NCBI GenBank assembly: GCA_036386675.1
Contig: DASVVE010000016.1
Coordinates: 122,561 to 186,560 of the forward strand
Length of the DNA stretch: 64,000 bases
Source: Chloroflexia bacterium
GTDB taxonomy: Bacteria > Chloroflexota > Chloroflexia > QHBQ01 > JADMIH01
Reading direction: 5' to 3'
In this document: piece after piece, positions 1 through 64,000 of the stretch
How the letters are laid out: every line of letters begins with the position of its first letter
Numbering within the stretch: position 1 is the first letter of the stretch
Program-made: the position numbers and the translations under genes
The notes under the pieces: model-generated
The model's input: the letters and a program-made list of their open reading frames with translations, nothing else
Told to the model about the DNA's origin: nothing
Databases searched by the model: none

Positions 1-305
1 GTGTTCTGGCAGGAGGCGTTCCTCAACGTGCTAAACCCCAGGACGGCCCTTTTCTTCTTCGCCTTCCTGCCCAGTTTGTAGACCCCTCCCGCGGCTCGGT
101 GGCTTTGCAAGTCCTGGTATTCGGCCTGGTCCTCGCCGTCATGCGAACCGTCAGCGCTAGTCTCTACGCGCTCCTGGCCGGGGCGCTGGGCACGTGGCTC
201 CGGGGCAATACGCGCTTCCTACAAGTTCAGCGTTATACCACCGGGGGAGTGTACATCGCACTCGGTCAGACCGCCGCAATCGCCAGCCAGGGTAAAGGCA
301 AGTAG
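1..305 (+). pseudogene. LysE/RhtB-family amino-acid exporter, 3' part, with an apparent -1 frameshift in a C-run. Frame 1 reads ...NPRTALFFFAFLPSL* and frame 3 continues ...QFVDPSRGSVALQVLVFGL... to the stop at 305.
   Basis: The LysE family motif NPKxxLFFxAFLPQFVDP is split between frame 1 (1-81, stop tag at 79-81) and frame 3 (ORF 99-305). Inserting one C at ~70-75 (ccc->cccc) restores AFLPQFVDPS. Confidence 0.6.
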
Positions 306-312
306 CCTGGTA

Positions 313-801
313 TCAGGTGCCGGCGCGGTCATTCCGCCTGTGAGTCTCTATTTCAGCCAGCAAGCCAGTATTACGCTCTATGAGGTCGTTAGCGATCCGG
401 CGGAACATTTCTCGGCGGTTGGCTTCGTCCTTGATGCTGGATGGGTCCGGGTAGCTCCAGTGGAGGTGCGCCGGTTTGCCTGGAAAGACGGGGCACGCCT
501 CCCGCGCCTGGTCGCAGACCGTCACAATGTAGTCGAAGTCTTGCCCGAGGAACTCCTTCAGGTGCTTTGACGTGAGTCCCTCCGTGCTGATGCCCAGGCT
601 CTCTAGCGTGCGTACAGCTTCAGGGTGCACGCGTCCCGGCTCGCTGCCCGCGCTGTAAGCCCTCACTCTGTCACCAGCCATGTGCCGCAGGGTCGCCTCG
701 GCCAATTGCGACCGCGCGCTGTTGTGGGTGCAAAGGAAGAGCACTGTGGCGGGGGCCTCTCCGTCCGCTGATTGCTTGTTCTGGTCCGCGTTCCTGTTCA
801 T
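313..801 (-). CDS. arsC: Arsenate reductase, LMW-PTP family, thioredoxin-coupled type
   Basis: P-loop CTHNSARS (C-x5-R) and the Cys pair CDQAREAC typical of Trx-dependent ArsC. 162 aa. Confidence 0.8.
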   Translation of the reverse strand: MNRNADQNKQSADGEAPATVLFLCTHNSARSQLAEATLRHMAGDRVRAYSAGSEPGRVHPEAVRTLESLGISTEGLTSKHLKEFLGQDFDYIVTVCDQAREACPVFPGKPAHLHWSYPDPSSIKDEANRREMFRRIANDLIERNTGLLAEIETHRRNDRAGT

Positions 802-1010
802 GTTGTAGGTCCTCTATGTGCTTTCTCTGCTTATCATCTTGGTCTAAGCCAAATTATCGTGCCTTTCCCGCGCCATTATAGGGTCGGCTCTTGCGAGGGT
901 CAAGGTAGCCTTTCCGGCCTCTTTGTACCTGGTCTCACTTTGCCTAAGACCTATTGACGAGCTAAATAAATTGTGTTACTATTTAGCCAGCTAAGTATAT
1001 TGGGTGGAAG

Positions 1011-1439
1011 ATGAAACAGTTCGAGGACAAAGTAGGGTACCTGCTCGTGCAGGTGTGCAAGGCCCACAGGCAATGCGCCGGTGTGGCCCTCAACGAGCAT
1101 GGCGTGCATGTAGGGCAGGAAATGATCCTCATGCAGCTTTATTGCCAGGAGGGCGTGCCGCAGTCCCAGCTTGTGGAGGCGCTTGGGGTGGGGCCTCCAA
1201 CGGTGACCAAGATGCTGCAACGAATGGAGGCAGCAGGGTTGGTCGAACGCAGGGTGGACCCCTACGACGCTCGCGTGTCGCTGGTCTACCTGACGGAACA
1301 GGGCAGGCAGACGGAGCCTCCCGTGATGCGCTCCTGGGAGCAACTGGAAGAGCGATTCGTCGCTGGCCTCACCGACATGGAGAAGGCCTTGCTGCGCCGT
1401 CTGCTGATGCAGGTCCTGAACAACCTCAACTCACAATAA
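1011..1439 (+). CDS. MarR-family transcriptional regulator
   Basis: 142 aa with a winged-helix MarR-like pattern (QSQLVEALGVGPPTVTKMLQRMEAAGLVERRVDP.DAR). Divergent from arsC. Confidence 0.8.
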   Translation: MKQFEDKVGYLLVQVCKAHRQCAGVALNEHGVHVGQEMILMQLYCQEGVPQSQLVEALGVGPPTVTKMLQRMEAAGLVERRVDPYDARVSLVYLTEQGRQTEPPVMRSWEQLEERFVAGLTDMEKALLRRLLMQVLNNLNSQ

Positions 1440-1534
1440 CATACCGACACTCCCTCGCGGAAGGCAAACCCGCGGGGGCTTCTTATTACTTTATAGTTTG
1501 CCGACTAAGCAATCTACAGCAAGGAGAACGCGAA

Positions 1535-1978
1535 ATGGCAACTCAAAATATGACCCTGGACAGGCAGACATACTCAATAGCGGATATATTCAAGGCGGCT
1601 CTGGTGGCGGTGGCGGCCGGTTCGGTGGCAAACATAGTGTTGTGGCTGCTGGCGGTTGGGGTGGGGCTGGTGCCCGGCGACTTCTGGGTGTTGCAGCCGG
1701 TCTCAATCATCACCTCGACGCTGGCATTCACTTTGGTTGGTGCGGTCGTGCTAGCGGTGCTGACACGGGTCAGCCGCAACCCGATGCGCACCTGGCGGGT
1801 AGTAGCGGTAGTGGGGCTGGTCCTATCCTTCTCCAAACCCTTCATGCTTCTCACAGGCAGCATGAAGGGCTTCCCGGTGCCTACCGCCTCGACTGTGGCG
1901 GTCATGCTCCTCATGCACACGATAGCGGGGATTTCGGCTATCTACTTCATGACCACCATGCCGAAGCCACGAAGCTAG
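1535..1978 (+). CDS. Small integral membrane protein (~147 aa, 4 predicted TM), unknown function
   Basis: ATG at 1535 preceded by aaggagaac. Hydrophobic segments ALVAVAAGSVANIVLWLLAVGVGLV and AFTLVGAVVLAVL. Shares the reading frame with the spurious longer ORF 1004-1978. Confidence 0.5.
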   Translation: MATQNMTLDRQTYSIADIFKAALVAVAAGSVANIVLWLLAVGVGLVPGDFWVLQPVSIITSTLAFTLVGAVVLAVLTRVSRNPMRTWRVVAVVGLVLSFSKPFMLLTGSMKGFPVPTASTVAVMLLMHTIAGISAIYFMTTMPKPRS

Positions 1979-2313
1979 GTCTTGGGGTCGTAACACCACA
2001 CAGATACGAAGCTGGCGAATTGCACCGCAGAGACGCAGAGAGCCTGCCCTGAGCGTAGCCGAAGCGCCGCGGAGATTACGCAGAGGAGAATTGTGGGGGT
2101 TCTTTGTAAGGGCAGCATCGTGCAGTACGATGCTGCCCTCGTTCACATCCAAACAACCCCCATCTCAGCGTACCCTTTGCGCTCTCTGCGTCTCTGCGGT
2201 GAATAATCTATTCCAGTGTGTCCATGCCAACCTATTAGATTTGCTGACACGTGTTGGCCCAGCATGTATAATAGGGCGGCATGCAGGGTACGTACTAATG
2301 GAGGCTTGAACCC

Positions 2314-2829
2314 TTGGACGTCGCTTCAGTTGTGATACGTGAAGCCCGCATCTCAGACGCCGCCGGGTGCATCACTTTCTTGCGCGAGATTACTTCCGAG
2401 CCTGACATCATGATCCCCGGCTACCCTGACGATTGGGACTTTCCGGTGCAGGATGAAGAGGCTTTTATCCAGGACATGGTGGCTACGCCCAATTGCCTGA
2501 TGCTGGTCGTGGAAGCCGAGGGGAGGATAATGGGCATCCTGACCTGTCACGGCGGCAAGCGGCGCGCTATGCAACATGCAGTGATGCTGGGTGTCTCGCT
2601 ACACAAGGACTACCGCGACCGTGGACTGGGCCACCAATTGATGCAACGAGCCATAGATTGGGCCAGGGCTACCGGCATCACACGTATCGAGCTATTTGTC
2701 TATGTAGAAAACGCAAAGGGCATCCACCTGTATGAGAAGTTCGGCTTCAAGATCGAGGGCCGCCGCACCCGCGCCTACTACCACCATGGCAGGTATATAG
2801 ACGACCTAATTATGGCGCTGTTGCTTTAG
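2314..2829 (+). CDS. GNAT-family N-acetyltransferase
   Basis: 171 aa with acetyl-CoA binding-like motifs (HQLMQRAIDWARATGITRIELFV...NAKGIHLYEKFGF). TTG start; an alternative GTG lies ~18 nt downstream. Confidence 0.75.
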   Translation: MDVASVVIREARISDAAGCITFLREITSEPDIMIPGYPDDWDFPVQDEEAFIQDMVATPNCLMLVVEAEGRIMGILTCHGGKRRAMQHAVMLGVSLHKDYRDRGLGHQLMQRAIDWARATGITRIELFVYVENAKGIHLYEKFGFKIEGRRTRAYYHHGRYIDDLIMALLL

Positions 2830-2978
2830 ACGATGGACGATAGACGATGGACTATGGCAGACGAAAACGCAAAGACGCAAAGAACTCAAAGGACGCGCAA
2901 AGTAGATTACTGTTGGGAAGGGTGCTGACCTCTACTCAGTCCTCAGTCCTGTCGTCCATCGTCCATCGTCCATCGTCC
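2829..2978. repeat. Modular palindromic tandem-repeat element (copy E1): [GACGATrGAC]n-[ACGCAAAG]n-conserved core-[CAGTCCT]n-[GTCCATCGTC]n
   Basis: gacgatggacgatagacgatggac...cgcaaagacgcaaag...tagattactgttgggaagggtgctgacctctactcagtcctcagtcct...gtcgtccatcgtccatcgtccatcgtcc. Lies between the GNAT stop and the plsX RBS. Confidence 0.85.
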
Positions 2979-2996
2979 CCAAAGGAGACTTACTAG

Positions 2997-3998
2997 ATGA
3001 GAATTGCCCTGGATGCAATGGGGGGCGACCACGCCCCGCTTGAGACAGTGAAGGGAGCCATCGAGGCGGCGCGGGAGTACGGCATCGAGGTGGTGCTGGT
3101 GGGGCAGGAGGCTGCTATCCAGGCTGAGCTTGCTAAGGGCGGTACGTCGGGTCTCAAGCTCACGATTGAGCCTGCCGCCTCCGTCATCCCGATGGACGAG
3201 CACCAGCCCTCTACGGCGTGGCGGCGGCAGCGCGATTCGTCCCTCACCGTCGGCTTGCAGTTGCTGGCCGACCGCAAGGTGGACGCGTTCGTGTCGGCGG
3301 GCAACACCGGCGCTGTGGTGTCAGGTGGGACGTTCGTGCTGCGGCGCATCGAGGGCATAGACCGCCCTGCATTGGGGGTGCCGTTCCCCGCGATGGGTAA
3401 CATAGGCAAAATATTCCTCGTAGACGTGGGGGCCACACCTGACGCCAAGGCTCACTACCTGCTACAGTGGGCGCGTCTCGCTTCAATCTACATGGAGCGC
3501 GTGTACGACGTGAAGAACCCGCGCGTGGGCCTTGTATCTAACGGTGAGGAGGAGATCAAAGGCTCGGAGCTGGTGCGCGAGACGTTTCCGCTGTTGCAGA
3601 ATAGCGGCCTCAACTTCGTGGGCAATGTGGAGGGCAAGGACGTGCCCAACGGCGTGGCCGACGTGGTGGTGACCGATGGCTTCACCGGCAACGTGCTCCT
3701 TAAGACCACTGAGGGTGTCGCCAAGATGATCTTCGACCTGCTCCGCGCCGAACTGACTTCCAGCATGGTGAGCAAGCTGTTCGCCGCCGCCCTGCGCCCC
3801 AACTTCCGCCGTATAGCCGCCCGCCTGGACTACGCTGAATATGGCGGCTCAATAGTGATGGGTGTGGACGGTCTGCTCATCAAGCCGCACGGCCGCTCCA
3901 ACGCCAAGGCGATCAAGAACGCCATCCGGGTAGCCAAGAGCGGGGTCGAGCAGGATGTGATGAGCATCTTCCGCCAGGTGGGGGCGGCTGGACAATAG
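2997..3998 (+). CDS. plsX: Phosphate acyltransferase PlsX
   Basis: MRIALDAMGGDHAP... N-terminus and PlsX-typical GNTGA and FTGNV regions. RBS aaaggagac upstream. Confidence 0.9.
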   Translation: MRIALDAMGGDHAPLETVKGAIEAAREYGIEVVLVGQEAAIQAELAKGGTSGLKLTIEPAASVIPMDEHQPSTAWRRQRDSSLTVGLQLLADRKVDAFVSAGNTGAVVSGGTFVLRRIEGIDRPALGVPFPAMGNIGKIFLVDVGATPDAKAHYLLQWARLASIYMERVYDVKNPRVGLVSNGEEEIKGSELVRETFPLLQNSGLNFVGNVEGKDVPNGVADVVVTDGFTGNVLLKTTEGVAKMIFDLLRAELTSSMVSKLFAAALRPNFRRIAARLDYAEYGGSIVMGVDGLLIKPHGRSNAKAIKNAIRVAKSGVEQDVMSIFRQVGAAGQ

Positions 3999-4194
3999 AC
4001 GATGGACGATGGACGATAGTAGGAGAGACGGAACCGCCAAGACGCCAAGGACGCCAAGGACGCCAAGAACCCGCCAAGGTTTAGAATTGTTGTTGCGAAG
4101 AGTGCTAACAGCTACTCAGTCCTCCTCACTCCTCACTCCTCACTCCTCACTCCTATCGTCCATCGTCCATCGTCCATCGTCCATCGTCCATCGT
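3999..4194. repeat. Modular palindromic tandem-repeat element (copy E2), same family as E1
   Basis: (gacgatggac)x3 - (gacgccaagg)x4 - tttagaattgttgttgcgaagagtgctaacagctactcagtcctc - (ctcactcct)x4 - (atcgtccatc)x4. Sits between convergent plsX and the methyltransferase gene. Confidence 0.85.
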
Positions 4195-4201
4195 CTGCCC
4201 T

Positions 4202-5044
4202 CTATCGTTCTCGCCGCACAACGGCGATGATGTGCGTGCCTCCGTCTAGCGCGCCCGGCTCCTTGCAGTAGTCTAGCTCCCATGCGAGGAGAGTCTGCCA
4301 TAGTTGGGGATCGGACCTGGCCTGTTGCGCGGTCTCTTTGTTGTGGAGTGACAGGTAGTTGGAGGCCGAGGCGGCTACTATCTCACAGTGGTGCGCCCGC
4401 AGCAAGGCTTCTAGCTCGGACCACCTGAACATGTGGCAATAGTGCCCACCCGCGATCTCGCCGTAGAGGTCCCCGGTGCTATTTACGCGATTCGCAGCCT
4501 CTAGCCCGAATTCCTCGGTTGCTTTGAACACGCCTGCTAAGAAGGCGTTTGTAGAGCCTATCATCGACATCACGCTGAGCAGCACGTAACCGCCTGGTTT
4601 GGTGACCCGCAACAGTTCCTCCAACGCCTGTCCCGCCCTATCGAACACGTAGCTGAGCGCGCCGCCATAGCAGACCGCCGCGTCAAATGTGCCGTCGGCT
4701 ATGGCTGACAGGTCGGTGACGTCCATCACCTGCCGGGCGACCACGGAGCCTTCAAGCCCTGCTTCCTCCAGCCTCCGGCGGTTCATCTCAAGCTGCACGG
4801 GCGATATATCCCCGACCGTTACGCGAGCACCTATCCCGGCCATCTCGATTGTGAAACGTCCGGGTCCTGCACCAACGTCGAGGACATGGTCGCCGGGCTG
4901 TATGAAGCGGCGCAGGTAGTGCGTGTGCAGGTGCAGGTTGACGAGGTTGGCAGCACCCGCCTCCTGCTCGAAGCGCTGCCACTCACGCTCGCCGTAGTTG
5001 TCGTAGAAGCGGCTGATGTAGTTGGGGTCGTACTTCTTGGTCAT
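4202..5044 (-). CDS. Class I SAM-dependent methyltransferase
   Basis: Motif I VLDVGAGPGRFT and a Rossmann-fold MTase pattern. 280 aa. Confidence 0.75.
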   Translation of the reverse strand: MTKKYDPNYISRFYDNYGEREWQRFEQEAGAANLVNLHLHTHYLRRFIQPGDHVLDVGAGPGRFTIEMAGIGARVTVGDISPVQLEMNRRRLEEAGLEGSVVARQVMDVTDLSAIADGTFDAAVCYGGALSYVFDRAGQALEELLRVTKPGGYVLLSVMSMIGSTNAFLAGVFKATEEFGLEAANRVNSTGDLYGEIAGGHYCHMFRWSELEALLRAHHCEIVAASASNYLSLHNKETAQQARSDPQLWQTLLAWELDYCKEPGALDGGTHIIAVVRRER

Positions 5045-5054
5045 GTGGTTTGAG

Positions 5055-5453
5055 TTATTGGGCTTGCGCCCTGGAGGGCATGCGGTGGGTGGAGGCGGCT
5101 TCTAGCAGGTGGCGCACGGCTGGGCGGGTGAGGTCTTCAGGCGTCGTTATCTTCAGGTGTCGGAACAGCTTGCCGGTGCCTTGCAAAAGTCCGTCGGGGT
5201 CGGGTAGCTCGCTCCCGTAGTTGAAGCCGAGGTCTATGTGGTTCTTGTGCACGCTGATGTAGCAGAAGTGCTCGGTCATCTTCTTCGGCCCCACGCCGTA
5301 GCCCGCGATCCGCTGGCGGGGCCAGGGCACCTCAACGATGTCCGGCATTACGTCTCTGATCAACTCCCTCGCTTGCAACGCAAGGTCTCGCACCTTCGGG
5401 GTGGCAGAGGCCAGGATTTCGTTGAAGCCCTCATCGGGTGATGCGTAGCTCAT
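5055..5453 (-). CDS. DUF1801 (YdhG-like) domain protein
   Basis: 132 aa with overall similarity to DUF1801 proteins. This is a family-level guess. Confidence 0.45.
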   Translation of the reverse strand: MSYASPDEGFNEILASATPKVRDLALQARELIRDVMPDIVEVPWPRQRIAGYGVGPKKMTEHFCYISVHKNHIDLGFNYGSELPDPDGLLQGTGKLFRHLKITTPEDLTRPAVRHLLEAASTHRMPSRAQAQ

Positions 5454-5576
5454 GTTTGTTTCCTCCTTAGCCCACGTTTGGCATGAACTTGTGTCCCATT
5501 ATAGGGGCTACTTGCCACTAACGACTACGAAATGCTACCTGCACCCAGTAAAGTAGGGAGCCTGAACTACAGGCAC

Positions 5577-5742
5577 CACACTCCCCCGTGTCATCCTGAG
5601 CGCAGCGAAGGATCTCAAATGCTCCTCTTGTCGTTGCGGTGAACCCACAGCACCCTACCTTTTTTGCTCAAAGTTCAACAGCCTCCCTACTCAGCTTCTT
5701 GAGATCCTTCGCTGCGCTCAGGATGACACGGGGGAGTGTGGT
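5577..5742. repeat. MITE-like palindrome: 43-bp perfect terminal inverted repeats (ccacactcccccgtgtcatcctgagcgcagcgaaggatctcaa) around an ~80-bp spacer
   Basis: The left arm 5577-5619 is the exact reverse complement of the right arm 5700-5742. Located immediately upstream of the wecB-like gene. Confidence 0.85.
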
Positions 5743-5850
5743 CCCACTGGTCCCGCTTTGACACAGCCGTGGCTATCACCTGTGCTGCTTTGCCTGCATC
5801 GCTTCCGGGGTGTTATAATAGCCGTTGGCTCTCGAGGAGCCTGCTCAACC

Positions 5851-6912
5851 ATGAAGATACTCTCTGTTGTAGGCGCACGGCCGCAATTTATCAAGGCTGC
5901 TCCCGTGAGCCGGGCTATGTCGAGGGCAGGCGTCGAAGAAGTGCTCTTGCATACGGGGCAACACTACGACCCCGCGATGTCCGAGGTCTTTTTCGCGGAG
6001 CTGGACATTCCCGCGCCACGGCACAACCTGGGGGTAGGTTCTGGCTCGCACGCGGGCCAGACCGCTGCTATGCTTGTGGGCATCGAGCAGGTGCTGCTGG
6101 AAGAACGGCCCGATTACCTGCTGATATACGGCGACACCAACTCCACGCTGGCCGGGGCGCTGTCGGCAGCCAAGCTGGGCGTGCCGGTGGCCCACATCGA
6201 GGCGGGGTTGCGCTCCTACAACCGCGCTATGCCGGAGGAGATCAACCGCGTGGTGGCCGACAGCCTATCCAGCCTGCTCTTCTGCCCGACGGCTGCAGCT
6301 TCGGCCAATCTGCAACGCGAAGGCATCACGGGCGGTGTGTTCGTGATCGGTGACGTGATGTACGACGCCATACTCGACTCTCTGCCACGTGCCGAGGACA
6401 TGGCGTCCTCGCTCCTGTCGCGGATTGGAGTGGAGAGCGGTGGGTACTTGCTGGCGACGGTGCACCGGGCGTCCAACACCGACGACCCACGCAACCTGGC
6501 TAACATAGTAGGGGCGCTGAGCGACTCCGGCATGCCTGTGGTCTTCCCGGTACACCCACGCACCCGGAGGGCGCTGGAACAGGCGGGCGTCGTCCCCGGC
6601 GAAAACGTGCGGCAGGTGGAGCCGGTGTCCTACCTTGAGATGGTGGCGCTGGAAAAGCACGCCCGCAAGATACTCACCGACTCGGGAGGCGTGCAAAAGG
6701 AGGCGATGTGGCTGGCGGTGCCCTGCATCACCATGCGCGACGAGACCGAATGGGTGGAAACGGTGGAGCTGGGTTGGAATACCCTCACCGGCACCGACCC
6801 CGCCCGCATACGAGCCGCCATACAAGCCCCGCGTATCCATTCCACCCCACCCGACGTGTATGGTGATGGACACGCGGCAGAGAATATCGTGAATGTGATA
6901 TGTAACACGTAA
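5851..6912 (+). CDS. UDP-N-acetylglucosamine 2-epimerase (non-hydrolysing), WecB/MnaA family
   Basis: MKILSVVGARPQFIKAAPV...HTGQHYD...GDTNSTLAGALSAAKLGVPVAHIEAGLRS. The ORF-track start at 5758 is upstream of the true ATG at 5851. Confidence 0.85.
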   Translation: MKILSVVGARPQFIKAAPVSRAMSRAGVEEVLLHTGQHYDPAMSEVFFAELDIPAPRHNLGVGSGSHAGQTAAMLVGIEQVLLEERPDYLLIYGDTNSTLAGALSAAKLGVPVAHIEAGLRSYNRAMPEEINRVVADSLSSLLFCPTAAASANLQREGITGGVFVIGDVMYDAILDSLPRAEDMASSLLSRIGVESGGYLLATVHRASNTDDPRNLANIVGALSDSGMPVVFPVHPRTRRALEQAGVVPGENVRQVEPVSYLEMVALEKHARKILTDSGGVQKEAMWLAVPCITMRDETEWVETVELGWNTLTGTDPARIRAAIQAPRIHSTPPDVYGDGHAAENIVNVICNT

Positions 6913-6965
6913 CGCGTAACAGACGGGTGCCATTTACGACTTACGAGTTACGTGTTACGAGTCAC
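6901..6965. repeat. Short palindromic element built of CGTAAC/GTTACG repeats, overlapping the last codons of wecB
   Basis: tgtaacacgtaacgcgtaac...ttacgagttacgtgttacgagtcac. The wecB stop taa (6910-6912) lies inside the left arm. Confidence 0.7.
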
Positions 6966-6983
6966 CAAGGAAGGAAACAAGCC

Positions 6984-8063
6984 ATGATTAACATAGCCCG
7001 GCCCATGATAGGGGAGGAGGAGAAGGCGGCGGTGCTTGCCGTGCTCGAGTCGGGGCAACTCGCCCAGGGGGGCGTAGTGGCCGAGTTCGAGCGGGCCTTT
7101 GCCGACTATTGCGGCGTCAAGCACGCGATTGCCACGAGCAACGGCACTACCGCCCTGCACGTGGCCCTTCTCGCCCATGACATAGGGCCGGGAGATGAAG
7201 TAATTACGGTGCCGTTCACCTTCATCGCCTCGGCTAACTCCGTGCTCTACACCGGGGCGAAGCCTGTGTTCGTAGACATTGAGCCGGACAGCTTCAACAT
7301 CGACGTGGACCAGGTTGAGGCGGCGATTACCCCTCGCACGAAGGCCATCATGCCGGTGCATTTGTACGGTAATATAGCCGAGATGTCGCGCCTTATGGAG
7401 ATAGCAGAGCGGCACGGCCTTGTCGTGATCGAAGATGCCGCCCAGGCGCATGGGGCCGAAGATGGTGGAAAGCGGGCCGGTAGCTGGGGCACGGGCTGCT
7501 TTTCTTTCTACCCGACTAAGAACATCACCACCGGCGAGGGTGGGATGATTACCACCGACGACGACTGCGTAGCCGACAAGGCCCGGCTGGTGCGCGGACA
7601 TGGCATGCGCGTGCGCTACTACCACGAGATGCTGGGCTTCAACTTCCGCATGACCAACATCCACGCCGCGATAGGCATGGCACAACTCCCCAAGCTCGAA
7701 GGCTTCAACGCTCGCCGCATCGAGAACGCCGCGTATTTGAGCGAGCACCTGCCTTCCGACAAGGTGCGCGTGCCCACGGTCCGGCCCGGCACGCGCCACG
7801 TCTTCCACCAGTACACGGTGCGCATACTTCCACCGCTGGACAGGGACGACGCCCGCAAGCAGCTTGCCGAGTCGGGAGTGGGCAGCGAAATCTACTACCC
7901 CGTGCCCGTCCACCGGCAGCAGTTCTACACGGAGCAGGGCGACTGGGGGAGTTTCCCTGTGTCGGAGCAGGCCTCTCAGGAGGTGCTGTCGCTCCCGATC
8001 CACCCAGGCCTCAGCCGCCAGGACCTTGAGACTATTGTAGATGCCGTGCGGGGCCTGGGCTAA
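6984..8063 (+). CDS. DegT/DnrJ/EryC1/StrS-family PLP-dependent sugar aminotransferase (WbpE/PglE-like)
   Basis: MINIARPMIGEEEKAAVLAVLESGQLAQGG...ATSNGTTALH. RBS aaggaagg. The ORF-track start at 6927 is not the real start. Confidence 0.85.
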   Translation: MINIARPMIGEEEKAAVLAVLESGQLAQGGVVAEFERAFADYCGVKHAIATSNGTTALHVALLAHDIGPGDEVITVPFTFIASANSVLYTGAKPVFVDIEPDSFNIDVDQVEAAITPRTKAIMPVHLYGNIAEMSRLMEIAERHGLVVIEDAAQAHGAEDGGKRAGSWGTGCFSFYPTKNITTGEGGMITTDDDCVADKARLVRGHGMRVRYYHEMLGFNFRMTNIHAAIGMAQLPKLEGFNARRIENAAYLSEHLPSDKVRVPTVRPGTRHVFHQYTVRILPPLDRDDARKQLAESGVGSEIYYPVPVHRQQFYTEQGDWGSFPVSEQASQEVLSLPIHPGLSRQDLETIVDAVRGLG

Positions 8064-8065
8064 CG

Positions 8066-9100
8066 ATGAGCAACCCGCCCGGCATGGACTCCCGCCCTCC
8101 GAAGCTAGCCGTCATAGGCGCAGGCTCGATGGGCCGCAACCACCTGCGCGTGCTGAACGACCTGGAGTCGGTGGATCTGGTGGGCGTGGCCGATGCAGAC
8201 CTTGCCACCGCCGAGCGGGTCGCCCGCCGCTTCCACATCTCGGCTTATGGTAGCTACGCCGATCTGCTGGACAGGGAACGGCCTGATGGGGTGGTAGTGG
8301 CGGTGCCCACGGTGCTGCACCGGGAGGTGACGCTGGCGGCCATAGAACGCGGGGTGCATGTGCTGGTGGAGAAGCCGATAGCATTCACGGTAGCCGAGGG
8401 CCAGGAGATGATCGAGGCGGCCCGGCAGGCAGGGGTGATCCTCACGGTGGGGCATATCGAGCGCTACAACCCGGCGATACTGGAGTTGCACAAGCGGCTC
8501 AGGGAGCAGCAGCTTGGCCGGGTCTTCCAGATGAACGCACGCAGGCTCGGCCCCTTCCCGCCCCGCGTGCGTGACGTTGGTGTGGTCATCGATCTGGCGA
8601 CGCACGATGTCGACATAATGCGCTTCTTGAGCGGCTCGGAAGTGGTGCGGGTGCAGGCCGAGACCGCCCGCCGCATCCACACCGAGCACGAGGACCTGCT
8701 GTCCGGGCTGCTCCGTTTCGAGAACGACTCGATTGGTGTGCTAGATATTAACTGGCTGACGCCCACCAAGATACGCGAGCTGATGATTACCGGGGAGCGG
8801 GGCGCGTTCCAGGTGAACTACCTGACCCAGGACCTATACTTCTACGAGAATAATTACGCCAAGACCGACTGGGACACCATCTCGAACATCGAGGGGGTGA
8901 GCGAGGGCGACATGGTCCGCCTACGCATCGAGAAGACCGAACCGCTACGCGTGGAACTTGACCGATTCGCCCGCGCCATCAGGGGCGAAGAAGTGTCCAT
9001 AGTATCGGGCGAGGACGGGCTGCACGCCCTGCACGTAGCTACAAAAATTGTGGAGTCGGGGCTAGAGGGTAGGGCCATCTATTTGAGCGAGGAAGGTTAG
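8066..9100 (+). CDS. Gfo/Idh/MocA-family NAD-dependent oxidoreductase (WbpB-like UDP-sugar 3-dehydrogenase)
   Basis: N-terminal Rossmann fold KLAVIGAGSMGRNHL and the EKP motif of the Gfo/Idh/MocA family. Adjacent to the aminotransferase. Confidence 0.8.
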   Translation: MSNPPGMDSRPPKLAVIGAGSMGRNHLRVLNDLESVDLVGVADADLATAERVARRFHISAYGSYADLLDRERPDGVVVAVPTVLHREVTLAAIERGVHVLVEKPIAFTVAEGQEMIEAARQAGVILTVGHIERYNPAILELHKRLREQQLGRVFQMNARRLGPFPPRVRDVGVVIDLATHDVDIMRFLSGSEVVRVQAETARRIHTEHEDLLSGLLRFENDSIGVLDINWLTPTKIRELMITGERGAFQVNYLTQDLYFYENNYAKTDWDTISNIEGVSEGDMVRLRIEKTEPLRVELDRFARAIRGEEVSIVSGEDGLHALHVATKIVESGLEGRAIYLSEEG

Positions 9101-9103
9101 GTC

Positions 9104-10408
9104 TTGGAGAAAGCAGCGCGGAGTGAGTACAGAGTAGCGGTCGTGGGCCTGGGCAAGATCGGCCTGCCCCTGGCGGCGCAGTTCGCGCACAACGGCCTGG
9201 AGGTCATGGGCTGCGACATATCCCAAGAGGTAGTAGATACCATCAACTCCGGGCACTCCCACGTCAAAGAGGAGCCGGGGCTTGAAGAGATGGTAGCCGA
9301 GGGAGTGAGCGCGGGCCGCCTTACCGCCACCATCGACACGTCCGCCGCCGTAAGCCGCTGCAACGTGGTAGTTGTGATTGTACCGCTGATGGTGGACGAG
9401 GGGCGCAACATCGATTATCGAGCTATTGATTCCGCCACTCGCTCGGTCGCTGAGGGGTTGCAGCGCGAAACGCTGGTCATATACGAAACGACGCTGCCCG
9501 TGGGCACCACGCGCACCCGGCTGGGTTCGATGTTGGAGCAGGGTTCAGGGCTGGCTGCCGGCCGCGATTTCTGCCTGGCGTTCAGCCCTGAGCGCGTCTA
9601 CAGCGGTCGTATATTCAGCGACTTGCACAAGTACCCCAAGGTGGTCGGCGGGGTGACGCCGGAGTGCACAGCTTCTGCCGAGCGTTTCTACGCCGTGGCC
9701 CTGGAAGGCGCGCCCGTATTGCCCATGCGCGATGCCGATACCGCCGAGTTCGTCAAGCTGGTCGAGACCACCTATCGCGACGTGAACATCGCCCTCGCCA
9801 ACGCCTTCGCCCGCTTCGCCGCCGAGCGCGACATACCTGTGCTAGAGGCGATTGCGGCGGCCAACACGCAGCCTTTCTCCCACGTCCACCGGCCCGGCAT
9901 AGCGGTGGGCGGGCACTGCATCCCTGTCTACCCCTACTTCCTGATGAACAGTACCGAGGACGACGGTATGTCGCTGGTACGGCGCGCCCGCGAGCTTAAC
10001 GACAGCATGGTAGCGTGGGCGCTCGACCGGCTTGAGGAGTCGCTGGGCGGGTTGAGCGGCAAGAGGGTGCTGGTGCTGGGGCTAGCATACCGGGAGAACG
10101 TCAAGGAAACGGCTTTTTCCGGGGCCGTCCGCCTGCTGAGCGAGTTGAAGGCGCGGGGCGCGGTGCCTCTCATCAACGACCCGCTCTACAGCACCGAGGA
10201 ACTCGCCCGCTACGCCGAGCCTAGCCAACTGGACGACCTGCCTGCCTTCGATGCGCTGGTGCTCCAGGCGTACCACGAGGAATACCGCAACCTCGATTGG
10301 ATCCGCATGTCAGAGCATGGTTGCAAGGTGGTGCTCGACGGACGCAACGCGCTCGCTCGCGCCGAAATAGAGGGCTCCGGTATGCGCTACACCGGCATAG
10401 GGCAATAG
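9104..10408 (+). CDS. UDP-sugar 6-dehydrogenase (UDP-GlcNAc/ManNAc dehydrogenase, WbpA/WecC family)
   Basis: RVAVVGLGKIGLPLAAQF with nucleotide-sugar dehydrogenase central and C-terminal domains. TTG start. Confidence 0.85.
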   Translation: MEKAARSEYRVAVVGLGKIGLPLAAQFAHNGLEVMGCDISQEVVDTINSGHSHVKEEPGLEEMVAEGVSAGRLTATIDTSAAVSRCNVVVVIVPLMVDEGRNIDYRAIDSATRSVAEGLQRETLVIYETTLPVGTTRTRLGSMLEQGSGLAAGRDFCLAFSPERVYSGRIFSDLHKYPKVVGGVTPECTASAERFYAVALEGAPVLPMRDADTAEFVKLVETTYRDVNIALANAFARFAAERDIPVLEAIAAANTQPFSHVHRPGIAVGGHCIPVYPYFLMNSTEDDGMSLVRRARELNDSMVAWALDRLEESLGGLSGKRVLVLGLAYRENVKETAFSGAVRLLSELKARGAVPLINDPLYSTEELARYAEPSQLDDLPAFDALVLQAYHEEYRNLDWIRMSEHGCKVVLDGRNALARAEIEGSGMRYTGIGQ

Positions 10409-10456
10409 CCCGTGAGTTCCGATGCCTGACGCTGTCAAGAAGGTGGGTGTTCGCGC

Positions 10457-11647
10457 ATGAAGGTCCTCTGTATATTCGGCACGCGGCCGGAGGCGATCAA
10501 GATGGCCCCTGTGCTCCACCACTTGCGCCAATACCCGGGCACCATCAGCGCCAAGGCTTGCGTGACCGGGCAGCACAGGCAGATGCTCGACCAGGTGCTA
10601 CAGGTCTTCGACATCCAACCCGATTACGACCTGTCTATCATGACTGAGGACCAGACCCTTGCTACACTGACGGCCAGGGCACTTACCGCCCTCGACCCGG
10701 TCATCGCGCAGGAACGGCCGGACTGGATATTGGTGCAGGGCGATACCACCACCGCTATGGTGGGTGCGCTGGCGGCCTTCTACCATCGCCTGCAAGTGGG
10801 GCACGTCGAAGCCGGGTTGAGGACCTGGAACAAATACCATCCCTATCCCGAAGAGATCAACCGGAGAATAGTGGATTGCATCGCCGATCTGCATTTTGCC
10901 CCGACACAATGGGCGGCTGATAATTTGTTGCGGGAGGGGGTGCCGGAGAGTGGCGTGCTCGTCAGTGGGAACACCGTTGTAGACGCTCTCATCTCCGTCA
11001 CCGAAAAGCCGCTGTCCGAGCAGACCGAGCGTATACTTAGGGAGTTGGGAGTTTCCCCGGAAAGAGGTCACTCGGACCCGACAAGTGGCCTGTCGCTCGC
11101 GGCACGGGGTCACGGTCCGCCATTGCTCCTGGTAACTGCCCACCGCCGCGAGAACTTCGGCGGCCCCCTGGAGAACATATGTGACGCCCTGGGTGAAATC
11201 GCCAGGCGGCGGAGTGACGTACGCATCGTGTTCCTGGTGCATCTGAACCCCAACGTCCAGAAGGTAGTGCGTTCTCGCCTGGGGGAAGCAAAGAACATAA
11301 GCCTGATACCGCCCGTTGACTATCAGACGATGGCCCACCTGATGAAGCATTCCTACCTGATACTTACCGATTCGGGCGGGCTACAGGAGGAAGCGCCGAC
11401 GTTCCACGTGCCTGTACTGGTGATGCGCGAAACCACCGAGCGGCCGGAGGCCCTTGAGGCTGGTACGGCCCGGCTGGTAGGCACTCAGGCTGAGGATATA
11501 GTAGATCACGTGTCGCGCCTTCTCGACCGTTCGGATGAATATCGCGCCATGTCGGGGGCGCCGAACCCTTTTGGTGACGGGCATGCCGCCCCACGTATAG
11601 TGAAGGCCCTGATGGAGCGCAGCTCCAGGTTAGCGTACAGAGGCTGA
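10457..11647 (+). CDS. Second UDP-N-acetylglucosamine 2-epimerase paralog (WecB/WbpI-like)
   Basis: MKVLCIFGTRPEAIKMAPV...TGQHRQMLDQVL...GDTTTAMVGALAAFY...VEAGLRT. Confidence 0.85.
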   Translation: MKVLCIFGTRPEAIKMAPVLHHLRQYPGTISAKACVTGQHRQMLDQVLQVFDIQPDYDLSIMTEDQTLATLTARALTALDPVIAQERPDWILVQGDTTTAMVGALAAFYHRLQVGHVEAGLRTWNKYHPYPEEINRRIVDCIADLHFAPTQWAADNLLREGVPESGVLVSGNTVVDALISVTEKPLSEQTERILRELGVSPERGHSDPTSGLSLAARGHGPPLLLVTAHRRENFGGPLENICDALGEIARRRSDVRIVFLVHLNPNVQKVVRSRLGEAKNISLIPPVDYQTMAHLMKHSYLILTDSGGLQEEAPTFHVPVLVMRETTERPEALEAGTARLVGTQAEDIVDHVSRLLDRSDEYRAMSGAPNPFGDGHAAPRIVKALMERSSRLAYRG

Positions 11648-11677
11648 TGTATAGTCCTTCTCCTGTAACAGCATAGA

Positions 11678-13018
11678 TTGAACAAGTTTTTACCACCCTG
11701 GGCCAGAAATAAGCGTGCGGCGATGCTGCCGATAGGGTCGGTACGAGCGCGCCTGGCCTCCGGCACCTTCTGGGCGGTAATCGGGGCGGTACTATCGCAG
11801 GTGCTGGCATTGGTGGCTGCCGTCATTGTGGCGAGGTTGTTGGGCCGCACGGGCTTCGGGGAGCTAGGCATCCTCATCAGCACGGTCGGCACGTTCGGGA
11901 TAGTCGCGGGACTGGGGCTGGGTACCACCGCCACCAAGTACGTGGCCGAGCTACGTACAAGCGACCCGGCGCGTGCGGGGCAAATCCTCGGCTTATCAAT
12001 CTGGACTGCCGTGGTGACGGGCAGCCTTGCATCGGTGCTGCTCTTTGTGCTCGCGCCGGTGCTTGCGGCGGACGTCATCAACGCCCCTCACCTGGTGAAC
12101 GAGCTACGCCTGAGTTGCGGAGTGCTATTCTTCAGCGCCCTCAACGGCGCGCAACTGGGCGTGCTCTCGGGTCTTGAGGCGTTCAAACCCCTTGCCTACT
12201 TGAACGTGGTACGAGGGTTGCTTCAATTCCTCCTGACCGTAGCGGGGGTGGTGCTGTTCGGCTTTGTGGGAGCCGTGCTTGCGCTCGTAGCGGGCAATGC
12301 TCTGGCCTGCGCGCTCTATGAAGTGGCGGTTCGACGTGAGTGCCGCCGCGCCAACATCAAGTTTGAGTACCGGGGTACTCGTTCCGAGTGGCGCATTTTG
12401 TGGACGTTCGCCTTTCCCGCTTTCATGTCCGGAGCGATGTATACGCCTGTTGTCTGGGCGGGGAACGCGGCGCTGGCTAATCAGCCGAACGGGCTGGATG
12501 AACTCGGCTTGTTCAACGCCGCCAACCAGTGGCGCATGGCGATGATGTTCCTCCCCGGCGTGCTGGGTCAGGTTGTGATGCCTATCTTATCCAACTTATA
12601 CGGCGAGGGACGTGGCAGTAGCTATCGCAAGGTGTTGTTCGGCAACCTGGCGATTACGTTTGTCCTGAGCTTTGGCGCGGCGCTCGTACTTATCCTGGCC
12701 GCGCCCCTCATCATGTCGGCCTACGGCAGCGACTTCACTCAGGGCACGCAGGTACTCATACTCATGCTCCTTTCAACGGTACTCACATCAACCTCGGGCG
12801 TGGTCGGATACAGCATAGCGAGCCAGGACCGCATGTGGCACGCCTTCTGGCTCAATCTCATATGGGCGGCGGCTTTCGGCCTCTTCGTCTACCTCTTCAT
12901 CGGTCTGAAAGCTTATGGGCTGGCGCTGGCGTACCTGCTCTCCTACGCTATACACGCCGTCACGAGCACGTTGTATATGGTCTGGTCCCTTAAAAACAAG
13001 CGAGTGGCCGATGCCTAG
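11678..13018 (+). CDS. MOP-superfamily oligosaccharide flippase (Wzx-like)
   Basis: 446 aa with ~12 TM and a Polysacc_synt-like profile. TTG start at 11678; an alternative ATG is at 11723. Confidence 0.7.
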   Translation: MNKFLPPWARNKRAAMLPIGSVRARLASGTFWAVIGAVLSQVLALVAAVIVARLLGRTGFGELGILISTVGTFGIVAGLGLGTTATKYVAELRTSDPARAGQILGLSIWTAVVTGSLASVLLFVLAPVLAADVINAPHLVNELRLSCGVLFFSALNGAQLGVLSGLEAFKPLAYLNVVRGLLQFLLTVAGVVLFGFVGAVLALVAGNALACALYEVAVRRECRRANIKFEYRGTRSEWRILWTFAFPAFMSGAMYTPVVWAGNAALANQPNGLDELGLFNAANQWRMAMMFLPGVLGQVVMPILSNLYGEGRGSSYRKVLFGNLAITFVLSFGAALVLILAAPLIMSAYGSDFTQGTQVLILMLLSTVLTSTSGVVGYSIASQDRMWHAFWLNLIWAAAFGLFVYLFIGLKAYGLALAYLLSYAIHAVTSTLYMVWSLKNKRVADA

Positions 13019-14282
13019 AGTGCTGGTAATAAGATACGAGGGCCAACCTTTCCTGGTGAGGATGTCGAAGCTGCTGAGGACGATGCTCGACTCCGGCTGG
13101 CAGGTGGACGTGCTGATTCCCAGGGGCGGGTTGGGTGCGACAAACGTCTCTAAGGAAATGGGGCGCGACCTCACCGGGGAAGTAACATTGCTGGAGTTTC
13201 CCCATGAACTTCCCCGCACGATACCAGAGAGGTTGCTATATCGTCTCTCCGGGACGGGCTTCTTCGGCAGCAGCGAGTTCCGGCGCTACCTGACCGGTCT
13301 CCTTTCGAGGCAGAAGTACGACCTTATCTGGGCCAAGGATACGCCTATACTCCCGGCTGTCTTTCATGCGATAAAGAGGTCCGGCCACCCTCCGGTGCGG
13401 GTCGTGTGCGACATGTACGAGAATATCACCGAGCAGGTCTATGATACGTTCGTACGATACGGCAAGCTGTACGAACGGCTGTTGACGCAGGCTTCGCTGC
13501 TGATTAGCCGCCTGCGCCGGGCTGAGAGGCTATACCTTGCACGCTGCGACCATATATTCGTTGTGGTGGATACGGCCAAGACTTTTCTTGTGAAGCGCTA
13601 CGGTCTCGAGCCGTCCCGCATAACGGTAGTGCACAACGTCGAGATTCTGTCGGACTTCGACCGGATCGAGCCTGGACAGCCACTGCTTGATACGGACGTG
13701 CCGCTCATTTCCTTCGTCGGCGGTTTCGGCCCCCATCGTGGCATAGACACGCTGCTGGAGGCTGTGGCGCTGCTGGTTTCAAGGGGTGAGACGCGCTTCC
13801 GGCTGGCCCTGGTTGGTGCTTCCGGCTCGGAGCTTGCTCGCCTGGAAAGCGTCTGCCGGGAGCGCGGCCTGCAAGAGGTAGTTGTGCTGCGGGGGTATCT
13901 CTCACACCGCGAGGCGATGCGCTGGATGAAGCAGTCGAATATCGGTGTCATTCCGCACGTGAACACGCCGCAGATCAGAACTACCATACCAAATAAGTTG
14001 TTCCAGTATATGGCTGCCGGGGTACCTTGTATCGTGTCCGATGTGGGGCCGCTCGGCAGGATCGTGCGTCAGACAGGCTGTGGTCTTACCTTCCCGGCGG
14101 GGAACGCGCCGGAGCTAGCGGCTAGAATCGCCGATTTGCTGGCACACCCGGAGCAGATGCTGGAGCTTGGCAGGAACGGCAGAGCCAGTGTCGAGCGCCA
14201 ATACAGGTGGGAGATAGAAGGGCAAGAGTATGCTCGTTACCTCCTGGGCGTCATGAGTGCTATCCAGGACGTAAGCAAATAG
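13011..14282 (+). CDS. Glycosyltransferase family 4 (GT-B)
   Basis: C-terminal EX7E-type region (FVGGFGPHRGIDTLLEAV...IPNKLFQYMAAGVPCIVSD). The ATG at 13011 overlaps the flippase stop, so the ORF-track start at 12915 is too early. Confidence 0.8.
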   Translation: MPRVLVIRYEGQPFLVRMSKLLRTMLDSGWQVDVLIPRGGLGATNVSKEMGRDLTGEVTLLEFPHELPRTIPERLLYRLSGTGFFGSSEFRRYLTGLLSRQKYDLIWAKDTPILPAVFHAIKRSGHPPVRVVCDMYENITEQVYDTFVRYGKLYERLLTQASLLISRLRRAERLYLARCDHIFVVVDTAKTFLVKRYGLEPSRITVVHNVEILSDFDRIEPGQPLLDTDVPLISFVGGFGPHRGIDTLLEAVALLVSRGETRFRLALVGASGSELARLESVCRERGLQEVVVLRGYLSHREAMRWMKQSNIGVIPHVNTPQIRTTIPNKLFQYMAAGVPCIVSDVGPLGRIVRQTGCGLTFPAGNAPELAARIADLLAHPEQMLELGRNGRASVERQYRWEIEGQEYARYLLGVMSAIQDVSK

Positions 14283-14291
14283 AGGCTCCTG

Positions 14292-14300
14292 TGCTATACT
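14292..14300 (+). promoter_or_regulatory. Extended -10 promoter (TGcTATAcT) positioned for a leaderless transcript of the downstream GT-like gene
   Basis: tgctatact ends 7 nt before the ATG at 14308, and no RBS is present. Confidence 0.4.
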
Positions 14301-14307
14301 TTTAGTT

Positions 14308-15399
14308 ATGGGACGCACACGGGAGCCGGTTTCTCACTTATCCAGGCCGCGAATCCTCCACGCCCCCGCGAACATAGCGGGCATAGCGGGACTCCTCGCA
14401 CAGGCGCAACGGGACCTGGGCATCGACTCTACATCCGTCGAGTACTTTCAACGACCCTTCAGCTTTGGCGTTGACAGGACGCTAGCTTTGCAAGCCACGG
14501 ACGGGCGTGTCAAGAAAGCGGCCGCGATGGGCAGGTTCGCACTGGGTGCCCTTGCGCGTTACGACGTGTTTCACCTCTATTTCGGTAACACTTTGCTGCC
14601 GCGTCCATACCCTGATTTGCGGCTGCTTCGCGCGCTCGGCAAGCGTATTGTCTTCCACTTTTGCGGCTGTGAGTTGCGGCGACGGGAACCAAACGTCACC
14701 AAGTATTCGCTCAGCGCCTGCACCGATTGCGTGTCACACAGGTGTTCGTACCTGAAACACCCAGACCTCTCTTCGGCTGACGTGCTGATAGTGTCCACAC
14801 CCGACCTGCTCGAATTCGCTCCAGGGGCGCACGTATTGCCGGGGCCGGTGGACCTCGACCGCTGGACGCCAAAGGTCTCGCGTGGGGTACCGGTATCCAG
14901 GTCCGAGCCGGTACGGATCGTTCACGCGCCGACGAACCGGGAAGTAAAAGGTACCAAACATCTGCTTGCCGCGGTTGAGCGCCTCAACAGTGCCGGGTAC
15001 CCGGTTGAACTCGACCTGCTGGAGGGATTGCGGCACGAGCAAGTGCAGGTGCTCTCCGGGCGGGCGGATATCGCGGTGGACCAGCTGATGATTGGCTCAC
15101 ATGGCACCTTCTCGGTTGAGATGATGGCAATGGGCCTGCCGGTGGTCTGCCGCATACGTGAAGACTTGCGGAAGTTCTATCCACCCGACTTGCCTGTGAT
15201 AACCGCAGAGCCGGGCAGCATCTACGAGGTGCTGGAGTCGCTAATAACGCGGCCGGACACCTGGGCGGAACATGGCAGGCGTGGTATCCGGTACGTGCAA
15301 CGCGAGCACGAGATGCACCGTGTGGCCGCACGCGCCCTGTCGCTCTACAAAGTGGGCCTCAGTACGGCTGTCGCTGAGTACGTGGCAGCCGAGGCGTAA
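14308..15399 (+). CDS. GT-B-fold glycosyltransferase-like protein with a conserved Cys cluster (paralog A)
   Basis: C-terminal half is GT4-like (KGTKHLLAAVERL...SVEMMAMGLPVVC). Unusual insertion HFCGCELRRREPNVTKYSLSACTDCVSHRC. Confidence 0.6.
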   Translation: MGRTREPVSHLSRPRILHAPANIAGIAGLLAQAQRDLGIDSTSVEYFQRPFSFGVDRTLALQATDGRVKKAAAMGRFALGALARYDVFHLYFGNTLLPRPYPDLRLLRALGKRIVFHFCGCELRRREPNVTKYSLSACTDCVSHRCSYLKHPDLSSADVLIVSTPDLLEFAPGAHVLPGPVDLDRWTPKVSRGVPVSRSEPVRIVHAPTNREVKGTKHLLAAVERLNSAGYPVELDLLEGLRHEQVQVLSGRADIAVDQLMIGSHGTFSVEMMAMGLPVVCRIREDLRKFYPPDLPVITAEPGSIYEVLESLITRPDTWAEHGRRGIRYVQREHEMHRVAARALSLYKVGLSTAVAEYVAAEA

Positions 15400-15464
15400 G
15401 CAACCTGCTTCTTCCAGCATTTCGGCTCGCCTGTACGTGTACTGGCGGCAAGTCACGGTAGCTG

Positions 15465-15473
15465 TGCTATAAT
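15465..15473 (+). promoter_or_regulatory. Extended -10 promoter (TGcTATAAT), leaderless arrangement for paralog B
   Basis: tgctataat ends 8 nt before the ATG at 15482. The same ctgtgctataNtttt context is duplicated upstream of paralog A. Confidence 0.45.
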
Positions 15474-15481
15474 TTTCTCGT

Positions 15482-16612
15482 ATGAAACGTACATGGGAGC
15501 CGGTGCATCTCAAACATAGACCCAGGATACTCCATGCTCCGGCCAATGTCGCGGGCAGAGCCGGACTACTCGCCAGGGCGCAGCGTGACCTTGGTTTTGA
15601 CGCAACATCCGTCGAATACTTCCAACGTCCCTTCGACTTTGGTGTGGACCGGTCGTTAGGTCTGCGGCCGGCGGATGGCCGGGTGAAAAAAACGGCCAGG
15701 ATGGGCATGTTTGCCCTCGGTGCCTTCAGGCGGTACGATGTGTTCCATCTCTATTTCGGTAACACTTTGCTGCCGCACCCTTACCCGGACTTGCCGGTCC
15801 TTCGCTCCCTGGGTAAACGCATTGTCTTTCATTTTTGCGGCTGTGACATACGCCAGCGGGAATATACCCTCGATAAGTATTCACTCAGTGCGTGCACAGA
15901 CTGTATCTTGCAACCGTGCAAGCACGCGAGACACCCGGACCTCTCCGCGTGTGACATCGTCTCTGTGTCGTCGCCGGACTTACTGGAGTTCGCTCCGGGG
16001 GCGCAGCTGCTGCCGGGACCGATTGACCTGGAAAAATGGAGGCCGAAGGTATTGCGCCGGGAGCCGCCATCCCACTCTGACCCCGTACGTATCATTCACG
16101 CACCGACCGACCGCGACATAAAGGGTACTAAATACCTGCTTGCCGCAGCCGAGCGGCTCAAGAGTGCCGGGTACCCTGTGGAAGTTACCCTCCTGGAGGG
16201 CCTATCCCACGACCAGATACACGTGCTCTCCGAGCAGGCCGATATCGTGGTGGACCAACTGATGCTCGGCGTACATGGCATGTTTGCCGTCGAGATGATG
16301 GCAAGGGGCCTGCCCGTAATATGCCGGATACGCGAGGACCTGAGACGGTTCTATCCTCCCGACCTACCCCTAATCACGGCAGAGCCGGGCAGCATTTACG
16401 ACGTCCTCGAATCGCTGCTTACTCAGCCGGAGCGTTGGGCTGACCTCGGCCGCCGGGGCATCGAGTACGTACGGCGCGAGCATGAGATGCACCGTGTGGG
16501 GGCTCTTTCCCTGTCGCTGTATAACGTGCACGTGGATACGAGCATCAAGTCTACGCTACACGACGCTGTTCCTGGTTCTAATGGCTTCGAGAGCGAGCTA
16601 AGGCAAAATTGA
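15482..16612 (+). CDS. GT-B-fold glycosyltransferase-like protein with a conserved Cys cluster (paralog B)
   Basis: Roughly two-thirds identical to paralog A by eye; same HFCGCDIRQREYTLDKYSLSACTDCILQPC motif. Confidence 0.6.
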   Translation: MKRTWEPVHLKHRPRILHAPANVAGRAGLLARAQRDLGFDATSVEYFQRPFDFGVDRSLGLRPADGRVKKTARMGMFALGAFRRYDVFHLYFGNTLLPHPYPDLPVLRSLGKRIVFHFCGCDIRQREYTLDKYSLSACTDCILQPCKHARHPDLSACDIVSVSSPDLLEFAPGAQLLPGPIDLEKWRPKVLRREPPSHSDPVRIIHAPTDRDIKGTKYLLAAAERLKSAGYPVEVTLLEGLSHDQIHVLSEQADIVVDQLMLGVHGMFAVEMMARGLPVICRIREDLRRFYPPDLPLITAEPGSIYDVLESLLTQPERWADLGRRGIEYVRREHEMHRVGALSLSLYNVHVDTSIKSTLHDAVPGSNGFESELRQN

Positions 16613-16654
16613 CATACCATCTTCACTTACCAAATATTCCTACGAGCCACGTAC

Positions 16655-18178
16655 GTGCTGTCCAGGCTCTCTAGTCTCTCCAAAGATGCCGTCGTCTACG
16701 GGCTGGCCGGGGCCGTCGCGCGCGTCTCCGGGCTGGTGCTCCTGCCTGTGTACACCCGCGTCTTCGAGGACACAGAGAGCTACGGCGTATGGCAGATAGT
16801 GAGCATCTTCGGCGCTTTGCTGGTGGCGGTGGCCGCGCTGGGTCTTGACGGCGCGACCTCAATCCTCTACTTCGCGACCGACTCCCCTGACGAGCGGAAG
16901 CGCATCACTACGCTGTGGGCCTCTATGTCGCTGGTGGTGGCGGTGCCGCTTACCCTGCTGCTCGTTCTGCTCTCCGGCCCGATTTCCAGCCTGACCACCG
17001 GCTCGGAGCGGTATACGGACCTCTTTATTGTAGGCATAGCCCTGCTGCCGTTCAACATACTGCAACTGGTGGTGGCGGGCATCTTGCGCTTGCACTTCCG
17101 ACGCCTAGCTTACGCCGCGCTCAACCTGGGGCTGACGGTCTTGGTGCTCTCCACAAGCATCTACCTGGTGGTTGGCCTCCGCATGGAGGTGATGGGCGCG
17201 CTGCTGGGCACGCTGCTGGGCACGGCGGTGGCCGCAATCGCCGGCCTATGGACGGTGCGCTCCGCCGTCGATTGGCGGCTGCTGACTTCGGAGGCCTGGC
17301 CTCTGGCTGCCAGGCTGCTCCAACTGGGCGCGCCCCTGGTGCCGGCGGCTGCCGCCCTGTGGGTACTCGGCTTCTCCAATGCCTTCTTCGTGGCTCGCCT
17401 CCTCAGTACCAGCGATACCGGCGTTTTCCGCGTCGGCGCGCAGATCGCCTCGGTGCTGGGGATAGCGGTGTACGCTTTCCAGTTCGCGTGGTCGCCGTTC
17501 AGCCTCTCCATAGCGCGGGAGCCTGATGCCGGGAAGGTCTATTCCAGGGTAGGGATACTCTATACCGCGGTTTCGGTGGGAGCCGCCGTCCTGCTGGGTG
17601 GGGCCGCTCCCATAGTGCTGCTGCTGGCAAGGGGTGACTACGCCCCGGCCGCTACGGTAATTGGGCTGCTTGCCCTGTCCATGGCCTCGGTCGGCTCGTA
17701 CTATATCTTTGCGGTAGGCGGGGGTATCGCCCAGCGGACCGGGCCGGTGGGTTGGACCAACGTGGTCGCGGCCATCGCCAACGTCGCCCTCAACGCCGCA
17801 CTCATCCCGCTCTGGGGCATCGTGGGCGCGAGTATTGCTTCGCTGGCCGCGAATCTATTATCTATAATACTCCTCTATACCGTGTCGCAACGCATCTACC
17901 CGGTACCCTTCGACGGGTTGAGGATGGCGGGCGTCTGGCTGGTGGGTACGGCGGCGGTAGCAATTGCGGCCCTGTTCAACATCTCGGTACAACCGTCACC
18001 GCTGATGTCGATGGGGTTTACGCTCCTGCTCATGCTAGGTTACGTAGTGGCGCTCTTCCTCATGGGCGCGGTCACGCCTCGACAGCTATCGTTGGGGCTG
18101 GCGGGGGTCAGGTCGGCGCTGGGGAGAGGTCCGGCCGCCCCGGTATCGGGGGGCACGGCGGGCGAGGGCAGGAGGTAG
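16655..18178 (+). CDS. Second MOP-family polysaccharide biosynthesis/flippase protein (507 aa, ~14 TM)
   Basis: GTG start; hydrophobic throughout with a Polysacc_synt-like N-terminus (VVYGLAGAVARVSGLVLLPVYTRVF). Confidence 0.7.
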   Translation: MLSRLSSLSKDAVVYGLAGAVARVSGLVLLPVYTRVFEDTESYGVWQIVSIFGALLVAVAALGLDGATSILYFATDSPDERKRITTLWASMSLVVAVPLTLLLVLLSGPISSLTTGSERYTDLFIVGIALLPFNILQLVVAGILRLHFRRLAYAALNLGLTVLVLSTSIYLVVGLRMEVMGALLGTLLGTAVAAIAGLWTVRSAVDWRLLTSEAWPLAARLLQLGAPLVPAAAALWVLGFSNAFFVARLLSTSDTGVFRVGAQIASVLGIAVYAFQFAWSPFSLSIAREPDAGKVYSRVGILYTAVSVGAAVLLGGAAPIVLLLARGDYAPAATVIGLLALSMASVGSYYIFAVGGGIAQRTGPVGWTNVVAAIANVALNAALIPLWGIVGASIASLAANLLSIILLYTVSQRIYPVPFDGLRMAGVWLVGTAAVAIAALFNISVQPSPLMSMGFTLLLMLGYVVALFLMGAVTPRQLSLGLAGVRSALGRGPAAPVSGGTAGEGRR

Positions 18179-18180
18179 CG

Positions 18181-18600
18181 GCGAGTGCCGAGTGCGAACG
18201 ACCGGCTAATGGTACTTATCCTACCATCCTGGTACCCTACTGGGAGGTACCCGATGGGTGGGGTCCTCATGGAGGAGCAGGCGCGGCCTCTATACTGAAG
18301 AAGCGTGGGGTTGAAGTGATGTTGGACCTTATGGGAGATGGCCGCAACGGACGCGAATACGCGGCGACCGGCGTGGCCGACCTATGCCGTTTCCATGATA
18401 CGCTGCGACATGAGGAAGTAGTCAAAATGATACGTGGTTATGATGTGCTGGTGGTGTGCTCCCTTGCCGAGACCTTTGGGGTGGTGGCGGTGGCGGCGAT
18501 TGCCCCGGAGTGCCGGTGGTGGCGACACGCTCTGGCGGGCCGGAGGGGATAGTGACGGCCACCAGGGCGGCACTTTACAGGGAAGTCCTAGGGGGTTGCG
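18181..18600 (+). pseudogene. Remnant of a GT4 glycosyltransferase (C-terminal domain only, frameshifted)
   Basis: Frame 1 encodes ...ILKKRGVEVMLDLMGDGRNGREY...EEVVKMIRGYDVLVVCSLAETFGVVAVAAIA, then the +1 frame encodes PVVATRSGGPEGIV. No N-terminal GT domain is present because the fragment directly abuts the flippase stop. Confidence 0.6.
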
Positions 18601-18606
18601 GTTAAT

Positions 18607-19809
18607 ATGAAAGTGCTGATGATCGTGCAGGAGCCGGTAATCACCCGGCGCATCCTCCAGGAAGCCCGCAGCCTCATAGAAGCAGGGCACAGCGTCAGCA
18701 TCCTTTCGCGCGCCGGGGGCACGGAAGATACGGTTGAGGAAGTGGACGGCATAACTGTGGAATGGGTGGCCGTGAGGGGCCGCGATCCTCGCTTTGGTTG
18801 GCTTTACCGCCTGGTGGGCGACAACCTCGGCAGCAACGTGGCCGCCCTGTGGAGCGTGCTGACGATGCGTCACACCTTTACCTTGAGGGCCTTCGCCAGG
18901 GCTGTAGCGGCTAAAGCGGACGTGTATCACGCGCACGACCTGAACAACCTTGAGCTTGCCTGCCGCGCCGCTCGGTCGAACGAGGCTCGCGTAGTATTCG
19001 ATTCCCACGAGCTATTCACCGAGCTAGGCAACCGCTGGATACAGTTGAGGCGCAGGGCCTGGACGAGGCTGGAGAGCAAGCTCATCAAGCGGGCGGAATT
19101 CGTGGTGACGGTCAACGAGTTCATCGGTGAAGAACTAGCCACGCGGTATGGCGTGCCTGCCCCGCTCGTAGTGATGAACTGCCCCGATCCACCATCTGAC
19201 TTCGACCCCTCCAAGGGCTACAACATCCTCCGCGAGCGCCTCGGAATGTCTTCCGATCGCAAGATTGTGCTTTACCAGGGCTGGATGTCGGAGGGGCGGG
19301 GCCTCGAAAGCCTGGTGAGGTGCGCGCCCCTGCTGGCGGATGACGCGGCGGTGGTCTTCATAGGCTACGGCGACTACCAGGAGGTGCTGGCGCGTATCGC
19401 GCTGGAGGAAGCGCCGGGGCGGGTGTACTTTCTCCCGGCTGTGTCCCACCGTGAGCTGCTGCCATACTGCGCCTCGGCTGACGTGGGCCTCATCCCCTAC
19501 CAGGCCGTGGACCTGAACAACTACTATTCCTCGCCCAACAAGCTCTTCGACTACATCCAGGCTGGTCTGCCGATAGTCGCCAGCGACTTCCCGTTCCTGC
19601 GCAAGGTAATAGCCACCGACAACCTGGGCGTGGTGGCCGAGTTGAGCACGCCGGAGAGCTACGCCAGGGCCATCAACCAGGTGCTGACCCTGCCCGATGG
19701 CGGTGAGCAAATACGGTCCAACATGCGCCGCGTCGCCCCAGGTTACACGTGGCAGAGCCAGGCACGCGGGCTGGTCTCGGCATATGAAAAGCTGTCAGCG
19801 GGCGGCTGA
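18607..19809 (+). CDS. Glycosyltransferase family 4
   Basis: 400 aa; YHAHDLNNL...FIGYGDYQEV...SPNKLFDYIQAGLPIVASD. Confidence 0.85.
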   Translation: MKVLMIVQEPVITRRILQEARSLIEAGHSVSILSRAGGTEDTVEEVDGITVEWVAVRGRDPRFGWLYRLVGDNLGSNVAALWSVLTMRHTFTLRAFARAVAAKADVYHAHDLNNLELACRAARSNEARVVFDSHELFTELGNRWIQLRRRAWTRLESKLIKRAEFVVTVNEFIGEELATRYGVPAPLVVMNCPDPPSDFDPSKGYNILRERLGMSSDRKIVLYQGWMSEGRGLESLVRCAPLLADDAAVVFIGYGDYQEVLARIALEEAPGRVYFLPAVSHRELLPYCASADVGLIPYQAVDLNNYYSSPNKLFDYIQAGLPIVASDFPFLRKVIATDNLGVVAELSTPESYARAINQVLTLPDGGEQIRSNMRRVAPGYTWQSQARGLVSAYEKLSAGG

Positions 19810-19891
19810 GAAATTGGTGCCGCTCGCGTGCTCCCCGGTGGTCTGTGGGCGTGCCGGCGCGTTTGGAGCCTTGAGGGTTGCGTCCAACGCG

Positions 19892-19924
19892 AACGGGCGG
19901 CAGAATAAGGCTCTGCCGCCCGTT
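19892..19924. terminator. 13-bp perfect stem-loop between the convergent GT4 and oppF genes (no U-tract)
   Basis: aacgggcggcaga-ataaggc-tctgccgcccgtt. Confidence 0.45.
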
Positions 19925-19946
19925 GCGAATGGAGATATGCCGTGTT

Positions 19947-21164
19947 CTAGTGGTGCACTACCGTCGTCTCGTCCTTGCCGAGGAGCGAGCTTGTTTCGCC
20001 CGGCAGAGGCATCTTGGTGAAGGGTGCGAAGTGGCAGGCGACGAAGTGCTCCAACTGGCCGGGAGGGGCCACGTTGCGCCATTCGGGTACCTGCTGCTTG
20101 CATATGTCCTGCGCCAGCCAACAGCGGGTGTGGAAGCGGCAGCCGGTCGGCGGGTTGAGCGGCGAAGGCACGTCACCCTTGAGGATGATGCGTTCGCGCC
20201 TGATCCGGGGATCGGGCACCGGGATGGCTGACAGCAGCGCGTGAGTGTAGGGGTGCTGGGGGCTGGCGAAAAGCGCGGTGCGTTCCGCAAGCTCCGCCAT
20301 CTTGCCCAGGTACATCACGCCCACGCGGTCGGAGATATGCTCCACCACGCTCAGGTTGTGCGCGATGAAGAGATAGGTGAGGCCCATCTCCCCCTGCAAG
20401 TCCTTCAAGATGTTGAGCACCTGCGACTGAATGGACACGTCGAGGGCCGACACCGGCTCGTCGCACACGATGAACCTGGGCCGTAGCACCAGCGCACGAG
20501 CGATACCGATACGCTGCCTCTGGCCGCCGGAGAACTCGTGCGGGTAGCGCTTGGCGTGCTCCGGGAGCAGACCCACATGGGCCAGTGCGTCGTATACGCG
20601 GTCCTGGCGCTCCGTCTTGGGAACGCCGTGAATGATCAGGCCCTCACCGATGCTCTCACCTATAGGAACGCGTGGGTCGAGCGAGGAGAAGGGGTCCTGG
20701 AAGATGATCTGCATGTCCCTGCGGGCCTTCTTCAGTTCGTCGGCCTTTAGCTCGAACAGGTTCCTCCCCTGGAAGCGCACCTCGCCCCCGGTGGCCGGGG
20801 TGAGGCGGAGCAACGTGCGGCCAACCGTGGTCTTGCCACAGCCGGACTCTCCCACCAGGCCGAGCGTTTCGCCCTCCCGGATGAAGAAGCTTACGTCATC
20901 GACCGCTTTCGTCCAGGCCACCGTGCGCTGGAGGAGGCCGCCGCGTACCGGGAAATACTTCACCAGCCGGTCCACTTCGAGCAGCACGTCCGACTTCTTG
21001 CCGTTGGTCGATTTGACCCTTTCAGTCGAGGCCGTAGCGACGGACACTCTGCCACTACTCGACCCGTTGCTGCCCTCTAACGAACCATCAGCCCCCGGCT
21101 CCGTGGGAGTGGGTGAGCCGAGGTCTTCCGGCGAGTGCAGTGATGTGCTTTGCTGGTCGCTCAT
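19947..21164 (-). CDS. ABC transporter ATP-binding protein, OppF/DppF type
   Basis: Walker [10 protein letters not shown], signature FSGGQRQR, and a C-terminal oligopeptide/nickel TOBE extension. N-terminal S/T/G-rich low-complexity region. Confidence 0.85.
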
Positions 21165-21178
21165 AAGCAGTTGCTCCT

Positions 21179-21250
21179 TGGACGGACGATAGACGATAGA
21201 CGATAGACGATGGCTTGTTTCCTATCGTCCGCCGTCCATCGTCTATCGTC
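21179..21250. repeat. Minimal GACGATAGAC/GTCTATCGTC hairpin element inside the oppD-oppF intergenic gap
   Basis: ggacggacgatagacgatagacgatagacgatgg-cttgttt-cctatcgtccgccgtccatcgtctatcgtcc. Confidence 0.75.
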
Positions 21251-21251
21251 C

Positions 21252-22439
21252 TCATACTACTGGTTCCGCTCCTTCTGGTTGGCCCACACCGTCAGTCACC
21301 CGTGTGGGGGGCTTGTCTTTCTGACCCTGTTCGGCAATCTCGTCCGCGTAGAGCCAGCATCGCGCGCTGCGGAACTCGCTCAACCGGATGAGGCCGGGTT
21401 CTTCTGTCCGGCAAATATCCATCACGTAGGGACAGCGGTTGGCGAAGCGGCAGCCCGGCGGCAGGTTACGCAACGAAGGCACCGAGCCAGGTATGACCGC
21501 CAGCTTGTCTTTGATCTCGCCAAGCACCGGGATAGAAGCCAGCAGGCCCTGTGTGTAAGGGTGCTTAGGCTCGTCAAATAGCTCCTGTACCGGCGATTCC
21601 TCCACCACCTTGCCCGCGTACATCACCACCACGTTGTCGGCCATCTCGGCTATAACGCCCAGGTCGTGCGTGATCAGCATGATACCCGTGTTGTAGCGGG
21701 ACTTGAGGTCGCGCATCAACTCCAAGATCTGCGCCTGGATCGTCACGTCGAGCGCGGTGGTCGGCTCGTCGGCGATCAATAGTTCCGGCTCGCAGGCGAG
21801 GGCCATAGCGATCATCACGCGCTGGCACATACCACCCGACATTTCGTGCGGGTAGGAGTCGACGCGGGTCTTGGCGGAAGGAATACCGACCATCGTCAAC
21901 AGTTCAATTGCGCGCTGGCGGGCCTGCTGCTTGGTGAAGCTGCGGTGGATCATCAGCGATTCCGAGATCTGGTCGCCCACGCGGAACACGGGGTTGAGGC
22001 AGGAGGTCGGCTGCTGGAAAATCATCGAGATGCGGTTGCCCCGGATGTGGCGCATCTCTTCTTCGGAGAGGTGGGCGATTTCGAGACCTCGCAGCCTGAT
22101 TTCCCCCTCTATGATCTTGCCCGGAGAGGAGATGAGGCGCATGATCGACATGGATGTAACGCTCTTGCCGCACCCCGACTCGCCCACCACGCCGAGCGTC
22201 TCGCCCTGGCGCACCTTCAGGCTGACCCCATCTACTGCCCTGACGACGCCGTCTTCGGTGAAGAAGTGGGTCTTGAGGCCCTCCACACGCAGAAGCTCCG
22301 TAGGCTCATTCATGTTCTCGGGGTAGTCCTTCATCAGGGCATCGTGTTCCGTCCCCGTGTTTGCCCCGGTCCTACGCGCCGAGCCCTGGGTCCTCTCCCT
22401 ATTTTTCGTCTGAGTGTCCAGAGTGCTACCTCCTTTCAA
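21252..22439 (-). CDS. ABC transporter ATP-binding protein, OppD/DppD type
   Basis: Walker [11 protein letters not shown], signature MSGGMCQRV, and a C-terminal oligopeptide ABC extension. Confidence 0.85.
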
Positions 22440-22853
22440 AATCCGCCCGGTGCTGTGACGTGTCGCGCGCCTACTGTCGTGTTACGCGACCCATGCCCCG
22501 CGGTTCCAGTCCCTTACATGATATGTTGCTCAACTATTACTATGCTTGCGCTATGTTTCCGGCTCCAGCAGACTCACATGCGAAAATCTGAAGCCATGCC
22601 GAAGTAAAGGGGATTTACATGGCAGTAAAGTCAATCAACCGGACAGGGTATCGCTGCTCTCTAGTTCGCTTTCCTGGTTCCTTGGTTGGCTTGCTAAGGG
22701 GATCCGCTTCTCGTGTGTTGACCGCGCACACTACGGCAAAAAGCGTGCCCCCAGTGTAGCAAATGTGCGCACAGGTGTCAACTGCGACATCAAATGTGAC
22801 AGTCACCTGCGTTCCTAATGCAATACACAACGGCGTGCCTGGAAAGGTTCAAA

Positions 22854-23018
22854 GGGACGAGGGACGATAGGAGACGGAAACGCCAAGACGCTAAGACGCC
22901 AAGTACCACGCCAAGGTTAAAGATTGTTTTTAGTTGGGTGCTGACCTGTACCCAGTCCTCAGTCCTCAGTCCTCAGTCCTCAGTCCTCAGTCCTCATCAC
23001 TCCTATCGTCCATCGTCC
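22854..23018. repeat. Modular palindromic tandem-repeat element (copy E4) with a conserved core
   Basis: gggacgagggacgatagg...(acgccaaga-like)x4...ttaaagattgtttttagttgggtgctgacctgtacccagtcctc(agtcctc)x5...atcgtccatcgtcc. Confidence 0.8.
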
Positions 23019-23020
23019 AC

Positions 23021-24277
23021 TCAAGCCAGTTCCAACAGTGACCCTGTGAAGAGACCCGCGCCTGCTTGTACGGGGGGTACGTGCATGACTTTGCCCCTGG
23101 CGAAATAGGGGAAATCAGGCCACTCGGCTGGCTCTCCGGCGTTCTTGCCGGGTACTGGGAAGAGGCGGGCGGTGAGGGGCTTGTCCAGCTTGACGGCCAG
23201 CGCGGCCATGTCGGTGATGATGCGTTCGAGTTGCGGCAGGGTCACGTCGCCGGGTAGGGGCACCGTGTCGAGGCCGAGGCCGCACACGGCGGACATGAGG
23301 AGCAGGGTGTCTATGGTCACCAGCCCTTCGGCGGCGCGGTCGGCCAGCGTCTGGTCTTCGAGGGCGGGCAGCATGAGGCCGGAGTAGCCGACGGTGGGTA
23401 GCTGCTCGCGGGCCTGCTTGAGGACGCTTGTGAAGAAGGCAGCGGCGGTCAGGGTGCCGGGGCTACCCAGCGGTGCGCCACTCAGCAGCTCCAGCGCGTA
23501 GCCTATGCTCCTACTCTGCTCCGGGAAGGGGGCCATCGAAATGTCGAGGCCGGTGAAAGTGTAGCCATGCTCGGCAGCCAGGCCCACGCACACGTCGGCG
23601 GCCTTCCCGGCTTCCTCTTCCAGCAGGCCGAGCAGCCTTAGTCTCGCCTCTTCCAGCGAGCCTGCTCCCTCGAATGCCCGCACGGCCAGGTCCGCCGCTT
23701 CAAGGGCCAGGCCGAACTCGGGTCGCCCGCCGTTGCGGTCGTCCTCCTTGTAGTAGGCGGCGGGGAAGAAAGGGACGTGGGGAGGGCAGTTGCAGGCCGC
23801 CGCGAAGCGCAGGTTGCCGAAACCCTCAGGGGTGCGCTCGGCCAGCGCCTGTGTGATGTGGGCGGAGGCCCTCACGGCCTCAAGGTTGACTACGCCGCCG
23901 CTCCCGGTGCGCGTCCCCACCTGTATGCTGGCGAAGGCGTTACCCGCCGCGAGCAGTAGCTCCGGGACCAACTCGAAGAACGGCTCTGACCCATTCTGGG
24001 GCGTGGTCGCCTGGAGCGTACCCATCGAGAAGTAGTCTATACCGGCCTCAGCGCACGCACTCCCCAGGTCCGCGACTTTGTCCGGCGCTGCATCGTCAGG
24101 CAGGAGCCACTCTTCCAGGGGCTGCGCTGCCAGGCGGGTGGTCTGCACGGTGAAGCCCTGGGCCTCCAGCGCCTGCCTGCCCGCCGTAGCGAACGACCCC
24201 AACCTCGTGGCAAGCTCAAGCCGCTCTGCGTCCTCGGTGGAAAGCGCCGCCCCGGTCGTAAGCGAGCGGATGTTCAC
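23021..24277 (-). CDS. Conserved hypothetical protein (possibly DUF711/UPF0210-like)
   Basis: 418 aa, soluble, no confident motif. The family assignment is from memory only. Confidence 0.35.
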   Translation of the reverse strand: MNIRSLTTGAALSTEDAERLELATRLGSFATAGRQALEAQGFTVQTTRLAAQPLEEWLLPDDAAPDKVADLGSACAEAGIDYFSMGTLQATTPQNGSEPFFELVPELLLAAGNAFASIQVGTRTGSGGVVNLEAVRASAHITQALAERTPEGFGNLRFAAACNCPPHVPFFPAAYYKEDDRNGGRPEFGLALEAADLAVRAFEGAGSLEEARLRLLGLLEEEAGKAADVCVGLAAEHGYTFTGLDISMAPFPEQSRSIGYALELLSGAPLGSPGTLTAAAFFTSVLKQAREQLPTVGYSGLMLPALEDQTLADRAAEGLVTIDTLLLMSAVCGLGLDTVPLPGDVTLPQLERIITDMAALAVKLDKPLTARLFPVPGKNAGEPAEWPDFPYFARGKVMHVPPVQAGAGLFTGSLLELA

Positions 24278-24912
24278 TACGGAGCCGAGCCTTCGACCGG
24301 GTAGCCCGCCTGCTCCCAGAGGGTGCGCGCGTACGGCCCCTGCATTACTTTCAGGTTCGTGTACCCAAGGCTTCGCATCAGGCTCTTGGTCGAGCCTAGG
24401 CTCTCTTCATCGTTGGGGCACTCGCAGTAGATGGCTACATTCCCGGTCTTGGGTATCTCAGCCGCGCGCGTGATGATGTCGGCCTGGGGGATGTTTATTG
24501 CCCCGGCCACGTGGCTCTGCGCGTAAATCTCTGGCCGCATCACGTCTATGATCGTGACGTCGTTCGCCTCTTGCAAGGCCCGCACCTCCTGTATCGAGAG
24601 GCGCGGCACGTCAGCCACTAAGCCGAGGAAGGAGACTATGGTTGCCGTCGCCGCCGCGCTCGGATCGAGGTTCTGCGGGGCGGTGTTGCCTGATGGGTCC
24701 TGGCCGGTACTGGCGGTGTTGGTCGCTGTGCTGCCACTGTTCTGCAATACAACAAAGAGTATCACCAGCACCACAAAGGCGGCGCTGACCCCAAGTAGTA
24801 CCATGCCGAAGGTATCGGGGCCGGACTTCACGGGCTTGTAGCCGGGTGCGTTGCGGGGGTCTATCGGCCTGCTCGGCCCCCGTAGCTTGGTGGGTTTTCG
24901 CTTGGTGCTCAT
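24277..24912 (-). CDS. Membrane-anchored rhodanese-domain protein
   Basis: Internal start MSTKRKPTKL, one TM (MVLLGVSAAFVVLVILFVVL), and a C-terminal rhodanese fold with active-site CECPND. The stop overlaps the downstream start (ATGA). Confidence 0.7.
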   Translation of the reverse strand: MSTKRKPTKLRGPSRPIDPRNAPGYKPVKSGPDTFGMVLLGVSAAFVVLVILFVVLQNSGSTATNTASTGQDPSGNTAPQNLDPSAAATATIVSFLGLVADVPRLSIQEVRALQEANDVTIIDVMRPEIYAQSHVAGAINIPQADIITRAAEIPKTGNVAIYCECPNDEESLGSTKSLMRSLGYTNLKVMQGPYARTLWEQAGYPVEGSAP

Positions 24913-25036
24913 GTTGCCCTTTCTGAGGGAGAATTGCGAAACTATAACATAGCGAACGTGGGAGCAACAAGCCAGTTCCTGAGCCAGGGAAGGTAGGAGC
25001 CAATGCGGTGACACACCAATTGTGACGCTAATATCC

Positions 25037-27979
25037 CTAACTCGGACCCAGAGTGGGTATAGTTGCGGGAAGAGTCTTGATTAGCTCAACAATGGCTTCC
25101 TGGGCCTGCCCTGAAAGCAGTTGTTGACCTACGGTGATTAACACGATAGCCAGCGGAGACAGATAGCCTAAGATGAAGCGTGCATCTCGTAGCGGGTAGA
25201 AATCAAAAATGTGTCGCCAGTAGTAGCCCTTCTCCCGGACGGTTGTAACGTCCATGAGCACTCCCAGTGCTACCAAAAATACCACTAATTCTAAAGTGCG
25301 GAAGAACCAACTGGTGCTCAGTGCTTGCCCGGTCCATGCATGGATTAAGGCATCGAAGCCCAAGGATAACCCATAAACACCTGCCAGGGCCACACCCTTA
25401 AGTGCACCATTGTTCCACGGCAGGTAAGTCGGCAAGTACGCATACAGACACCCCATGATGAATGCGGCAACTAGCCAGAAAGCTATCTCGTCGAGCACCC
25501 CCCTGGCAATCTGGAACACTGCCATAGTGGATGATGAGAATGCTTCTACTCCGCCCTGAGTGAGAAGTACATAGATGTAAAAGACAATAGGGAACAGGGC
25601 AAGCTTCCAACCGATAGTTACTGCTAGTTGTCCATTCTCCCACCAAGTGTTCCTAGGCCCCAATGCTAAACCGAGCCTATGTGGTGACAAACGCGACGGT
25701 GCCATGTGCGGTAAACGCAGCCATCTCGTCCTTCTGGTCGTGCCCCGTCGCAATGCCTCAATTTCCTGTTCTATAGCTTGATACTCCCGGCTGCTCTCAC
25801 CTGCATCCTTCTTGCCTTCCGAGAATTCCTTGTATTGAGTCGCCTCCTTGTTTTCCAGCCCTCTAATTGCTTTTGCCCGTTCGAGAAATTCGCTAACGAG
25901 GGCGGCACGTCTCGCGAACAGGTCTTCCTGCGTCAAACCAGGATTATGCGCAAGAATGCTGGAAATAACCCTTTCGACAGCCCTGAAGCGCCTCGTAAAA
26001 AGCTTGTTCATCAAGAAGAGAGCTGCGATGAAAGCAAGTGGGACCCCAAAGCCAAATAGTTGGCCGTCGGTGCCCACCACGAACGTGGCAAATAGGAGTG
26101 CCATTGAAGCCAAAGCCCAGCGGTCAGCGCTAAAAAGTAGGACGTTTGGAGACTGCGAAGCCTGGATATACAGCACGCGTAACAAGCCGAACAATGCTAT
26201 GTATGGTAAGAAGGCTATTAATTGAGCAAAAAGACTGAAGGGGTAACTTCCAAGTGAGGCAATTACCGACTCGAACCACTCTGAAGATCCAAAAGTGGAG
26301 GTATTGAATACAGTTTCCGGTGCGCTCCAGATCTTACTTCTTCTATATTCAAGTCTCACCCACTGTGCGAACGTGAGGAGCGCAAGCAAGGCAGGAATGG
26401 CGTTGAGCCACCACTGGTACCTGGCTCCGCGCGCCGGGTCGATCTTGATTACCTTCGCTGCGACTGGGTGCGGAGCGAGTGCGATGGCAAAGCGCACCAG
26501 TCCAGCCAACACGAAATACACCAGGCACAAGAATACCAGGCCGACGAGTAGCAACCACCACGGCTGATCGAACCATTCCCACAACTTATTGTCATTCGGT
26601 GCAGAGCTTGACATAAAATAGGCTATGGAACTGAACGCCGAGGGTAGGTTCAGCACTGTTAAGCTCGCCAAAGTAGTAAGTCCAATCAACAAGCGGTAGA
26701 CAAGTGGTAGCTTTCGGTTAATTTTCCGCCAGAATAGGACAGAGGCTAATGAGAAGAAAAAAGCAGAGGTAAGCAACAAAATTGAGTTCTTGAAGCCGAG
26801 GAGGAGGACCGAATTTCTGACTGTCTCATCGTAAAACCCGGAACCAGGAGCGCTGCTAGAGATGATAAGCGGATAAGCGAATATCCATAATCCATAATAT
26901 AGGAGTCCTTCCGCCGGTAGCAGCATTAGGACCAAAAGCATCCAACGTAGTGATTTTCTTGCAGGTGTCACTACATCTCTTGTGTTCTTTTTCTTCTCGG
27001 CTCCCTTTGCCGCCAGGATTCTAAACGTAGAAAAGAGAATGACGGTAGGTATAGCATAGCTTACGAGTAGGTGCAGAAAGGACCACATCGATTGATCAAC
27101 AAGAGAGCGTAGCACTGTCAGGGACAAATCAGAGGTAAGATGGCCCCGCACAGTCACATCCTGGTCAATGGCATTTTCTGACAGGTTCCAACTCACACTA
27201 CCTTGTTCGTTCAATATTGATGGTGACGGGCTTGCAGAGATGACTCTCATCCCTATCAGTTGCATGTCAATGATCCAGGTTGTCGGCGTCAGCCACTCGG
27301 CGGTTGTGAGTGCATCCCTGCCGCTTATCTCGAAAAATACCTCTGATTCAGAGGAGCTAATGTACCATGGCATTATTGTGCGAGGGTAGGAATAGAGCGC
27401 ATTAGTATTGGTGATAGTCACAGTAGCGACGTTCTGGTCTACTGATATGACAGGCGGCGCAATGCGGCTGAAGCTCTCGTGCCAGGACCCAGGCAATATG
27501 TCTTTCAAAGCCGCAAGGTAGTTCTCATCGTTCCGAGTGTGCCGTAGTAAGGTAGCTACTTCGGGACGGCTCGCGGGGAGGCTGATTGAAAAAGTACTGG
27601 TGACGATAGGGTAGGTAGCGGTGGTTGCGTCAACATCGAGTCGTGTTGTCACAGTTATTGGAGCGGGTGGGGAAGGCGGCGTAGCTACCGTATCGCTCGC
27701 ACCCTCGGGAAGTATAGTGATAGTGAGGGGTGACTGTAGAGTAAGAGTTAATACGGCAGAGACGGCTTCCGCCGGCAGGAGAGATGTTCCTGGCATGCGT
27801 CCAACACCGGGCTCACTATGTAGAGCAGCATTACCAAGCTTTACGTAACTTGACTGCGAAGCCAAATAAGCTGTTGCTCTGGCGGATGTGGTAGTTACAG
27901 TTGAGGCAGCCAAACCAAGGAGTAACAACAATCCGCCGAGTAGCCATATGCTGCGTGGTTGAATTGAGAAGTGTGACAT
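25037..27979 (-). CDS. Large polytopic membrane protein (~980 aa) with a ~330-aa N-terminal extracytoplasmic domain, unknown function
   Basis: Start MSHFSIQPRSIWLLGG... at 27979, preceded by GGAGG. Signal/anchor, then ~18 hydrophobic segments. Visibly lower GC than the flanks. Confidence 0.6.
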   Translation of the reverse strand: MSHFSIQPRSIWLLGGLLLLLGLAASTVTTTSARATAYLASQSSYVKLGNAALHSEPGVGRMPGTSLLPAEAVSAVLTLTLQSPLTITILPEGASDTVATPPSPPAPITVTTRLDVDATTATYPIVTSTFSISLPASRPEVATLLRHTRNDENYLAALKDILPGSWHESFSRIAPPVISVDQNVATVTITNTNALYSYPRTIMPWYISSSESEVFFEISGRDALTTAEWLTPTTWIIDMQLIGMRVISASPSPSILNEQGSVSWNLSENAIDQDVTVRGHLTSDLSLTVLRSLVDQSMWSFLHLLVSYAIPTVILFSTFRILAAKGAEKKKNTRDVVTPARKSLRWMLLVLMLLPAEGLLYYGLWIFAYPLIISSSAPGSGFYDETVRNSVLLLGFKNSILLLTSAFFFSLASVLFWRKINRKLPLVYRLLIGLTTLASLTVLNLPSAFSSIAYFMSSSAPNDNKLWEWFDQPWWLLLVGLVFLCLVYFVLAGLVRFAIALAPHPVAAKVIKIDPARGARYQWWLNAIPALLALLTFAQWVRLEYRRSKIWSAPETVFNTSTFGSSEWFESVIASLGSYPFSLFAQLIAFLPYIALFGLLRVLYIQASQSPNVLLFSADRWALASMALLFATFVVGTDGQLFGFGVPLAFIAALFLMNKLFTRRFRAVERVISSILAHNPGLTQEDLFARRAALVSEFLERAKAIRGLENKEATQYKEFSEGKKDAGESSREYQAIEQEIEALRRGTTRRTRWLRLPHMAPSRLSPHRLGLALGPRNTWWENGQLAVTIGWKLALFPIVFYIYVLLTQGGVEAFSSSTMAVFQIARGVLDEIAFWLVAAFIMGCLYAYLPTYLPWNNGALKGVALAGVYGLSLGFDALIHAWTGQALSTSWFFRTLELVVFLVALGVLMDVTTVREKGYYWRHIFDFYPLRDARFILGYLSPLAIVLITVGQQLLSGQAQEAIVELIKTLPATIPTLGPS

Positions 27980-28180
27980 AACTCGACTACCTCCACTATG
28001 GGAAAGTTCGCTACCATCAGGTGCCCGACATCCCTGCATGTGTCTCACAACGTCCTATATTGTACACAGAACTCATCAAATTTCCATGCAGGGTGAGAGG
28101 TATCCGTAGATGCTGCTAAGGACACGTATCGTGGCGGCATGTGTCCTTAGCAGCATCGCACATGTCGGATGTAATTAAGG

Positions 28181-28343
28181 ATGCAACTACAGGTCAAAAC
28201 TTGCCCATGTTTGCAGTGAAACTTTGCAACTGCCTGTGGAGAAAGTCTGCAACTACCCTCAATTTAGCAAACAAAGTATGCAACTGGCCTCGTACTCCTG
28301 TGCTGCGACGTCGGCCACAGAGTCGCAAATCTCTGCAACTAGC
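28181..28343. promoter_or_regulatory. Array of five direct repeats TGCAACT(A/G)(C/G)C in the upstream region of the large membrane-protein gene
   Basis: Copies at 28181, 28224, 28247, 28278 and 28333. A further copy plus its inverted partner at 28381/28431 form a hairpin. Confidence 0.35.
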
Positions 28344-28380
28344 CTAACCCTCTCTCCTCACAAACTGGTGTAGCTAAACA

Positions 28381-28441
28381 TTGCAACCAGCCTACAGGAC
28401 TCTGAGTTGTTTCTCAAGTCAGAGTCCTGTAGGCTGGTTGC
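28381..28441. terminator. 24-bp perfect inverted repeat hairpin downstream of the lipoprotein gene
   Basis: tgcaaccagcctacaggactctga-gttgtttctcaag-tcagagtcctgtaggctggttgca. Confidence 0.45.
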
Positions 28442-28526
28442 ACTGGGTGTCCGTCCCGAATTGTGGAGCAAAGCTAGACCGATACCACGTGGGGAGCGAG
28501 TAGGCTGTTACGTGCTAGAGATCCAA

Positions 28527-29651
28527 TTATTTATCTGCGCAACTCGCAGTTCCCCAGGATTCGAGTGATAGACTGGTTGGCGGGAACGACTCGTATGCAG
28601 CAACCCTCGTCCAAGCAAAGCCTGAGATATGATACCTTAGACCTTTACCCTGACCTGTCGCTCTGTCCCAGAGGGGTACAGGGACTATGAAACCACTCGT
28701 CTGTAAGAAGTCAAGGGTGCTCCTGGTCTCCGGACTTGTGCCGATGTTCTCGATTGTCTGTAGCCAGTCTCCTACAGATGCCCTATGGTCGTTGGCATCC
28801 TCTGAGTTGGCGTAATTTACGTTCTCGCCGGGCGTTGGTAAGGCAGAAGCTCTACCCGGACTGCCTGTGCCGGAACTGAATGCTAACCATCTGAAGCCCC
28901 GGGCACCCGCAGTATCTAGACTCACCTTGTTCTTGTCGTGGCGACTTTTCGATCCTTTGAAGCTGTCGGCGTGAACTGCCAGAGGATACACCTTACAGGG
29001 GGTGTTGGTCTCCCACTGTCTTGTTTGTAGGTTGTAAGCAATCATAGAGGTGGAACCGTCTTTCTGGGGAGCGATCAGAATAACGCGAGGCAAGTCTATG
29101 TATGCGATGTCCAGGGCGCCTTGCTTCTGTGGCGAGGTATACAGGATAACGTCACTTAGGTCCCGGCCTTCGAGTGTGGTCGTAAAAACCTGAACCGCAC
29201 CCTGTAGCGGATCATCACTTAGCACTCCGGCGTTCAGATACGCATATTCGTTACCCAACTTACCTCCCCAACAGGAAGTCACATGAAAAGTCCTGCTACC
29301 CCCTCCGCACGTTCCCAAACCGGGTTCAGGCGTGTCTTGCGGCTCAGGAGTGGCCGGAGGAGGTAGTGTCGGCATGGGTGCCTTGTTCTCAGCGACCCTG
29401 GTCTTCGCTGCGTCTCGCTTCGCTTGATCCATATCCAGGAAGGCTTGTTTTGTAGCCTCTACTTCCGCACGCGTCGGCGTATGAGTCTGGGAGGCGGCGA
29501 CTGTCTGATTCGGCACGCTGAGGGCATTGCCGGAGTCGTTCTGCGTGTCGTCGTTGTTACCGTTACATCCTGCGATGAGCAACAGGCTCACTAGTAGAGC
29601 AGGTCCCAGTACCCTTATGGCTGTGGTCCGTCTCTTGGTACTCACTTTCAC
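28527..29651 (-). CDS. Lipoprotein (lipobox LIAGC), unknown function
   Basis: N-terminus MKVSTKRRTTAIRVLGPALLVSLLLIAGCNG with a Pro/Thr-rich linker. 374 aa. Confidence 0.65.
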   Translation of the reverse strand: MKVSTKRRTTAIRVLGPALLVSLLLIAGCNGNNDDTQNDSGNALSVPNQTVAASQTHTPTRAEVEATKQAFLDMDQAKRDAAKTRVAENKAPMPTLPPPATPEPQDTPEPGLGTCGGGSRTFHVTSCWGGKLGNEYAYLNAGVLSDDPLQGAVQVFTTTLEGRDLSDVILYTSPQKQGALDIAYIDLPRVILIAPQKDGSTSMIAYNLQTRQWETNTPCKVYPLAVHADSFKGSKSRHDKNKVSLDTAGARGFRWLAFSSGTGSPGRASALPTPGENVNYANSEDANDHRASVGDWLQTIENIGTSPETRSTLDFLQTSGFIVPVPLWDRATGQGKGLRYHISGFAWTRVAAYESFPPTSLSLESWGTASCADK

Positions 29652-29740
29652 TTTGTTCCTCCTGACCCTGGCTTGCTACAAAAGTATGCCCAACCGTACA
29701 CAGTTGATCGCTGGAGTGGTACAAACCTGAGCATACAGGC

Positions 29741-32700
29741 TTATGGATAAATAATGTCGGTTACTCCATATTGCAAAATTGACTGAGGTTCAAGTAAAGG
29801 GTTAGGCACCTTCTGGGGTGCAGTAGGAGATCCAGTTAGGGGAGCATGAGGCGAGCTAAGCATATCTGTCAATGCTTGCCATGCTCGATGAGGTGGTAAG
29901 TAGGGACAGCCAGCACCTCCTGCCGCGCCGCTAGTGCAGGAGTAGGGTTGCCAATTACCCGTGCAGTCGGCCCCGTCCTGGGTCGTACATTTGTCATTAA
30001 ACCGCTCGTTGAAGCGTGCCGGTGTACTTGTCATACGTGCGGCACATGTGCTGTTTACGGCACAGCCTGACATGGCTCCTAAGAAACGCATATTGCTGCC
30101 CTGGTGAACCTTGGCATACCATTTGACGTTGTACCATTCCCACATGTAGGGTGTGAGGTATATTTGTGGCAGCGGCCAGGCATTAACCAAACCATATGAC
30201 ACATAGTACACACGATTCAGTGCCTCGCTTACTAGAGGACTTTGCGCCCATGTTGTCGGGCTCCCGCCTCGGGGGCAGCCCTCACAACTACCAAAGTTGA
30301 ACGCCGCCACATCTGGAATTGAGGTAAAGCCTTCTGCCCAGTACTTGGTCCCAGACTTCGCCGAGTCGTTGATCCTGTATCTACTCCATCGATCTGGATC
30401 GGCTGTCACGTTGTCAGCATTCACATTGGGGCAGGGACCTCGTTCACCTAGCACGGTATCCCTACAGTCCAGGTCAGTGGATGCATAGTACTCAAAGTCA
30501 TAACCACCTGCAAAGCTGACAGCACCACTCAAATATGGGTCTGACGCAGCTTCCTGACGCAGAGCACTTACCATTCCGGCCCACGCCGCTCCATGGCTGT
30601 AATTCAGATCCATATTATCCTGCCAGATATGTGGGCCATCAGCCAGGTACGCGGTATTGCTAACGCCTAGAACGATCGTCAGGTCAGCCACCGTGTTAGG
30701 AGCCTGGCAGCCCTGTCCAAGCGTATAGCCTAGGGCGAACTCTCGCGCTATAGCCTGGACTTCAGCCAACGAAACTAACGTACGAACAACTATGAGTCGT
30801 GCTCCATATTCGACACCTGGTGGGGAACTTACGCTTTGGATATATGGCCCTCCAAAATCCAGCACTACCAGACCTGTCTCGCCTCTTTGCCGCGCTTCAC
30901 ACCCCAAGAGCCGTGCATCGGCAGGATCGGCACTCTGTATGTAATAACTTGTGGTATGTTTTGGAGGTGTCGGTAAGGCAAAGCCCTGGGCTGAAGATAC
31001 CGCCCACTGACCTGTACCTGACTGTGCAGTAGCTACAATTTGATACATCCGGTATGCTGAATCTCCCGGCAGCGTAACTGTGTTCCATCCGCCTGTCAGC
31101 GTAACGGCAGATGTAATCGTTTGGGCGTCAGACATACCGCAGATACCCCATTGGTCGCAACTAACCTGATTTCCAGCTCTAATGTCAATTGTAGTAGCGT
31201 AGTTGCCTTCCTGGTATAGCCTGATAGTACCAACATTCGTAGGTGTTGTCAGGTCAACACGCCAGTTGTCACTTCGTGCCCCCCATATTGTAGCTTCGTT
31301 GCCATCCGTGGCGTTACCGGCCATGTATGCACAGCCACCGAAACATTCGGCACCATCCCAGGCGCGCTTGCCCAGGAACACGTCATCGGGAGGTGGAGGA
31401 GGCGGAGGAGTACCCATGATCCCTTGTATGGTGTGTACTCTCCAGCCGTCCTGTATCCCAATATGTGCTGTTGCTACAATGCTATACATACGGTACGCTG
31501 CATCTCCGGGCAGAGCAATCTCGTTCCACCCATTTACCACAGCCACATTGGCCTTTATTGTTCGCGGATCGCTCGTATCACAAATGCCCCAGCCGTCGCA
31601 CCCTACGACAGTGCCTGCGACTATGTCAACAGCCGTAGCATAGTTTCCGTCCTGGAAGAACGTTATCTTTACGATCGGCACTTGCTGCCCAACATCTACA
31701 CGCCAACTGTTGCTTCTGGCTCCCCAGTACGTGGTGCTGTTGTTGTCTACGGCATTTCCTGCCATGTTGGCACAGCCGCCAAAGCACTCGTTTCCGTCCC
31801 ACGCCGGCTTGCCTAGGAAGACGTCCTCCCCGGCCGCCGGGGTGGCCGGAGTGCTGGAAGGAGTAGCCGTGTTTGTTGATGTGGGTGTCGAGGTAGGTGT
31901 CGAAGTGGATGTAGATGTTGCTGTGAATGTTGGCGTGGGAGTAGCTCCAGGAACACCGTTACAGATGTAGGCATCCTGCACCTTGCTGCCCGTGTTATAG
32001 AGCGAACTGTCCATGTATAGAGGAGCGGACGGCGCGGTTACGGTGCTCGTGTACACAGCTACACCGTTGCGGTAGTAGCGCACTAGCCCCGAGCTACCCA
32101 CTCCAATAGCCAGCTCGTCACCTACGTCGTACAAGCTCACCGCTCCTTTAGTGGTACCGCTCTCTGCAACCGTCAAGCCACTGGTGCCCGGGTCTATATA
32201 GAAGGCGTAGTCCAGGTTCTGCCAGGTAACGTTGTTGGAGGGGTCATCGGAGAGGCCAAACATCAATATGTCCTGCGTCGAGGCCACCGTGGCGCGCACG
32301 TATCCTGTGCTGCCGGGCTGCAGGGCCGCACTAGATATGGCACCCGCGTTCCAGCCCGTACCTCCCGCCGTCTTCGCCAGGGTATTGCCTGTGGGGGTGG
32401 CATTCTGCCCGCCGGTCCACGTTACCGGCTGGCAGTTGCTCGTAGATATAGGTTCAGTGAGGCTGGCACCGCAAAGAGATGCATCCTGCACCTTGCTGCC
32501 CGAAGTGTAAAGGGAGCTATCTAGGAACAGTGGGTACTTGGGCGCTACCGTGCTGGTGTAGAGTAGCTCACCGTTCTTGTAGTAGCGGACGATCTGTGTA
32601 TCGTCCACGGCCACTCGCAACGTGTCCCCGGCATCGTACAGCCCATATCCTCCCCTGTTGGTCCCCTTCTCCACGATCTGTAATTTGCCCGCGTACGGGT

Positions 32701-34150
32701 CTATGTAGAAAGCATAATCGATGCTCTGCCACTGCACGTCAATATCGGAATTGGACAGGCCAAACATGAGGATGTCGCCGGACGAAGCCACTGTCATCTG
32801 AACATAGCCACGCCCTGACAGGATGCCCTTCCTGGAGGCACCTCCTGCGTTCCAGGCGCTGCCCCCGCTTACCTTTGTGATCGTATTCCCTGCGGCCGAG
32901 ACGTTGCGCTTACCCGTCCACGCCCCGTCCAGGCTGTCGCATGGCGACTGAGGCAAAGCCGGGTGCGCGCTCGCCCCACAAATCTGAGCATTCTGTACCT
33001 TACCACCCACATTCCAGATGGAGCTATCCATATAAAGGGGGTAAGTGGGTGCCGCTGTGCTGGTGTAGACGAGCTGGTTATTGAGATAGTATCGCACTAC
33101 CCCCGCTTGGTCTACCGCGATAGTTAGTTCATCTCCCGCATCATACATGCTCCACAAGGCTTTGGTGTTGCCCTTCTCCTGGACTGATAGCACGCCTACG
33201 CCCGGGTCTATATAGAAGGCGTAGTCCAGACTGGTCCAGTTTACGTCGCTGTCCTGGTGGGAGAGGCCAAACATGAGGGTATCGATGCCTGAAGCTATGG
33301 TGGCTCGCACGTACCCGCTGTTGCCGGACTGTATAGCCTGGCTGGAAGCAGCCCCGGCGTTCCAGCCGCTGCCCCCGGCCGTCTTCTGAACAGTGTTGCC
33401 GGTGGACATAGCGTTGCGGGTGTGGACCCACGTCACCGCCTCACAGGTGGAGGTAGGCAGCGGCGCGGGCGCACTGCCCCCGCAAATCTGCGCGTTCTGC
33501 ACCTTGCCGCCCGAGTTCCAGATGGAGCTATCCATGTACAAAGGAAAGGTCGGGGCTACCAGGCTGGTGTAAAGGAGGTTGCCATTGCGATAGTAGCGTA
33601 CTGAAGTACCCTCTACAGCTACTCGCAGTACATCTCCGGCCGCGTATGCGCCGTAGCTGGCGAGGCCAGCTCCACGCTCTATTATCGTGAGACCCCCCGA
33701 GACTGCCGGGTCTATGTAGAACGCGTAGTCAAGAGACTGCCAATGTGCATCTTTATCAATGCGAGACAGCCCGAACATGAGCGTATGGCTGGTTGAAGCC
33801 ACCGTCGCTTCAACATGCCCGCTGCTTCCCGATTGGATGCCTACACTGGAAGCGGCACCTGCATTCCAGGCGCTACCGCCCGCTGTTTTCTCAATCGTGT
33901 TGCCGGTAGCAACCACGTTCCGCTTGTGGACCCATGTTACTGCCTGGCAGTCTTCCGGTCCGCTCATGAGGGCTGCCGCCGACGCAACGTCAACACCTGG
34001 GAAGGGGGTGAGGGTGACCGACTGTAGTGAGAGGGATGAAAGGGTGAGAAACAGGATCACCATGAAGACGATGCGAAGATACCAATGGGAAGAGCGTGGG
34101 CGGAACATGATGTGGGGGCATCCCTTCGCGTGTGAACGCATGTAGAACAC
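29741..34150 (-). CDS. Giant secreted multidomain protein (1469 aa): 5x LamG/ConA-like repeats, 2x discoidin (F5/8 type C)-like domains, and a ~500-aa Cys-containing C-terminal domain
   Basis: Five ~150-aa repeats with TGNTxxKTAGGxxWNAGAxS...MFGLS...DYAFYIDP...GDxLxVAV...RYYxNGxLxYTS. PT/S-rich and poly-Pro linkers. AWDGxECFGGCAxMAGNAxDxNxxTxWGARS discoidin-like modules. The start is uncertain among three Met codons (34150, 34141, 34108). Confidence 0.7.
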   Translation of the reverse strand: MFYMRSHAKGCPHIMFRPRSSHWYLRIVFMVILFLTLSSLSLQSVTLTPFPGVDVASAAALMSGPEDCQAVTWVHKRNVVATGNTIEKTAGGSAWNAGAASSVGIQSGSSGHVEATVASTSHTLMFGLSRIDKDAHWQSLDYAFYIDPAVSGGLTIIERGAGLASYGAYAAGDVLRVAVEGTSVRYYRNGNLLYTSLVAPTFPLYMDSSIWNSGGKVQNAQICGGSAPAPLPTSTCEAVTWVHTRNAMSTGNTVQKTAGGSGWNAGAASSQAIQSGNSGYVRATIASGIDTLMFGLSHQDSDVNWTSLDYAFYIDPGVGVLSVQEKGNTKALWSMYDAGDELTIAVDQAGVVRYYLNNQLVYTSTAAPTYPLYMDSSIWNVGGKVQNAQICGASAHPALPQSPCDSLDGAWTGKRNVSAAGNTITKVSGGSAWNAGGASRKGILSGRGYVQMTVASSGDILMFGLSNSDIDVQWQSIDYAFYIDPYAGKLQIVEKGTNRGGYGLYDAGDTLRVAVDDTQIVRYYKNGELLYTSTVAPKYPLFLDSSLYTSGSKVQDASLCGASLTEPISTSNCQPVTWTGGQNATPTGNTLAKTAGGTGWNAGAISSAALQPGSTGYVRATVASTQDILMFGLSDDPSNNVTWQNLDYAFYIDPGTSGLTVAESGTTKGAVSLYDVGDELAIGVGSSGLVRYYRNGVAVYTSTVTAPSAPLYMDSSLYNTGSKVQDAYICNGVPGATPTPTFTATSTSTSTPTSTPTSTNTATPSSTPATPAAGEDVFLGKPAWDGNECFGGCANMAGNAVDNNSTTYWGARSNSWRVDVGQQVPIVKITFFQDGNYATAVDIVAGTVVGCDGWGICDTSDPRTIKANVAVVNGWNEIALPGDAAYRMYSIVATAHIGIQDGWRVHTIQGIMGTPPPPPPPDDVFLGKRAWDGAECFGGCAYMAGNATDGNEATIWGARSDNWRVDLTTPTNVGTIRLYQEGNYATTIDIRAGNQVSCDQWGICGMSDAQTITSAVTLTGGWNTVTLPGDSAYRMYQIVATAQSGTGQWAVSSAQGFALPTPPKHTTSYYIQSADPADARLLGCEARQRGETGLVVLDFGGPYIQSVSSPPGVEYGARLIVVRTLVSLAEVQAIAREFALGYTLGQGCQAPNTVADLTIVLGVSNTAYLADGPHIWQDNMDLNYSHGAAWAGMVSALRQEAASDPYLSGAVSFAGGYDFEYYASTDLDCRDTVLGERGPCPNVNADNVTADPDRWSRYRINDSAKSGTKYWAEGFTSIPDVAAFNFGSCEGCPRGGSPTTWAQSPLVSEALNRVYYVSYGLVNAWPLPQIYLTPYMWEWYNVKWYAKVHQGSNMRFLGAMSGCAVNSTCAARMTSTPARFNERFNDKCTTQDGADCTGNWQPYSCTSGAAGGAGCPYLPPHRAWQALTDMLSSPHAPLTGSPTAPQKVPNPLLEPQSILQYGVTDIIYP

Positions 34151-34865
34151 CTGTCTATAGAGGATACTGCCTCAAGACCAGGTGCTCGCCTTTATTAGGT
34201 TGTAACAGCTTGCAGTAGGAATAGAGTTCCTACCGGAGTCCAACAGAACAGCAAACGTAGGGCGTGACAACGACGATAAATCTCCTGACTATAGAGGTCA
34301 AGAGACTGAACGGCCTTGGTAAACACGTAAGGTCGCTGCACACGCTACACGGCGATACAGAGCGCGCCCGTGTGCAATCAACGCGAAGTGACGGTTTGCG
34401 GTTTTTGGTGAGCTTAGTTTACGAAAGTCGACCTTTACAAACAAGCTAATTGACTACGTAGTTTAGCGTAACTATGGTCTTAAGCACGTGGCGATGGAAA
34501 TGGAGAGCGACCAATTACGGAATGTAGTGAGAAATGGCGGATTGGCAGACATAGTAACATGAATTACAAGCCACAACCCCACTCCCTGGTAGGTCAGCCC
34601 ACTCTATCGGAGATAGGGTGCGCGCAACGTTATTGGTGTTAATCATGATTGCTAAGATACGGGCGTCACACCTAAATCCTCCATCCATATGTGTTGCACT
34701 TGACTGGTTACCAACCTGTGACTACACACATCATGACGCGGCTGCATGTTAGGCCCGACACAAAGAACATGTAGCGGTGAAGATCAGCATTGTTGTAATG
34801 GACCACCCGCCACGGGTATAGATGGAAAAGAAAGGACATATGCGATATGACTAAAGTCGATACTA

Positions 34866-35766
34866 AGAGCGCCTTTCAAAACCTGGCCCGTGACTTGCGG
34901 TGGTAGTGGGCACTATGAGCAAGCCACTAGTACCAGACGAACTATGGGAGATTGTAGAGCCACTGTTGCCAGCTGAGCCACCTAAGCCAAAGGGAGGTCG
35001 TCCTCGCGGGCCGGGCCGAGCAGCCCTTGCAGGGCTCATCTTCGTGCTGCGAAGGGGCCTACCCTGGGAGATGCTACCCCAAGAGATGGGCTGTGGGAGT
35101 GGAGTAACCTGCTGGCGCAGATTGCGTGAGTGGCAGAAGAAGGGAGTGTGGCGCAAGCTGCACAGGGCGTTGCTCAACCGCCTGGGAGAAGCAGACAAGA
35201 TAGATTGGTCACGCGCCAGCCTGGACTCAGATACTGTTCCAGCTAAGGGTGTAAAAAGGGGGACCCGAAAGCTACGGCTGTTGGGCCGAACCCCACAGAT
35301 AAGGGCAACACCCAGAGGGTGCCCGGCACGAAGCGCCATGTTGTGGTCGAGCGGCAAGGCATACCGCTGGCCGTGAAACTCACCGGTGCCAACACCCACG
35401 ACTCGAAGGTGTTCGAGGAGATGGTGGACAGCATAGAACCTATCAAACGTCCACTCGGCAAGCCTGGCCGACCTCGCAAGCGCCCGGACAAGTTGCACGC
35501 TGACAAGGCGTATGACATATCCAGGTGCCGCAAGGCTCTTGCGAAGAGGGGCATCAAGTGTCGCATAGCGCGTAAAGGAGTAGAGAGCAGCCAGAAGCTG
35601 GACAGGCACAGGTGGGTGGTTGAGCGCACCCTCTCCTGGCTCGACCGTAAACGTCGGCTCACCATCCGCTACGAGCGTCGTGACGATATTCACCTGGCGT
35701 TCCTGCATCTTGGTTGTGTCCTCATCTGCCTCAATCACCTGTTATGATGGTTTTGAAGGGCGCTCT
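34866..35766 (+). mobile_element. IS5-family (IS427-group-like) insertion sequence, ~900 bp, with 18-bp imperfect terminal IRs
   Basis: IRL agagcgcctttcaaaacc (34866-34883) matches IRR ggttttgaagggcgctct (35749-35766) with one mismatch. Encloses orfA/orfB. Confidence 0.85.
34900..35747 (+). CDS. IS5/IS427-type transposase orfAB, produced by a -1 programmed frameshift at A AAA AGG (35253-35259)
   Basis: orfA 34900-35376 (frame 1) and orfB 35319-35747 (frame 3). The -1 fusion reads ...GVKKGDPKATAVGPNPTDKGNTQRVPGTKRHVVVERQGIPLAVKLTGANTHDS, the typical IS5 DDE transposase context. Confidence 0.8.
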
Positions 35767-35892
35767 AAGCACATCGCACTTGGCCAGTTGCAGACTTTTG
35801 CTTCACCTCAGTTGCAAGGCTTGTCACACTATAGTTGCAAACTTTATGGGATCCGACAGTGCAGTAGGAGATCCTCGCCTATCGTCCATTGT

Positions 35893-36831
35893 CTACTTCA
35901 GTAGCGGGCTTTTGCCTCCCCAGTGCTTGGAGAAGTGGTCGTAGAATAGGAAGTTCTGGGCGTAGCCTGCATACTTGCCGAAGCGGTCGCGGAAGGCCCC
36001 GACCACGGCGTTGTAGGCGGAGGTGGTAATCGTCTTGCGGTCGGCCCAGTCGGGGAAGTAGAGGTCCTTGGCAAGCTGCCACACGTGGGTGTCTACCGGC
36101 ACCGCCTCGGGCTTGTCCAGCGAGAAGAGGCACACGCAGTCGGCTATCTTGGCCCCGATGCCGTTTAGAGCCACCAGTTCGCGGTGAGCTTGCTCGTATG
36201 GCATGTCGCGCAACGAGTAGGCCCAGCCCGGCCCCCGCTCTACTATTTGCCTGGCGACCTTAACGATGTTGGTTGCTCTGAAGCCCAGCGAAGATATGCG
36301 CGTCAGGTGGTTCACGTCGCAGTGGGCCAGGGTCTCCGCGTTGGGGAAGGAAAAGTAGCGCGTGCCGTCCAGTTCTGCTACCAGGTCTCCATACTCGCGG
36401 CTGAACACGCTGATGGAGTAGGCGATCCGGGGTACGCTGTTCGCGGTGGAGCAGACGAACGATAGGATACACTCCTCCGGCTCTTGCCGCGCCACCCGCA
36501 GGCCCGACCAACGCCGCGCCGCCTCACCCGCAGCCGGGTCTGCCGCCTCGATAAGCCGGACGATTTCTCCCATGTTTACACCAAGTTGGAAATAGTCGCG
36601 GATCAGCGCATCGTCGGAGGCCTGCGGATAAGTCCACCATGTGAAGCGCTCACCGTCCTGCCTTATGCCTACGACGGTGGCCCGCACCACGCCCGTCCAC
36701 CAGCCGTCCGCGTTGCGCTTCCAGCGGAAAGCTTGCCCGGAGGCCAGCGTGTCGTCAAGGGAGAACTGTAGAGGGTCGTAAGTGAACGAGTTAAGTTGCA
36801 ACTGGGGAGGGGTGTATGTGGTCATACGCAA
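35893..36831 (-). CDS. ogg: 8-oxoguanine DNA glycosylase / AP lyase (OGG1 family, HhH-GPD)
   Basis: OGG_N region followed by an HhH-GPD motif LVALNGIGAKIADCVCLF...PVDTHV. Confidence 0.75.
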   Translation of the reverse strand: MRMTTYTPPQLQLNSFTYDPLQFSLDDTLASGQAFRWKRNADGWWTGVVRATVVGIRQDGERFTWWTYPQASDDALIRDYFQLGVNMGEIVRLIEAADPAAGEAARRWSGLRVARQEPEECILSFVCSTANSVPRIAYSISVFSREYGDLVAELDGTRYFSFPNAETLAHCDVNHLTRISSLGFRATNIVKVARQIVERGPGWAYSLRDMPYEQAHRELVALNGIGAKIADCVCLFSLDKPEAVPVDTHVWQLAKDLYFPDWADRKTITTSAYNAVVGAFRDRFGKYAGYAQNFLFYDHFSKHWGGKSPLLK

Positions 36832-36884
36832 TTATAGTCCAATATCGTGGCGGAAGGGGAATAGGAGCAGTGTTGTACAGCGAT

Positions 36885-37022
36885 CCGCAAAGGCTCAAAG
36901 AGCGCAAAGATAACACGGAGAACAATAGAGTGTTCCAACGAGAGGAGCAGGGTACGTGCTGTCGTACCCTGCTCCTCATTGAACTCTCCGAACCTTAATT
37001 TACCCGGCCTGGTCCTTTGCGG
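36885..37022. repeat. Palindromic element with CGCAAAG repeats and a central hairpin gagcagggtacgtgctgtcgtaccctgctc
   Basis: ccgcaaaggctcaaagagcgcaaag ... gaggagcagggtacgtgctgtcgtaccctgctcctc ... cctttgcgg. Lies between ogg and tdk. Confidence 0.7.
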
Positions 37023-37039
37023 CTTAACGTTTCAGTTCC

Positions 37040-37780
37040 TTATGCGCTGGCGAGGTCCGAGGGTTTGCCACCGGAGACCACGCGGAGGTGGGAGGGCGGT
37101 TCTTCTGGGTTATTAGCAGCGTCTTCCAGGGGCACTTCTATGACGCCCTGGTCCGGGCGTGGTACCTCGTGGCAATGGCGGCAGCGCGCTTCGTAGTTTT
37201 CTTTGGCCCCGACCATGATTATTGGGTCGTCGTAGTTGGCTGGTCGTCCGTCGATGAGGCGCTGGGTGCGGCTGGCGGGTGCCCCACACGCCACGCAAAT
37301 CGCCTGCAGCTTGTCCACCATCTCGGCCTCGGCCATGAGCAGGGGCATAGGGCCGAACGGCTCTCCCCTGAAGTCGAGGTCAAGCCCCGCCGCGATTACC
37401 CTCACGCCGTTGTGGGTCAGCCGCTTGCACAGGTCAACCACACCCTCATCGAAGAACTGCGCCTCGTCAATGGCGACCACGGTGGTGTCAGGCTCTACCA
37501 GGCCCTCTAGCTCGGTGGAGCCACCTACGGGGACGGCTGTGTGCAGCACGCCGTTATGCGAGGCGACCTGCACGGCTGAATAGCGCGTGTCGATGCGAGG
37601 CTTGAAGACCTGCACCTTCTGCCGGGCAATCTGCGCCCTTTTGACTCGGCGGATCAACTCCTCCGTCTTACCGGAGAACATACTGCCGCAGACCACTTCC
37701 AGCCACCCGCCCGCGTAATGCTTGGGGTGTGGGCCGAGCGGCCCCTGGTCCTGCATGTAGCGTTGCACGTAATCTCCCAT
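37040..37780 (-). CDS. tdk: Thymidine kinase
   Basis: [15 protein letters not shown]-loop and a C-terminal Zn ribbon (CVACG...CRHCH). Start MGDYV, preceded by aaggtggg. Confidence 0.9.
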
Positions 37781-37891
37781 CTTCCCACCTTTCAACCGGG
37801 ATAACCGCAATCATACGGTGGAAAAGGTGGCACGCTCTCTGTTTGCGCATCGATGCGAGGTATTGTTTTGCACAAGCTGAGCCAGGTTAGG

Positions 37892-38013
37892 AAGGACGAT
37901 AGAGGAGTGGTTAGTGGTTAGTGGTTAGTGGTTAGTTATTATCCGACCATCCTAATCTTTGCGCGTCCTTTGCGCTCTTTGCCTCTTTGCGTTTTCGTCT
38001 CCTACCATCGTCC
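37892..38013. repeat. Modular tandem-repeat element (copy E5), inverted orientation of the E1 family
   Basis: The reverse complement contains gacgatgg...acgaaaacgcaaagaggcaaagagcgcaaaggacgcgcaaag (near-identical to the E1 segment) followed by (actaacc)x4. Confidence 0.8.
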
Positions 38014-38072
38014 ATTAAAGCAAAAGAGACCAGAGCGCGAGGCCCGGTCTCTTCTCTGCTAACCCAATCGAG

Positions 38073-38408
38073 TTAGGCTTCGGTCGCGACCTCTTCAGTC
38101 TCGGTGGCCTCAGCCTGTGGGGCGGGGCGGCGCTCCTGGGGAGGAGGCGGCACGTTGGCCCTGTTGCCGGAGCCGCGGCGGGCGACCCGGACCTCATTGC
38201 TGGTCACGGTGCGGTTGCCCATGCGGCGCATGAAGCGCTCTACCTGGCCCGCCGTGTCAACGATGCGCTGCTCGCCGGTATAGAATGGGTGACAATTGCT
38301 GCAAAGGTCCGTCTTGAGGACTTCCTTGGTAGACATCGTCTGCCAGGTGTTGCCGCAAGCGCAGTGAACCGTTGCAAGTACGTACTTGGGGTGGATTCCT
38401 GCCTTCAT
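38073..38408 (-). CDS. rpmE: 50S ribosomal protein L31 with a ~40-aa Pro/Glu-rich C-terminal extension
   Basis: MKAGIHPKY...CxC...CSNCHPFYTG core, then ...NVPPPPQERRPAPQAEATETEEVATEA. Confidence 0.9.
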   Translation of the reverse strand: MKAGIHPKYVLATVHCACGNTWQTMSTKEVLKTDLCSNCHPFYTGEQRIVDTAGQVERFMRRMGNRTVTSNEVRVARRGSGNRANVPPPPQERRPAPQAEATETEEVATEA

Positions 38409-38428
38409 TGTTGTTTTACCTCGCTTGT

Positions 38429-38529
38429 TTAATTACGAATTACTAATTACGAATTACCAATTGTTTGTTACGAACCACGAATTACCACTTCCGAAATACC
38501 TGAGTAATTCGTAATTAGTAATTCGTAAC
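38429..38529. repeat. Palindromic element of TAATTACGAAT tandem repeats between rpmA and rpmE
   Basis: aattacgaattactaattacgaattaccaatt ... gagtaattcgtaattagtaattcgtaa. Confidence 0.75.
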
Positions 38530-38533
38530 TCGG

Positions 38534-38830
38534 CTACGCAGTAGCCGTAGCGGTCTCGGCAACCTGTCCGTTGGCGCGCTCGGCGTACACGCTGACCCGC
38601 TTCCTGTCCTTGGTGGCGTTCTCAAACTTGACGTAGCCATCCACGAGCGAGAAGAGGGTGTGGTCGCGGCCGAGGCCCACGTTGTTGCCGGGGTGGATCT
38701 TGGTGCCGCGCTGGCGCACGATGATGCTGCCGGAGCGGACGGCCTGTCCATCGCCGCACTTCACGCCGAGCATCTTCGGGTTGCTGTCTCGACCGTTGCG
38801 GGACGAACCTACACCTTTTTTATGAGCCAT
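38534..38830 (-). CDS. rpmA: 50S ribosomal protein L27
   Basis: [19 protein letters not shown]...[19 protein letters not shown]. Confidence 0.95.
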
Positions 38831-38847
38831 TGCTTTCTCCCTTCGGG

Positions 38848-38934
38848 AGAGTGGATAGTGGATAGTGGATAGTGGTTAGAAGCTCTTTGCTAACCACTAT
38901 CCACTATCCACTATCCACTATCCACTATCCACTC
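38848..38934. repeat. Palindromic element of GTGGATA tandem repeats between rplU and rpmA
   Basis: gagagtggatagtggatagtggatagtggttag-aagctctttg-ctaaccactatccactatccactatccactatccactcc. Confidence 0.75.
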
Positions 38935-38937
38935 CAG

Positions 38938-39252
38938 TTACAGAGCGATTTCCTTGATCGAGAGCCTGGTGAGGCCCTGGCGGTGACCCGTCTTGCGGCG
39001 GATGCGCTTCTTCGGCTTGTACTTGAACACAACGAGCTTGGGGCCTTTGGCCTGCCCGATGACGGTGGCGATCACACGAGCGCCCGCGACTGTGGGTGTG
39101 CCAACTTGCACGCCGTTGTCGCCCCCGCCCACCATGAGCACCTCGCCCAGCTCTACCTGGCTGCCCTTCTCGGCATCAAGCAGTTCTACCTCTATCGTAT
39201 CACCGGGAGCTACCCTGAACTGGTGGCCTCCGGCCTTTATGATTGCGTACAC
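38938..39252 (-). CDS. rplU: 50S ribosomal protein L21
   Basis: MYAIIKAGGHQFRVAPGDTIEVE...KYKPKKRIRRKTGHRQ. Confidence 0.95.
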   Translation of the reverse strand: MYAIIKAGGHQFRVAPGDTIEVELLDAEKGSQVELGEVLMVGGGDNGVQVGTPTVAGARVIATVIGQAKGPKLVVFKYKPKKRIRRKTGHRQGLTRLSIKEIAL

Positions 39253-39488
39253 CTAATTTCCTCCGCTACTATTTGGGTCACAGCCTCTAATTATATCCGC
39301 GTTTGGGCGTGCTGTCAAGCGTGAAACTCGAGGCGAGAGCGCAGCTTAGGGGTCGCGGATTCTCTGCATGTGCAGTACGTACGGTATGCAGCCGGAAGCA
39401 GCGGAAGCGCAAGTAGTACAAATACGAGGAGGACTTGCACCGGCTCATGCTCTGCATGTTCAGGAAGCTGGCTGAAGGGGCAAGACAG

Positions 39489-40088
39489 CTAAGGACTAGC
39501 GTGGAGAGTGTTGAGGATCAGAGAAGCATTGCGCGCCCAAGTCTCACGATAGAAGGCGAGGATTAAGAGGTCCATGTAATGGCCGTTCCAAAAGACGTGC
39601 TCCCGCAATCGCCCTTCTTCAACGAAGAACCGCCCAATGCCGCTCTTGAAGCCCTGGTAGCTCTCTTCAGTGCTCTCCATATAGATCTTTCTGAAGGGCC
39701 AGGCGTTGAACGCATAGTTGAAGCCCAGCGCTATGCCCTCGGCAATCAGCCCGGCCCCCTGCACTTCGGGCACGCCAATCGCTGAAAGGTAGGCGAAGCC
39801 ATCCCGAAAGTTGGGCGAAGTAATTGCGATTAGTCCCAAAGGTTGCCCGGAATCGACGCCTTCGACAATAAACTGGGCAAGGACGCTCTCCCATAGTGAC
39901 CCGGCGATCTTGTCTGGGCTAGGCGTGGCCCCGGCGAAACGGACACGCCCGCCGGACAACGGCGAGGTCATAAGGTCATAAAGAAAGAAGCTGTCCTGGT
40001 CTGAAATGACCCGCAGGCGGATGTGCCGCGTGCGCATCAGCGGGAAGGGACGTAGTGGCTGTTGTCCGGTAGCGGAGTCGTCAGACAA
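39489..40088 (-). CDS. GNAT-family acetyltransferase (Acetyltransf_3/RimL-like)
   Basis: TRHIRLRVISDQD...LYDLM N-terminus typical of PF13302. Last gene of the MauE-like operon. Confidence 0.7.
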   Translation of the reverse strand: MSDDSATGQQPLRPFPLMRTRHIRLRVISDQDSFFLYDLMTSPLSGGRVRFAGATPSPDKIAGSLWESVLAQFIVEGVDSGQPLGLIAITSPNFRDGFAYLSAIGVPEVQGAGLIAEGIALGFNYAFNAWPFRKIYMESTEESYQGFKSGIGRFFVEEGRLREHVFWNGHYMDLLILAFYRETWARNASLILNTLHASP

Positions 40089-40812
40089 GACTTATGGCCC
40101 CGGCCAGAATGAACAGGCTGGCAGCTACCGAGACGAAGCTGTCAGAGCCGCGAATGAAGAGGCTGGCGGACTGCAAGCGGTTGGAGGCGACCAGTTGCAT
40201 CATAAGCGGCACGGCTCGCCCGAGTCCAAACCCCAGGGCCACAAGCAGAGCATTTGCAAGGGTGAATTGTGCAAGGAGTAGTGCGAGCAGCAGAATATAG
40301 GGTGCGGCTGAGGGCACGTAGGTGCGCAGTCCCGTTCCTAGTTCCACTCCGAACCGGTAGGCACCGCGAACGAGGCTCCCACCGAACACCTCGGCAGGGA
40401 TCAGGCGCCGCGACTCAGGTAAAGAGATGATGCTCGACAGCGGGCCATCCTTGGACAACAAGACAAAGACCGCTGCTATGCCAAGCATGGCAGCCCGCAC
40501 CTCAGCACTGAGCGGTTCGGCAAAACCGCTCAGTACCCACGCGCAAAATCCTGTGAGCAAGGCTCCATGCGAAGTCCCCACCAGGTATGCGGCGACGATC
40601 TTATAGTCGAACAGGGACCGATGTCTCTTGGGCGGCAGCAACACGGCTGCGCTGTTAAGACTTCAAATCGACCCCGCGAGCGACAACCCCGCAGCGAAGC
40701 CTATGCTCAGTGTAATGAGTGTTTCGGTCCGCACGAGCGCGGTCGCACCGATAAGCCCGGCGAGGATCACCCAGATCCACGAAACTGGTCTTGTCAAGGC
40801 ACTTATGGACAT
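40081..40812 (-). CDS. Integral membrane protein interrupted by a single in-frame TGA (plus 40663-40665). Possibly a CcdA/DsbD-like thiol-disulfide transporter; either a pseudogene or recoded.
   Basis: ORFs 40663-40851 and 40081-40644 are in the same frame, separated only by tga: ...FAAGLSLAGSI*SLNSAAVLLPPKRH.... ~8 TM in total. The resemblance to the CcdA motif AGLxSFxSPCVLPLLP is loose. Confidence 0.35.
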
Positions 40813-41447
40813 AGCGTTAGCTGGTCGTCGCAGGACACGAGGCCCTGGCATATAGTAGGCTCCCAGTAATCGTTACCGTCAAACTTCTTGTAGCCATCGT
40901 GGCACCGGAATACCGCCGACTGCTGGCAGTTCCCACAAGCGCCCACCTTCCACTTCCAGGCATCTTTGCCGTTGCAAACGTCAGGCTCTCTGTCTTTGTA
41001 CTGAATACTACCTCGCAGGCCGGTGAAATGCCAGTTGTACGATGGATTGTTGACTGGATCGGCAGCCTGCTCGGCGCACGTAGCACAAAACCAGGGGTCC
41101 ATATGGTCTGGAGCGAAGCCAAAGCAAGCTTCGTTGCAGGTACCGCCATATGGAGGATAGCCTGCACAATCGTAGTAGGTGGTGTAACTTGCACTGGCTG
41201 CCCGTTCGAGCGTCCCGATATTCGCTAATTCGCCGAGCGCTCCGAGAGCGCCTCCTCTTGCGGCCGTTGCCGTCTGCAAGCGCTGCACAAGTTGCATTCC
41301 GAGAGGTACCCCAATCAAGCTCAAGATGTTGCCCTTGCGCATTGGATGGTCCGGGTATGCTTCCACAACGTCCGAGTCGGTGCTGGGCCGCCGCCCCAAC
41401 CTTTCCGCTCCTTCGATAGTAGGAATGTCCTGTATGTCAAAGTTCAT
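40803..41447 (-). CDS. 12-Cys protein with an N-terminal ~90-aa non-hydrophobic region and a ~125-aa C-terminal Cys/Trp-rich domain
   Basis: Strong RBS aggagg 6 nt upstream of ATG 41447. C-terminal domain YYDCAGYPPYGGTCNEACFG...DPWFCATCAEQ...VCNGKDAWKWKVGACGNCQQ...RCHDGY...YWEPTICQGLVSCDDQLTLCP. No N-terminal signal peptide. Confidence 0.55.
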   Translation of the reverse strand: MNFDIQDIPTIEGAERLGRRPSTDSDVVEAYPDHPMRKGNILSLIGVPLGMQLVQRLQTATAARGGALGALGELANIGTLERAASASYTTYYDCAGYPPYGGTCNEACFGFAPDHMDPWFCATCAEQAADPVNNPSYNWHFTGLRGSIQYKDREPDVCNGKDAWKWKVGACGNCQQSAVFRCHDGYKKFDGNDYWEPTICQGLVSCDDQLTLCP

Positions 41448-41494
41448 GGTGGTCCTCCTGTCATTTGATCCCCACTAGCTAGATGGAATATCGA

Positions 41495-42013
41495 CTATGC
41501 AACCGCCAGCAGTTTATTAAGCGAATCCAACGAATTGATTGGCGTTGCTTTGAGGACTCTGCCATCTGCGCCTGCTACGAGTGCAAAAGGGGTGACCCGG
41601 ATCCCAAGCTCGGTACTGATTTGCGGCCCGGCGTGCAGGACGGTGGCATTTGAGGGAATGTCCGGGGCAGGCGAGGGCAACTGATCGACCCAGGCAACGG
41701 CCAGGGGGGCGTTCGACGGCAGATGCAGATGCTGTAGCTCGTTCAATACGCGCGCGCATGAAGTGCAATTCGAGGAGAGGAATACAAGCACCCGTGGTAC
41801 TACAGGCGACTCCCCGAGGAGGTCCTGTAATCGTCTACCGAGCAAGTTAGCATAGGGTGTGTTTTCCTTGGAAACGGACGCGGCCCGTTCGAGTCGCTGT
41901 AGCCGCGAGTGCAGGTTCCCGATTACCAGCATGAGCAAGAGCACCGCAACCCAGGTGACAAAGAGAGCGGCGAAAGCGAAGCTTGACCGGGAGTCCAGCA
42001 AAGTATCAAACAT
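41495..42013 (-). CDS. Membrane-anchored thioredoxin-like protein (TlpA/ResA/MauD-like), CxxC = CTSC
   Basis: N-terminal TM FAFAALFVTWVAVLLLMLVIG, then a redoxin-fold region VLVFLSSNCTSCARVL. Confidence 0.7.
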   Translation of the reverse strand: MFDTLLDSRSSFAFAALFVTWVAVLLLMLVIGNLHSRLQRLERAASVSKENTPYANLLGRRLQDLLGESPVVPRVLVFLSSNCTSCARVLNELQHLHLPSNAPLAVAWVDQLPSPAPDIPSNATVLHAGPQISTELGIRVTPFALVAGADGRVLKATPINSLDSLNKLLAVA

Positions 42014-42581
42014 TGTTGCTACCTTCTGTTTGGCGTAGCCCCGCCGAGAAGGCGGGGAGCATGAAGACGGCTGTGGTTAGTGTCATACCCCAGGCGAGGG
42101 GCAATGCGGCAGCGAAACCTAATAGCTCATATCCGGCATCCAGCGAGCGGCCAAATCCGAGTCCGGTAACTACCAGACCCAGCACCGACATCAACAGAAG
42201 CGCGGAAGCTGGAACGATGGAGGCCGGTGTTAGGGGGCCTGCGAAGGGCGAGCAGCCACAGGAGGTAATACCCGCCGGCCTTCTGAGCAGCAGACGGATA
42301 TATAACACGAACGCAGCCCCGGCTACAGTGGAGAGCGCGAAGAGAGGTAATGCCACTGGCGCAAACTCTGAATTTAGCAGCACCAACACGAACGCACCGC
42401 CTGCTACAGTTTCCAGGACTGTAACCAGGATTGAAGCCGGGGTCGCAAGCCGGGTTGGAACGATGCCATGAGAGCGCACAAGGCTTCTAAAGTGAGCGAA
42501 GCCCAGCAGATGGCCCATGCCGCCGATCAAAAGTGTCGTAGCAACATATCCGAGACTAAGGTAGTAGGCGAAAGTCATCAA
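42006..42581 (-). CDS. MauE-like (methylamine-utilisation protein MauE / DoxX-like) membrane protein with a CGC motif
   Basis: 191 aa, 4-5 TM, with ...LETVAGGAFVLVLL... and GITSCGCSPFAGP resembling the MauE xDCGCFG signature. Confidence 0.55.
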   Translation of the reverse strand: MMTFAYYLSLGYVATTLLIGGMGHLLGFAHFRSLVRSHGIVPTRLATPASILVTVLETVAGGAFVLVLLNSEFAPVALPLFALSTVAGAAFVLYIRLLLRRPAGITSCGCSPFAGPLTPASIVPASALLLMSVLGLVVTGLGFGRSLDAGYELLGFAAALPLAWGMTLTTAVFMLPAFSAGLRQTEGSNNV

Positions 42582-43285
42582 CGGTTACTTCTCGGCGACC
42601 ATTCCACCCGCAAGCTCTGCGTCATAGCCAGCATCTCTCGTGAGTCGGCTTCAGTGAGCGGATCAATCCTCACGACAGATGTTGGACTCACGAATATCAA
42701 CGCATTGCTGCCCTCTCGAATACGAAAGAGCTCTCCAGTGTTGGTCGCGAGTCCTCTCATCCTGGGGATGCCTTGAAGTGTACTGTGGATTGCAGGCTGG
42801 ATGTTGAGCACGCCCAATCCGGGGATTTCTTTGATCACTTGAGGCTCTCGCGGCTGCGGTGTAATAGGGGAGTCGATAGCGACCCCTGCCGAGCGTTCGC
42901 TAAACTGGAGGGTATCGAAGACCTCAATGAGGCGCTCTCGCTCCGTGCCGACCATCGAGGTAGTGAGGCAGCCGCTCTTGCCTTCCCAGGCACCAACGGT
43001 CAAGTCCCTGAAGCCGCCTGTCGCCGTTGCCATCCTCACCTCGGCGACCCGGAGCTTCCCGCCTTTGAGGTCGTAGTCCTCTACCGCCTTACGTGTAATT
43101 GCGTTATTTCGGCGTACTGCCTTCTCGACGGAGGCGGTATAACCAGCAGGATATACCGCGAATGGGTGCGCACGCATAAGCGAGGGAACGATTGCCCAGC
43201 CGGTCGTGCTGATTCGCGTGGACAGATCAGCGTCCGCTTCAACCGTAATTATGGACCCGTCGATTGCTAGATGTTCCACCCTCAT
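42578..43285 (-). CDS. Hypothetical soluble protein (235 aa), first gene of the MauE-like operon
   Basis: No recognisable motif. Overlaps the MauE-like start by 4 nt; a ~490-bp AT-rich region lies upstream. Confidence 0.5.
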   Translation of the reverse strand: MRVEHLAIDGSIITVEADADLSTRISTTGWAIVPSLMRAHPFAVYPAGYTASVEKAVRRNNAITRKAVEDYDLKGGKLRVAEVRMATATGGFRDLTVGAWEGKSGCLTTSMVGTERERLIEVFDTLQFSERSAGVAIDSPITPQPREPQVIKEIPGLGVLNIQPAIHSTLQGIPRMRGLATNTGELFRIREGSNALIFVSPTSVVRIDPLTEADSREMLAMTQSLRVEWSPRSNR

Positions 43286-43779
43286 AAGACACCTCCTCGC
43301 TCAATAGTTCAGCTTTAAGGAACATATTGCGGTCTATTCGAGGCTGAATAGACCTTGTTGTCAGGGGACTCCCAGGCCGCCGGGCCGGCTAAGAAGGATA
43401 CGCTAGAGGTATGGCGGGTGCGGAAGCTATGATTCGAGTATGGACCAGTCGAATGGAGAGCTTTACCGGTTGTTAGATTTGCAAGTTGCCTGGGGACGTT
43501 ATAGCAGTCTAGCTTTGAAGCATAGATTCTCGTGCAAAGTAGTTAGATCTTGTTAGACCAGTAGATTGTACGACAATCAGATAGCTAACATTCTACATCC
43601 AGTCAACTCCTATGTCAATAGGTTTCACAAGAAACGACGAAGCAGTAGAGTGAGCTAGGCCTTGACGTTTGGACCAGGGAAGCAAATTTCACCGTTCCCT
43701 CTATTACCGGGTGCTCATAAGTGGGGCTGTGCCGTGGCTGGTTTGTTGCTCATGGACACTAGTTTTCACCGAACGTGCT

Positions 43780-44955
43780 CTAACACGACTTGTCCGTGAC
43801 GGGCAGTGCTGCCTCAATCCTGACTGAGTGGCTGGACAGCCAGCTACGCCCCTTCAGGAGGAGCGCGCCGCACAACAACGCCACCAGCGCTGACATGGCA
43901 AGGTATGTTGTGTGGACCCCGAACCCGTCGGCCAGCAGCCCCAGTCCAGGCTCGGTTACCGTCAGGAAGACTGTAGCAAATAGGGACTGTATCGAGAGGA
44001 CCGTAGCCCGCGCATCATCCGGTACGCGGCCCTGGATGACGGCAAGCAGCACCGGCTGGGTAAGCGCGAACAGAAAGGCGGCCATAGCGGCCATGATGAG
44101 GATTGGTATGACCGGGGCTACACCGAGCAGCAGCAGGCAGAATACCAGGAATAGAGGCACGCCAAGGAGGAGTCTGTCTGTGCCGATGCTCCTCTGTGCC
44201 CCTGGCACGGCAAGCGACCCGGCGATGCTCATCCCTTGCACGCCCACCATGACCACCCCCAACGCTACTACCGGCAGACCCACAGCGAGCGTATAGGGCT
44301 GCAGGAAGACCTCCACATAGAAGCCGACGCAACCCAACACGACCAGGTACGCGATCGCCCAACGCAGAGTAGCGTGTTCGCGTAACGCTGATACGGCCTG
44401 TATGACGATCTGTGTGTACGGCGGGTCCTTGCCTGCGTGCTCCTTTCCTTCAGCGACCTGAGATGCCCCACGCGTTTCTCTGAAGGAGAGGATGGGGATT
44501 AGCGTTGCGCCGATAAGGGCGCTCGTGATGAAGGCGGGTAGCACCAGGTCTACGGAGGCGATGGCCCCCACCGCCAGGCCCGCGATCATGGCGCTGACCA
44601 TTCTGATTGCCCTGGCATGCCCGGCGATCTTCGCGTACTCACCTTCTCTGCCCAGGATTTTCATCGTCTCGAAGAGCAGGGCTTCGTCCGCGCCCGAGCT
44701 AAAGGTCACAGCCAACCCGCCGATGAACTGCGCGGAGGCCATCACCAGGAAGTCACCGGAGAGGGCGAACACCAGCCAAATTACGCAGCCAATGACGGCG
44801 CTGAGTGACAGCGAGAGCTTACGGCCGTACTTGTCGGCTACGATGCCAGTAGGTATCTCAAACAGGAAGATGCCGAGCCAGAAGGGGAGGTCGAGGAGGG
44901 TGACTTCCGTAAGACTGTACCCATAGTGCTGCTGTAGAAAGACCACCCACAGCAC
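43780..44955 (-). CDS. MFS transporter
   Basis: 12-TM pattern with a DKYGRK loop motif. The annotated GTG start likely truncates the N-terminus: the upstream in-frame sequence ...RLRLLTTEQKYRPNIRSYFLLSGLRGAATGTPIV looks like MFS TM1, but the only candidate start there is CTG. Confidence 0.75.
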   Translation of the reverse strand: MLWVVFLQQHYGYSLTEVTLLDLPFWLGIFLFEIPTGIVADKYGRKLSLSLSAVIGCVIWLVFALSGDFLVMASAQFIGGLAVTFSSGADEALLFETMKILGREGEYAKIAGHARAIRMVSAMIAGLAVGAIASVDLVLPAFITSALIGATLIPILSFRETRGASQVAEGKEHAGKDPPYTQIVIQAVSALREHATLRWAIAYLVVLGCVGFYVEVFLQPYTLAVGLPVVALGVVMVGVQGMSIAGSLAVPGAQRSIGTDRLLLGVPLFLVFCLLLLGVAPVIPILIMAAMAAFLFALTQPVLLAVIQGRVPDDARATVLSIQSLFATVFLTVTEPGLGLLADGFGVHTTYLAMSALVALLCGALLLKGRSWLSSHSVRIEAALPVTDKSC

Positions 44956-45116
44956 AATGGGTGTGCCGGTTGCCGCGCCCCTCAGCCCCGACAGGAGGAA
45001 GTAGCTCCTGATGTTGGGGCGGTACTTTTGCTCTGTCGTTAGAAGACGCAGCCTATTGGACCTCCAGGGTGGCTTTCTTACTGGTGTGGGAGTTTACCAG
45101 ACCTGTGGCGCTCACG

Positions 45117-46640
45117 CTAGTTGCCTGTAAAGGTGTCTTCGAACAGCAGCCAGCGGTCGGCGTGGTAGAAATTGGGCGACTGCCTTACCATGCCCCGCAA
45201 TTCAACGCTGCCTGAGGAGGCGTACAGGACGTATATCTGCCGCGCTGCCAGGTTGGGGTAGACCATCAAGCCGCCGTCGAAGTAGGCCACCACGCCGCCC
45301 GCCTGCGTGCCTGGGGTGTGAGTCTGCACGTCGGCGGGTCCGGTGGCCCAGCCCAGCCTCTCCCGCAGGTTGCGTTCCTTCCATACCTTGAGCATCGTGC
45401 CGGATGGCGCATGGAGGCCTGGGGGTACGTCGGTGGGCGCGGCGGGTATGTTCGCCTCGTACTGCTCGACCCAGTTGAACGTTTGCACGCGCCCATCCTC
45501 GAACAGTGCGTATATGTCATGCACCTCAAGTTGCCGGTAAGCGTCCCGGACCGTGACACTGAGCATTTGCCCATGCTCGAAAAACTGCCGGGCAACTGTC
45601 GTAAACTTCTCCGGCTGGGTCAGGCAGTTCAGGCGTACTTTCACTACCTCGTTCTCGCTGTAGACCTTGCCGAAGCCCCGTGTCGGCCCGTTGGGTGGGC
45701 ATGCGTTCAGCAGCACGCCTGGCTTGCCCGCGCCCTTGTAGCGCCAGTCGTAGTAGTGCTGGCCCACGTTGCCCATCTGCACCTTGAAGCCTTCGGGCGC
45801 GTCGGGCACGTAGGTGAGCACCCGCCGCTCGTACGCCTGCAACAGGGCCAGCGTCTGCTTGCCCGCGATTCCTATACGGGTCCAGTAGGCTTCGCTAACC
45901 GGGTAGCCTGTTACGTAAAAGTACGGCTCGCTCAACCGGGCGGACTTCTGCCGGCCGTTCTCTATCACCGGCCCTTCGGCGTTGAGGAACTGCCAGAACA
46001 CGTCGGGGATGTTGTGTTTGGTGGCAGGCTCGTAGTACGCATACTTGACCCCGAACTGCTCCGGCTGCCCTACCTCTATCGAGGCGGTCACGGAGTTCGG
46101 GTAGCCATCGCCCGCTAGCACCTGGGTGACTGTCGCCCCCACTGCCGCCTGTGCTTCCAACTCTAGCACGTACCCGAGGCTGGCGTAAGTGATCGCTCCC
46201 GTATCACCCGCCACCGGGATCTTCGCGGGGTAGCGGAAGGAGAACTTGCTGTTCCCGGTTTGCATGTTGCCGCTGACAAGCTCTCTTGTCAGCAAGCCGT
46301 TGGTGACGTAGAAGGGGCTGCCTGGGTCCGCGTTGGGGTCGTTGATCTCCATGCGGCTCTTGTCAAAGTACTGCACCTTGCGCTGCCCGCCCGGCCCTTC
46401 GGCGTAGTCTTCCAGCAGCTGGCCGGTGTTGGGCTGCGGCCCCCAGTACCAGCTTCGCTTTACAGCGCCGGTGGCTACCAGGGAATCGGTGCGGTTCCAC
46501 ACTCTCTCGAAAGCAGGGTCGGCAAAGGCGCGTGCCTGTCCCTGGCCAGCTTGTGCAGTCGAGTCAGCGGGCGTGGCGTTCAACAAGATGGGTGCAAGCA
46601 GGGACAGAGTGGTCAGGGCTAGAGGCTGCTGGGTCTTCAC
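45117..46640 (-). CDS. Secreted protein of unknown function (paralog 1)
   Basis: Signal peptide MKTQQPLALTTLSLLAPILLNA. Shares the FADPAFERVW...RSWYWGPQPNTGQ...YFDKSRMEINxP...FYVTNGLLTRELVSGNMQTGNSKF core with the next gene. Confidence 0.6.
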   Translation of the reverse strand: MKTQQPLALTTLSLLAPILLNATPADSTAQAGQGQARAFADPAFERVWNRTDSLVATGAVKRSWYWGPQPNTGQLLEDYAEGPGGQRKVQYFDKSRMEINDPNADPGSPFYVTNGLLTRELVSGNMQTGNSKFSFRYPAKIPVAGDTGAITYASLGYVLELEAQAAVGATVTQVLAGDGYPNSVTASIEVGQPEQFGVKYAYYEPATKHNIPDVFWQFLNAEGPVIENGRQKSARLSEPYFYVTGYPVSEAYWTRIGIAGKQTLALLQAYERRVLTYVPDAPEGFKVQMGNVGQHYYDWRYKGAGKPGVLLNACPPNGPTRGFGKVYSENEVVKVRLNCLTQPEKFTTVARQFFEHGQMLSVTVRDAYRQLEVHDIYALFEDGRVQTFNWVEQYEANIPAAPTDVPPGLHAPSGTMLKVWKERNLRERLGWATGPADVQTHTPGTQAGGVVAYFDGGLMVYPNLAARQIYVLYASSGSVELRGMVRQSPNFYHADRWLLFEDTFTGN

Positions 46641-47017
46641 TGAATGCTCCTCTCTACACTCACTTGTGTTACTACCGTGCTACTGTAATGTTACTACAAA
46701 ATAACTGCCTTGTAACTCCTATGTCTTAAATGTGGACGGACGCCTATTTCAAGCGGTTGCGAGGTATCGTGAGGTATCGCATTGTCTTCCCTACCTGAAC
46801 GTCCGCCAATCCGAACACTCTACCGGCTACACGCTGGCCTGCCTCAGACCGTACAGGAATGAGCTTTCATGCTGTTGTCCCAGACCCCTCACTCTAACCC
46901 TACGGCTAACAACCGGCCCACTTATATTCGCCTGCCCGCGGTCCACGAACCGCGCGCTTAAGTCCTAACCGGGTGGCCTTTCTCGGGTAGCAGCATAGGG
47001 CCTGTAGAGGTATTGAG

Positions 47018-49075
47018 TTACCAATCGCGAGCGTCGTTGCGGTACTTCCACTCATGTGGAAACGGTCCTGACCGGGAAGGGGCAACCGGACCTGCTGGGG
47101 CCGCTGAGGTCTGGAATAATGGTTGGGTTACAGGTCCAGGTATCACCGGGGAGATAGAAGAACCTGTAGTGAGGCTAACGGGTAACGTAGCAGTAGGGCT
47201 GGGGACCAGTACGGGAGTGAAGGTAGGGGGCGGAGTAGGGGGTAGAGTCGGGGGTAAAGTAGGAGGTAGCGTAGCAGTAGGGCTGAGAACCAGCACAGGA
47301 GTGAAGGTAGGAGGCACAATAGGAACTGGAGTATCAGTGTAAGTAGCAGTAGCAACGGGAACCGAAGTAGGATCAAGGTCTGGAGTTGGAGCAATAATGT
47401 AAGTAGTTGCGGTGGCGGTGGAGCCAAGAACCAGGGTAGCACTAGGCTTGGGAATCGACGTAGGATCAAGGTCTGGAGGTGGGCCCGTGGTGGAGGTAGA
47501 CGTGGGAGTATTCTGGGGCGTGTCCGCGTCGGTGAGTGTATCGGGAAAGACCAGCCAGTGGTCGGCGTGGAACCATCTGGCCGAGGGATTTTCAGCGGGG
47601 TTTAGCTCGGCGCTACCCGACGAGGCGTACAGCACGTATATCCGCCGCACCGCCAGGTTCGGGTAGATCATCAGCCCTCCCTCGAAGTAAGCTACCAGAC
47701 CGCCGGTCTCCGTGCCTGGGGTATTCGTCTGTACGTCCGCGGGTGCGGTAGCCCAGCCTAGGCTTTCGCGCAGGTTCTGTTCGATCCAGACTTTGAGGAA
47801 AGTGCCGGTGGGTGGATAGAGGCCAGGCGGCACGTCCTTGGGCGACTCGGGTATATTGGTGGGGTCTACGTCGTTGAATGTCAGGACGCGCCCGTTATCG
47901 AACAACACATAGATGTCCTCGCGATCAGACATCCCGAATGTGTGAATACCTGCTTCATCGACGGTACCGCCCGCAGCACGTGCCGTTACGCTCACCATCT
48001 CACCACGCTGGTAGATCTGGCGCGTCACGGTGGCAGCCTTCTCCCGCTCGCGCATACACTTCAGGCGGACCCTTACGAACTCGTGATCCTGATATATGGG
48101 AGAGAATTTTCGCCCTGGGGTGCCGGACTGGCATGGCTTTAGAAGCACTTCGGGCTTGCCCGCGCCCTTGTAACGCCAATCGAGATAGTGCAGGCCCACG
48201 TTGCCCATCTGCACCTTGAAACCCTCTGGGGCGTCGGGTACGTAGGTGAGCACCCGCCGCTCGTATGCCTGCACCATGACGGGCGTCTGCTTACCCTCTA
48301 TCATCACCTTGGTCCAGTAGGCTTCACTTACCGGATAGCCCGTTACGTAGAAGTACGGCACGCTGAGTTGCGCGGTCGTCTTCTGGTCGTTCTCCATAAC
48401 GGGTCCCTGGGCGTTGAGGAAGTCAAAGAACACAGTGGGGATGTTGTGTTTGGTGGCAGGCTCGTAGTACGCATATGTAACACCAAACTCCCTGGCACGC
48501 TGTACATAAAACTGGGCTCTCGCGGAGTCGGGGTAGCCGTCGTCGGCAAGCCTTTGGACGACTTGCTTGCCTACGGCCTGCTGCGCGTCCTGCTCTATCA
48601 CGTAACCCAGGCTTGCGTACTTAACCGTTCCTGAGGCACCTGGCGAGTCGCCCGCCACCGGGATTTCGGCTGGGTAGCGAAAAGTGAACTTGCTGTTCCC
48701 GGTCTGCATGTTGCCGCTAACAAGCTCCCTGGTGAGCAGGCCGTTGGTGACGTAGAAGGGGCTGTTCTTGTCACCCGCGGGGTTGTTGATCTCCATGCGG
48801 CTCTTATCGAAATACTGCACGAGATGCTTACCCTGCGGCCCCTCTGCATAGTCCTCAAGTACCTGCCCTGTGTTAGGTTGCGGACCCCAGTACCAGCTTC
48901 GCTTTACTGCCCCATTCGCGACAAACGAATCGGTGCGGGTCCACACTCGCTCGAAGGCGGGGTCCGCGAACCTGCCTTCCTGATTAGCATGCACGGCCGA
49001 GCTACCGGGCGTGACACTAAGCAGGGGCAGTACAAGCAACAAGCTGATACAGACGAGAAGCTGTCGAGTCTTCAT
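47018..49075 (-). CDS. Secreted protein of unknown function (paralog 2) with a ~180-aa Pro/Thr-rich C-terminal extension
   Basis: Roughly two-thirds identical to paralog 1 over ~500 aa by eye, then ...PTLPPTLPPTPPPTFTPVLV... low-complexity repeats. Confidence 0.6.
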   Translation of the reverse strand: MKTRQLLVCISLLLVLPLLSVTPGSSAVHANQEGRFADPAFERVWTRTDSFVANGAVKRSWYWGPQPNTGQVLEDYAEGPQGKHLVQYFDKSRMEINNPAGDKNSPFYVTNGLLTRELVSGNMQTGNSKFTFRYPAEIPVAGDSPGASGTVKYASLGYVIEQDAQQAVGKQVVQRLADDGYPDSARAQFYVQRAREFGVTYAYYEPATKHNIPTVFFDFLNAQGPVMENDQKTTAQLSVPYFYVTGYPVSEAYWTKVMIEGKQTPVMVQAYERRVLTYVPDAPEGFKVQMGNVGLHYLDWRYKGAGKPEVLLKPCQSGTPGRKFSPIYQDHEFVRVRLKCMREREKAATVTRQIYQRGEMVSVTARAAGGTVDEAGIHTFGMSDREDIYVLFDNGRVLTFNDVDPTNIPESPKDVPPGLYPPTGTFLKVWIEQNLRESLGWATAPADVQTNTPGTETGGLVAYFEGGLMIYPNLAVRRIYVLYASSGSAELNPAENPSARWFHADHWLVFPDTLTDADTPQNTPTSTSTTGPPPDLDPTSIPKPSATLVLGSTATATTYIIAPTPDLDPTSVPVATATYTDTPVPIVPPTFTPVLVLSPTATLPPTLPPTLPPTPPPTFTPVLVPSPTATLPVSLTTGSSISPVIPGPVTQPLFQTSAAPAGPVAPSRSGPFPHEWKYRNDARDW

Positions 49076-49360
49076 TGCCGACTCCTCTCAAGTCACACGT
49101 GCGTGACCGGCACGTAACTCCTATGTAACTACGGCGGCTACAATAGGCATGCGGTCGGCACTTGCCGGTTGCCTTGGTGGCCGTTGCACATCTTCGCCGA
49201 ACCCTGGCACGAAACTAGCTACACATCAGGCTGTCGCAGACCGTCCAGAATCGGCTCTTGCAAGATGTGGATGGGTTATACTGGCCGTACCAAACCGCTG
49301 TCCCTGCCTAGCGGCGATAGGGAAGTGGTGTACACCCATTCTATCTCAATGAGGAGAAGA

Positions 49361-50920
49361 ATGATAGACGAAAGAATAAATATCACCCCACTTGACTTCG
49401 ACGCAGAAGCACACCTGCCTTCGGGCTTCCTCGATTTCTTCCTGCCGCTGCACCGAGAGTTCACCCGCCGCCAGCAGGCGCTGGCTCGCAGGCGTGCTGA
49501 TGTGCTTGCCTACGCCCATATGGGCAACCTGCCCGACCATCTGCTACCCTCTGAGGCCACTACGGGCGACTGGCGTATAGACCTGCCGGAATGGTGCCGC
49601 GACCAGCGCAACCAGATGACCGGCCCCGCCGACGATGCCGAGCTAGTGGTAAAGATGCTCAACTCCGGCGCGCCCGGCGTGATGCTCGACCTCGAAGATT
49701 CGATGGCGAACTCCTGGCCTAACACGCTGAAGGGTATCAGCAACGTCCTCTCCGCGCTGGTGGGTGAGCTAACTTATGCGGACCAAAAACGGGGCAGCGA
49801 GGTGGGCATCAAAGACAGCCCCACCGTCATCTGGACCCGGCCGCGCGGCCTGCACATCTCGCAGGCAGGGGTGGTGCCCGGCGACGAACTGACTTCAGCC
49901 TCGCTGTTCGACGTAGCCATGATTGCGTACCAGGCGGACCCGGCGAGGCTTAAGCACCCGCTGTGCATCTACATCCCCAAGACCGAGTCGGCGGACGAAG
50001 CCTTGTGGTGGCGCGATCTCTTCCAGGCTATATCGGTGGCAAAAGGTTTGCCGCGCGACTACATCAAGTGCATGGCGCTGGTAGAGTCGCACCCGCTGGC
50101 GTTCCAGATGGAGGAGTTCGTCTACAACCTGCGCGAGCACATACTCGGTCTTAACCTGGGGCGGTGGGACTACATGGCGAGCCTCATCCACTTCAACTTC
50201 AACGATCCCCGTTGGGTGCTGCCCGACCGCAACACGATACCCCACAACGTGCCCTTCTTCCAGAACCTGCGCGAGTTAATACCGGAAATCTGTCATAAGC
50301 GTGGCATCCTCGCTATCGGCGGCATGACGGCCCTCTTTCCCAGCCGCGTCGACTCCGAATTGAACGAACGAGCGCTCAAAGTGCTTGCCGAGGACAAAAA
50401 GAACGAGGCGAACAGCCTGATGGACGGCGCGTGGACCGGCCACCCCGACCAGAACGAGATCGCGGTGAGCCAGTTCCCATATCCGAACCAGCTAGATGCC
50501 CGTCCGCAGGGTATAGACAGGTACCCCGACCTGCGCCCCTCGCCCGAAGGTGTGGGCAAGCGGACCCTGGCGGGCACGCGCGCCGCCGTGAGGACGGTCA
50601 TACGCTATCGCAACGGCGTGCTAAACGGTAAGGGCGCGAGCCTGCTCGATGGCTACATGGAGGACTTGGCGACCGACCGCATCTACCGGCTGATGATCGC
50701 CCAGCGCATCAAGCACCGCGGCTCCGTGACCATCACCGGCGAAGAAGGGGAGACGGTCGAGCACACGCCCGACCTCGTGAGCCGCCTGTTTGACGAGGAG
50801 CTTGACAGGCTGCTACGGGAGTTGCCTGAGAATGCTCCCCCGGACGCTGCGGGCAAGTTCAAGATGGCCCGCGAGATAAGCGAAAGGATGATTACCAGGG
50901 GCGAGTTCGACCCGGTTTAG
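49361..50920 (+). CDS. aceB: Malate synthase A
   Basis: MIDERINITPLDF...LPxFL...DWRI..xP.DLRDRRVEITGP-like N-terminus and the ...WTGHPDQ... pattern. ATG at 49361 after gaggag; the ORF-track start at 49169 is too early. Confidence 0.9.
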   Translation: MIDERINITPLDFDAEAHLPSGFLDFFLPLHREFTRRQQALARRRADVLAYAHMGNLPDHLLPSEATTGDWRIDLPEWCRDQRNQMTGPADDAELVVKMLNSGAPGVMLDLEDSMANSWPNTLKGISNVLSALVGELTYADQKRGSEVGIKDSPTVIWTRPRGLHISQAGVVPGDELTSASLFDVAMIAYQADPARLKHPLCIYIPKTESADEALWWRDLFQAISVAKGLPRDYIKCMALVESHPLAFQMEEFVYNLREHILGLNLGRWDYMASLIHFNFNDPRWVLPDRNTIPHNVPFFQNLRELIPEICHKRGILAIGGMTALFPSRVDSELNERALKVLAEDKKNEANSLMDGAWTGHPDQNEIAVSQFPYPNQLDARPQGIDRYPDLRPSPEGVGKRTLAGTRAAVRTVIRYRNGVLNGKGASLLDGYMEDLATDRIYRLMIAQRIKHRGSVTITGEEGETVEHTPDLVSRLFDEELDRLLRELPENAPPDAAGKFKMAREISERMITRGEFDPV

Positions 50921-51015
50921 GAAGAGGGAACAGAGACGTTCTTCATGCCTATGGTCGAACGCCCGGCCGGAATGTTGTTCAGAACGGATAGGTTAACAAG
51001 GAGGTTAACAGCGCT

Positions 51016-52233
51016 ATGGTACAAGAAGTAACTAAGAATGTGACACAGGACGGGCACAGCAACGGTCATGGTAACGGTCAGAATCCGACGTCTGAACAGC
51101 CCCAGCTAGAGCTTGCGCCCACGCCGCTCTTGCCTGAAGGGTACATGGTGCCTAAGTCACGTTGGACGCACCCCAGCACTCGGATGCGGCAGTTGCTGGA
51201 AACTGAGCCATACTTGTTCGGGCCGGGGGTGTACGATCCTTTCGGCGCGCAGCTTGCGATGTACTACGGCTTCAAGGCGGTCTACTTCAGCGGCTATTCC
51301 TTCGCGATAGGCCACCTCGGCACCACCGATATGGACCTCTACTCCAGCGTGGAGATAGCCGACGCCGCCCGCCGCACGGTGAGCGCCCTGCGCAAGTTCC
51401 AGCTAACGATGGCTGTTGGCGAGCCGGAGAAGGGCACACCTCCGAAGCACCTGGAGATGCCGCCCCTCATCGTGGACATGGACGGCGGCTATGGCAACAT
51501 CTTCAACGTCCAGCGGACGGCGGAGCTTTACGTTGGCGCGGGCGTGGCGGCCGCCCACATCGAGGACCAGGTGCTGCCTAAGCGCTGCGGCCACATCGGT
51601 GGCAAGGCCCTCATCGGGGTGAACGAGATGGTCGGCAAATTGCGCATGGCCCGCGCCGTGGCCGACGACCTGGGCAACAGCGATTTTGTAATCATCGCCC
51701 GCACCGACGGTCTGAGCGCGGTAGACGCGCCGGAATCGCAGCGCGGGATGGAGTTGGCAATCGAGCGTGGCTTGCGCTACCTCGACACCGGCATCCCCGA
51801 CCTGCTCTGGTGCGAGTTCCCCACCTCCGACCGCGAACCTGTTGAGACGTTCGCCAGCGAAATCAGGAAGCGCTTCCCTGAAGCACGCTTCGCCTTCAAC
51901 TGGTCCTCCTCGTTCAAGTGGTTCAACGACCCCAACCCGACTACCTTTGCCGAGCTAGGCGACATGGGCTTCAAGTTCCTGTTCATCACCCTGGGCGGGC
52001 AGCACGCCACCGGCTACGGCCTCAGCAACCTCCTGCAAGAGATGTCCCAGACGCAGGAGCAAGGCTACATCAATCTGCAACGCAAGGAGTTCGTAGAAGG
52101 CGGCGACTACCCCACCAAGAGCCACCACTTCTTCTCCGGTGTGCCCTACCACCACGCCGTAGGCAAGCTATACGACGCGGCCCGCCTCGGCACCGAGTAC
52201 ATGGAGGAGCTACCGGAGGGGAAGGTAGTCTAG
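51016..52233 (+). CDS. aceA: Isocitrate lyase (ICL/PEP-mutase superfamily)
   Basis: Signature KRCGHIGGK and adjacency to aceB. RBS aaggagg. N-terminal ~45-aa extension. Confidence 0.75.
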   Translation: MVQEVTKNVTQDGHSNGHGNGQNPTSEQPQLELAPTPLLPEGYMVPKSRWTHPSTRMRQLLETEPYLFGPGVYDPFGAQLAMYYGFKAVYFSGYSFAIGHLGTTDMDLYSSVEIADAARRTVSALRKFQLTMAVGEPEKGTPPKHLEMPPLIVDMDGGYGNIFNVQRTAELYVGAGVAAAHIEDQVLPKRCGHIGGKALIGVNEMVGKLRMARAVADDLGNSDFVIIARTDGLSAVDAPESQRGMELAIERGLRYLDTGIPDLLWCEFPTSDREPVETFASEIRKRFPEARFAFNWSSSFKWFNDPNPTTFAELGDMGFKFLFITLGGQHATGYGLSNLLQEMSQTQEQGYINLQRKEFVEGGDYPTKSHHFFSGVPYHHAVGKLYDAARLGTEYMEELPEGKVV

Positions 52234-52293
52234 GGACGATGGACGATGGACGATGGACGATGGGTAGAGGGAACAAACCCCTCTGCCCATCGT
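52234..52293. repeat. (GGACGATGGAC)x4 ... cccatcgtc hairpin element directly after the aceA stop
   Basis: gggacgatggacgatggacgatggacgatggg-tagagggaacaaacccctctg-cccatcgtc. Confidence 0.7.
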
Positions 52294-52344
52294 CTGTTGT
52301 AGTGGCTGGAGCAACATAGAGCACGGGAACCAGTCTTGCCCTTC

Positions 52345-52538
52345 TCATCTTGAGCGTAGCAAAGGATCAGTGGCTCGTGCTTGGTTGCGTAACAGTGGCG
52401 ACCAAAGCCTCGGCCTTGTCATTCTGAACGCAGTGAAGAATCTCGTCCTTCAGCACCCAAGTTTCACCTTTCCTACAGCAACAGAGTCCCATAAGAAAGC
52501 GGGAGCATACTGGTATGGGACGAGATTCTTCGCTACGC
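52345..52538. repeat. Diverged copies of the 5577-5742 palindrome family (arms gtcattctgaacgcagtgaagaatctcgtc / gacgagattcttcgctacgctcagaataac, plus a third partial arm tcatcttgagcgtagcaaaggatc)
   Basis: Arms at 52417-52446 and 52509-52538 are imperfect reverse complements and differ at ~5 positions from the gtcatcctgagcgcagcgaaggatctc arms at 5590. The partial arm is at 52345-52368. Confidence 0.6.
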
Positions 52539-52620
52539 TCAGAATAACAAAGGGGGTAAGGTTCCGCAGCTCGATAGTAGCGCAGCCGCGTTCTATCTTA
52601 GAGAGGGGCACCGCAGGGGA

Positions 52621-53445
52621 TTATCTCCGCGCTACGAACAGGCCGTTGTCCTTGCGGATGTGGAGCGGTCCGTTGGCGTCGAGTTCCGCCTGAACGAAGG
52701 CTGCTAGCGCCTGGGTCTGATCCGTGTCGAAGACGGAGCCTGAACTGGAGAGTATGTAGTCTATCAGCGGGCGGGCTTCGGTTACTTCCAGCGAATCCTC
52801 GTAGCGCAGTAGCTCAACATGGCTGAAGTGCCGCGCGATTTCCTCGCCGCCGGTTTCCAGCACGAAGCCCAGCCTGTGCTCTTGTGTGTCCGTCGTAGCC
52901 GGGCCGAATGGCAGCCTTGCCGCTGCTACCGGGTCGAAGCGGTCCAACATCTCGAAAATCTCGTACAGGTGCATGCGGCCAAGCGTTGACACGTACAGCT
53001 TGCCTTCCGCTTTGAGCACGCGCCGCATTTCGGCAAGCGCCTTGCTGCGGTCCGGCACGTGATAGAGCATGTACATTGCCAGCACGCCGTCGAAGCTCTC
53101 ATCAGGGAAAGGGAGCGACATGGCATCCGCCTGCTGGAAGCTGAAGCCCTCCGCACCTTCCAGGTTGGCTCGCGCCTCCTCGACCATGCCTGGGGAGAGA
53201 TCGGTGAGCACCACTTCCCAGTCCTGGGGCATCCGAGTCAGGTTCTCCTCCCAGAGGGTGCCTGGGCCGCAACCTACTTCCAGGACCCTGGCTCTTTCCG
53301 GCAGGTCAAGCTGGTGGAACAACCAGCGGAACCAGCCGTACTTGTTGGTGCTGTAAAGCTCGTGCAGGCGTATCCGCGCGTTGAGGTTGTCCGCCGTCTT
53401 GTACTGGCTGGAAAGTAGGTAGTTCTGGTCGGAGATGCTTGACAT
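52621..53445 (-). CDS. Class I SAM-dependent methyltransferase
   Basis: VLEVGCGPGTL motif I; 274 aa. Confidence 0.75.
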   Translation of the reverse strand: MSSISDQNYLLSSQYKTADNLNARIRLHELYSTNKYGWFRWLFHQLDLPERARVLEVGCGPGTLWEENLTRMPQDWEVVLTDLSPGMVEEARANLEGAEGFSFQQADAMSLPFPDESFDGVLAMYMLYHVPDRSKALAEMRRVLKAEGKLYVSTLGRMHLYEIFEMLDRFDPVAAARLPFGPATTDTQEHRLGFVLETGGEEIARHFSHVELLRYEDSLEVTEARPLIDYILSSSGSVFDTDQTQALAAFVQAELDANGPLHIRKDNGLFVARR

Positions 53446-53460
53446 AAATAGAAACGAAAC

Positions 53461-55374
53461 CTACAAGTAGAGCATACCGAAGGTGAGAGGTTGCTTGAAT
53501 TGTAGGCGATTGCCGGTGGAGGTCATTAGCTCCTGCTGGGCTGGGTTGGGGTTGTCGTTATCGCCCGCCGAAGCCACGAAGCCGATACCCATGCCGGGCT
53601 GCGGGCGAAAGCCCCCAAAGGCGGCCCAGGGCAGCATAGCCTCGATGACGTAGCCGTTATTGGTGAGCCTGCGTTGGGCGCGTACCATGACGAGCTTGTT
53701 GCGGTTGGGGTCCCTGTCCGGGTTCCAGAATACCGCTTCGGGGCCGTGGCTGGCGAAGTCGCCTGGGGAGAGACCTAGCTGGAAGTCGTCGCCGTTGCCG
53801 GCGGCCACATTGAAGTCACCTGCCAGGTCTAGGTCGAACCATATCTCAATATCGTCGCCGTTGTACAGGCTGTAGCTGCGGGTACCGGCAGTCTGCACGT
53901 GCACGTCGTCGGTGACTACCGCGCCTATGTAGAAGTTGACGTCGTCCCAGGCAAAATTGAAGGTGGCGCTCAGGTCCTGGGGGCCTTCCCAGCGCAGGTC
54001 GCGCACCTTTTCGTTGATGTAGGTAATATCCGGGGCGGGCACCGCCCACTGCTCCGCCCCGGCCCAATCGGACATATCACCGTCAATGGTAAGAGGCTGG
54101 AGCGCGCGCGGCACGTGGATGTCGGGTCCGTTGCCGGTGCGCACGGGGCCGCTGTAGGTGGTAGGGCCGGGGGCCTGGAAGCGGTCCGCGCCGCCGTAGC
54201 CGGCCTGGCCGTTCTGCCCGATCCTGAGCGGGAATACACCCGCCCCCGCCGCCATGACGACCACCCCCAGCGCCACCAGCAACAGCGCGAAGAAGAGCAG
54301 CACCGTCCGGCGACCGCGTCCCCGCTGCTGGGGCATACGCGTATAGGTGACGTGCGGGTCGAACTGCTCGTAAACTTCGTAGGGTGGGTCTACCTCGTTG
54401 ACGTAGGGATTTATCGTCTGCTGTCCGCCGTTCCACTGCTGCGCGTTGTTGTCGTAGCCCCCGGCAGGTTGCGGCACGTAGCGGGTAGCGTTCCCAGACC
54501 CGTTGGTGCCAGGCTTGGCTTTGAGCCAGGGTCCACCTTGGGGAAGCCAGCGGGCCACTTCTTCCAGGTCGCGGGCTAGGTCCAGAGCGTCGGAGTAGCG
54601 CAGGGTAGGGTTCTTGGCGAGGGCGCGGTCGATGATCGGTTGTAGCTCCTGGGGCAATCGCGGGTTCATCGAGCGAAGGGGCGGCGGCGCGTCGTGTACC
54701 TGCCGGTAGAGGACGCTGGCGGTGTTTTCCCCCGCGAACGGTGTCACTCCGGTGAGCATCTCGTACAGCACCACGCCGAGCGAATAAATATCTGAGCGCT
54801 GTTCCGCCGGGCGGCCGCTAATCTGCTCCGGCGCTAAATAGTCGGCAGTGCCCATTACCAGGCCCGTGGCCGTCAGCCCCGCCTGTGCCGCTCCCCCCGC
54901 CCGCGCGATGCCGAAGTCCGAGAGCACCACAGAGCCGTCCGGCTCTACAAGGATGTTGCCGGGCTTTACGTCGCGGTGGATGACGCCGTTCTTGTGTGCG
55001 TAATGTAACGCGTGGGCCACGGGCACGATGACATTGACGGCGGTTTCGAGGGGCAGAGGGCCGTTGTCTTGCAGGATGTCGCGCAGAGTAGTGCCCTGCA
55101 CGTAGCGCATGGAGATGTAGTGGAGGCTGCCGTCCTGCTGCACGTCGTACACGCGTACGATGTTGGGGTGCTCCAGGTTGGCCGCGGTGACCGCCTCGCG
55201 CTTGAAGCGCTCTACCGCCTTGGGGTCTATGGCGAGCGCAGGGTCGAGCACCTTGATAGCCACCGCGCGGTTGAGCACCGTATCATGCGCCCTGTAGACC
55301 GTAGCCATGCCGCCCCTGCCAAGGAGGGACTCCAGGTGGTACTTGCCTAATCTGCGGCCTAGGAGTGTATCCAA
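53461..55374 (-). CDS. Ser/Thr protein kinase with one TM and an extracellular CBM9-like C-terminal domain
   Basis: Hanks kinase motifs (GRGGMATVYRA, HRDVKPGNIL, DFGIAR), a Pro/Gln-rich linker, TM VLLFFALLLVALGVVVMAAGA, and a C-terminal beta-sandwich-like domain. Confidence 0.85.
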   Translation of the reverse strand: MDTLLGRRLGKYHLESLLGRGGMATVYRAHDTVLNRAVAIKVLDPALAIDPKAVERFKREAVTAANLEHPNIVRVYDVQQDGSLHYISMRYVQGTTLRDILQDNGPLPLETAVNVIVPVAHALHYAHKNGVIHRDVKPGNILVEPDGSVVLSDFGIARAGGAAQAGLTATGLVMGTADYLAPEQISGRPAEQRSDIYSLGVVLYEMLTGVTPFAGENTASVLYRQVHDAPPPLRSMNPRLPQELQPIIDRALAKNPTLRYSDALDLARDLEEVARWLPQGGPWLKAKPGTNGSGNATRYVPQPAGGYDNNAQQWNGGQQTINPYVNEVDPPYEVYEQFDPHVTYTRMPQQRGRGRRTVLLFFALLLVALGVVVMAAGAGVFPLRIGQNGQAGYGGADRFQAPGPTTYSGPVRTGNGPDIHVPRALQPLTIDGDMSDWAGAEQWAVPAPDITYINEKVRDLRWEGPQDLSATFNFAWDDVNFYIGAVVTDDVHVQTAGTRSYSLYNGDDIEIWFDLDLAGDFNVAAGNGDDFQLGLSPGDFASHGPEAVFWNPDRDPNRNKLVMVRAQRRLTNNGYVIEAMLPWAAFGGFRPQPGMGIGFVASAGDNDNPNPAQQELMTSTGNRLQFKQPLTFGMLYL

Positions 55375-55551
55375 TGTGAGTTGTTAGCTGCCGATGGTTG
55401 GTGCTCAGGGGATCGCAAGAGACGGAACGCGCGTGCGATACCAGCGACATTATACGGCCAATTGCCGCCTGCTTACCAGCGTTTGCACGTTGCACCGGGT
55501 TGGGCACTGCCGCCAGCAGTACTCCGGCCGACGCACGGTGACGTGCCGCTT

Positions 55552-56865
<1,314 letters not shown>

Positions 56866-56937
56866 TTAACATCAGGGTCGAATATCCGATGCATGATACC
56901 CCAGGCAGGGGGAGTTGGCAAGACGCGCTTGATGTTT

Positions 56938-57093
56938 AAACGCCAAGACGCGGAGACGCCAAGGACGCGCCAAGTAAACTAAGGTTTAGAGAGTACAAGA
57001 GGACCAGGGTACAGTATGTCGTACCCTGGTCCTTTATCTTGAGCCACAATCCTACTATTGGCGTGGTCCTTGGCGTCTCCGCGTCTTGGCGTT
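56938..57093. repeat. Palindromic element: ~37-bp near-perfect IR arms of ACGCCAAG-type repeats around the central hairpin ggaccagggtacagtatgtcgtaccctggtcc
   Basis: aaacgccaagacgcggagacgccaaggacgcgccaag ... ggaccagggtacagtatgtcgtaccctggtcc ... ttggcgtggtccttggcgtctccgcgtcttggcgttt. Confidence 0.8.
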
Positions 57094-57102
57094 TAGACGT
57101 GG

Positions 57103-59328
57103 CTACTGCTTGGGCAGCGGCATGCGCAGGAACGGCTCGGTCGGGGTGCGTTGGCCGGGGATGTAGCCTCTGGGCGTTTCTGGAGCCATTTCTACGCCCG
57201 CGCCGTTGGTGCTCGACGTGTCAGGCTCGTCGGTCTTCAGGGCTATAAGCTCGGACCGGGGCACCGGCACCTGGATGCCTTCGCGCTGAAACACCTCGTA
57301 GATGTCCATCATCAGGTCGTTGGTCACTTTGGATTGGCGCTCGAAGTTTTCCAGCTTGATGTCATCGATGTAGTAACTCATGTTGTAGAAGTAGAAGTAG
57401 TCACCGAAGCCCTTGAAGCTGGCACCTGGCACCTTCCAGTCCTCGAACGGCTCGTGGAACCTGTTGCTGTTGATCCACCGCTTGATGTTCGTCAGGTAGT
57501 TGTCGAGCAACTCCTCGTCGCCAGCGGGGAGCGACAGGAGCCTGGTGCTGAGCAGGCGCAGCTTGCGTTCCCACTGTTCGACCAATCGCTTGTATTCGCT
57601 GGGGGGAAGCACGTCTTCTTCCTTCCACTGCGTATAGCGCATGATGCGCGGGCGCAATTCGTTCAGCCGCCGCTCGCACATTGCCTGCATGCCGCCCCAC
57701 TGCGTGAACAAGCCCCTGATGCGCAATCGCTCCTGCCTGCTCAGGCCGCCCGCTTCCAGGGTGCGTAGCCAGTGGATAAGGCCGTCAAGCTCCGCGTTCA
57801 GCCCCTCAATCGAATCGAGCATCTCCATCTCGTTGTAGACGACCGCCACGTTCTGCACCCACAGCTTGATGCGCGACGATTCCTTGTAGAACCCCTTGAT
57901 GTGCAGCGCCTCGGCTACCACGTTGCCCGCCTCCACCAGCCGCGTCAGCAGGCCGTCCAACTCCTCAATTGCCCTCTTTTCGTGCGCGAGTAGCTCTTGC
58001 TCGATGGCTTCAGCTTTGACGTGCAACTCTTCAATCGAATTAAGAGCGGCGCGCAGAGGCTCCAATTCCACTTGGGACAGCGTGTTCGCGAGGCCATGCC
58101 AGGCCACATCTATCTCCGCTATCCTGTCGGTCTGCTGCCCGCCCATCGTCCGGCCGCTCGCGTCGACTCCGCCCAGGATGGTGCGCAACTGCTCCACGTC
58201 CCTCACCGCCTCGCCACGCGCCCGTAACTGGCTCAAGGCGATTTGCGCGTCTATCAAGCACTGGGTAAGCTGCGTGCGCACCTGGAGCAAGTTGCTGTAG
58301 AGGTCGTTGTTCGTGGCGGTATGCTCGCGCCACCATTCCTCGAGCGCGGTCTGGGCCATAGTGAGCACGGTGCTGCTGGCACCTGAGAGCATGGCTATCT
58401 TGTTGATCCGGTTGCGTAGCACCAACAGCTTCTTTTCGGGCACGTGGAGCACGTTACGGTGGCTCTGCACGATCTCCCTCAGCAGCGCCCTCACGCGTGC
58501 GGGGTCGGCGTCCATCGTGGTGCGTATCTGCGTGATCGTCCTCATGTCAACGGTCGGCTTGTTGATGTTAGCGATAGAGGACCGGGTGAGTACGTTGTTC
58601 GGCATGTAGATGAGGGCGTGGTTAGTCATGTCGTAAAGCTGGGTCATGCGCAGGCCCACCTTTTCCACACGGTAGATCTTGTTTTCGGGCAGGATGATAA
58701 GGTCGTCTTCCCGGAAGGGCGGGTCTATCATCAGGTAGACCCCGCTGAACAGGTTGCCTAACGTGTCCTGAAAGGCGAGACCGATGATGAGGCTGACCGC
58801 GCCGATGCTGGCGAGCAATACGCCGATGTTCACGTCAAGCGCCTGCAATATGAACGCGAGCGCCACCAGGAAGAAGACCAGCGGGCCGAGCGTCTTGACG
58901 ATGGGCACCATCAGGTCGTCCACGTTGCTCTCAGTCTCGGCCGCCCTGGATGCCAGCCACCGCAGCAAGAACTCGCGGACGACGCGCCAGGCCAGGTAGA
59001 ACACCACCGCTAACACGACCACGGTGTAGAGCCTGCGCAGCATGAGGGTGAAGTCCGGCCCCAGGGGCACTTCTTCGAGCGCCTGCACGACGCCGTACGC
59101 CACGATAGCGACGAAGATGGGCGCTCGTACTGTGCGCAACACCATATTGTCGAACTCGTTGCGTGTGGAACTCACCAGCATGCGCCCGACAGGGAACAGC
59201 AGCCAGTAAGCGAGCGCCCCTATAGCAGCCCAGACAACGAAGGTGAGCAAGACCTGTAACAGCCGGTCTTCAGGCCAGCCGTTTATCTGTATGAGAAGCG
59301 TGCCAAGAACCATGTTCAAACCTGCCAT
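57103..59328 (-). CDS. MscS-family mechanosensitive channel with a long (~450 aa) coiled-coil-rich cytoplasmic C-terminal extension
   Basis: MscS core ...SIGAVSLIIGLAFQDTLGNLFSGVYLMIDPPFREDDLI.... RBS GGAGG. Confidence 0.85.
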   Translation of the reverse strand: MAGLNMVLGTLLIQINGWPEDRLLQVLLTFVVWAAIGALAYWLLFPVGRMLVSSTRNEFDNMVLRTVRAPIFVAIVAYGVVQALEEVPLGPDFTLMLRRLYTVVVLAVVFYLAWRVVREFLLRWLASRAAETESNVDDLMVPIVKTLGPLVFFLVALAFILQALDVNIGVLLASIGAVSLIIGLAFQDTLGNLFSGVYLMIDPPFREDDLIILPENKIYRVEKVGLRMTQLYDMTNHALIYMPNNVLTRSSIANINKPTVDMRTITQIRTTMDADPARVRALLREIVQSHRNVLHVPEKKLLVLRNRINKIAMLSGASSTVLTMAQTALEEWWREHTATNNDLYSNLLQVRTQLTQCLIDAQIALSQLRARGEAVRDVEQLRTILGGVDASGRTMGGQQTDRIAEIDVAWHGLANTLSQVELEPLRAALNSIEELHVKAEAIEQELLAHEKRAIEELDGLLTRLVEAGNVVAEALHIKGFYKESSRIKLWVQNVAVVYNEMEMLDSIEGLNAELDGLIHWLRTLEAGGLSRQERLRIRGLFTQWGGMQAMCERRLNELRPRIMRYTQWKEEDVLPPSEYKRLVEQWERKLRLLSTRLLSLPAGDEELLDNYLTNIKRWINSNRFHEPFEDWKVPGASFKGFGDYFYFYNMSYYIDDIKLENFERQSKVTNDLMMDIYEVFQREGIQVPVPRSELIALKTDEPDTSSTNGAGVEMAPETPRGYIPGQRTPTEPFLRMPLPKQ

Positions 59329-59346
59329 AACTCCTCCATGTCATAA

Positions 59347-59443
59347 GTGCCGAGTGCCGAGTGCCGAGTACCGAGTGCCGAGTACCGGGTACCGAGTGAT
59401 TGTTGCGTACCTACTTGGCGCTCGGTACTCGGTACTCGGTACT
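59347..59443. repeat. Palindromic element of GTGCCGAGT/GTACCGAGT repeats; its right arm encodes the last ~10 residues of the histidine kinase
   Basis: gtgccgagtgccgagtgccgagtaccgagtgccgagtaccgggtaccgagtg-attgttgcgtacctacttggcg-ctcggtactcggtactcggtac. The HK C-terminus STEYRVPSAK* is read from this arm. Confidence 0.75.
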
Positions 59444-61294
59444 TCCTAGCGGTATTGTGAACCAGAAGATGCTGCCACCTTCGGGGTTGGGCGTCATGCC
59501 GATTTCGCCGCCGTGCGCCTGCACTATTTCCTTGCTGATATGCAGCCCCAGGCCCAAGCCGCGTTCCCGCCGAAGGGCCGCCGGTGCTCCACCGTTTGTA
59601 CTTGCGTCCTGTCCGGCGGGCCTGCGGTCCTGGTAGTAGCGGGAGAACAGGTGTGGGCGCATCTCCTCCGGCACGCCCGGCCCGTTGTCCGCCACCTCTA
59701 CGCGAGCCTGTCCGTCCTGCTGCTCCACGCGCACGAGCACGAGAGTACCGGGCGGGCTATAGCGTATGGCATTACCTACCAGATTGGTAAGCACCTGCTC
59801 GATCCTGGTCGCATCTACCACGCCTATTATACTGGCGGGAGCAACTAACTCAAGCCTGTGAGCACCCTGGTCAATCGACTCGGCTGCGGACATGGCAGAG
59901 CGTACAATCTCAGCCATATCACTCTCTCGCCTATCGAGCACCAACCTGCCTAACGAGATGCGGGAAGCATCCAGTAGTAGCTCTACGAGGGCGTTCAACC
60001 TCTTGGAGAGCTTGGTCATCTCCTCCAGGTACCGCACGAAACCGGGCGGCACATCGTCTTTGGCTGCCTGCCTGTTTTGAAGCTGGATGTAGCCGTGGAG
60101 CGCGGTGAGCGGGTTGCGTATCTCGTGAGCGGCGGTGGCGATGAACTCGTCCTTGCGGGCGTCCAACTCGCGCATGCGTGTGACGTCCTGCAACACCACA
60201 GCCGCGATGGTGATGTTGCCCCTGTCGTCGCGCAATGGGACGGCGCTCACGAGCAACGAGTGTCTGCCTTGTCCCGGTATTTCGGCCAGCATCTCTTCCT
60301 CGCGCACAACCTGGCCGTGGGTCAGCGCCCGCACGCTGGGGAACTCCTCGTGCGTGTAGGCCGTGCCGTCGGGTCGTGTGAAACCGTAGTGGGCGGCCCG
60401 GTCTTCAGGACGCAGGGCGTTCCACTCGTCGGTAGGGAAGAGGTGCTCGGCGGCATGGTTCTGGAGCACGGTGTTGCCGTCTGGAGGCACGATCAGCCTG
60501 ACGGGCACCGGTAGGCTTTCGATGATGGCCTGGAGGCGGGCGCTCTCGGCTTCAGCCGCCTCCGTGGCCTCCTTTTGCAACTTGGTCTCCCGCCTGGACA
60601 CCGCCGCCGCGAATATGGCGCTTGACAGGGCGAGCACTCCCACTCCAATCAGCAGGTAGAGTTCGTTGCGGCGGATGCGGAGCAGGTCGGCGTTGTACTG
60701 GCGCACCCGGTCGTTCAGCAGGTCGTTGAGCCTGGTGCTGCGCTCGCGGAAGCTGTTGAAGAGGTCGTTCCCCCTCCCGCTGACCACTATGTCCACGGCT
60801 TCCTGGGTGCGCCCTGAGCGGACCAGCTCGGTCGTCACCTGGGAGAAGTCCTCCCTCCATATGGTCGCCGCCGCCTGCATGTCGCGCACGAGGGTGGTGA
60901 TGGGCTGCGCATTCGGCTCGTCCACCGCGTCGAGGGCGGCGGCATCCTTCTCAAGTGTCTCCCACAGGCCCGGTAGTCGTTGCTCCGCCTGCCTGTAAGG
61001 TTCGAGGAACTGCTCGTCCTCGGTGATGATGTAGCCCCGGTTGGCGGCCTGCATGTCTACGTGCATGCCGTAGAGCGTGCGCTCCACCAGCAGGAGGTCG
61101 TTCGTTATGCGTATGTTCTCCTGCGCTCCCCGCCCCAGCAATTCGGTCACCACTCCCACGCCCGCCAGCACGAATACGAGCACAATCACCACGCCTATGA
61201 GTATAGGCGCTAACCGGTTGTTACTTCGATTCTGGACTGTGCGTAGGCGCGAGAGCATCGGGTCTTCCTGGGCAAGCGAAAAGAGGGCTTCCAC
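59411..61294 (-). CDS. Sensor histidine kinase (CHASE3-like extracytoplasmic domain, PAS, HisKA, HATPase_c)
   Basis: H-box ATAAHEIRNPLTAL, N-box LVGNAIRYS, and G-boxes DNGPGV / GLGLGL. The TM region flanks an N-terminal periplasmic domain. The start may be the internal MLSRL. Confidence 0.85.
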   Translation of the reverse strand: MEALFSLAQEDPMLSRLRTVQNRSNNRLAPILIGVVIVLVFVLAGVGVVTELLGRGAQENIRITNDLLLVERTLYGMHVDMQAANRGYIITEDEQFLEPYRQAEQRLPGLWETLEKDAAALDAVDEPNAQPITTLVRDMQAAATIWREDFSQVTTELVRSGRTQEAVDIVVSGRGNDLFNSFRERSTRLNDLLNDRVRQYNADLLRIRRNELYLLIGVGVLALSSAIFAAAVSRRETKLQKEATEAAEAESARLQAIIESLPVPVRLIVPPDGNTVLQNHAAEHLFPTDEWNALRPEDRAAHYGFTRPDGTAYTHEEFPSVRALTHGQVVREEEMLAEIPGQGRHSLLVSAVPLRDDRGNITIAAVVLQDVTRMRELDARKDEFIATAAHEIRNPLTALHGYIQLQNRQAAKDDVPPGFVRYLEEMTKLSKRLNALVELLLDASRISLGRLVLDRRESDMAEIVRSAMSAAESIDQGAHRLELVAPASIIGVVDATRIEQVLTNLVGNAIRYSPPGTLVLVRVEQQDGQARVEVADNGPGVPEEMRPHLFSRYYQDRRPAGQDASTNGGAPAALRRERGLGLGLHISKEIVQAHGGEIGMTPNPEGGSIFWFTIPLGSTEYRVPSAK

Positions 61295-61453
61295 TTATAT
61301 AGCGGCAGCCTATCCTTACTATAAAGCCGTATGCCTGCCCTGTCAATACGGCCAATGCCGCTAGAAAAAGCACAGCGGTGTGATCATTCTCCGGCAGGAG
61401 AGACACAGGAAAGTGTGGCATGTAACAAGTGGCATAGTAGCAGGCGGCATGGC

Positions 61454-61623
61454 GGCATGGTAGACGCCCGTCGATTGAAATCGAGGGCTACACATTGCGA
61501 AGTCTGCCCTGCGGCAGACTGGTTCACCTTGAGCATCTGTAAAGACCTAATGAAATGTTTCAGTCCCGCAGGGACTTTGCAAAGTGTAGCCCTCGATTTC
61601 AATCGACGGGCGTCTACCATGCC
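61454..61623. repeat. MITE-like palindrome: 39-bp perfect terminal inverted repeats (ggcatggtagacgcccgtcgattgaaatcgagggctaca) with an imperfectly palindromic interior, ~170 bp
   Basis: Left arm starts at 61454 and the right arm ends at 61623. Mirror-image ORFs 61331-61645(+) and 61384-61620(-) are artefacts of it. Confidence 0.85.
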
Positions 61624-61855
61624 GAGAATGACCTACGGAGAATGACCTCACCAAGGTATCGCAGCAAGGACGTTTGACGGTACCTGGCAGCCTACTGCGC
61701 TGCAACCCTTTGTGCAGGCTATAGCTAGCGTGTGGATTATCGTACGTTGAGGCCGTATTAGCTGCTATACTCGGCCCGAAACAGGAATGCCGCGATTGCG
61801 TGAGCGATCAACGTCTGCGGCATTTCCATGATTACCAGGAGCGAAGGGTAGGGTA

Positions 61856-62902
61856 ATGCAGATTCCCAGGGTGGGGTTTGACAAGCTACTGAATGCTACA
61901 GATGCCGCGAACAGGCTGTGGAGCCGCGTGGCCGTGGTGCGTTCGCGCCTCCAACGGAGGCAGTTGGCGGCTGTAGCCGTGTCGAGTGCGCCTATCACCA
62001 CCCAGCTAGTCGCGGCCGCGCTAGAGTCGCCCGACCGCTTCCAGATATCGGGCCTTCAGCCGGTGGACCGCTCGCGCACCTTCACTCTGCCCTGGGACCG
62101 GCAGCGCTTCGATGACGACGGCGGCCGGGACCAGGAACCCCGGAAGCCCCTCAACCTGCTCGACTGGCTCCTGCTCGGTTTGGAGGCGCTGGGTGCGCTG
62201 GTAGTGGCGTGGCTGGCCTTCCAGTACATCTACACGACCTATATCGACACCGCCCCTCGCAGGCTCACGCCGCCTCCCTCCAGGCCGGTCCCTTCAGGCG
62301 GTAGTGGGGCCATAGCGACCGCCACGCCGACCGTCCGGGTGACCGCCAGCCCTGAAGCCGAGGCCACCGCTACGTTTGTGTCTGAGGTGCTCCCACCCAT
62401 GATCGGGGGCGGGCCGGAGCCTACTGGGACTGCTACACCGGGTAGCGCCGGTACCCCCGCACCCACGGCTTCCCCCGAAGCCCTGCTCCCGAACCGGCTG
62501 CGCATTCCTGTCATGTTCCTGGACAGCGCCGTGCACGAGGTGACGGTGAACATGGGCGAGTGGGAGGTGTCCCCGATGGACGTGGGCCACCACGAGGGCA
62601 CGGCCAACCCCGGCGAAGTGGGCAACGTGGTGCTGGCGGGGCACCGGGACATCAATTCCGCGCTGTTCCGCGAGTTGGACCGGCTTCAGCCAGGCGACGA
62701 GGTATTCGTGGGCAACATGTTTGGCGAATACCGGTACCTGGTCGAAGAAAGCCTGGTGGTCAGCCCCGACTACGTGCAAGTCATGGACCCCACCGGCGAC
62801 AAACGCCTGACGCTGATTACGTGCACGCCCTTAGGCCTGGCTACCCAGAGGCTCGTAGTGATAGCCAAGCTGGATGAATCAAGCGTGGCGCAGGCACCCT
62901 AG
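61856..62902 (+). CDS. Sortase-family transpeptidase (class E/F-like) with an N-terminal cytoplasmic region, one TM and a Pro/Thr/Ala-rich linker
   Basis: Catalytic triad context: HEV...NVVLAGHRD...LTLITCTP. The start codon is uncertain. Confidence 0.7.
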   Translation: MQIPRVGFDKLLNATDAANRLWSRVAVVRSRLQRRQLAAVAVSSAPITTQLVAAALESPDRFQISGLQPVDRSRTFTLPWDRQRFDDDGGRDQEPRKPLNLLDWLLLGLEALGALVVAWLAFQYIYTTYIDTAPRRLTPPPSRPVPSGGSGAIATATPTVRVTASPEAEATATFVSEVLPPMIGGGPEPTGTATPGSAGTPAPTASPEALLPNRLRIPVMFLDSAVHEVTVNMGEWEVSPMDVGHHEGTANPGEVGNVVLAGHRDINSALFRELDRLQPGDEVFVGNMFGEYRYLVEESLVVSPDYVQVMDPTGDKRLTLITCTPLGLATQRLVVIAKLDESSVAQAP

Positions 62903-62970
62903 TAAAGAAAAAGCGCGCAACATTAGCCAATAAACCGATTTGCTAAGAGAGACAGGGAGATGAGATCGAG

Positions 62971-64000
62971 ATGAAGAACTACTTAGATGTGCAGAGTTCC
63001 GAGCGAAAGAACCTGAGGACTATTGTGTACTTGCTGCTGGCCGCATTGGTGTTGGGGTTGGGGCTGACCTTCGCTTCAACCGCCCAGGGCGCGCCACAAC
63101 AGCAGACCCAGGGCGCTATTACGGGCGCTGTGACGCTGGGCGAGGCGGGGGCTGAGGGTGTAACCGTGGAGTTGCGCCAGCACGCCAACAGCGGGGCAGA
63201 GAGCCTGCTCGCCACCACCACTACGGACGCCACCGGGCGCTACGTCTTCGTCAACCAGCCGAGCGCCCCCGGCGATGCCTTTTACTACATTCAGTTCCAG
63301 GGTGGCCCCGGCACGCTCGCTTCCTGGCGCACCTTCCCGATCATCTATCTCACCGGCACCGACTTCAACGTGCCCACCGTAGACATCTCCGACGTTACGC
63401 TGGTGGAGCCTGCGGCGGGAGGCACCGTCGCCCCCGGCAGCAAACTCAAGTGGAAGGCGCGACGTGCCGGGGAGACTTATCGCCTGTACATCTACGCGGC
63501 GGGGCAGGGAGACAAGCCGGTCGTGGACAGCGGCAGCCTCGGCGCAGGCACCGAGTACACGCTGGGTGAAGGCGGCCTGGCAGAGGGCCAGTATGAAGCT
63601 ATCGTGCAGGTGCGCGATGCGGTAATCGGTTTCGGACATAGCCGCGCCCGCTTCCAGTTCACAGTCACCAAAGCCCCGGTGAATACCCCGGTCGTAGGGG
63701 CCCAGCCGCAGGAGGGCAGCCCTGGCGCGCCCTCCGTGCAACTCACGCCCGAACAGCAGATAGCCCTTCCAACCACACAACCCCAGCAATCGGAAGGCGG
63801 CGAACCCGAAGCCGCTGAGAGTAACCCGGCGGCACAACCCACAGCCGAAACCCCCTCGCAGCCTGCGGGTAAGCCGGAACTGAAAGTACGCCTCTCCGCC
63901 GACAAGACCACCGTGGACCAGGGGCAATCGCTGGTGTACGTAATTGAGGTGCACAACGCCGGGGATGCCGCGGCCACCGATGTAGTGGTGACGGACAAGC
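62971..64000 (+). CDS. Secreted surface protein, 3'-partial: signal peptide, carboxypeptidase-regulatory-like domain, DUF11-type repeat. Likely a sortase substrate.
   Basis: ATG at 62971 after gggaga. MKNYLDVQSSERKNLRTIVYLLLAALVLGLGLTFASTAQG...ITGAVTLGEAGAEGVTVELRQ...TDATGRYVF...KVRLSADKTTVDQGQSLVYVIEVHNAGDAAATDVVVTDK. Continues past the window end. Absent from the ORF track, presumably because it has no stop. Confidence 0.6.
   Translation, partial: MKNYLDVQSSERKNLRTIVYLLLAALVLGLGLTFASTAQGAPQQQTQGAITGAVTLGEAGAEGVTVELRQHANSGAESLLATTTTDATGRYVFVNQPSAPGDAFYYIQFQGGPGTLASWRTFPIIYLTGTDFNVPTVDISDVTLVEPAAGGTVAPGSKLKWKARRAGETYRLYIYAAGQGDKPVVDSGSLGAGTEYTLGEGGLAEGQYEAIVQVRDAVIGFGHSRARFQFTVTKAPVNTPVVGAQPQEGSPGAPSVQLTPEQQIALPTTQPQQSEGGEPEAAESNPAAQPTAETPSQPAGKPELKVRLSADKTTVDQGQSLVYVIEVHNAGDAAATDVVVTDK

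What the first reader, a model, noticed from the sequence alone, without database searches (positions are those of the whole stretch)
2829..4194. plsX is bracketed by two copies of a modular palindromic tandem-repeat element that share a ~40-nt conserved core
E1 (2829-2978) and E2 (3999-4194) have the same architecture. Outer arms are (GACGATGGAC)n / (GTCCATCGTC)n. Inner arrays are 8-10-mers (CGCAAAG/ACGCCAAGG on the left, CAGTCCT/CTCACTCCT on the right), and these are not complementary to each other. Between them lies a conserved core, T(T)AGAaTTGTTgttGcGAAGrGTGCTrACagCTACTCAGTCCTC. The outer arms can form a long stem. Core conservation with variable repeat numbers suggests either a mobile non-autonomous element or a functional RNA/protein-binding module. 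I do not recognise this as a described repeat family.
Basis: seen in the sequence. Interest (0 to 1): 0.8.

Follow-up and report, generated by a model that had tools for sequence, protein, structure and literature searches.

The report
Nested heptamer-repeat hairpins filling Chloroflexia gene gaps
The two repeats around plsX are real, but they are two copies among many of a fast-changing family of hairpin-forming repetitive DNA that fills gaps between genes in a group of Chloroflexia bacteria, and nothing ties them to plsX regulation.

Summary
E1 (2829-2978) and E2 (3989-4196) share one architecture and a core that is 74% identical (shuffles 48±3%). The outer-arm unit is a heptamer (GGACGAT), not a 10-mer.

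They are not specific to plsX. The window holds two more copies of this type (22853-23019; 37894-38013 on the minus strand), two bare (GGACGAT)n hairpins and at least seven other repeat-armed palindromes. Together they occupy about 13 of 38 intergenic gaps.

The same modules recur in several independent Chloroflexia MAGs: 66 symmetric palindromes and about 17 asymmetric copies like E1/E2.

Seven plsX loci from relatives (81-97% PlsX identity) all differ from the window. The E1 site carries a (GTAACAC)n hairpin, a (GAGTGAC)n hairpin with another nested repeat, or nothing. The E2 site carries another subfamily, one in opposite orientation, or nothing.

I found no Rfam family, no conserved interior fold, no promoter or terminator signature, no orientation bias (8 vs 5) and no G·U strand bias (19 vs 23).

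Best reading: a lineage-specific, REP/BIME-like family of nested palindromic minisatellites with rapid turnover. Their effect is a large stem-loop running from the stop codon to the next Shine-Dalgarno site. How they spread is unknown. This is a new variant of a known kind, of moderate interest.

The parts
2829..2978 (+). E1, an asymmetric ('A-type') nested palindromic repeat between the GNAT gene (stop 2827-2829) and plsX (ATG 2997). Layout: left arm (GACGATG-type heptamers) 2829-2857; array AGACGAAAACGCAAAG... 2859-2902; core 2903-2934; (CTCAGTC)2.3 2935-2950; right arm (ATCGTCC)4 2951-2978.
3989..4196 (+). E2, an A-type element between plsX (stop 3996-3998, inside the first heptamer units) and the convergent methyltransferase (stop 4202-4204). 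Layout: left arm 3989-4019; closing TAGGAG 4020-4025; (ACGCCAAGG)n array 4026-4079; core 4080-4121; (CTCCTCA)4.7 4122-4154; right arm (ATCGTCC)5.9 4155-4196.
22853..23019 (+). E3, a third A-type copy of the CAGTCCT subfamily with (CAGTCCT)6.3 at 22953-22996. It abuts the stop codon (23021-23023) of the minus-strand DUF711 gene, so it is antisense to the flanking genes.
37894..38013 (-). E4, a fourth A-type copy of the TAACCAC subfamily with a different core. It lies between rpmE (L31) and tdk and is co-oriented with them.
21184..21251 (.). Simple hairpin with the same (GGACGAT)n/(ATCGTCC)n arms and no cargo. It fills the gap between two ABC ATPase genes on the minus strand.
52234..52293 (.). 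(GGACGAT)4 array starting 1 nt after the stop of the isocitrate-lyase-like gene. It has a small inner hairpin and a short right arm.
56934..57098 (.). Symmetric palindrome in which both arms are the ACGCCAAG/ACGCGGAG array (33-nt arms, 97% complementary). It has a central GGACCAGGGTAC...GTACCCTGGTCC hairpin and lies between the MscS-like gene and enolase.
2023..2201 (.). Palindrome with (ACGCAGAG)n arms and a central hairpin. It is conserved at the orthologous site in L194, but the window copy carries an extra ~25-nt insert in its left arm.
36886..36980 (.). CGCAAAG-type array followed by a GGAGCAGGGTAC...GTACCCTGCTCC hairpin, between tdk and ogg.
6895..6965 (.). (GTAACAC)n/(GTTACGT)n hairpin. 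The epimerase stop codon (6910-6912) lies in the second unit. Orthologous sites in L194, L196 and L198 carry different elements.
38431..38532 (.). (AATTACG)n hairpin filling the rpmA-rpmE gap.
38846..38934 (.). (GGATAGT)n/(ACTATCC)n hairpin with a 34-bp stem that is 97% complementary. It fills the rplU-rpmA gap.
59346..59443 (.). (AGTGCCG)n/(CGGTACT)n hairpin. Its right arm encodes the last codons of the histidine kinase gene (stop 59411-59413).
2244..2272 (+). Sigma-70-like promoter (CTGACA-17-TATAAT, 11 of 12 matches) upstream of the GNAT gene. It is the only promoter-like site upstream of plsX in the scan, so GNAT-plsX is probably one transcript running through E1. It is context, not part of the element.

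Best explanation
E1 and E2 belong to one subfamily of a large, lineage-specific system of nested palindromic minisatellite repeats. These repeats colonise intergenic gaps in a clade of Chloroflexia.

Each E1/E2-type element has three layers:
- an outer stem made of inverted tandem heptamers (here GGACGAT/ATCGTCC), closed by TAGGAG/CTCCTA;
- a roughly 90-130-nt unstructured interior, made of an (ACGCMAAG)n array, which is the arm of another palindrome family;
- a 30-40-nt junction (the 'core') followed by an orphan heptamer array, which is the right arm of a third palindrome family.

The elements are non-coding and non-autonomous repetitive DNA. They change in four ways: unit slippage, homogenisation between the two arms, nesting of one palindrome inside the loop of another, and copy or replacement events between sites.

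For the host, the result is a very stable stem-loop in DNA and in the transcript. It typically starts at the stop codon of the upstream gene and ends just before the Shine-Dalgarno site of the next gene. Functionally this is REP/BIME-like: tolerated, perhaps mildly useful as an intercistronic or 3'-end hairpin. It is not a plsX-specific regulator.

Shown: multicopy status, modularity, distribution across genomes, turnover at orthologous sites, and the lack of any strand-specific signal.
Inferred: the mechanisms of spread and of arm homogenisation, and any effect on mRNA.
For: Copies and modules:
- Four A-type copies and at least nine further repeat-armed palindromes lie in 64 kb. They occupy about 13 of 38 gaps and 1.6 kb of 9.5 kb intergenic DNA.
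- The motif AGACGRAAMCGCMAAGA hits several independent Chloroflexia MAGs. There it forms 66 symmetric palindromes and about 17 A-type elements, with outer arms of different heptamers: GGACGAT, AATTACG, GAGTTAT.
- Complete (AGGACTG)n...(CAGTCCT)n palindromes exist, so the right inner array of E1-E3 is half of another palindrome.
- In 634 kb there are 202 period-7 arrays, and 102 have a complementary partner within 350 nt.

Turnover at orthologous sites:
- GNAT-plsX gap: E1 in the window; a (GTAACAC)n hairpin in L194, L196 and L201; a (GAGTGAC)n hairpin with a nested copy of the window's 61453-61624 repeat in L202; overlapping genes in L198.
- plsX downstream: E2 in the window; the CGCAAAG/CAGTCCT version in L194; the TAACCAC subfamily in opposite orientation in L196; different arms in L199; nothing in L198, L200 and L202.
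- E1 is as close to the L194 downstream element (89% identity, 20 gap columns) as the positional orthologue E2 is (87%, 72 gap columns).
- The arms change sequence between orthologous sites but stay complementary.

No strand-specific signal:
- Orientation is 8 co-oriented vs 5 anti-oriented.
- G·U-compatible stem mismatches are 19 on the sense strand vs 23 on the antisense strand.
- No conserved interior fold and no Rfam family.

Literature:
- Heptamer satellites are scattered in Chloroflexus aurantiacus (PMC6749651).
- Heptameric intergenic SSRs are over-represented in bacteria and hypervariable between close relatives (PMC4692102).
Against: - No mobilising enzyme was identified. The window has only a split IS4/IS5-type DDE transposase and no Y1/HUH transposase.
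- No target-site duplications are visible at E1 or E2.
- The persistence of complementary arms, and the precise fit between stop codon and Shine-Dalgarno site (44% of stop distances are 10 nt or less), could mean the hairpin is selected for a function rather than merely tolerated.
- The locus sample was chosen through the repeat motif, so context statistics are biased.
- No expression data are available.
Confidence: 0.62

Rival explanations
1. The hairpins are selected RNA elements: intercistronic or 3'-end stem-loops. They would protect upstream mRNA from 3' exonucleases, act as RNase III processing sites, or modulate termination of translation or transcription. Under this reading the repeat nature is secondary.
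For: - All 13 repeat-armed elements in the window lie 3' of a gene: 11 in co-directional gaps and 2 in convergent gaps.
- Many start 0-2 nt after, or inside, the stop codon and end a few nt before the Shine-Dalgarno site.
- Arms stay complementary while their sequence changes.
- Stems of 20-34 bp would be RNase III substrates (established knowledge).
- From my own knowledge, E. coli REPs stabilise upstream mRNA and, when within about 15 nt of a stop codon, affect translation.
Against: - In the larger sample, 36 of 157 classified hairpins lie in divergent (promoter) gaps.
- There is no excess of G·U over A·C mismatches on the sense strand, 19 vs 23.
- No T-tract follows the stems.
- Close relatives lack any element at the same gaps (L198, L200, L202), so the hairpins are dispensable.
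- This reading does not explain the unpaired modular interior.
Confidence: 0.15
2. These are purely local products of replication slippage and template switching at each gap. There is no movement between sites, and similar modules arise repeatedly.
For: - Unit copy number differs between the two arms and between orthologues.
- Heptamer slippage has been proposed as a general property of bacterial polymerases (PMC4692102, citing Mrazek 2007).
- Site 6895-6965 carries related heptamers in relatives, ACGTAAC vs GAGTGAC.
Against: - A non-repetitive core of 30-40 nt and fixed junctions (GATAGGAGACGRAAMCGC and TCATCACTCCTATCGTCC) are shared at 85-89% identity by copies at unrelated sites and in different genomes.
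- E1 replaced a different hairpin that is present in the three closest relatives.
Confidence: 0.08
3. The interior (the (ACGCMAAG)n array plus core) is a binding platform for a DNA- or RNA-binding protein, or an sRNA or cis-regulatory RNA module. The outer stem would present it.
For: - The left junction and array are strongly conserved (invariant columns).
- The architecture of array, AT-rich core and heptamer array recurs with diverged sequence, for example in L199 and L200.
- A motif GGT(A/G)CT(A/G)(A/T)C recurs in cores.
Against: - No orientation preference relative to genes.
- No conserved fold and a positive covariation term.
- No Rfam hit.
- No promoter-like site in the cores, while genuine promoters in this genome are canonical.
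- The same array also serves simply as both arms of 66 symmetric palindromes.
Confidence: 0.08
4. The elements are assembly artefacts, that is, chimeric joins at low-complexity repeats.
For: Short-read contigs do break inside these arrays. L195 ends in the left array, and many PlsX contigs are only 1-3 kb.
Against: - Sequences are identical in independent assemblies.
- The same architecture appears in many projects and assemblers.
- Flanking genes are intact and syntenic.
Confidence: 0.01

Closest known systems
REP / BIME / REPIN elements (Enterobacteria, Pseudomonas; GTAG- and CGTC-tagged REPs, PMC3733652, PMC3116915)
   Same: - Extragenic, multicopy and palindromic.
- Often placed directly after stop codons and inside operons.
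- Mosaic or clustered organisation (BIME).
- Form hairpins in transcripts.
- Persist vertically within a lineage.
   Different: - REP stems are 5-13 bp with 2-20-nt loops and an unpaired GTAG or CGTC tag. Here the stems are 19-34 bp, built from tandem heptamers whose sequence differs between copies, and loops reach 130 nt.
- No RAYT gene was found in the window.
- There is no sequence similarity. The only Chloroflexi REPs reported in that survey are GTAG-23 in Thermomicrobium roseum.
Heptameric intergenic simple-sequence repeats: cyanobacterial STRR (Calothrix/Nostoc), Xanthomonas GGGAATC repeats (PMC4692102), Chloroflexus aurantiacus (GATAGRA)n satellites (PMC6749651)
   Same: - Tandem 7-nt units confined to intergenic DNA.
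- Many dispersed arrays per genome.
- Extensive length and sequence variation between close relatives.
- Some arrays occur as inverted pairs.
- The last example is in the same bacterial class.
   Different: - Those reports describe single arrays. Inverted pairs are described as few in Nostoc, and an example is shown for Xanthomonas.
- Here half of the arrays are paired into hairpins (102 of 202).
- Here several array families are nested with a shared non-repetitive core.
- The unit sequences are different.
BOX elements of Streptococcus pneumoniae (boxA-boxB(n)-boxC). Comparison from my own knowledge, not tested here.
   Same: - Modular intergenic repeat with a variable number of an internal module.
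- Stable predicted secondary structure.
- Non-autonomous.
   Different: - The modules are 45-59 nt, not 7-9 nt.
- No nested palindromes.
- Unrelated sequence and phylum.
MITEs, and the small dispersed repeats of Nostoc that nest inside other repeats (Elhai 2008, from my own knowledge; cited in PMC3116915)
   Same: - Small non-autonomous repeats.
- Nesting of one repeat inside the hairpin of another. Examples: the 61453-61624-type repeat inside a heptamer hairpin in L202, and a ~25-nt insert inside 2023-2201.
   Different: - No terminal inverted repeats matching a known IS.
- No target-site duplication seen at E1 or E2.
- The arms are tandem arrays of variable unit number.

Membership tests
REP/REPIN (GTAG or CGTC tagged) | Short imperfect palindrome with a 5-13-bp stem and a 2-20-nt loop | tested here: not met
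   Stems are 19-34 bp and made of tandem heptamers. Loops are 10-130 nt. Criteria are taken from PMC3733652.
REP/REPIN (GTAG or CGTC tagged) | Unpaired GTAG or CGTC tetranucleotide tag at one end | tested here: not met
   CGTC occurs inside the paired unit ATCGTCC, not as an unpaired tag. Other copies use arms without it, such as AATTACG, GGATAGT and GTAACAC.
REP/REPIN (GTAG or CGTC tagged) | Associated RAYT (Y1 transposase) gene flanked by the repeats | tested here: inconclusive
   No Y1_Tnp hit among the window proteins scanned, nor in the JGI Pfam calls. However, 64 kb is a small part of the genome.
REP/REPIN (GTAG or CGTC tagged) | Multicopy and extragenic | tested here: met
MITE | Terminal inverted repeats related to an autonomous IS, plus a target-site duplication | tested here: not met
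   No direct repeat flanks E1 (…TTTAG | … | CCAAAGG) or E2 (…CAATAG | … | CTGCCC). The only IS in the window is a split DDE_Tnp_1 gene at 34900-35747, with no evident relation to the elements. Its ends were not compared in detail.
Heptameric intergenic SSR / STRR-like repeats | Tandem arrays of a 7-nt unit, dispersed in intergenic DNA and variable between relatives | tested here: met
   TRF gives period 7 for the outer arms and right inner arrays. There are 202 arrays in 634 kb. Orthologous sites are variable.
Intrinsic (Rho-independent) terminator | GC-rich hairpin followed by a T-tract | tested here: not met
   The scan of 1900-7100 finds no terminator-like site at E1 or E2. The right arms are followed by CCAAAGGAG (E1) and GCCCTC (E2). 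A similar hairpin fills the gap between rplU and rpmA, which leaves no room for a promoter.
Any Rfam RNA family | Covariance-model score at or above the gathering threshold | tested here: not met
   No hits at gathering threshold. At E<=1 there are only miRNA-precursor models far below threshold, matching the long hairpins.
CRISPR array | Direct repeats of 25-40 nt separated by unique spacers | tested here: not met
   Units are 7-9 nt, head to tail and without spacers.

The most novel reading that the evidence does not exclude
The nesting pattern reflects a dedicated mobilisation mechanism that is still undescribed and that targets hairpin apices or replaces whole hairpins.

The pattern in question:
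- Cargo modules sit inside the loops of heptamer hairpins whose arm sequences are unrelated.
- A whole palindrome was swapped exactly between a stop codon and the Shine-Dalgarno site.
- Subfamilies 85-89% identical are shared across genomes.

This would be a new class of miniature 'Russian-doll' mobile elements in Chloroflexia. The arms would be kept complementary by DNA-level arm-to-arm copying rather than by selection on RNA.
Probability: 0.2. Interest if true: 0.7.

Novelty: new variant of a known kind. Interest (0 to 1): 0.42.

Why it matters
- Practical: these elements fragment short-read assemblies of Chloroflexia. They move stop codons and create variable C-terminal tails (seen for PlsX and a histidine kinase). 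They could be mistaken for regulatory RNAs or small ORFs.
- Biological: they offer a dense natural system for asking how palindromic minisatellites arise, how their two arms stay complementary while the unit sequence changes, and how one repeat nests inside another.
- Operons: they also raise the question of how operons, including rplU-rpmA, tolerate 20-34-bp perfect stems between cistrons.
- If a dedicated mobilisation mechanism exists, it would extend the REPIN/RAYT concept to a new phylum and a new architecture.

Tried and rejected
- Rfam at gathering and at permissive thresholds gave nothing but sub-threshold miRNA-hairpin noise.
- Core as a promoter: rejected. No sigma-70-like site lies in E1 or E2, while true promoters nearby are canonical.
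- Terminator: no T-tract.
- Conserved interior RNA structure: RNAalifold on 7 copies gave -7 kcal/mol with an unfavourable covariation term. Only the closing stem is kept.
- Sense-strand RNA selection through G·U vs A·C mismatches: 19 vs 23, no signal.
- Orientation rule for A-type elements: 8 vs 5, no signal.
- Exclusion from divergent gaps: true in the window (0 of 13) but not in the larger, biased sample (36 of 157).
- Synteny between window genes and the motif-selected loci: none found.
- L114 (78% PlsX identity) has a different upstream neighbour and no repeats, so it says little.
- DNA for the P0057 locus was unavailable. Its tail DDRRPTTDD looks like a translated heptamer array, but that is only an inference.
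- A simple inversion of the interior between L194 and L196 was considered and rejected. The L196 interior is a different subfamily (TAACCAC), so this is replacement in the opposite orientation, not a flip.
- CsrA-type GGA sponge: the arrays mostly lack conserved GGA, so I did not pursue it.
Full report
**1. What is there**

Reading 2400-4600 confirms the finding. Directly after the stop codon of a GNAT acetyltransferase gene (TAG 2827-2829) lies E1. Its parts are:
- a run of heptamers, GACGATG GACGATA GACGATG GACTATG;
- an 8-9-nt array, AGACGAAAACGCAAAG ACGCAAAG AACTCAAAG GACGCGCAAAG;
- a non-repetitive stretch of about 32 nt;
- (CTCAGTC)2.3;
- (ATCGTCC)4;
- then CCAAAGGAG and the plsX ATG at 2997.

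E2 has the same layout, but it begins at 3989 rather than 3999. Its first degenerate heptamers encode the last plsX codons and its stop codon (3996-3998). It ends at 4196, six bases before the stop of a convergent methyltransferase gene.

Tandem Repeats Finder gives period 7 for the outer arms and the right inner arrays, and period about 9 for the left arrays.

The heptamer array is far beyond chance, with 17 matches against 0.01 expected. The arms are 86-96% complementary.

As RNA, the outer stems dominate the fold: -62 kcal/mol for E1 and -80 kcal/mol for E2, with z-scores of -4.8 and -5.4. The interior is mostly unpaired, and the MFE structures have an ensemble frequency below 1%. The two cores are 74% identical, against 48±3% for shuffles.

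**2. It is not about plsX**

The window contains two more elements of the same architecture:
- E3 at 22853-23019 on the plus strand, with a near-identical core and (CAGTCCT)6;
- E4 at 37894-38013 on the minus strand, with the same left module but a different core and (TAACCAC)4.

It also has two bare (GGACGAT)n hairpins (21184-21251, 52234-52293). There are hairpins with other heptamers in their arms (6895-6965, 38431-38532, 38846-38934, 59346-59443). There are palindromes whose two arms are the ACGC(C/A/G)(A/G)AG array itself (2023-2201, 56934-57098, and partly 36886-36980).

About 13 of 38 intergenic gaps of 30 nt or more carry one of these elements. That is 1.6 kb of 9.5 kb of intergenic DNA.

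The flanking genes are ordinary housekeeping genes. Three different hairpins and E4 separate rplU, rpmA, rpmE and tdk.

**3. Source and relatives**

The window is part of a 255-kb contig from JGI metagenome 3300034760. The best PlsX homologues are labelled Chloroflexia or Chloroflexota MAGs.

One scan of species-representative genomes with the left-junction motif AGACGRAAMCGCMAAGA returned many loci from several independent Chloroflexia MAGs. The array-bearing matches there fall into two groups:
- 66 are symmetric palindromes with the array on both arms. These often have a further nested (ACGCAGAG)n layer and a central GGACCAGGGTAC...GTACCCTGGTCC hairpin.
- About 17 are asymmetric elements like E1/E2.

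In the asymmetric group the outer stem can be a different heptamer (AATTACG in L092 and L035, GAGTTAT in L018). The right inner array is CAGTCCT, TAACCAC or AACTCA(Y).

Complete (AGGACTG)n...(CAGTCCT)n palindromes also exist (L043, L042). So the 'non-complementary' right array of E1-E3 is one arm of another palindrome family. The left array is likewise one arm of a second family.

Cores cluster by right-array type across genomes, not by genome. In 634 kb of this material there are 202 period-7 arrays of 18 nt or more. Of these, 102 have a complementary partner within 350 nt.

**4. Orthologous sites**

I retrieved seven plsX loci from relatives with 81-97% PlsX identity. An eighth locus (L114, 78%) has a different upstream neighbour and says little.

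GNAT-plsX gap:
- the window has E1;
- L194 (97%), L201 (95%) and L196 (92%) have a simple (GTAACAC)n hairpin;
- L202 (94%) has a (GAGTGAC)4...(ACTCGTC)8 hairpin whose roughly 350-nt loop holds a copy of the 52-nt-arm inverted repeat seen at window 61453-61624;
- L198 (84%) has overlapping genes and no gap.

The window and L201 share the stop codon and the AAAGGAGAC Shine-Dalgarno region. Only the palindrome between them differs.

Downstream of plsX:
- L194 has the same type and orientation as E2, but in the CGCAAAG/CAGTCCT version;
- L196 has the same outer arms with a TAACCAC-subfamily interior in the opposite orientation;
- L199 has different outer arms, (GTGATGC)n;
- L201 has only (AATTACT)3;
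- L198, L200 and L202 have nothing.

E1 aligns with the L194 downstream element at 89% identity with 20 gap columns. That is at least as good as the positional orthologue E2, at 87% with 72 gap columns.

At another gap (window 6895-6965) four genomes carry four different elements. The heptamer of both arms changes together, for example ACGTAAC/GTTACGT against GAGTGAC/GTCACTC.

PlsX C-terminal tails vary by 0-25 residues among 120 homologues. This is consistent with arrays supplying the stop codon.

Sequences of the related elements are identical in independent assemblies, which excludes an artefact.

**5. Tests of function**

- No Rfam family matches.
- RNAalifold on seven CAGTCCT-type interiors keeps only the closing TAGGAG/CTCCTA stem. 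The energy is -7 kcal/mol and the covariation term is unfavourable.
- The only promoter-like sites near plsX are canonical ones outside the elements (2244-2272 and 5790-5819). No terminator-like site coincides with E1 or E2. GNAT-plsX is therefore probably one transcript running through E1.
- A-type elements in co-directional gaps are co-oriented with the genes 8 times and anti-oriented 5 times.
- For 179 hairpins, contexts are 80 co-directional, 41 convergent and 36 divergent. Stem mismatches that would be G·U on the sense strand number 19, against 23 on the antisense strand.
- 44% of stop-codon distances are 10 nt or less.
- These statistics come from loci selected through the repeat, so they are indicative only.

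Nothing points to a strand-specific RNA role or to a gene-specific role.

**6. Interpretation**

The best-supported reading is a lineage-specific family of nested palindromic minisatellites. It behaves like REP/BIME or REPIN populations and like heptameric intergenic SSRs. The elements are non-coding, multicopy, modular and confined to gaps. They turn over quickly through slippage, arm homogenisation, nesting and copy or replacement between sites.

The elements expand up to the functional boundaries, the stop codon and the Shine-Dalgarno site. The hairpins may be tolerated, or they may be mildly useful as intercistronic or 3'-end stem-loops. I cannot tell which without expression data.

The mechanism of spread is unknown. 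I found no RAYT-like gene and no target-site duplication.

**7. Comparison with the literature**

- Heptameric SSRs are known to be over-represented in bacterial intergenic DNA and to vary between close relatives (PMC4692102).
- Chloroflexus aurantiacus was noted to carry 22 scattered satellites derived from the heptamer (GATAGRA)n (PMC6749651).
- REPs have short stems with GTAG or CGTC tags. In that survey, the only Chloroflexi example was Thermomicrobium (PMC3733652).
- My searches found no description of palindromic, nested, modular elements in Chloroflexia.

I therefore rate this a new variant of a known kind, of moderate interest. Its 'mobile non-autonomous element' alternative is the one the evidence favours.

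Noticed in passing
window 5572-5745 and 52339-52553: Inverted pairs of a GTCATCCTGAGCGCAGCGAAGGATCTC-type motif with a spacer of about 80 nt. The first is absent from the orthologous gap in L194 and L196. The same motif is nested inside ACGCMAAG elements in several MAG loci (L006, L010, L041, L056, L058, L098, L102).
   Followed up: partly
window 61453-61624; L202 ~1270-1430: Inverted repeat with 52-nt arms (GACGCCCGTCGATTGAAATCGAGGGCTACAC...), 96% complementary. A second copy sits in the loop of a (GAGTGAC)n hairpin upstream of plsX in a relative. This is direct evidence that one repeat family nests inside another.
   Followed up: partly
window ~2044-2069 (inside 2023-2201): An insert of about 25 nt, CCTGCCCTGAGCGTAGCCGAAGCGCC, interrupts the left arm of the (ACGCAGAG)n palindrome. 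It is absent from the orthologous element in L194 (9115-9207). The same insert occurs in L067.
   Followed up: partly
window 39252-35893 (minus strand): rplU (L21), rpmA (L27), rpmE (L31), tdk and ogg are each separated by a different palindromic repeat that fills the whole gap. The rplU-rpmA gap leaves no room for a promoter, so a 34-bp perfect stem apparently sits inside a ribosomal-protein transcript.
   Followed up: partly
window 59411-59443: The last ~10 codons and the stop of the histidine kinase gene (59411-61294, minus strand) are encoded by the right arm of hairpin 59346-59443. The stops of plsX (3996-3998) and of the epimerase (6910-6912) likewise lie inside repeat units. PlsX C-terminal tails vary by 0-25 aa among homologues.
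   Followed up: partly
window 34900-35747: An IS4/IS5-type DDE transposase (Pfam PF01609) is split over two overlapping ORFs. No relation to the repeats was established.
   Followed up: no
window 47181-47353: An 84-nt tandem repeat (2.1 copies, 76% matches) lies inside a 685-aa ORF (47018-49075, minus strand) that has no Pfam match.
   Followed up: no
window 28379-28445: An isolated hairpin with 31-nt arms, 94% complementary, and a 5-nt loop. It lies between two minus-strand genes and is not built from tandem units.
   Followed up: no
L200 4560-4620 and 4740-4840: Upstream of plsX in an 81% relative there is an 11-nt tandem array (CATGCCCGGAC)n and a diverged A-type-like unit on the reverse strand: (CACCAAGAG)n, then an AT-rich core with TAGAATTG, then (TGGCGAC)n. 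The architecture seems older than the sequence family.
   Followed up: no
L195 (Logan contig) end; contig lengths: Short-read contigs carrying plsX often end inside the flanking repeat arrays. These repeats therefore fragment assemblies of this clade.
   Followed up: partly

What the first reader, a model, noticed from the sequence alone, without database searches (positions are those of the whole stretch)
5577..5742. MITE-like palindrome with 43-bp perfect terminal inverted repeats in the promoter region of the polysaccharide locus
The two arms ccacactcccccgtgtcatcctgagcgcagcgaaggatctcaa are exact reverse complements around an ~80-bp spacer. That level of perfection implies recent insertion or strong selection. 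The element sits where the promoter of the wecB-led operon would be. A diverged copy of the same arm sequence occurs at 52345-52538, so this is a dispersed family.
Basis: seen in the sequence. Interest (0 to 1): 0.6.

Follow-up and report, generated by a model that had tools for sequence, protein, structure and literature searches.

The report
Paired hairpin repeats recognised by Ssn nucleases
The palindrome is real, but it is an ordinary member of a known class of small bacterial hairpin repeats (CGTC/TGTC-tagged REPs, also called Ssn-related motifs) that sit next to small single-strand-DNA nuclease genes in other genomes, not a classical transposon-derived MITE in the wecB promoter.

Summary
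The inverted repeat is real: arms 5572-5618 and 5699-5745 are 46/47 complementary, with an 80-nt spacer. Only the inner 28 nt of each arm is the family unit: TGTC tag, then ATYCT-GA-GC-GNA-GC-GA-AGRAT, then a CTC tail. That unit is itself a hairpin supported by covariation. It occurs in almost every bacterial phylum and in viral contigs.

It fits the CGTC/TGTC-tagged REP superfamily (Di Nocera 2013) and resembles the Ssn-related motif/NTS repeats of Chenal 2025. Pairs are mostly head-to-head with tags outward. All four small GIY-YIG genes in the motif loci, and five of five homologues looked up, are flanked by it. Those proteins are 37-51% identical to the NTS-flanked gonococcal SsnA-like protein.

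Related Chloroflexia MAGs carry the element at the same site with imperfect arms. The perfect arms are therefore homogenisation, not a recent insertion. The whole roughly 165-bp element also occurs at another locus and in another MAG, so it is a dispersed REPIN-like family.

I found no target-site duplication and no ssn gene in the window. The best wecB promoter-like site (5790-5819) lies outside the element. Verdict: a new member of a known kind.

The parts
5572..5618 (+). Left arm of the inverted repeat (47 nt). The outer 17 nt (5572-5588) is a C-rich extension; the inner part is hairpin unit 1.
5589..5616 (+). Hairpin unit 1 (SRM/REP unit): unpaired tag TGTC 5589-5592; stem-loop ATCCT-GA-GC-GCA-GC-GA-AGGAT 5593-5613; tail CTC 5614-5616.
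5619..5698 (.). 80-nt spacer of 'type A'. It is asymmetric. It is homologous to the spacers of the orthologous elements in L333/L334/L336, of the locus-2 element in L337, and of L173.
5701..5728 (-). Hairpin unit 2, identical to unit 1 but on the minus strand, so its tag points outward (head-to-head dimer).
5699..5745 (-). Right arm of the inverted repeat (47 nt).
5790..5819 (+). Context, not part of the element: best sigma-70-like site for wecB (TTGCCT, 18-nt gap, TATAAT with an upstream TG). With the 5' UTR (5790-5850) it is 92-98% identical to the window in relatives.
52343..52370 (+). Solo, degenerate hairpin unit (tag TCTC, stem-loop ATCTT-GA-GC-GTA-GC-AA-AGGAT). An intact version is present at the same site in relative L337.
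52416..52448 (+). Left arm of the second head-to-head dimer (tag TGTC 52417-52420, stem-loop 52421-52441, tail CTC 52442-52444).
52449..52517 (.). Spacer of 'type B'. The aligned element is 77% identical overall (closer within the spacer) to a dimer nested in L167, a Chloroflexota MAG. Relative L337 carries a type A spacer at this same locus.
52518..52550 (-). Right arm of the second dimer (stem-loop 52525-52545; degenerate tag TGTT, read as AACA on the + strand, 52546-52549).

Best explanation
The feature is a head-to-head dimer (tags outward) of a 28-nt tagged hairpin repeat. The repeat belongs to the CGTC/TGTC-tagged REP superfamily. It resembles the 'Ssn-related motifs' (SRM/NTS) described with the small GIY-YIG single-strand-DNA nuclease Ssn. 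The proposed mechanism has four steps. (1) In double-stranded DNA the element is largely inert. (2) When a strand becomes single-stranded (lagging-strand template, incoming transforming or conjugative DNA, repair gaps), each unit folds into a hairpin: a 5-bp stem, tandem G.A/A.G, a 2-bp stem and a GNA triloop, with the unpaired 5' TGTC tag giving it direction. (3) A cognate Ssn-type nuclease binds that strand of the hairpin and cuts the single strand a few nucleotides 5' of the tag. A head-to-head dimer offers one correctly oriented site on each strand. (4) The same protein-hairpin pair, or recombination between copies, spreads and homogenises the repeats. They therefore behave as non-autonomous REPIN-like elements with family-specific spacers. 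What is shown here: the anatomy; covariation in the hairpin; the pan-phylum distribution; the head-to-head bias; physical linkage to Ssn homologues in other genomes; orthologous retention; arm homogenisation; and copy turnover in Chloroflexia. What is inferred: that this organism encodes a cognate Ssn; that the nuclease binds and cuts this G.A variant; and that it drives spread. An effect on wecB expression is neither shown nor needed.
For: Unit and hairpin. The consensus from 145 copies is TGTCATYCTGAGCGNAGCGAAGRATCTC; conservation stops at the tag and tail. Two pairs were left free by the search pattern. Pair 2-18 is T-A 87, C-G 63, other 5. Pair 7-13 is G-C 119, A-T 28, G-T 7, A-C 1. Variants beside ssn genes keep TGTCATYCTGAG...CGAAGRATCTC while the inner stem changes length and sequence. 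Folding gives the same outer stem, 2x2 G.A loop and inner stem in all of them.

Distribution. Hits came from Chloroflexota, Acidobacteriota, Nitrospirota, Patescibacteria, Bacteroidota, Bacillota, Planctomycetota, Verrucomicrobiota, Pseudomonadota and others.

Arrangement. With exact matches, neighbouring copies are +- 28, -+ 0 and same-strand 12. With up to 4 mismatches they are head-to-head 56, tail-to-tail 9 and head-to-tail 25 among 397 copies. This matches 'HH predominant, TT rare' for CGTC REPs (PMC3733652). There is no orientation bias relative to neighbouring genes: 63 against 58.

Protein partner. All 4 small GIY-YIG genes (PF01541, 93-108 aa as translated) found in the 120 genome loci lie 2-111 nt from a copy and are flanked on both sides. 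All 5 homologues looked up from the protein side are flanked too. They include a Chloroflexota MAG with the window's exact 25-mer 74 nt downstream of the gene. These proteins are 37-51% identical over their full length to a N. gonorrhoeae ORF that sits among 13 canonical NTS repeats. That is the NTS-ssnA-NTS layout whose protein was shown to bind and cut single-stranded NTS DNA (PMC11893778).

This lineage. The 28-nt units are 93-100% conserved among relatives, against 59-84% for the flanks and 53-82% for the arm extensions. The arms are 46/47 paired here but 40/47 in relatives even with G-T counted. Eight mismatches or wobbles have been resolved in this lineage. The full-length type A element is present at locus 1, at locus 2 of L337 and in L173. 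Occupancy of locus 2 differs among close relatives.
Against: The published SRM search pattern, HGTCWYN(0-2)YYVSBRHN(0-5)WNVSBRGN(0-2)RNCYNB, does not match this motif, because the tandem G.A falls on an S position. No ssn homologue is in the 64-kb window (best E = 2), and the rest of the genome could not be read. Standard DNA energy parameters do not rate a single arm's hairpin above shuffles (z about 0); the evidence for the hairpin is covariation, not energy. No clean empty site or insertion junction was obtained: at locus 2 the SRM-free relatives have a wholly different intergenic sequence. Cutting, binding and mobilisation by a Chloroflexia Ssn are untested. Di Nocera 2013 found no transposase for CGTC REPs, and Chenal 2025 proposes but does not demonstrate mobilisation by Ssn.
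Confidence: 0.8

Rival explanations
1. A classical MITE: a deletion derivative of a DDE-transposase insertion sequence whose 43-bp terminal inverted repeats are the transposase binding sites, inserted recently upstream of wecB.
For: Long perfect inverted repeats around a short non-coding spacer. The unit starts TG...CA, as many DDE elements do. The full-length element is dispersed.
Against: There is no target-site duplication (sequence). Only the inner 28 nt is shared by the family, and the outer arm is not conserved. Solo units outnumber pairs, and tandem arrays occur. The element is orthologous in relatives, where its arms are imperfect, so it is not recent. No transposase lies between widely spaced copies; L197 has groES/groEL and L015 has phage structural genes. 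The linked gene is a GIY-YIG nuclease.
Confidence: 0.03
2. A REPIN of the GTAG type, mobilised by a RAYT (Y1 HUH transposase).
For: It has the same general design: a tagged imperfect hairpin, inverted doublets with a spacer, no target-site duplication, and multiple copies (PMC3116915 and PMC3337134 as listed).
Against: The tag is TGTC or CGTC, not GT[AG]G. CGTC REPs are not associated with RAYT genes (PMC3733652). The flanked gene found here nine times out of nine is GIY-YIG, not a Y1 transposase.
Confidence: 0.04
3. An RNA-level element: a bidirectional terminator, an mRNA-stabilising hairpin or a small RNA encoded by the spacer.
For: The predicted fold is very strong on both strands. The spacers are partly conserved between genomes. 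Locus 2 lies between convergent genes. REPs are reported to terminate or stabilise transcripts (background text of PMC6006769).
Against: The unit shows no orientation bias relative to neighbouring genes. No terminator-like site was found. Rfam gives no match even at E up to 10. Locus 1 lies between divergent genes, upstream of the best promoter-like site. SsnA does not bind RNA (PMC11893778).
Confidence: 0.07
4. A local cis-regulatory DNA structure (a cruciform or protein-binding site) that controls the divergent DUF1801 and wecB promoters.
For: It lies about 45 nt upstream of the predicted -35 of wecB and is retained at this site in all relatives examined. Repeats of this class cluster next to surface or polysaccharide genes in Neisseria and Thauera (PMC11893778; PMC3733652).
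Against: The same units occur in every kind of intergenic context, and inside genes. Only 1 of 80 wecB-relative loci has a copy nearby, and that copy is 1.3 kb upstream. This reading is not exclusive of the main explanation.
Confidence: 0.06

Closest known systems
Ssn-related motifs (SRM), including the Neisseria NTS/dRS3 repeat, with the SsnA GIY-YIG single-strand DNA nuclease (Chenal et al., Nat Commun 2025, PMC11893778)
   Same: A 28-nt directional hairpin repeat laid out as tag (H)GTC + AT... stem ...AT + C-rich tail. Compare NTS CGTC-ATTCCCGCG-MAV-GCGGGAAT-CYRG with TGTC-ATYCTGAGC-GNA-GCGAAGRAT-CTC. Copies flank the gene of a ~95-aa single-domain GIY-YIG protein on both sides. The proteins next to this motif are 37-51% identical to the NTS-flanked gonococcal protein. 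The family is multi-copy and found across phyla.
   Different: The stem is interrupted by a tandem G.A/A.G pair and closed by a GNA triloop, so the published SRM search pattern does not match it. The sequence is nearly the same across about 20 phyla rather than lineage-specific. No ssn gene is seen in this window. There is no biochemical evidence for this variant.
CGTC-tagged REP superfamily (Di Nocera, De Gregorio and Rocco, BMC Genomics 2013, PMC3733652), which includes Neisseria dRS3 and Rickettsia RPE-4/RPE-6
   Same: An unpaired CGTC or TGTC tag; a stem whose first two pairs are A-T and T-A; a 3-nt tail; head-to-head dimers (tags outside) predominant and tail-to-tail rare; spacers of 20-100 bp that are conserved within families; in-frame copies inside genes; no transposase association.
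   Different: That paper describes continuous 8-9 bp stems, 4-5 nt loops and a CCA tail, in 5 phyla. Here there are 9 stem positions of which 2 are G.A, a 3-nt loop and a CTC tail, in many more phyla including Chloroflexota.
REPINs and RAYTs (Bertels and Rainey 2011)
   Same: Inverted doublets of a tagged hairpin with a spacer, which persist and evolve as a within-genome population, with no target-site duplication.
   Different: The tag is GTAG and the partner is a Y1 HUH transposase. Here the tag is TGTC and the linked gene is a GIY-YIG nuclease.
MITEs
   Same: A small non-coding element with inverted ends, dispersed in the genome.
   Different: MITEs have transposase-binding TIRs, target-site duplications and a related autonomous IS. 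None of these was found here.
GCGNAGC DNA mini-hairpin (Hirao and colleagues; review PMC13037366, seen)
   Same: The apex of the unit reads GC-GNA-GC, the sequence class reported as an unusually stable DNA mini-hairpin.
   Different: That is a physico-chemical motif, not a genetic element. Its relevance here is my inference.

Membership tests
Ssn-related motif (SRM/NTS) - Ssn nuclease system | A 20-50 nt hairpin-forming repeat with a conserved, non-palindromic 5' flank (HGTC) that gives it direction | tested here: met
   Tag T/C-G-T-C is conserved at 72-87%, the tail C-T-C at 60-91%, and the flanks beyond are random. Covariation supports the stem.
Ssn-related motif (SRM/NTS) - Ssn nuclease system | Matches the published degenerate SRM pattern HGTCWYN(0-2)YYVSBRHN(0-5)WNVSBRGN(0-2)RNCYNB | tested here: not met
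   A regular expression built from the pattern matches NTS but neither window arm nor the family consensus. The failure comes from the G.A positions. This is a search heuristic, not a biological definition.
Ssn-related motif (SRM/NTS) - Ssn nuclease system | Copies flank genes for single-domain ~95-aa GIY-YIG proteins homologous to SsnA | tested here: met
   4 of 4 from the motif side and 5 of 5 from the protein side. The domain is PF01541 only. The proteins are 37-51% identical, E 1e-16 to 1e-29, to the NTS-flanked N. gonorrhoeae ORF. The CDD cd10448 assignment itself could not be run.
Ssn-related motif (SRM/NTS) - Ssn nuclease system | A cognate ssn gene in the same genome | tested here: inconclusive
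   None in the 64-kb window or in L121.
Ssn-related motif (SRM/NTS) - Ssn nuclease system | Strand-specific binding and cleavage of single-stranded DNA upstream of the motif | not testable with these tools
   Needs biochemistry. It has been shown only for Neisseria and Wolbachia proteins (PMC11893778).
CGTC-tagged REP superfamily | Unpaired terminal CGTC (or TGTC/CCTC) tag next to the stem | tested here: met
CGTC-tagged REP superfamily | Stem of 8-9 bp that starts with A-T then T-A; loop of 4-5 nt; 3-nt unpaired tail | tested here: inconclusive
   The A-T/T-A start and the 3-nt tail are met. There are 9 stem positions but two are G.A, the loop is 3 nt, and the tail is CTC rather than CCA.
CGTC-tagged REP superfamily | Head-to-head dimers (tags outside) predominant, tail-to-tail rare | tested here: met
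   28 against 0 with exact matches; 56 against 9 with relaxed matches.
CGTC-tagged REP superfamily | Copies also occur in frame inside genes | tested here: met
   Peptides such as DSSLRSES, ILRFAQND and CHSERSEES occur inside phage and other ORFs.
REPIN / RAYT | GT[AG]G tag, and a RAYT gene flanked by the repeats | tested here: not met
   The tag is TGTC and the flanked genes are GIY-YIG. No dedicated RAYT search was run.
MITE | Target-site duplication, and an autonomous IS with the same terminal inverted repeats | tested here: not met
   No direct repeat flanks 5572-5745. No transposase lies between spaced copies.

The most novel reading that the evidence does not exclude
The TGTC / tandem-G.A hairpin may be an uncatalogued, nearly sequence-invariant, pan-bacterial class of Ssn-related motif that escapes the published search pattern. 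An untagged form of it is built into phage replication origins. In 8 viral contigs it sits in frame in the linker of lambda-O-like or DnaD-like initiator genes. In the six checked, iteron-like repeats lie within about 100 nt. If so, the hairpin, and possibly Ssn nucleases, may act on DNA that becomes single-stranded at origins, for example in priming, nicking or anti-phage restriction, rather than only on transforming DNA.
Probability: 0.15. Interest if true: 0.65.

Novelty: new member of a known kind. Interest (0 to 1): 0.35.

Why it matters
For this window, the result removes a tempting but wrong reading, namely a recent MITE insertion rewiring the wecB promoter. The element is old, sits outside the promoter-like site, and belongs to a repeat class that has a known protein partner.

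More broadly, the published SRM search pattern misses a very widespread variant. Genome-wide SRM counts and Ssn-motif pairings based on that pattern are therefore probably underestimates. This variant gives a ready-made and highly conserved substrate for testing Ssn specificity.

The Chloroflexia comparison also shows arm homogenisation and spacer swapping at a fixed unit. This is direct evidence that the dimers pair or recombine in vivo.

Tried and rejected
- **Rfam:** no match at gathering threshold over the whole window, and none at E up to 10 over 5400-5900.
- **Literature search by sequence strings:** only chance primer matches.
- **Metagenome scan for the extended arm** (CACTCCCCCG plus the core): 0 hits, and the source contig is not in that collection, so a same-genome copy count was impossible.
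- **Candidate autonomous element,** two outward-facing copies 2.3 kb apart in L197: they enclose groES/groEL, not a transposase. Same-strand pairs in L015 and L069 enclose phage genes.
- **Empty-site search through wecB relatives in metagenomes:** the best hits are only 69-72% identical, too distant to use. Only 1 of 80 loci has a copy.
- **Exact-protein look-ups of the flanking genes:** only contigs identical to the window. The 90% cluster members then gave usable relatives.
- **Viral scan for the GIY-YIG protein:** one weak hit, so the nuclease gene is essentially absent from the viral collection.
- **Folding energy of single arms:** not better than shuffles, so I did not use it as evidence.
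- **PDB sequence search for the GIY-YIG protein:** no hit.
- **Supplementary files of both key papers:** neither holds motif sequences as text.
- **Hammerhead, k-turn, attC, dif and parS resemblances:** I considered these from memory and dropped them, because the defining core sequences do not fit.

Full report
**1. The observation**

The sequence at 5572-5745 is a near-perfect inverted repeat. The arms are 5572-5618 and 5699-5745 (47 nt, one mismatch), with 80 nt between them. The perfect run is 44 nt. The region folds far better than dinucleotide shuffles, with z = -11.9 to -14.9. Two independent short-read contigs contain the outer part of each arm and break inside the arms, so the repeat is real. 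The 'diverged copy' near 52.4 kb is real as well. It consists of one degenerate solo unit (52343-52370) and a second inverted pair (52416-52448 / 52518-52550, 88% complementary). The window holds five copies of the core against none expected by chance.

**2. The unit is shorter than the arms**

The organisms named cover Chloroflexota, Acidobacteriota, Nitrospirota, Patescibacteria, Bacteroidota, Bacillota, Planctomycetota, Verrucomicrobiota, Gemmatimonadota, Omnitrophota and several classes of Pseudomonadota.

Aligning 145 copies shows conservation only over 28 nt: TGTC-ATYCTGAGCGNAGCGAAGRAT-CTC. The flanks are random apart from a C-rich bias on the 5' side. The 21-nt middle is itself a hairpin: a 5-bp stem, tandem G.A/A.G, a 2-bp stem and a GNA triloop.

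Two stem pairs were left free by the search pattern, and both covary. The first is T-A 87, C-G 63, other 5. The second is G-C 119, A-T 28, G-T 7, A-C 1. Standard energy parameters do not rate the single hairpin above shuffles. The evidence for the hairpin is therefore covariation, not energy.

**3. Arrangement**

The unit shows no orientation bias relative to neighbouring genes (63 against 58). That argues for a DNA-level element rather than an RNA-level one. Neighbouring copies are strongly polarised. With exact matches there are 28 inverted pairs with tags outward and none with tags inward. With up to four mismatches the counts are 56 outward, 9 inward and 25 tandem among 397 copies. Most outward pairs stop being complementary right at the tag, and the median spacer is 32 nt. 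The window's two dimers have long spacers, in the top tenth of the distribution.

**4. What is known**

A text search led to two papers. Di Nocera et al. 2013 (PMC3733652) sort REPs into GTAG-tagged and CGTC-tagged superfamilies. The CGTC class has these features:

[quoted passage not shown] - a 3-nt tail;
- 'HH' dimers, defined as tags outside, predominant, and TT dimers rare;
- spacers of 20-100 bp that tend to be conserved in HH dimers;
- copies inside genes;
- no associated transposase.

It includes Neisseria dRS3 and Rickettsia RPE-4/6.

Chenal et al. 2025 (PMC11893778) showed that the extended dRS3 repeat (NTS, CGTCATTCCCGCGMAVGCGGGAATCYRG) is bound as single-stranded DNA by SsnA, which cuts just upstream of it. 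SsnA is a 94-aa single-domain GIY-YIG nuclease. Its gene is flanked by NTS-like 'Ssn-related motifs' in many phyla, and the pair modulates natural transformation in N. meningitidis. The window's unit has the same 4 + 21 + 3 layout as NTS.

**5. Membership tests**

The published degenerate SRM pattern does not match the window's unit, because the tandem G.A falls on positions required to be G or C. I therefore tested the biological criterion directly.

- **From the motif side:** the 120 genome loci contain four small GIY-YIG genes. All four lie 2-111 nt from a copy and are flanked on both sides. Pfam finds essentially only the GIY-YIG domain in them.
- **From the protein side:** a profile search found at least 7,987 small homologues, which is the cap of the search. 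All five looked up are flanked by TGTCATYCTGAG...CGAAGRATCTC hairpins whose inner stem varies. One is a Chloroflexota MAG that carries the window's exact 25-mer 74 nt downstream of the gene.
- **The link to Neisseria:** a gonococcal chromosome filed as a plasmid in PLSDB gave the Neisseria homologue. It is an ORF embedded among 13 canonical NTS copies, and the motif-adjacent proteins are 37-51% identical to it over their full length.

The unit therefore behaves as an SRM of the Ssn system, in a subclass that the published pattern misses. No ssn gene lies in the window. The rest of the genome could not be read.

**6. History of this copy**

The source is a Chloroflexia MAG. Relatives whose WecB is at least 90% identical carry the element at the same place between the DUF1801 gene and wecB.

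Conservation by segment, window against relatives, is as follows:

| Segment | Identity |
|---|---|
| The two 28-nt units | 93-96% (100% between the relatives) |
| Promoter-like region and 5' UTR (5790-5850) | 92-98% |
| Flanks | 59-79% |
| Outer arm extensions | 53-82% |

In the relatives the two arms differ in the hairpin (GAACGCAGTGAA against GAGCGTAGCGAA) and in the extension. They pair at 40 of 47 positions even when G-T is counted. In the window eight such mismatches or wobbles have been resolved to Watson-Crick pairs, six of them to G-C. The perfection is therefore lineage-specific homogenisation of an old element. Candidate mechanisms are repair of an extruded hairpin or conversion by another copy. 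It is not a recent insertion.

**7. Is the whole element a dispersed unit?**

Yes. The full-length 'type A' element (both units, the spacer, and short C-rich/G-rich extensions) is found in three contexts. These are locus 1 in the window and three relatives, in reverse orientation at locus 2 of relative L337 on the same 77-kb contig as its locus-1 copy, and in another Chloroflexia MAG (L173). The right half of the window's spacer resembles those non-orthologous copies more than it resembles its own orthologues. That points to conversion between copies.

At locus 2 the left unit is shared by the window and L337, but what follows differs: a 'type B' spacer in the window (also seen in L167) and a type A spacer in L337. 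Genomes that encode the identical isocitrate-lyase-family protein either carry units there (L341) or have an unrelated, unit-free intergenic region (L338-L340). This is turnover, but no clean junction or target-site duplication could be defined.

**8. Relation to wecB**

The only sigma-70-like site in 5400-5900 is at 5790-5819, about 45 nt downstream of the element and about 30 nt upstream of the wecB start codon. It is almost invariant in relatives. The element lies in the divergent intergenic region but not in the predicted promoter. An influence on transcription cannot be excluded and was not tested.

**9. Verdict**

This is a head-to-head dimer of a TGTC-tagged REP / Ssn-related motif, behaving as a REPIN-like non-autonomous repeat. 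The specifics do not hold: the 43-bp arms as functional TIRs, a recent insertion, a target-site duplication, and a position in the promoter.

It is a new member of a known kind. The points that go beyond the literature are the G.A subclass missed by the published pattern, its near-invariance across phyla, and the side observation on phage origins.

Noticed in passing
L003 7711-7731, L007 2841-2861, L009 2419-2439, L034 2974-2994, L039 1329-1349, L065 3314-3334, L076 3201-3221, L108 4773-4793 (IMG/VR contigs): An untagged form of the hairpin (AGATTCTGAACGNAGTGAAGAATCT) sits in the interdomain linker of phage replication-initiator, lambda-O-like or DnaD-like helicase-loader genes. The G.A strand is antisense to the gene in all eight, and seven are in the frame that encodes SSLRSE (L076 reads PSLRSG). 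In the six loci checked, iteron-like direct repeats lie within about 100 nt on the N-terminal-coding side (for example at least 7 x 11 nt in L007). This is the layout of lambda-type origins, so the hairpin may be an origin component.
   Followed up: partly
window 2829-4208, 21185-21211, 22953-22996, 37906-38933, 52234-52263, 59346-59443: There are many short tandem arrays of 7-nt units (4-7 copies each; 26 TRF rows in all). They often occur as nearby inverted pairs of the same unit, such as GACGATG/TCGTCCA and GGATAGT/CTATCCA. One array directly precedes the locus-2 hairpin cluster and is conserved in relatives.
   Followed up: no
L115 9438-9746 (IMG/VR contig): The 28-nt unit also forms head-to-tail tandem arrays with a 30-nt period (unit plus CCCCC).
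   Followed up: no
L251 540-740; L159 2580-2790 and 4010-4220; L180 370-730: In some genomes the inverted repeat of a dimer extends 20-40 nt beyond the tags, or the dimer is nested inside a larger repeated palindrome. In L180 partial units (TGTCATCCTGAGCACTTAC) are tandemly repeated on both outer sides.
   Followed up: partly
window 52416-52550 compared with L337 2926-3076: At the same locus two close relatives share the left hairpin unit but have unrelated spacers and right units (type B against type A). It looks as if recombination or replacement is anchored at the unit.
   Followed up: partly
window 5604 / 5713 and 52433: Short-read (Logan) assemblies of the same organism break exactly inside the hairpin arms. 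In the JGI assembly of sample 3300034760 the two loci lie on different contigs (Ga0334948_000014 and _000016), whereas the window joins them.
   Followed up: partly
window 26001-36000: G+C drops to 0.50-0.54 against about 0.60 elsewhere, inside or just beyond the polysaccharide gene cluster. This may be a horizontally acquired or variable part of the locus.
   Followed up: no
PLSDB record NZ_CP119142.1 (locus L332): A 2.17-Mb Neisseria gonorrhoeae replicon is filed as a plasmid with almost no annotation. It is evidently the chromosome. It provided the ssnA-like ORF surrounded by 13 NTS repeats.
   Followed up: no

What the first reader, a model, noticed from the sequence alone, without database searches (positions are those of the whole stretch)
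5851..19809. Polysaccharide locus combining a UDP-2,3-diacetamido-uronic-acid-type pathway with two flippases and two 2-epimerases, but no 3-N-acetyltransferase
The WbpA-like dehydrogenase (9104-10408), WbpB-like Gfo/Idh/MocA oxidoreductase (8066-9100) and WbpE-like aminotransferase (6984-8063) are the core of the Pseudomonas B-band UDP-ManNAc(3NAc)A route. The two WecB-like epimerases could supply the WbpI step. The left-handed-beta-helix acetyltransferase step (WbpD) is not encoded here, and no Wzy, Wzz or initiating transferase is present in the window. Two MOP flippases in one locus is also unusual. The sugar made may therefore be a 3-amino rather than 3-acetamido derivative, or the locus is split.
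Basis: partly seen in the sequence, partly recalled or inferred. Interest (0 to 1): 0.5.

Follow-up and report, generated by a model that had tools for sequence, protein, structure and literature searches.

The report
Split diacetamido-uronic-acid sugar locus in Chloroflexia
This is an ordinary cell-surface polysaccharide gene cluster from an uncultured Chloroflexia bacterium, and its "missing" acetyltransferase was not lost but sits on another contig of the same genome bin.

Summary
Window 5851-19809 carries eleven co-directional genes: a WbpI-type 2-epimerase, a DegT aminotransferase, a Gfo/Idh/MocA sugar 3-dehydrogenase, a nucleotide-sugar 6-dehydrogenase, a true WecB 2-epimerase, two MOP flippases, two GT4 transferases and two paralogous GT-like proteins. 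No hexapeptide acetyltransferase, Wzy, Wzz or initiating transferase is detectable anywhere in the window.

The gap is real and lineage-specific. In 62 of 70 related loci a WlbB/WbpD-like gene lies in the locus. In the closest relatives that keep it, it sits exactly between the epimerase and the aminotransferase, where the window has 71 nt. Six independent assemblies of the window's clade lack it there.

The gene was relocated, not lost. The window's own MAG encodes an intact WlbB-like protein (HEX8598124.1) on another contig, 448 accession numbers from the window's oxidoreductase (HEX8597676.1). A sister-species MAG has the same split. The relocated gene's tree position mirrors the oxidoreductase tree.

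The first epimerase keeps the three residues that mark UDP-GlcNAc3NAcA epimerases. The product is therefore most likely standard UDP-ManNAc3NAcA. The second epimerase and first flippase belong to a strain-variable cassette. The finding is ordinary and of low interest.

The parts
5851..6912 (+). epim1: WbpI/WlbD-type UDP-GlcNAc3NAcA 2-epimerase
   Evidence: Pfam Epimerase_2. Best PDB match is 8sxv, the T. thermophilus UDP-2,3-diacetamido-2,3-dideoxy-glucuronic acid 2-epimerase, at 395 bits, against 147 bits for E. coli WecB. It carries Ala18, Tyr96 and Trp307. Members of its 90% cluster are named 'UDP-GlcNAc3NAcA epimerase'. dN/dS is 0.06-0.07.
6895..6965 (+). Hairpin built of short tandem repeats in the epim1-aminotransferase spacer, at the place where relatives carry the acetyltransferase gene
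   Evidence: Inverted repeat with 25-nt arms, 84% complementary. RNA fold -30.2 kcal/mol, z = -4.05. L174 and L168 have analogous hairpins with different repeat units. No acetyltransferase remnant is detectable.
6984..8063 (+). DegT-family aminotransferase, taken as the WbpE-equivalent 3-aminotransferase from its operon context
   Evidence: Pfam DegT_DnrJ_EryC1, 451 bits. PDB scores: perosamine synthase 319 bits, WbpE 245 bits. It is the conserved neighbour of the oxidoreductase in 70 of 85 well-flanked loci. dN/dS is 0.04.
8066..9100 (+). Gfo/Idh/MocA UDP-sugar 3-dehydrogenase (GnnA / archaeal UDP-GlcNAc 3-dehydrogenase type)
   Evidence: NF040723 scores 333 bits, below its cut-off of 450. 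Best PDB match is 7bvj (GnnA) at 108 bits; WlbA 3q2i scores 85 bits. JGI names its homologues 'UDP-N-acetylglucosamine 3-dehydrogenase'. dN/dS is 0.02-0.03.
9104..10408 (+). Nucleotide-sugar 6-dehydrogenase (the group that holds WecC, Cap5O and TviB); the operon's C6 dehydrogenase
   Evidence: TIGR03026 scores 343 bits, above its cut-off. PDB: 4r16 at 252 bits, Cap5O at 219 bits. Orthologues at 47-91% identity follow the oxidoreductase in loci that also carry the acetyltransferase.
10457..11647 (+). epim2: bona fide WecB UDP-GlcNAc 2-epimerase; first gene of a strain-variable cassette
   Evidence: TIGR00236 scores 478 bits against a cut-off of 210. E. coli WecB (1vgv) scores 405 bits, 8sxv only 176. 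It has Met, Gln and Arg at the three specificity positions. It is absent from L168, L169 and L008 and present in L174 and L009.
11678..13018 (+). MOP flippase 1 (Wzx-like); part of the cassette. JGI calls its start at 11723.
   Evidence: PF01943 scores 90.6 bits against a cut-off of 28.2. NCBI names it 'oligosaccharide flippase family protein'.
13011..14282 (+). GT4 glycosyltransferase; part of the cassette
   Evidence: Hits Glycos_transf_1 and Glyco_transf_4. The 13011 start matches the 423-aa gene called on the metagenome contig and the NCBI protein HEX8597680.1.
14308..15399 (+). par1: Cys-rich GT-like protein (Glyco_trans_1_2 C-terminal part), tandem paralogue of par2
   Evidence: PF13524 scores 29 bits. 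It is 72% identical to par2. Family members lie in or next to acetyltransferase-aminotransferase-oxidoreductase loci in Kribbella, Pimelobacter and Demequina.
15482..16612 (+). par2: the second tandem paralogue
   Evidence: Its orthologue in L008 is 70% identical.
16655..18178 (+). MOP flippase 2 (divergent); part of the core locus shared with L168 and L008
   Evidence: No direct Pfam or NCBIfam hit. It is 32% identical over its full length (E 5e-71) to L171 14490-15962, which hits PF01943 and PF13440. It has 14 TM-like segments. JGI names it 'O-antigen/teichoic acid export membrane protein'.
18607..19809 (+). GT4 glycosyltransferase, the last gene of the locus
   Evidence: Pfam GT4 domains. 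83-91% identical in L008 and L168. It is followed by convergent oligopeptide ABC ATPase genes.

Best explanation
The locus is the larger part of a split Wbp/Wlb-type pathway in an uncultured Chloroflexia bacterium, fused to glycan-assembly genes. It makes UDP-2,3-diacetamido-2,3-dideoxy-D-mannuronic acid (UDP-ManNAc3NAcA).

Encoded in the window:
- the C3 dehydrogenase (8066-9100);
- the 3-aminotransferase (6984-8063);
- the C6 dehydrogenase (9104-10408);
- the final WbpI-type 2-epimerase (5851-6912).

The 3-N-acetyltransferase (WlbB/WbpD-type, 197 aa, HEX8598124.1) is encoded at a second site on another contig of the same MAG. There it lies beside a second N-acetylhexosamine-type dehydrogenase and an SLH-domain protein. 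In the ancestor of this clade the gene moved out of its usual slot between the epimerase and the aminotransferase.

The WecB epimerase, the first flippase, one GT4 and one paralogue form a strain-variable cassette. It probably adds a ManNAc-type residue and its own export step. The remaining GT-like genes and the second flippase build and flip a lipid-linked glycan. The initiating transferase and any polymerase or ligase lie elsewhere.

Shown: gene families, absence of the acetyltransferase from the window, synteny, relocation, specificity residues and purifying selection.

Inferred: substrates, the order of the steps (the GnnA-like dehydrogenase may act on UDP-GlcNAc before C6 oxidation) and the identity of the final polymer (possibly a cell-wall polymer of this probably monoderm lineage).
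For: 1. Relatives carry the acetyltransferase in the locus. 62 of 70 well-flanked loci with an adjacent aminotransferase hold a WlbB-like gene. In L006, L007, L170 and L171 (oxidoreductase 70-78% identical) it sits between epim1 and the aminotransferase. Its best PDB match is WlbB 3mqg.

2. The window, L168, L169, L174, L009 and L010 all have epim1 followed directly by the aminotransferase, with spacers of about 70-175 nt.

3. The sister MAG GCA_030156005.1 holds both sites. The window-like locus carries oxidoreductase MDQ5823004.1. The unlinked acetyltransferase is MDQ5823760.1, on contig 22.

4. The window's own MAG holds both sites.
   - Window proteins are HEX8597671 to HEX8597708. The acetyltransferase P0236 is HEX8598124.1, flanked by HEX8598123 and HEX8598125.
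   - P0236 occurs in ERZ27253081 and SRR10954973, the two samples that hold the window's exact proteins.
   - GC is 0.594 for the window and 0.602 for the second site. Both sites are 87.8% identical at the DNA level to their counterparts in the sister MAG.

5. The second-site acetyltransferases form a clade nested inside the Chloroflexia operon copies. That placement mirrors the oxidoreductase tree.

6. P0236 matches WlbB over its full length at 145 bits, and its dN/dS is 0.033.

7. epim1 scores 395 bits to the characterised UDP-GlcNAc3NAcA 2-epimerase and has Ala18, Tyr96 and Trp307. epim2 has Met, Gln and Arg, as WecB enzymes do.

8. dN/dS of epim1, the aminotransferase and the oxidoreductase is 0.02-0.07 within the clade.
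Against: - The two sites are joined only by MAG binning and accession order, not by a contiguous sequence. A binning error repeated in two MAGs is unlikely but possible.
- No enzyme was assayed.
- The oxidoreductase and the aminotransferase are not closest to WbpB/WlbA and WbpE among solved structures, and the NF040723 score is below its cut-off. Substrates and step order are therefore uncertain.
- The in-locus dehydrogenase is closest to UDP-ManNAc dehydrogenases. With the adjacent WecB it could instead, or also, make UDP-ManNAcA.
- The second-site acetyltransferase might serve the neighbouring dehydrogenase in a different pathway.
Confidence: 0.8

Rival explanations
1. The acetyltransferase step is truly absent from the pathway. 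The locus delivers a 3-amino sugar (UDP-GlcNAc3N(A) or its manno epimer), either free or acylated by an unrelated enzyme.
For: No WlbB-like gene is in the window. The loss from the operon slot is shared by at least six assemblies. GnnA/GnnB-type pairs are known to make UDP-GlcNAc3N for lipid A (established knowledge; GnnA = 7bvj).
Against: An intact, conserved WlbB orthologue is present in the same MAG and in the sister MAG. Its phylogeny indicates relocation of the operon copy. epim1 keeps Trp307, Ala18 and Tyr96, which accommodate the 3-acetamido group and the C6 carboxylate. Other lineages also scatter these genes, for example L012, L013, L026 and L047.
Confidence: 0.07
2. The window holds two independent two-step pathways rather than a Wbp pathway. 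WecB plus the adjacent dehydrogenase would make UDP-ManNAcA. The oxidoreductase-aminotransferase pair would make UDP-GlcNAc3N for another purpose.
For: The dehydrogenase is closest to UDP-ManNAc dehydrogenases (4r16 at 252 bits, Cap5O at 219 bits, NF040825 at 303 bits) and lies next to a true WecB. The oxidoreductase is closest to UDP-GlcNAc 3-dehydrogenases.
Against: Orthologues of this dehydrogenase (47-69% identical) are the only dehydrogenase in many five-gene clusters (acetyltransferase, aminotransferase, oxidoreductase, dehydrogenase, epim1) that lack any WecB. WecB is missing from the 97%-identical relatives L168 and L169, which keep the dehydrogenase. epim1 is a specific UDP-GlcNAc3NAcA-type epimerase and would have no substrate. 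A dual role for the dehydrogenase is not excluded.
Confidence: 0.1
3. The GNAT acetyltransferase at 2314-2829, upstream of plsX, replaces WbpD non-orthologously.
For: A GNAT (Acetyltransf_3) lies 3 kb upstream of the locus in the window, L168, L169 and L174. Relatives that keep the operon acetyltransferase, L007 and L171, have a PIG-L gene at that position instead. It gives weak hits to PseH and WecD.
Against: It is separated from the locus by plsX and two opposite-strand genes. tblastn found no GNAT in L009 or L010, which also lack the operon acetyltransferase and have plsX directly upstream of epim1; L010 has only about 800 nt upstream of plsX, so only L009 is informative. Its best family hits are generic or RimI-like and lie far below their cut-offs. 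A true WlbB orthologue exists elsewhere in the genome.
Confidence: 0.03

Closest known systems
Wbp/Wlb pathway for UDP-ManNAc3NAcA (P. aeruginosa WbpA/B/E/D/I; Bordetella WlbA-D; the five-gene set of Thermus thermophilus HB27, PMC10622841)
   Same: The same five enzyme types exist in the genome: a C6 dehydrogenase, a Gfo/Idh/MocA C3 dehydrogenase, a DegT aminotransferase, a WlbB-type left-handed beta-helix N-acetyltransferase and a WbpI-type 2-epimerase with the Ala18/Tyr96/Trp307 signature.
   Different: The acetyltransferase is unlinked, on another contig. The C3 dehydrogenase belongs to the GnnA/archaeal UDP-GlcNAc 3-dehydrogenase branch rather than the WlbA branch. The aminotransferase is not closest to WbpE. 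The host is a Chloroflexia bacterium, probably without LPS (my own knowledge of the phylum, not tested here).
GnnA/GnnB (UDP-GlcNAc 3-dehydrogenase and transaminase for GlcN3N lipid A) and the archaeal UDP-GlcNAc 3-dehydrogenase family (NCBIfam NF040723)
   Same: These are the closest characterised relatives of the oxidoreductase (7bvj at 108 bits, NF040723 at 333 bits), and they also pair with a DegT transaminase.
   Different: Here the pair sits in an operon with a C6 dehydrogenase and a UDP-GlcNAc3NAcA-type epimerase, and no lipid A genes are present. The NF040723 score is below its equivalog cut-off of 450.
WecB/WecC (MnaA/Cap5O) route to UDP-ManNAc and UDP-ManNAcA
   Same: epim2 passes the WecB equivalog model (478 bits against a cut-off of 210) and has the WecB residues. 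The adjacent dehydrogenase is closest to UDP-ManNAc dehydrogenases.
   Different: The dehydrogenase is the ancestral partner of the diacetamido operon and is present in relatives that lack WecB. It fails both WecC equivalog cut-offs (303 against 750; 235 against 459).
ManNAc3NAcA-containing secondary cell wall polymer of Geobacillus stearothermophilus (PMC4232325)
   Same: It is a precedent for this sugar as the anionic component of a cell-wall polymer in a bacterium without an outer membrane. SLH-domain proteins flank the relocated acetyltransferase.
   Different: No chemical data exist for this organism, and the link is only by analogy. In Geobacillus that polymer binds S-layer proteins that lack SLH domains.

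Membership tests
Wbp/Wlb UDP-ManNAc3NAcA pathway | WbpI/WlbD-type 2-epimerase specific for UDP-GlcNAc3NAcA (Ala18, Tyr96, Trp307 in place of the Met/Leu, His/Gln, Arg of WecB) | tested here: met
   epim1 scores 395 bits to 8sxv and has A, Y and W at the three positions.
Wbp/Wlb UDP-ManNAc3NAcA pathway | WbpD/WlbB-type left-handed beta-helix 3-N-acetyltransferase encoded with the other genes | tested here: not met
   It is absent from the window. An orthologue, HEX8598124.1, is present on another contig of the same MAG and scores 145 bits to WlbB 3mqg. The feature is therefore met for the genome but not for the locus.
Wbp/Wlb UDP-ManNAc3NAcA pathway | Gfo/Idh/MocA C3 dehydrogenase of the WbpB/WlbA type acting on UDP-GlcNAcA | tested here: inconclusive
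   The family is correct. WlbA 3q2i scores 85 bits and 3q2k 72 bits, but GnnA 7bvj scores 108 bits and the archaeal UDP-GlcNAc 3-dehydrogenase model 333 bits. The substrate (UDP-GlcNAc or UDP-GlcNAcA) cannot be told from sequence.
Wbp/Wlb UDP-ManNAc3NAcA pathway | WbpE-type PLP 3-aminotransferase | tested here: inconclusive
   DegT family, with WbpE at 245 bits but perosamine synthase at 319 bits. It is the conserved neighbour of the oxidoreductase and, in relatives, of the acetyltransferase.
Wbp/Wlb UDP-ManNAc3NAcA pathway | WbpA-type UDP-N-acetylhexosamine C6 dehydrogenase | tested here: inconclusive
   It passes TIGR03026 (343 against 190). No WbpA reference was available. It is closest to UDP-ManNAc dehydrogenases. 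It is the conserved fifth gene of the operon in relatives.
WecB non-hydrolysing UDP-GlcNAc 2-epimerase | Passes the TIGR00236 equivalog model and has Met/Leu, His/Gln and Arg at the sugar C3/C6 contact positions | tested here: met
   epim2 scores 478 bits against a cut-off of 210 and 405 bits to E. coli WecB, and has M, Q and R.
MOP (Wzx-like) flippase | Polysacc_synt domain and a 12-14 TM topology | tested here: met
   flip1 hits PF01943 at 90.6 bits. The 507-aa protein has no direct hit, but it is 32% identical over its full length to a protein that hits PF01943 and PF13440 and has 14 TM-like segments.
Complete Wzx/Wzy-dependent polysaccharide locus | Initiating phosphoglycosyl transferase (WecA/WbaP type), Wzy polymerase and Wzz chain-length regulator in the locus | tested here: not met
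   No gene of the window hits Glycos_transf_4, Bac_transf, Wzy_C or Wzz. A divergent Wzy could escape Pfam.

The most novel reading that the evidence does not exclude
Moving wbpD out of the operon, next to a second dehydrogenase and SLH-protein genes, uncouples N-acetylation from the rest of the pathway. The cell could then make both a 3-amino and a 3-acetamido uronic acid, or regulate surface charge. Alternatively the two contigs belong to different organisms and this clade really makes a free-amine sugar. In addition, the operon shared by Chloroflexota and Actinomycetota may run in a different order (C3 oxidation of UDP-GlcNAc first, GnnA-like) from the Pseudomonas pathway.
Probability: 0.08. 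Interest if true: 0.45.

Novelty: new member of a known kind. Interest (0 to 1): 0.2.

Why it matters
The main value is as a caution. A pathway step missing from a gene cluster in a MAG window does not mean altered chemistry. Here the gene moved elsewhere in the genome, and this could be shown from public data alone.

The result also documents that the diacetamido-mannuronic-acid pathway, known from Gram-negative O-antigens, Thermus and Geobacillus cell-wall polymers, is widespread in Chloroflexota, Dormibacterota and Actinomycetota. In those phyla it uses a GnnA-like 3-dehydrogenase.

It also gives a clean residue-level way to tell the two epimerase types apart.

Tried and rejected
- The metagenome-contig scan with the oxidoreductase returned only relatives at or below 58% identity. 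It did not help map the loss, and only added to the co-occurrence statistics.
- Relaxed tblastn for a remnant of the acetyltransferase in the 71-nt spacer and across the whole window found nothing better than E = 0.13.
- The GNAT at 2314-2829 was considered as a replacement and rejected. tblastn found no GNAT in L009, which has 6.6 kb upstream of plsX, and it gives only generic family hits.
- The par1/par2 paralogues were considered as hidden acyltransferases and rejected. The family co-occurs with the hexapeptide gene in Kribbella, Pimelobacter and Demequina loci.
- The second-site dehydrogenase was tested as the Anaerolineae-type operon dehydrogenase. It is not; it is 33-39% identical to those, as is the window's dehydrogenase.
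- Pfam at E <= 10 gave nothing for the 507-aa membrane protein. Its family was established by transitive homology instead.
- A full-text search for 'UDP-N-acetylglucosamine 3-dehydrogenase' found no useful paper.

Full report
**What is in the window**

Positions 5851-19809 hold eleven co-directional genes:
- an Epimerase_2 protein (epim1, 5851-6912);
- a DegT aminotransferase (6984-8063);
- a Gfo/Idh/MocA oxidoreductase (8066-9100);
- a UDPG_MGDP_dh dehydrogenase (9104-10408);
- a second Epimerase_2 protein (epim2, 10457-11647);
- a Polysacc_synt flippase (11678-13018);
- a GT4 transferase (13011-14282);
- two tandem paralogues, 72% identical, with a weak Glyco_trans_1_2 match (14308-15399 and 15482-16612);
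- a 507-aa membrane protein (16655-18178);
- a GT4 transferase (18607-19809).

Convergent oligopeptide ABC ATPase genes bound the locus on the right. On the left lie plsX and two opposite-strand genes.

The 507-aa protein has no direct Pfam or NCBIfam hit, even at E <= 10. It has 14 TM-like segments. It is 32% identical over its full length (E 5e-71) to a protein that hits PF01943 and PF13440. NCBI and JGI name it as a polysaccharide export protein. The 'two flippases' observation therefore holds.

The source is a Chloroflexia MAG.

**The missing step is really missing here**

- The precomputed Pfam lists for all called genes on the window's contigs contain no Hexapep/LbH protein and no Wzy_C, Wzz, Bac_transf or Glycos_transf_4.
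- tblastn with five WlbB-like proteins against the whole window gives nothing better than E = 0.13.
- NCBI numbers epim1 and the aminotransferase consecutively, HEX8597674 and HEX8597675.
- The spacer between them is 71 nt and folds into a repeat-built hairpin.

**Is that unusual?**

I fetched 80 genome loci and 80 metagenome loci around homologues of the oxidoreductase. I added several contigs by exact protein look-up and mapped the genes by tblastn.

Across Chloroflexota, Dormibacterota and Actinomycetota the usual unit is acetyltransferase, aminotransferase, oxidoreductase, dehydrogenase and epim1. Of 70 loci with an adjacent aminotransferase and at least 3 kb of flank on both sides, 62 hold the acetyltransferase. 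That protein is WlbB-like: its best PDB match is 3mqg at 138 bits.

The nearest relatives that keep it are L170, L171, L006 and L007, with the oxidoreductase 78, 75, 72 and 70% identical. In all four it sits exactly between epim1 and the aminotransferase. L007 and L171 also lie next to plsX, as the window does.

The window and five other assemblies of its clade have epim1 followed directly by the aminotransferase:
- L168 and L169 (97% identical oxidoreductase);
- L174 (96%);
- L009 (83%);
- L010 (81%).

The gap is therefore a shared, lineage-specific rearrangement and not an assembly artefact.

**Where the gene went**

A search with the acetyltransferase of L170 returned a group of 197-aa proteins. 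Accession numbers then linked them to the window-type locus.

- In the sister MAG GCA_030156005.1, the window-like locus carries oxidoreductase MDQ5823004.1 on contig 6. That locus is 88% identical to the window at the DNA level. It is collinear with the window from the upstream flank through the first paralogue (window 300-15364), including epim2, the first flippase and the first GT4.
- The same MAG carries a WlbB-like protein, MDQ5823760.1, on contig 22.
- A 98% identical copy, P0236 = HEX8598124.1, occurs in ERZ27253081 and SRR10954973. These are the two samples that contain the window's exact proteins.
- The window's own proteins are HEX8597671 to HEX8597708. The acetyltransferase is 448 accession numbers away, in the same MAG submission, on a 77.8-kb contig.
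- GC content is 0.594 for the window and 0.602 for the second site. Both sites are 87.8% identical at the DNA level to their sister-MAG counterparts, which fits one genome.

At the second site the gene lies between a sulfite-oxidase-like gene and a convergent second nucleotide-sugar dehydrogenase. That dehydrogenase is named 'UDP-N-acetyl-D-glucosamine dehydrogenase' by JGI and is 35% identical to the window's dehydrogenase. An SLH-domain protein follows.

P0236 matches WlbB over its full length at 145 bits, and its dN/dS against the sister copy is 0.033.

In neighbour-joining trees the second-site proteins form a clade nested within the Chloroflexia operon copies. They are sister to those of L170, L171 and L006. 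This mirrors the oxidoreductase tree. The pattern indicates relocation of the orthologue, not loss plus foreign gain. These are simple distance trees without bootstrap support.

**What the enzymes are**

epim1:
- It scores 395 bits to the T. thermophilus UDP-GlcNAc3NAcA 2-epimerase (8sxv) and 147 bits to E. coli WecB.
- Thoden et al. 2023 (PMC10622841) give three substitutions that distinguish this enzyme from UDP-GlcNAc epimerases: Arg to Trp307, Met/Leu to Ala18, and His/Gln to Tyr96.
- epim1 and its orthologues have Ala, Tyr and Trp at those positions.

epim2:
- It has Met, Gln and Arg at the same positions.
- It scores 405 bits to E. coli WecB and passes the WecB equivalog model at 478 bits against a cut-off of 210.

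Oxidoreductase:
- It is closest to UDP-GlcNAc 3-dehydrogenases. NF040723 scores 333 bits, below its cut-off of 450. GnnA (7bvj) scores 108 bits.
- WlbA (3q2i) scores only 85 bits.

Aminotransferase:
- It scores higher to perosamine synthase (319 bits) than to WbpE (245 bits).

Dehydrogenase:
- It is closest to UDP-ManNAc dehydrogenases.

For the last three enzymes the pathway role rests on conserved operon context rather than on closest homologue. The step order may differ from the Pseudomonas pathway, with C3 oxidation of UDP-GlcNAc coming first. All four core genes are under strong purifying selection within the clade, with dN/dS of 0.02-0.14.

**Two epimerases and two flippases**

The 97%-identical relatives L168 and L169, and also L008, lack epim2, the first flippase, the first GT4 and one paralogue. 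In that position they carry a fused GT-methyltransferase gene. They keep the 507-aa flippase and the last GT4. L174 has the cassette.

The duplication of functions therefore reflects a strain-variable cassette, as is usual for surface polysaccharide loci. The cassette probably adds a ManNAc-type residue, but that is inference.

**Likely product and role (inferred)**

The genome most likely makes UDP-ManNAc3NAcA, plus UDP-ManNAc and perhaps UDP-ManNAcA. These would be assembled on a lipid carrier and flipped by the MOP proteins.

ManNAc3NAcA is the anionic component of a secondary cell wall polymer in Geobacillus stearothermophilus (PMC4232325). SLH-domain proteins neighbour the relocated gene. 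A cell-wall polymer is therefore a reasonable guess, but it is untested.

**Verdict**

'Split locus' is right, and the '3-amino product' is not supported.
- This is a new member of a known pathway type, with a relocated gene and a GnnA-like dehydrogenase. Interest is low.
- The main caveat is that the two sites are linked by binning and accession order in two MAGs, not by a contiguous sequence.

Noticed in passing
window 5572-5618 and 5699-5745: A 47-nt inverted repeat, 98% complementary with an 80-nt loop, lies in the intergenic region just upstream of epim1. Its core, GTCATCCTGAGCGCAGCGAAGGATC, occurs only in these two arms in the window. It may be a MITE/REP-like element or a regulatory hairpin.
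   Followed up: partly
window 6895-6965; L174 about 8800-8905; L168 about 8745-8915: The epim1-aminotransferase spacer, where relatives carry the acetyltransferase gene, is a hairpin built of short tandem repeats. The units are of the form GTAACNC in the window and GTGACGA/GTGATGA in L174 and L168. The sequences differ between species but both arms change together. The RNA fold z-scores are -4.05 and -4.67. It may be a rearrangement scar or an intra-operon terminator or processing site.
   Followed up: partly
window 14308-15399 and 15482-16612: These tandem paralogues are 72% identical. They carry a Cys-rich motif (HFCGC...C..C....C) and only a weak Glyco_trans_1_2 match. Family members lie inside or next to acetyltransferase-aminotransferase-oxidoreductase loci in Kribbella, Pimelobacter, Demequina, Dormibacterota and Solirubrobacterales. 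They are candidate transferases for the diacetamido sugar.
   Followed up: partly
window 19549-19689: In the public metagenome assembly ERZ27253081 the window is split into two contigs, k141_408646 and k141_117764. By my mapping of locus coordinates they overlap by 141 nt inside the last GT4 gene. The ORF and its GT4 domain read through the junction, so the join looks correct. The break suggests strain variation at this point.
   Followed up: partly
window 10457-15399 compared with L168 12356-13984: The locus is a mosaic. The window and L174 carry epim2, a flippase, a GT4 and a paralogue where L168, L169, L008 and L010 carry a fused GT1-methyltransferase gene. The window's 507-aa flippase aligns to L168's at the DNA level (about 85%) but gave no blastn alignment to L174's.
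   Followed up: partly
window 2314-2829: A GNAT (Acetyltransf_3) gene lies upstream of plsX in the window, L168, L169 and L174. Relatives L007 and L171 have a PIG-L deacetylase-family gene there instead.
   Followed up: partly
L176 (ERZ27253081 k141_268431) 1-20594: The second site holds more than the relocated acetyltransferase. It also carries a second N-acetylhexosamine-type dehydrogenase, SLH-domain proteins, a 771-aa PMT_2/TMEM260-like GT-C protein and a 1298-aa protein with DUF2298 and NHL domains. It may be another cell-envelope glycosylation neighbourhood.
   Followed up: no
window about 25000-31000: G+C drops to about 0.50, against about 0.60 elsewhere. The region encodes a 1003-aa DUF6185 protein, a 374-aa hypothetical protein and the start of a 1469-aa protein that has only faint F5_F8_type_C hits. 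It may be an acquired island.
   Followed up: no
window 45117-46640 and 47018-49075 (minus strand): Two large ORFs of 507 and 685 aa have no Pfam hit even at E <= 10 and essentially no TM-like segments. They are not Wzy-like membrane proteins.
   Followed up: partly
L012, L013, L041, L046, L049, L026, L028, L047: Other lineages also scatter the pathway genes. Some have the oxidoreductase and dehydrogenase without an adjacent aminotransferase. Some have the acetyltransferase directly next to the oxidoreductase. Ktedonobacterales loci have no acetyltransferase within 10 kb, or have it downstream.
   Followed up: no
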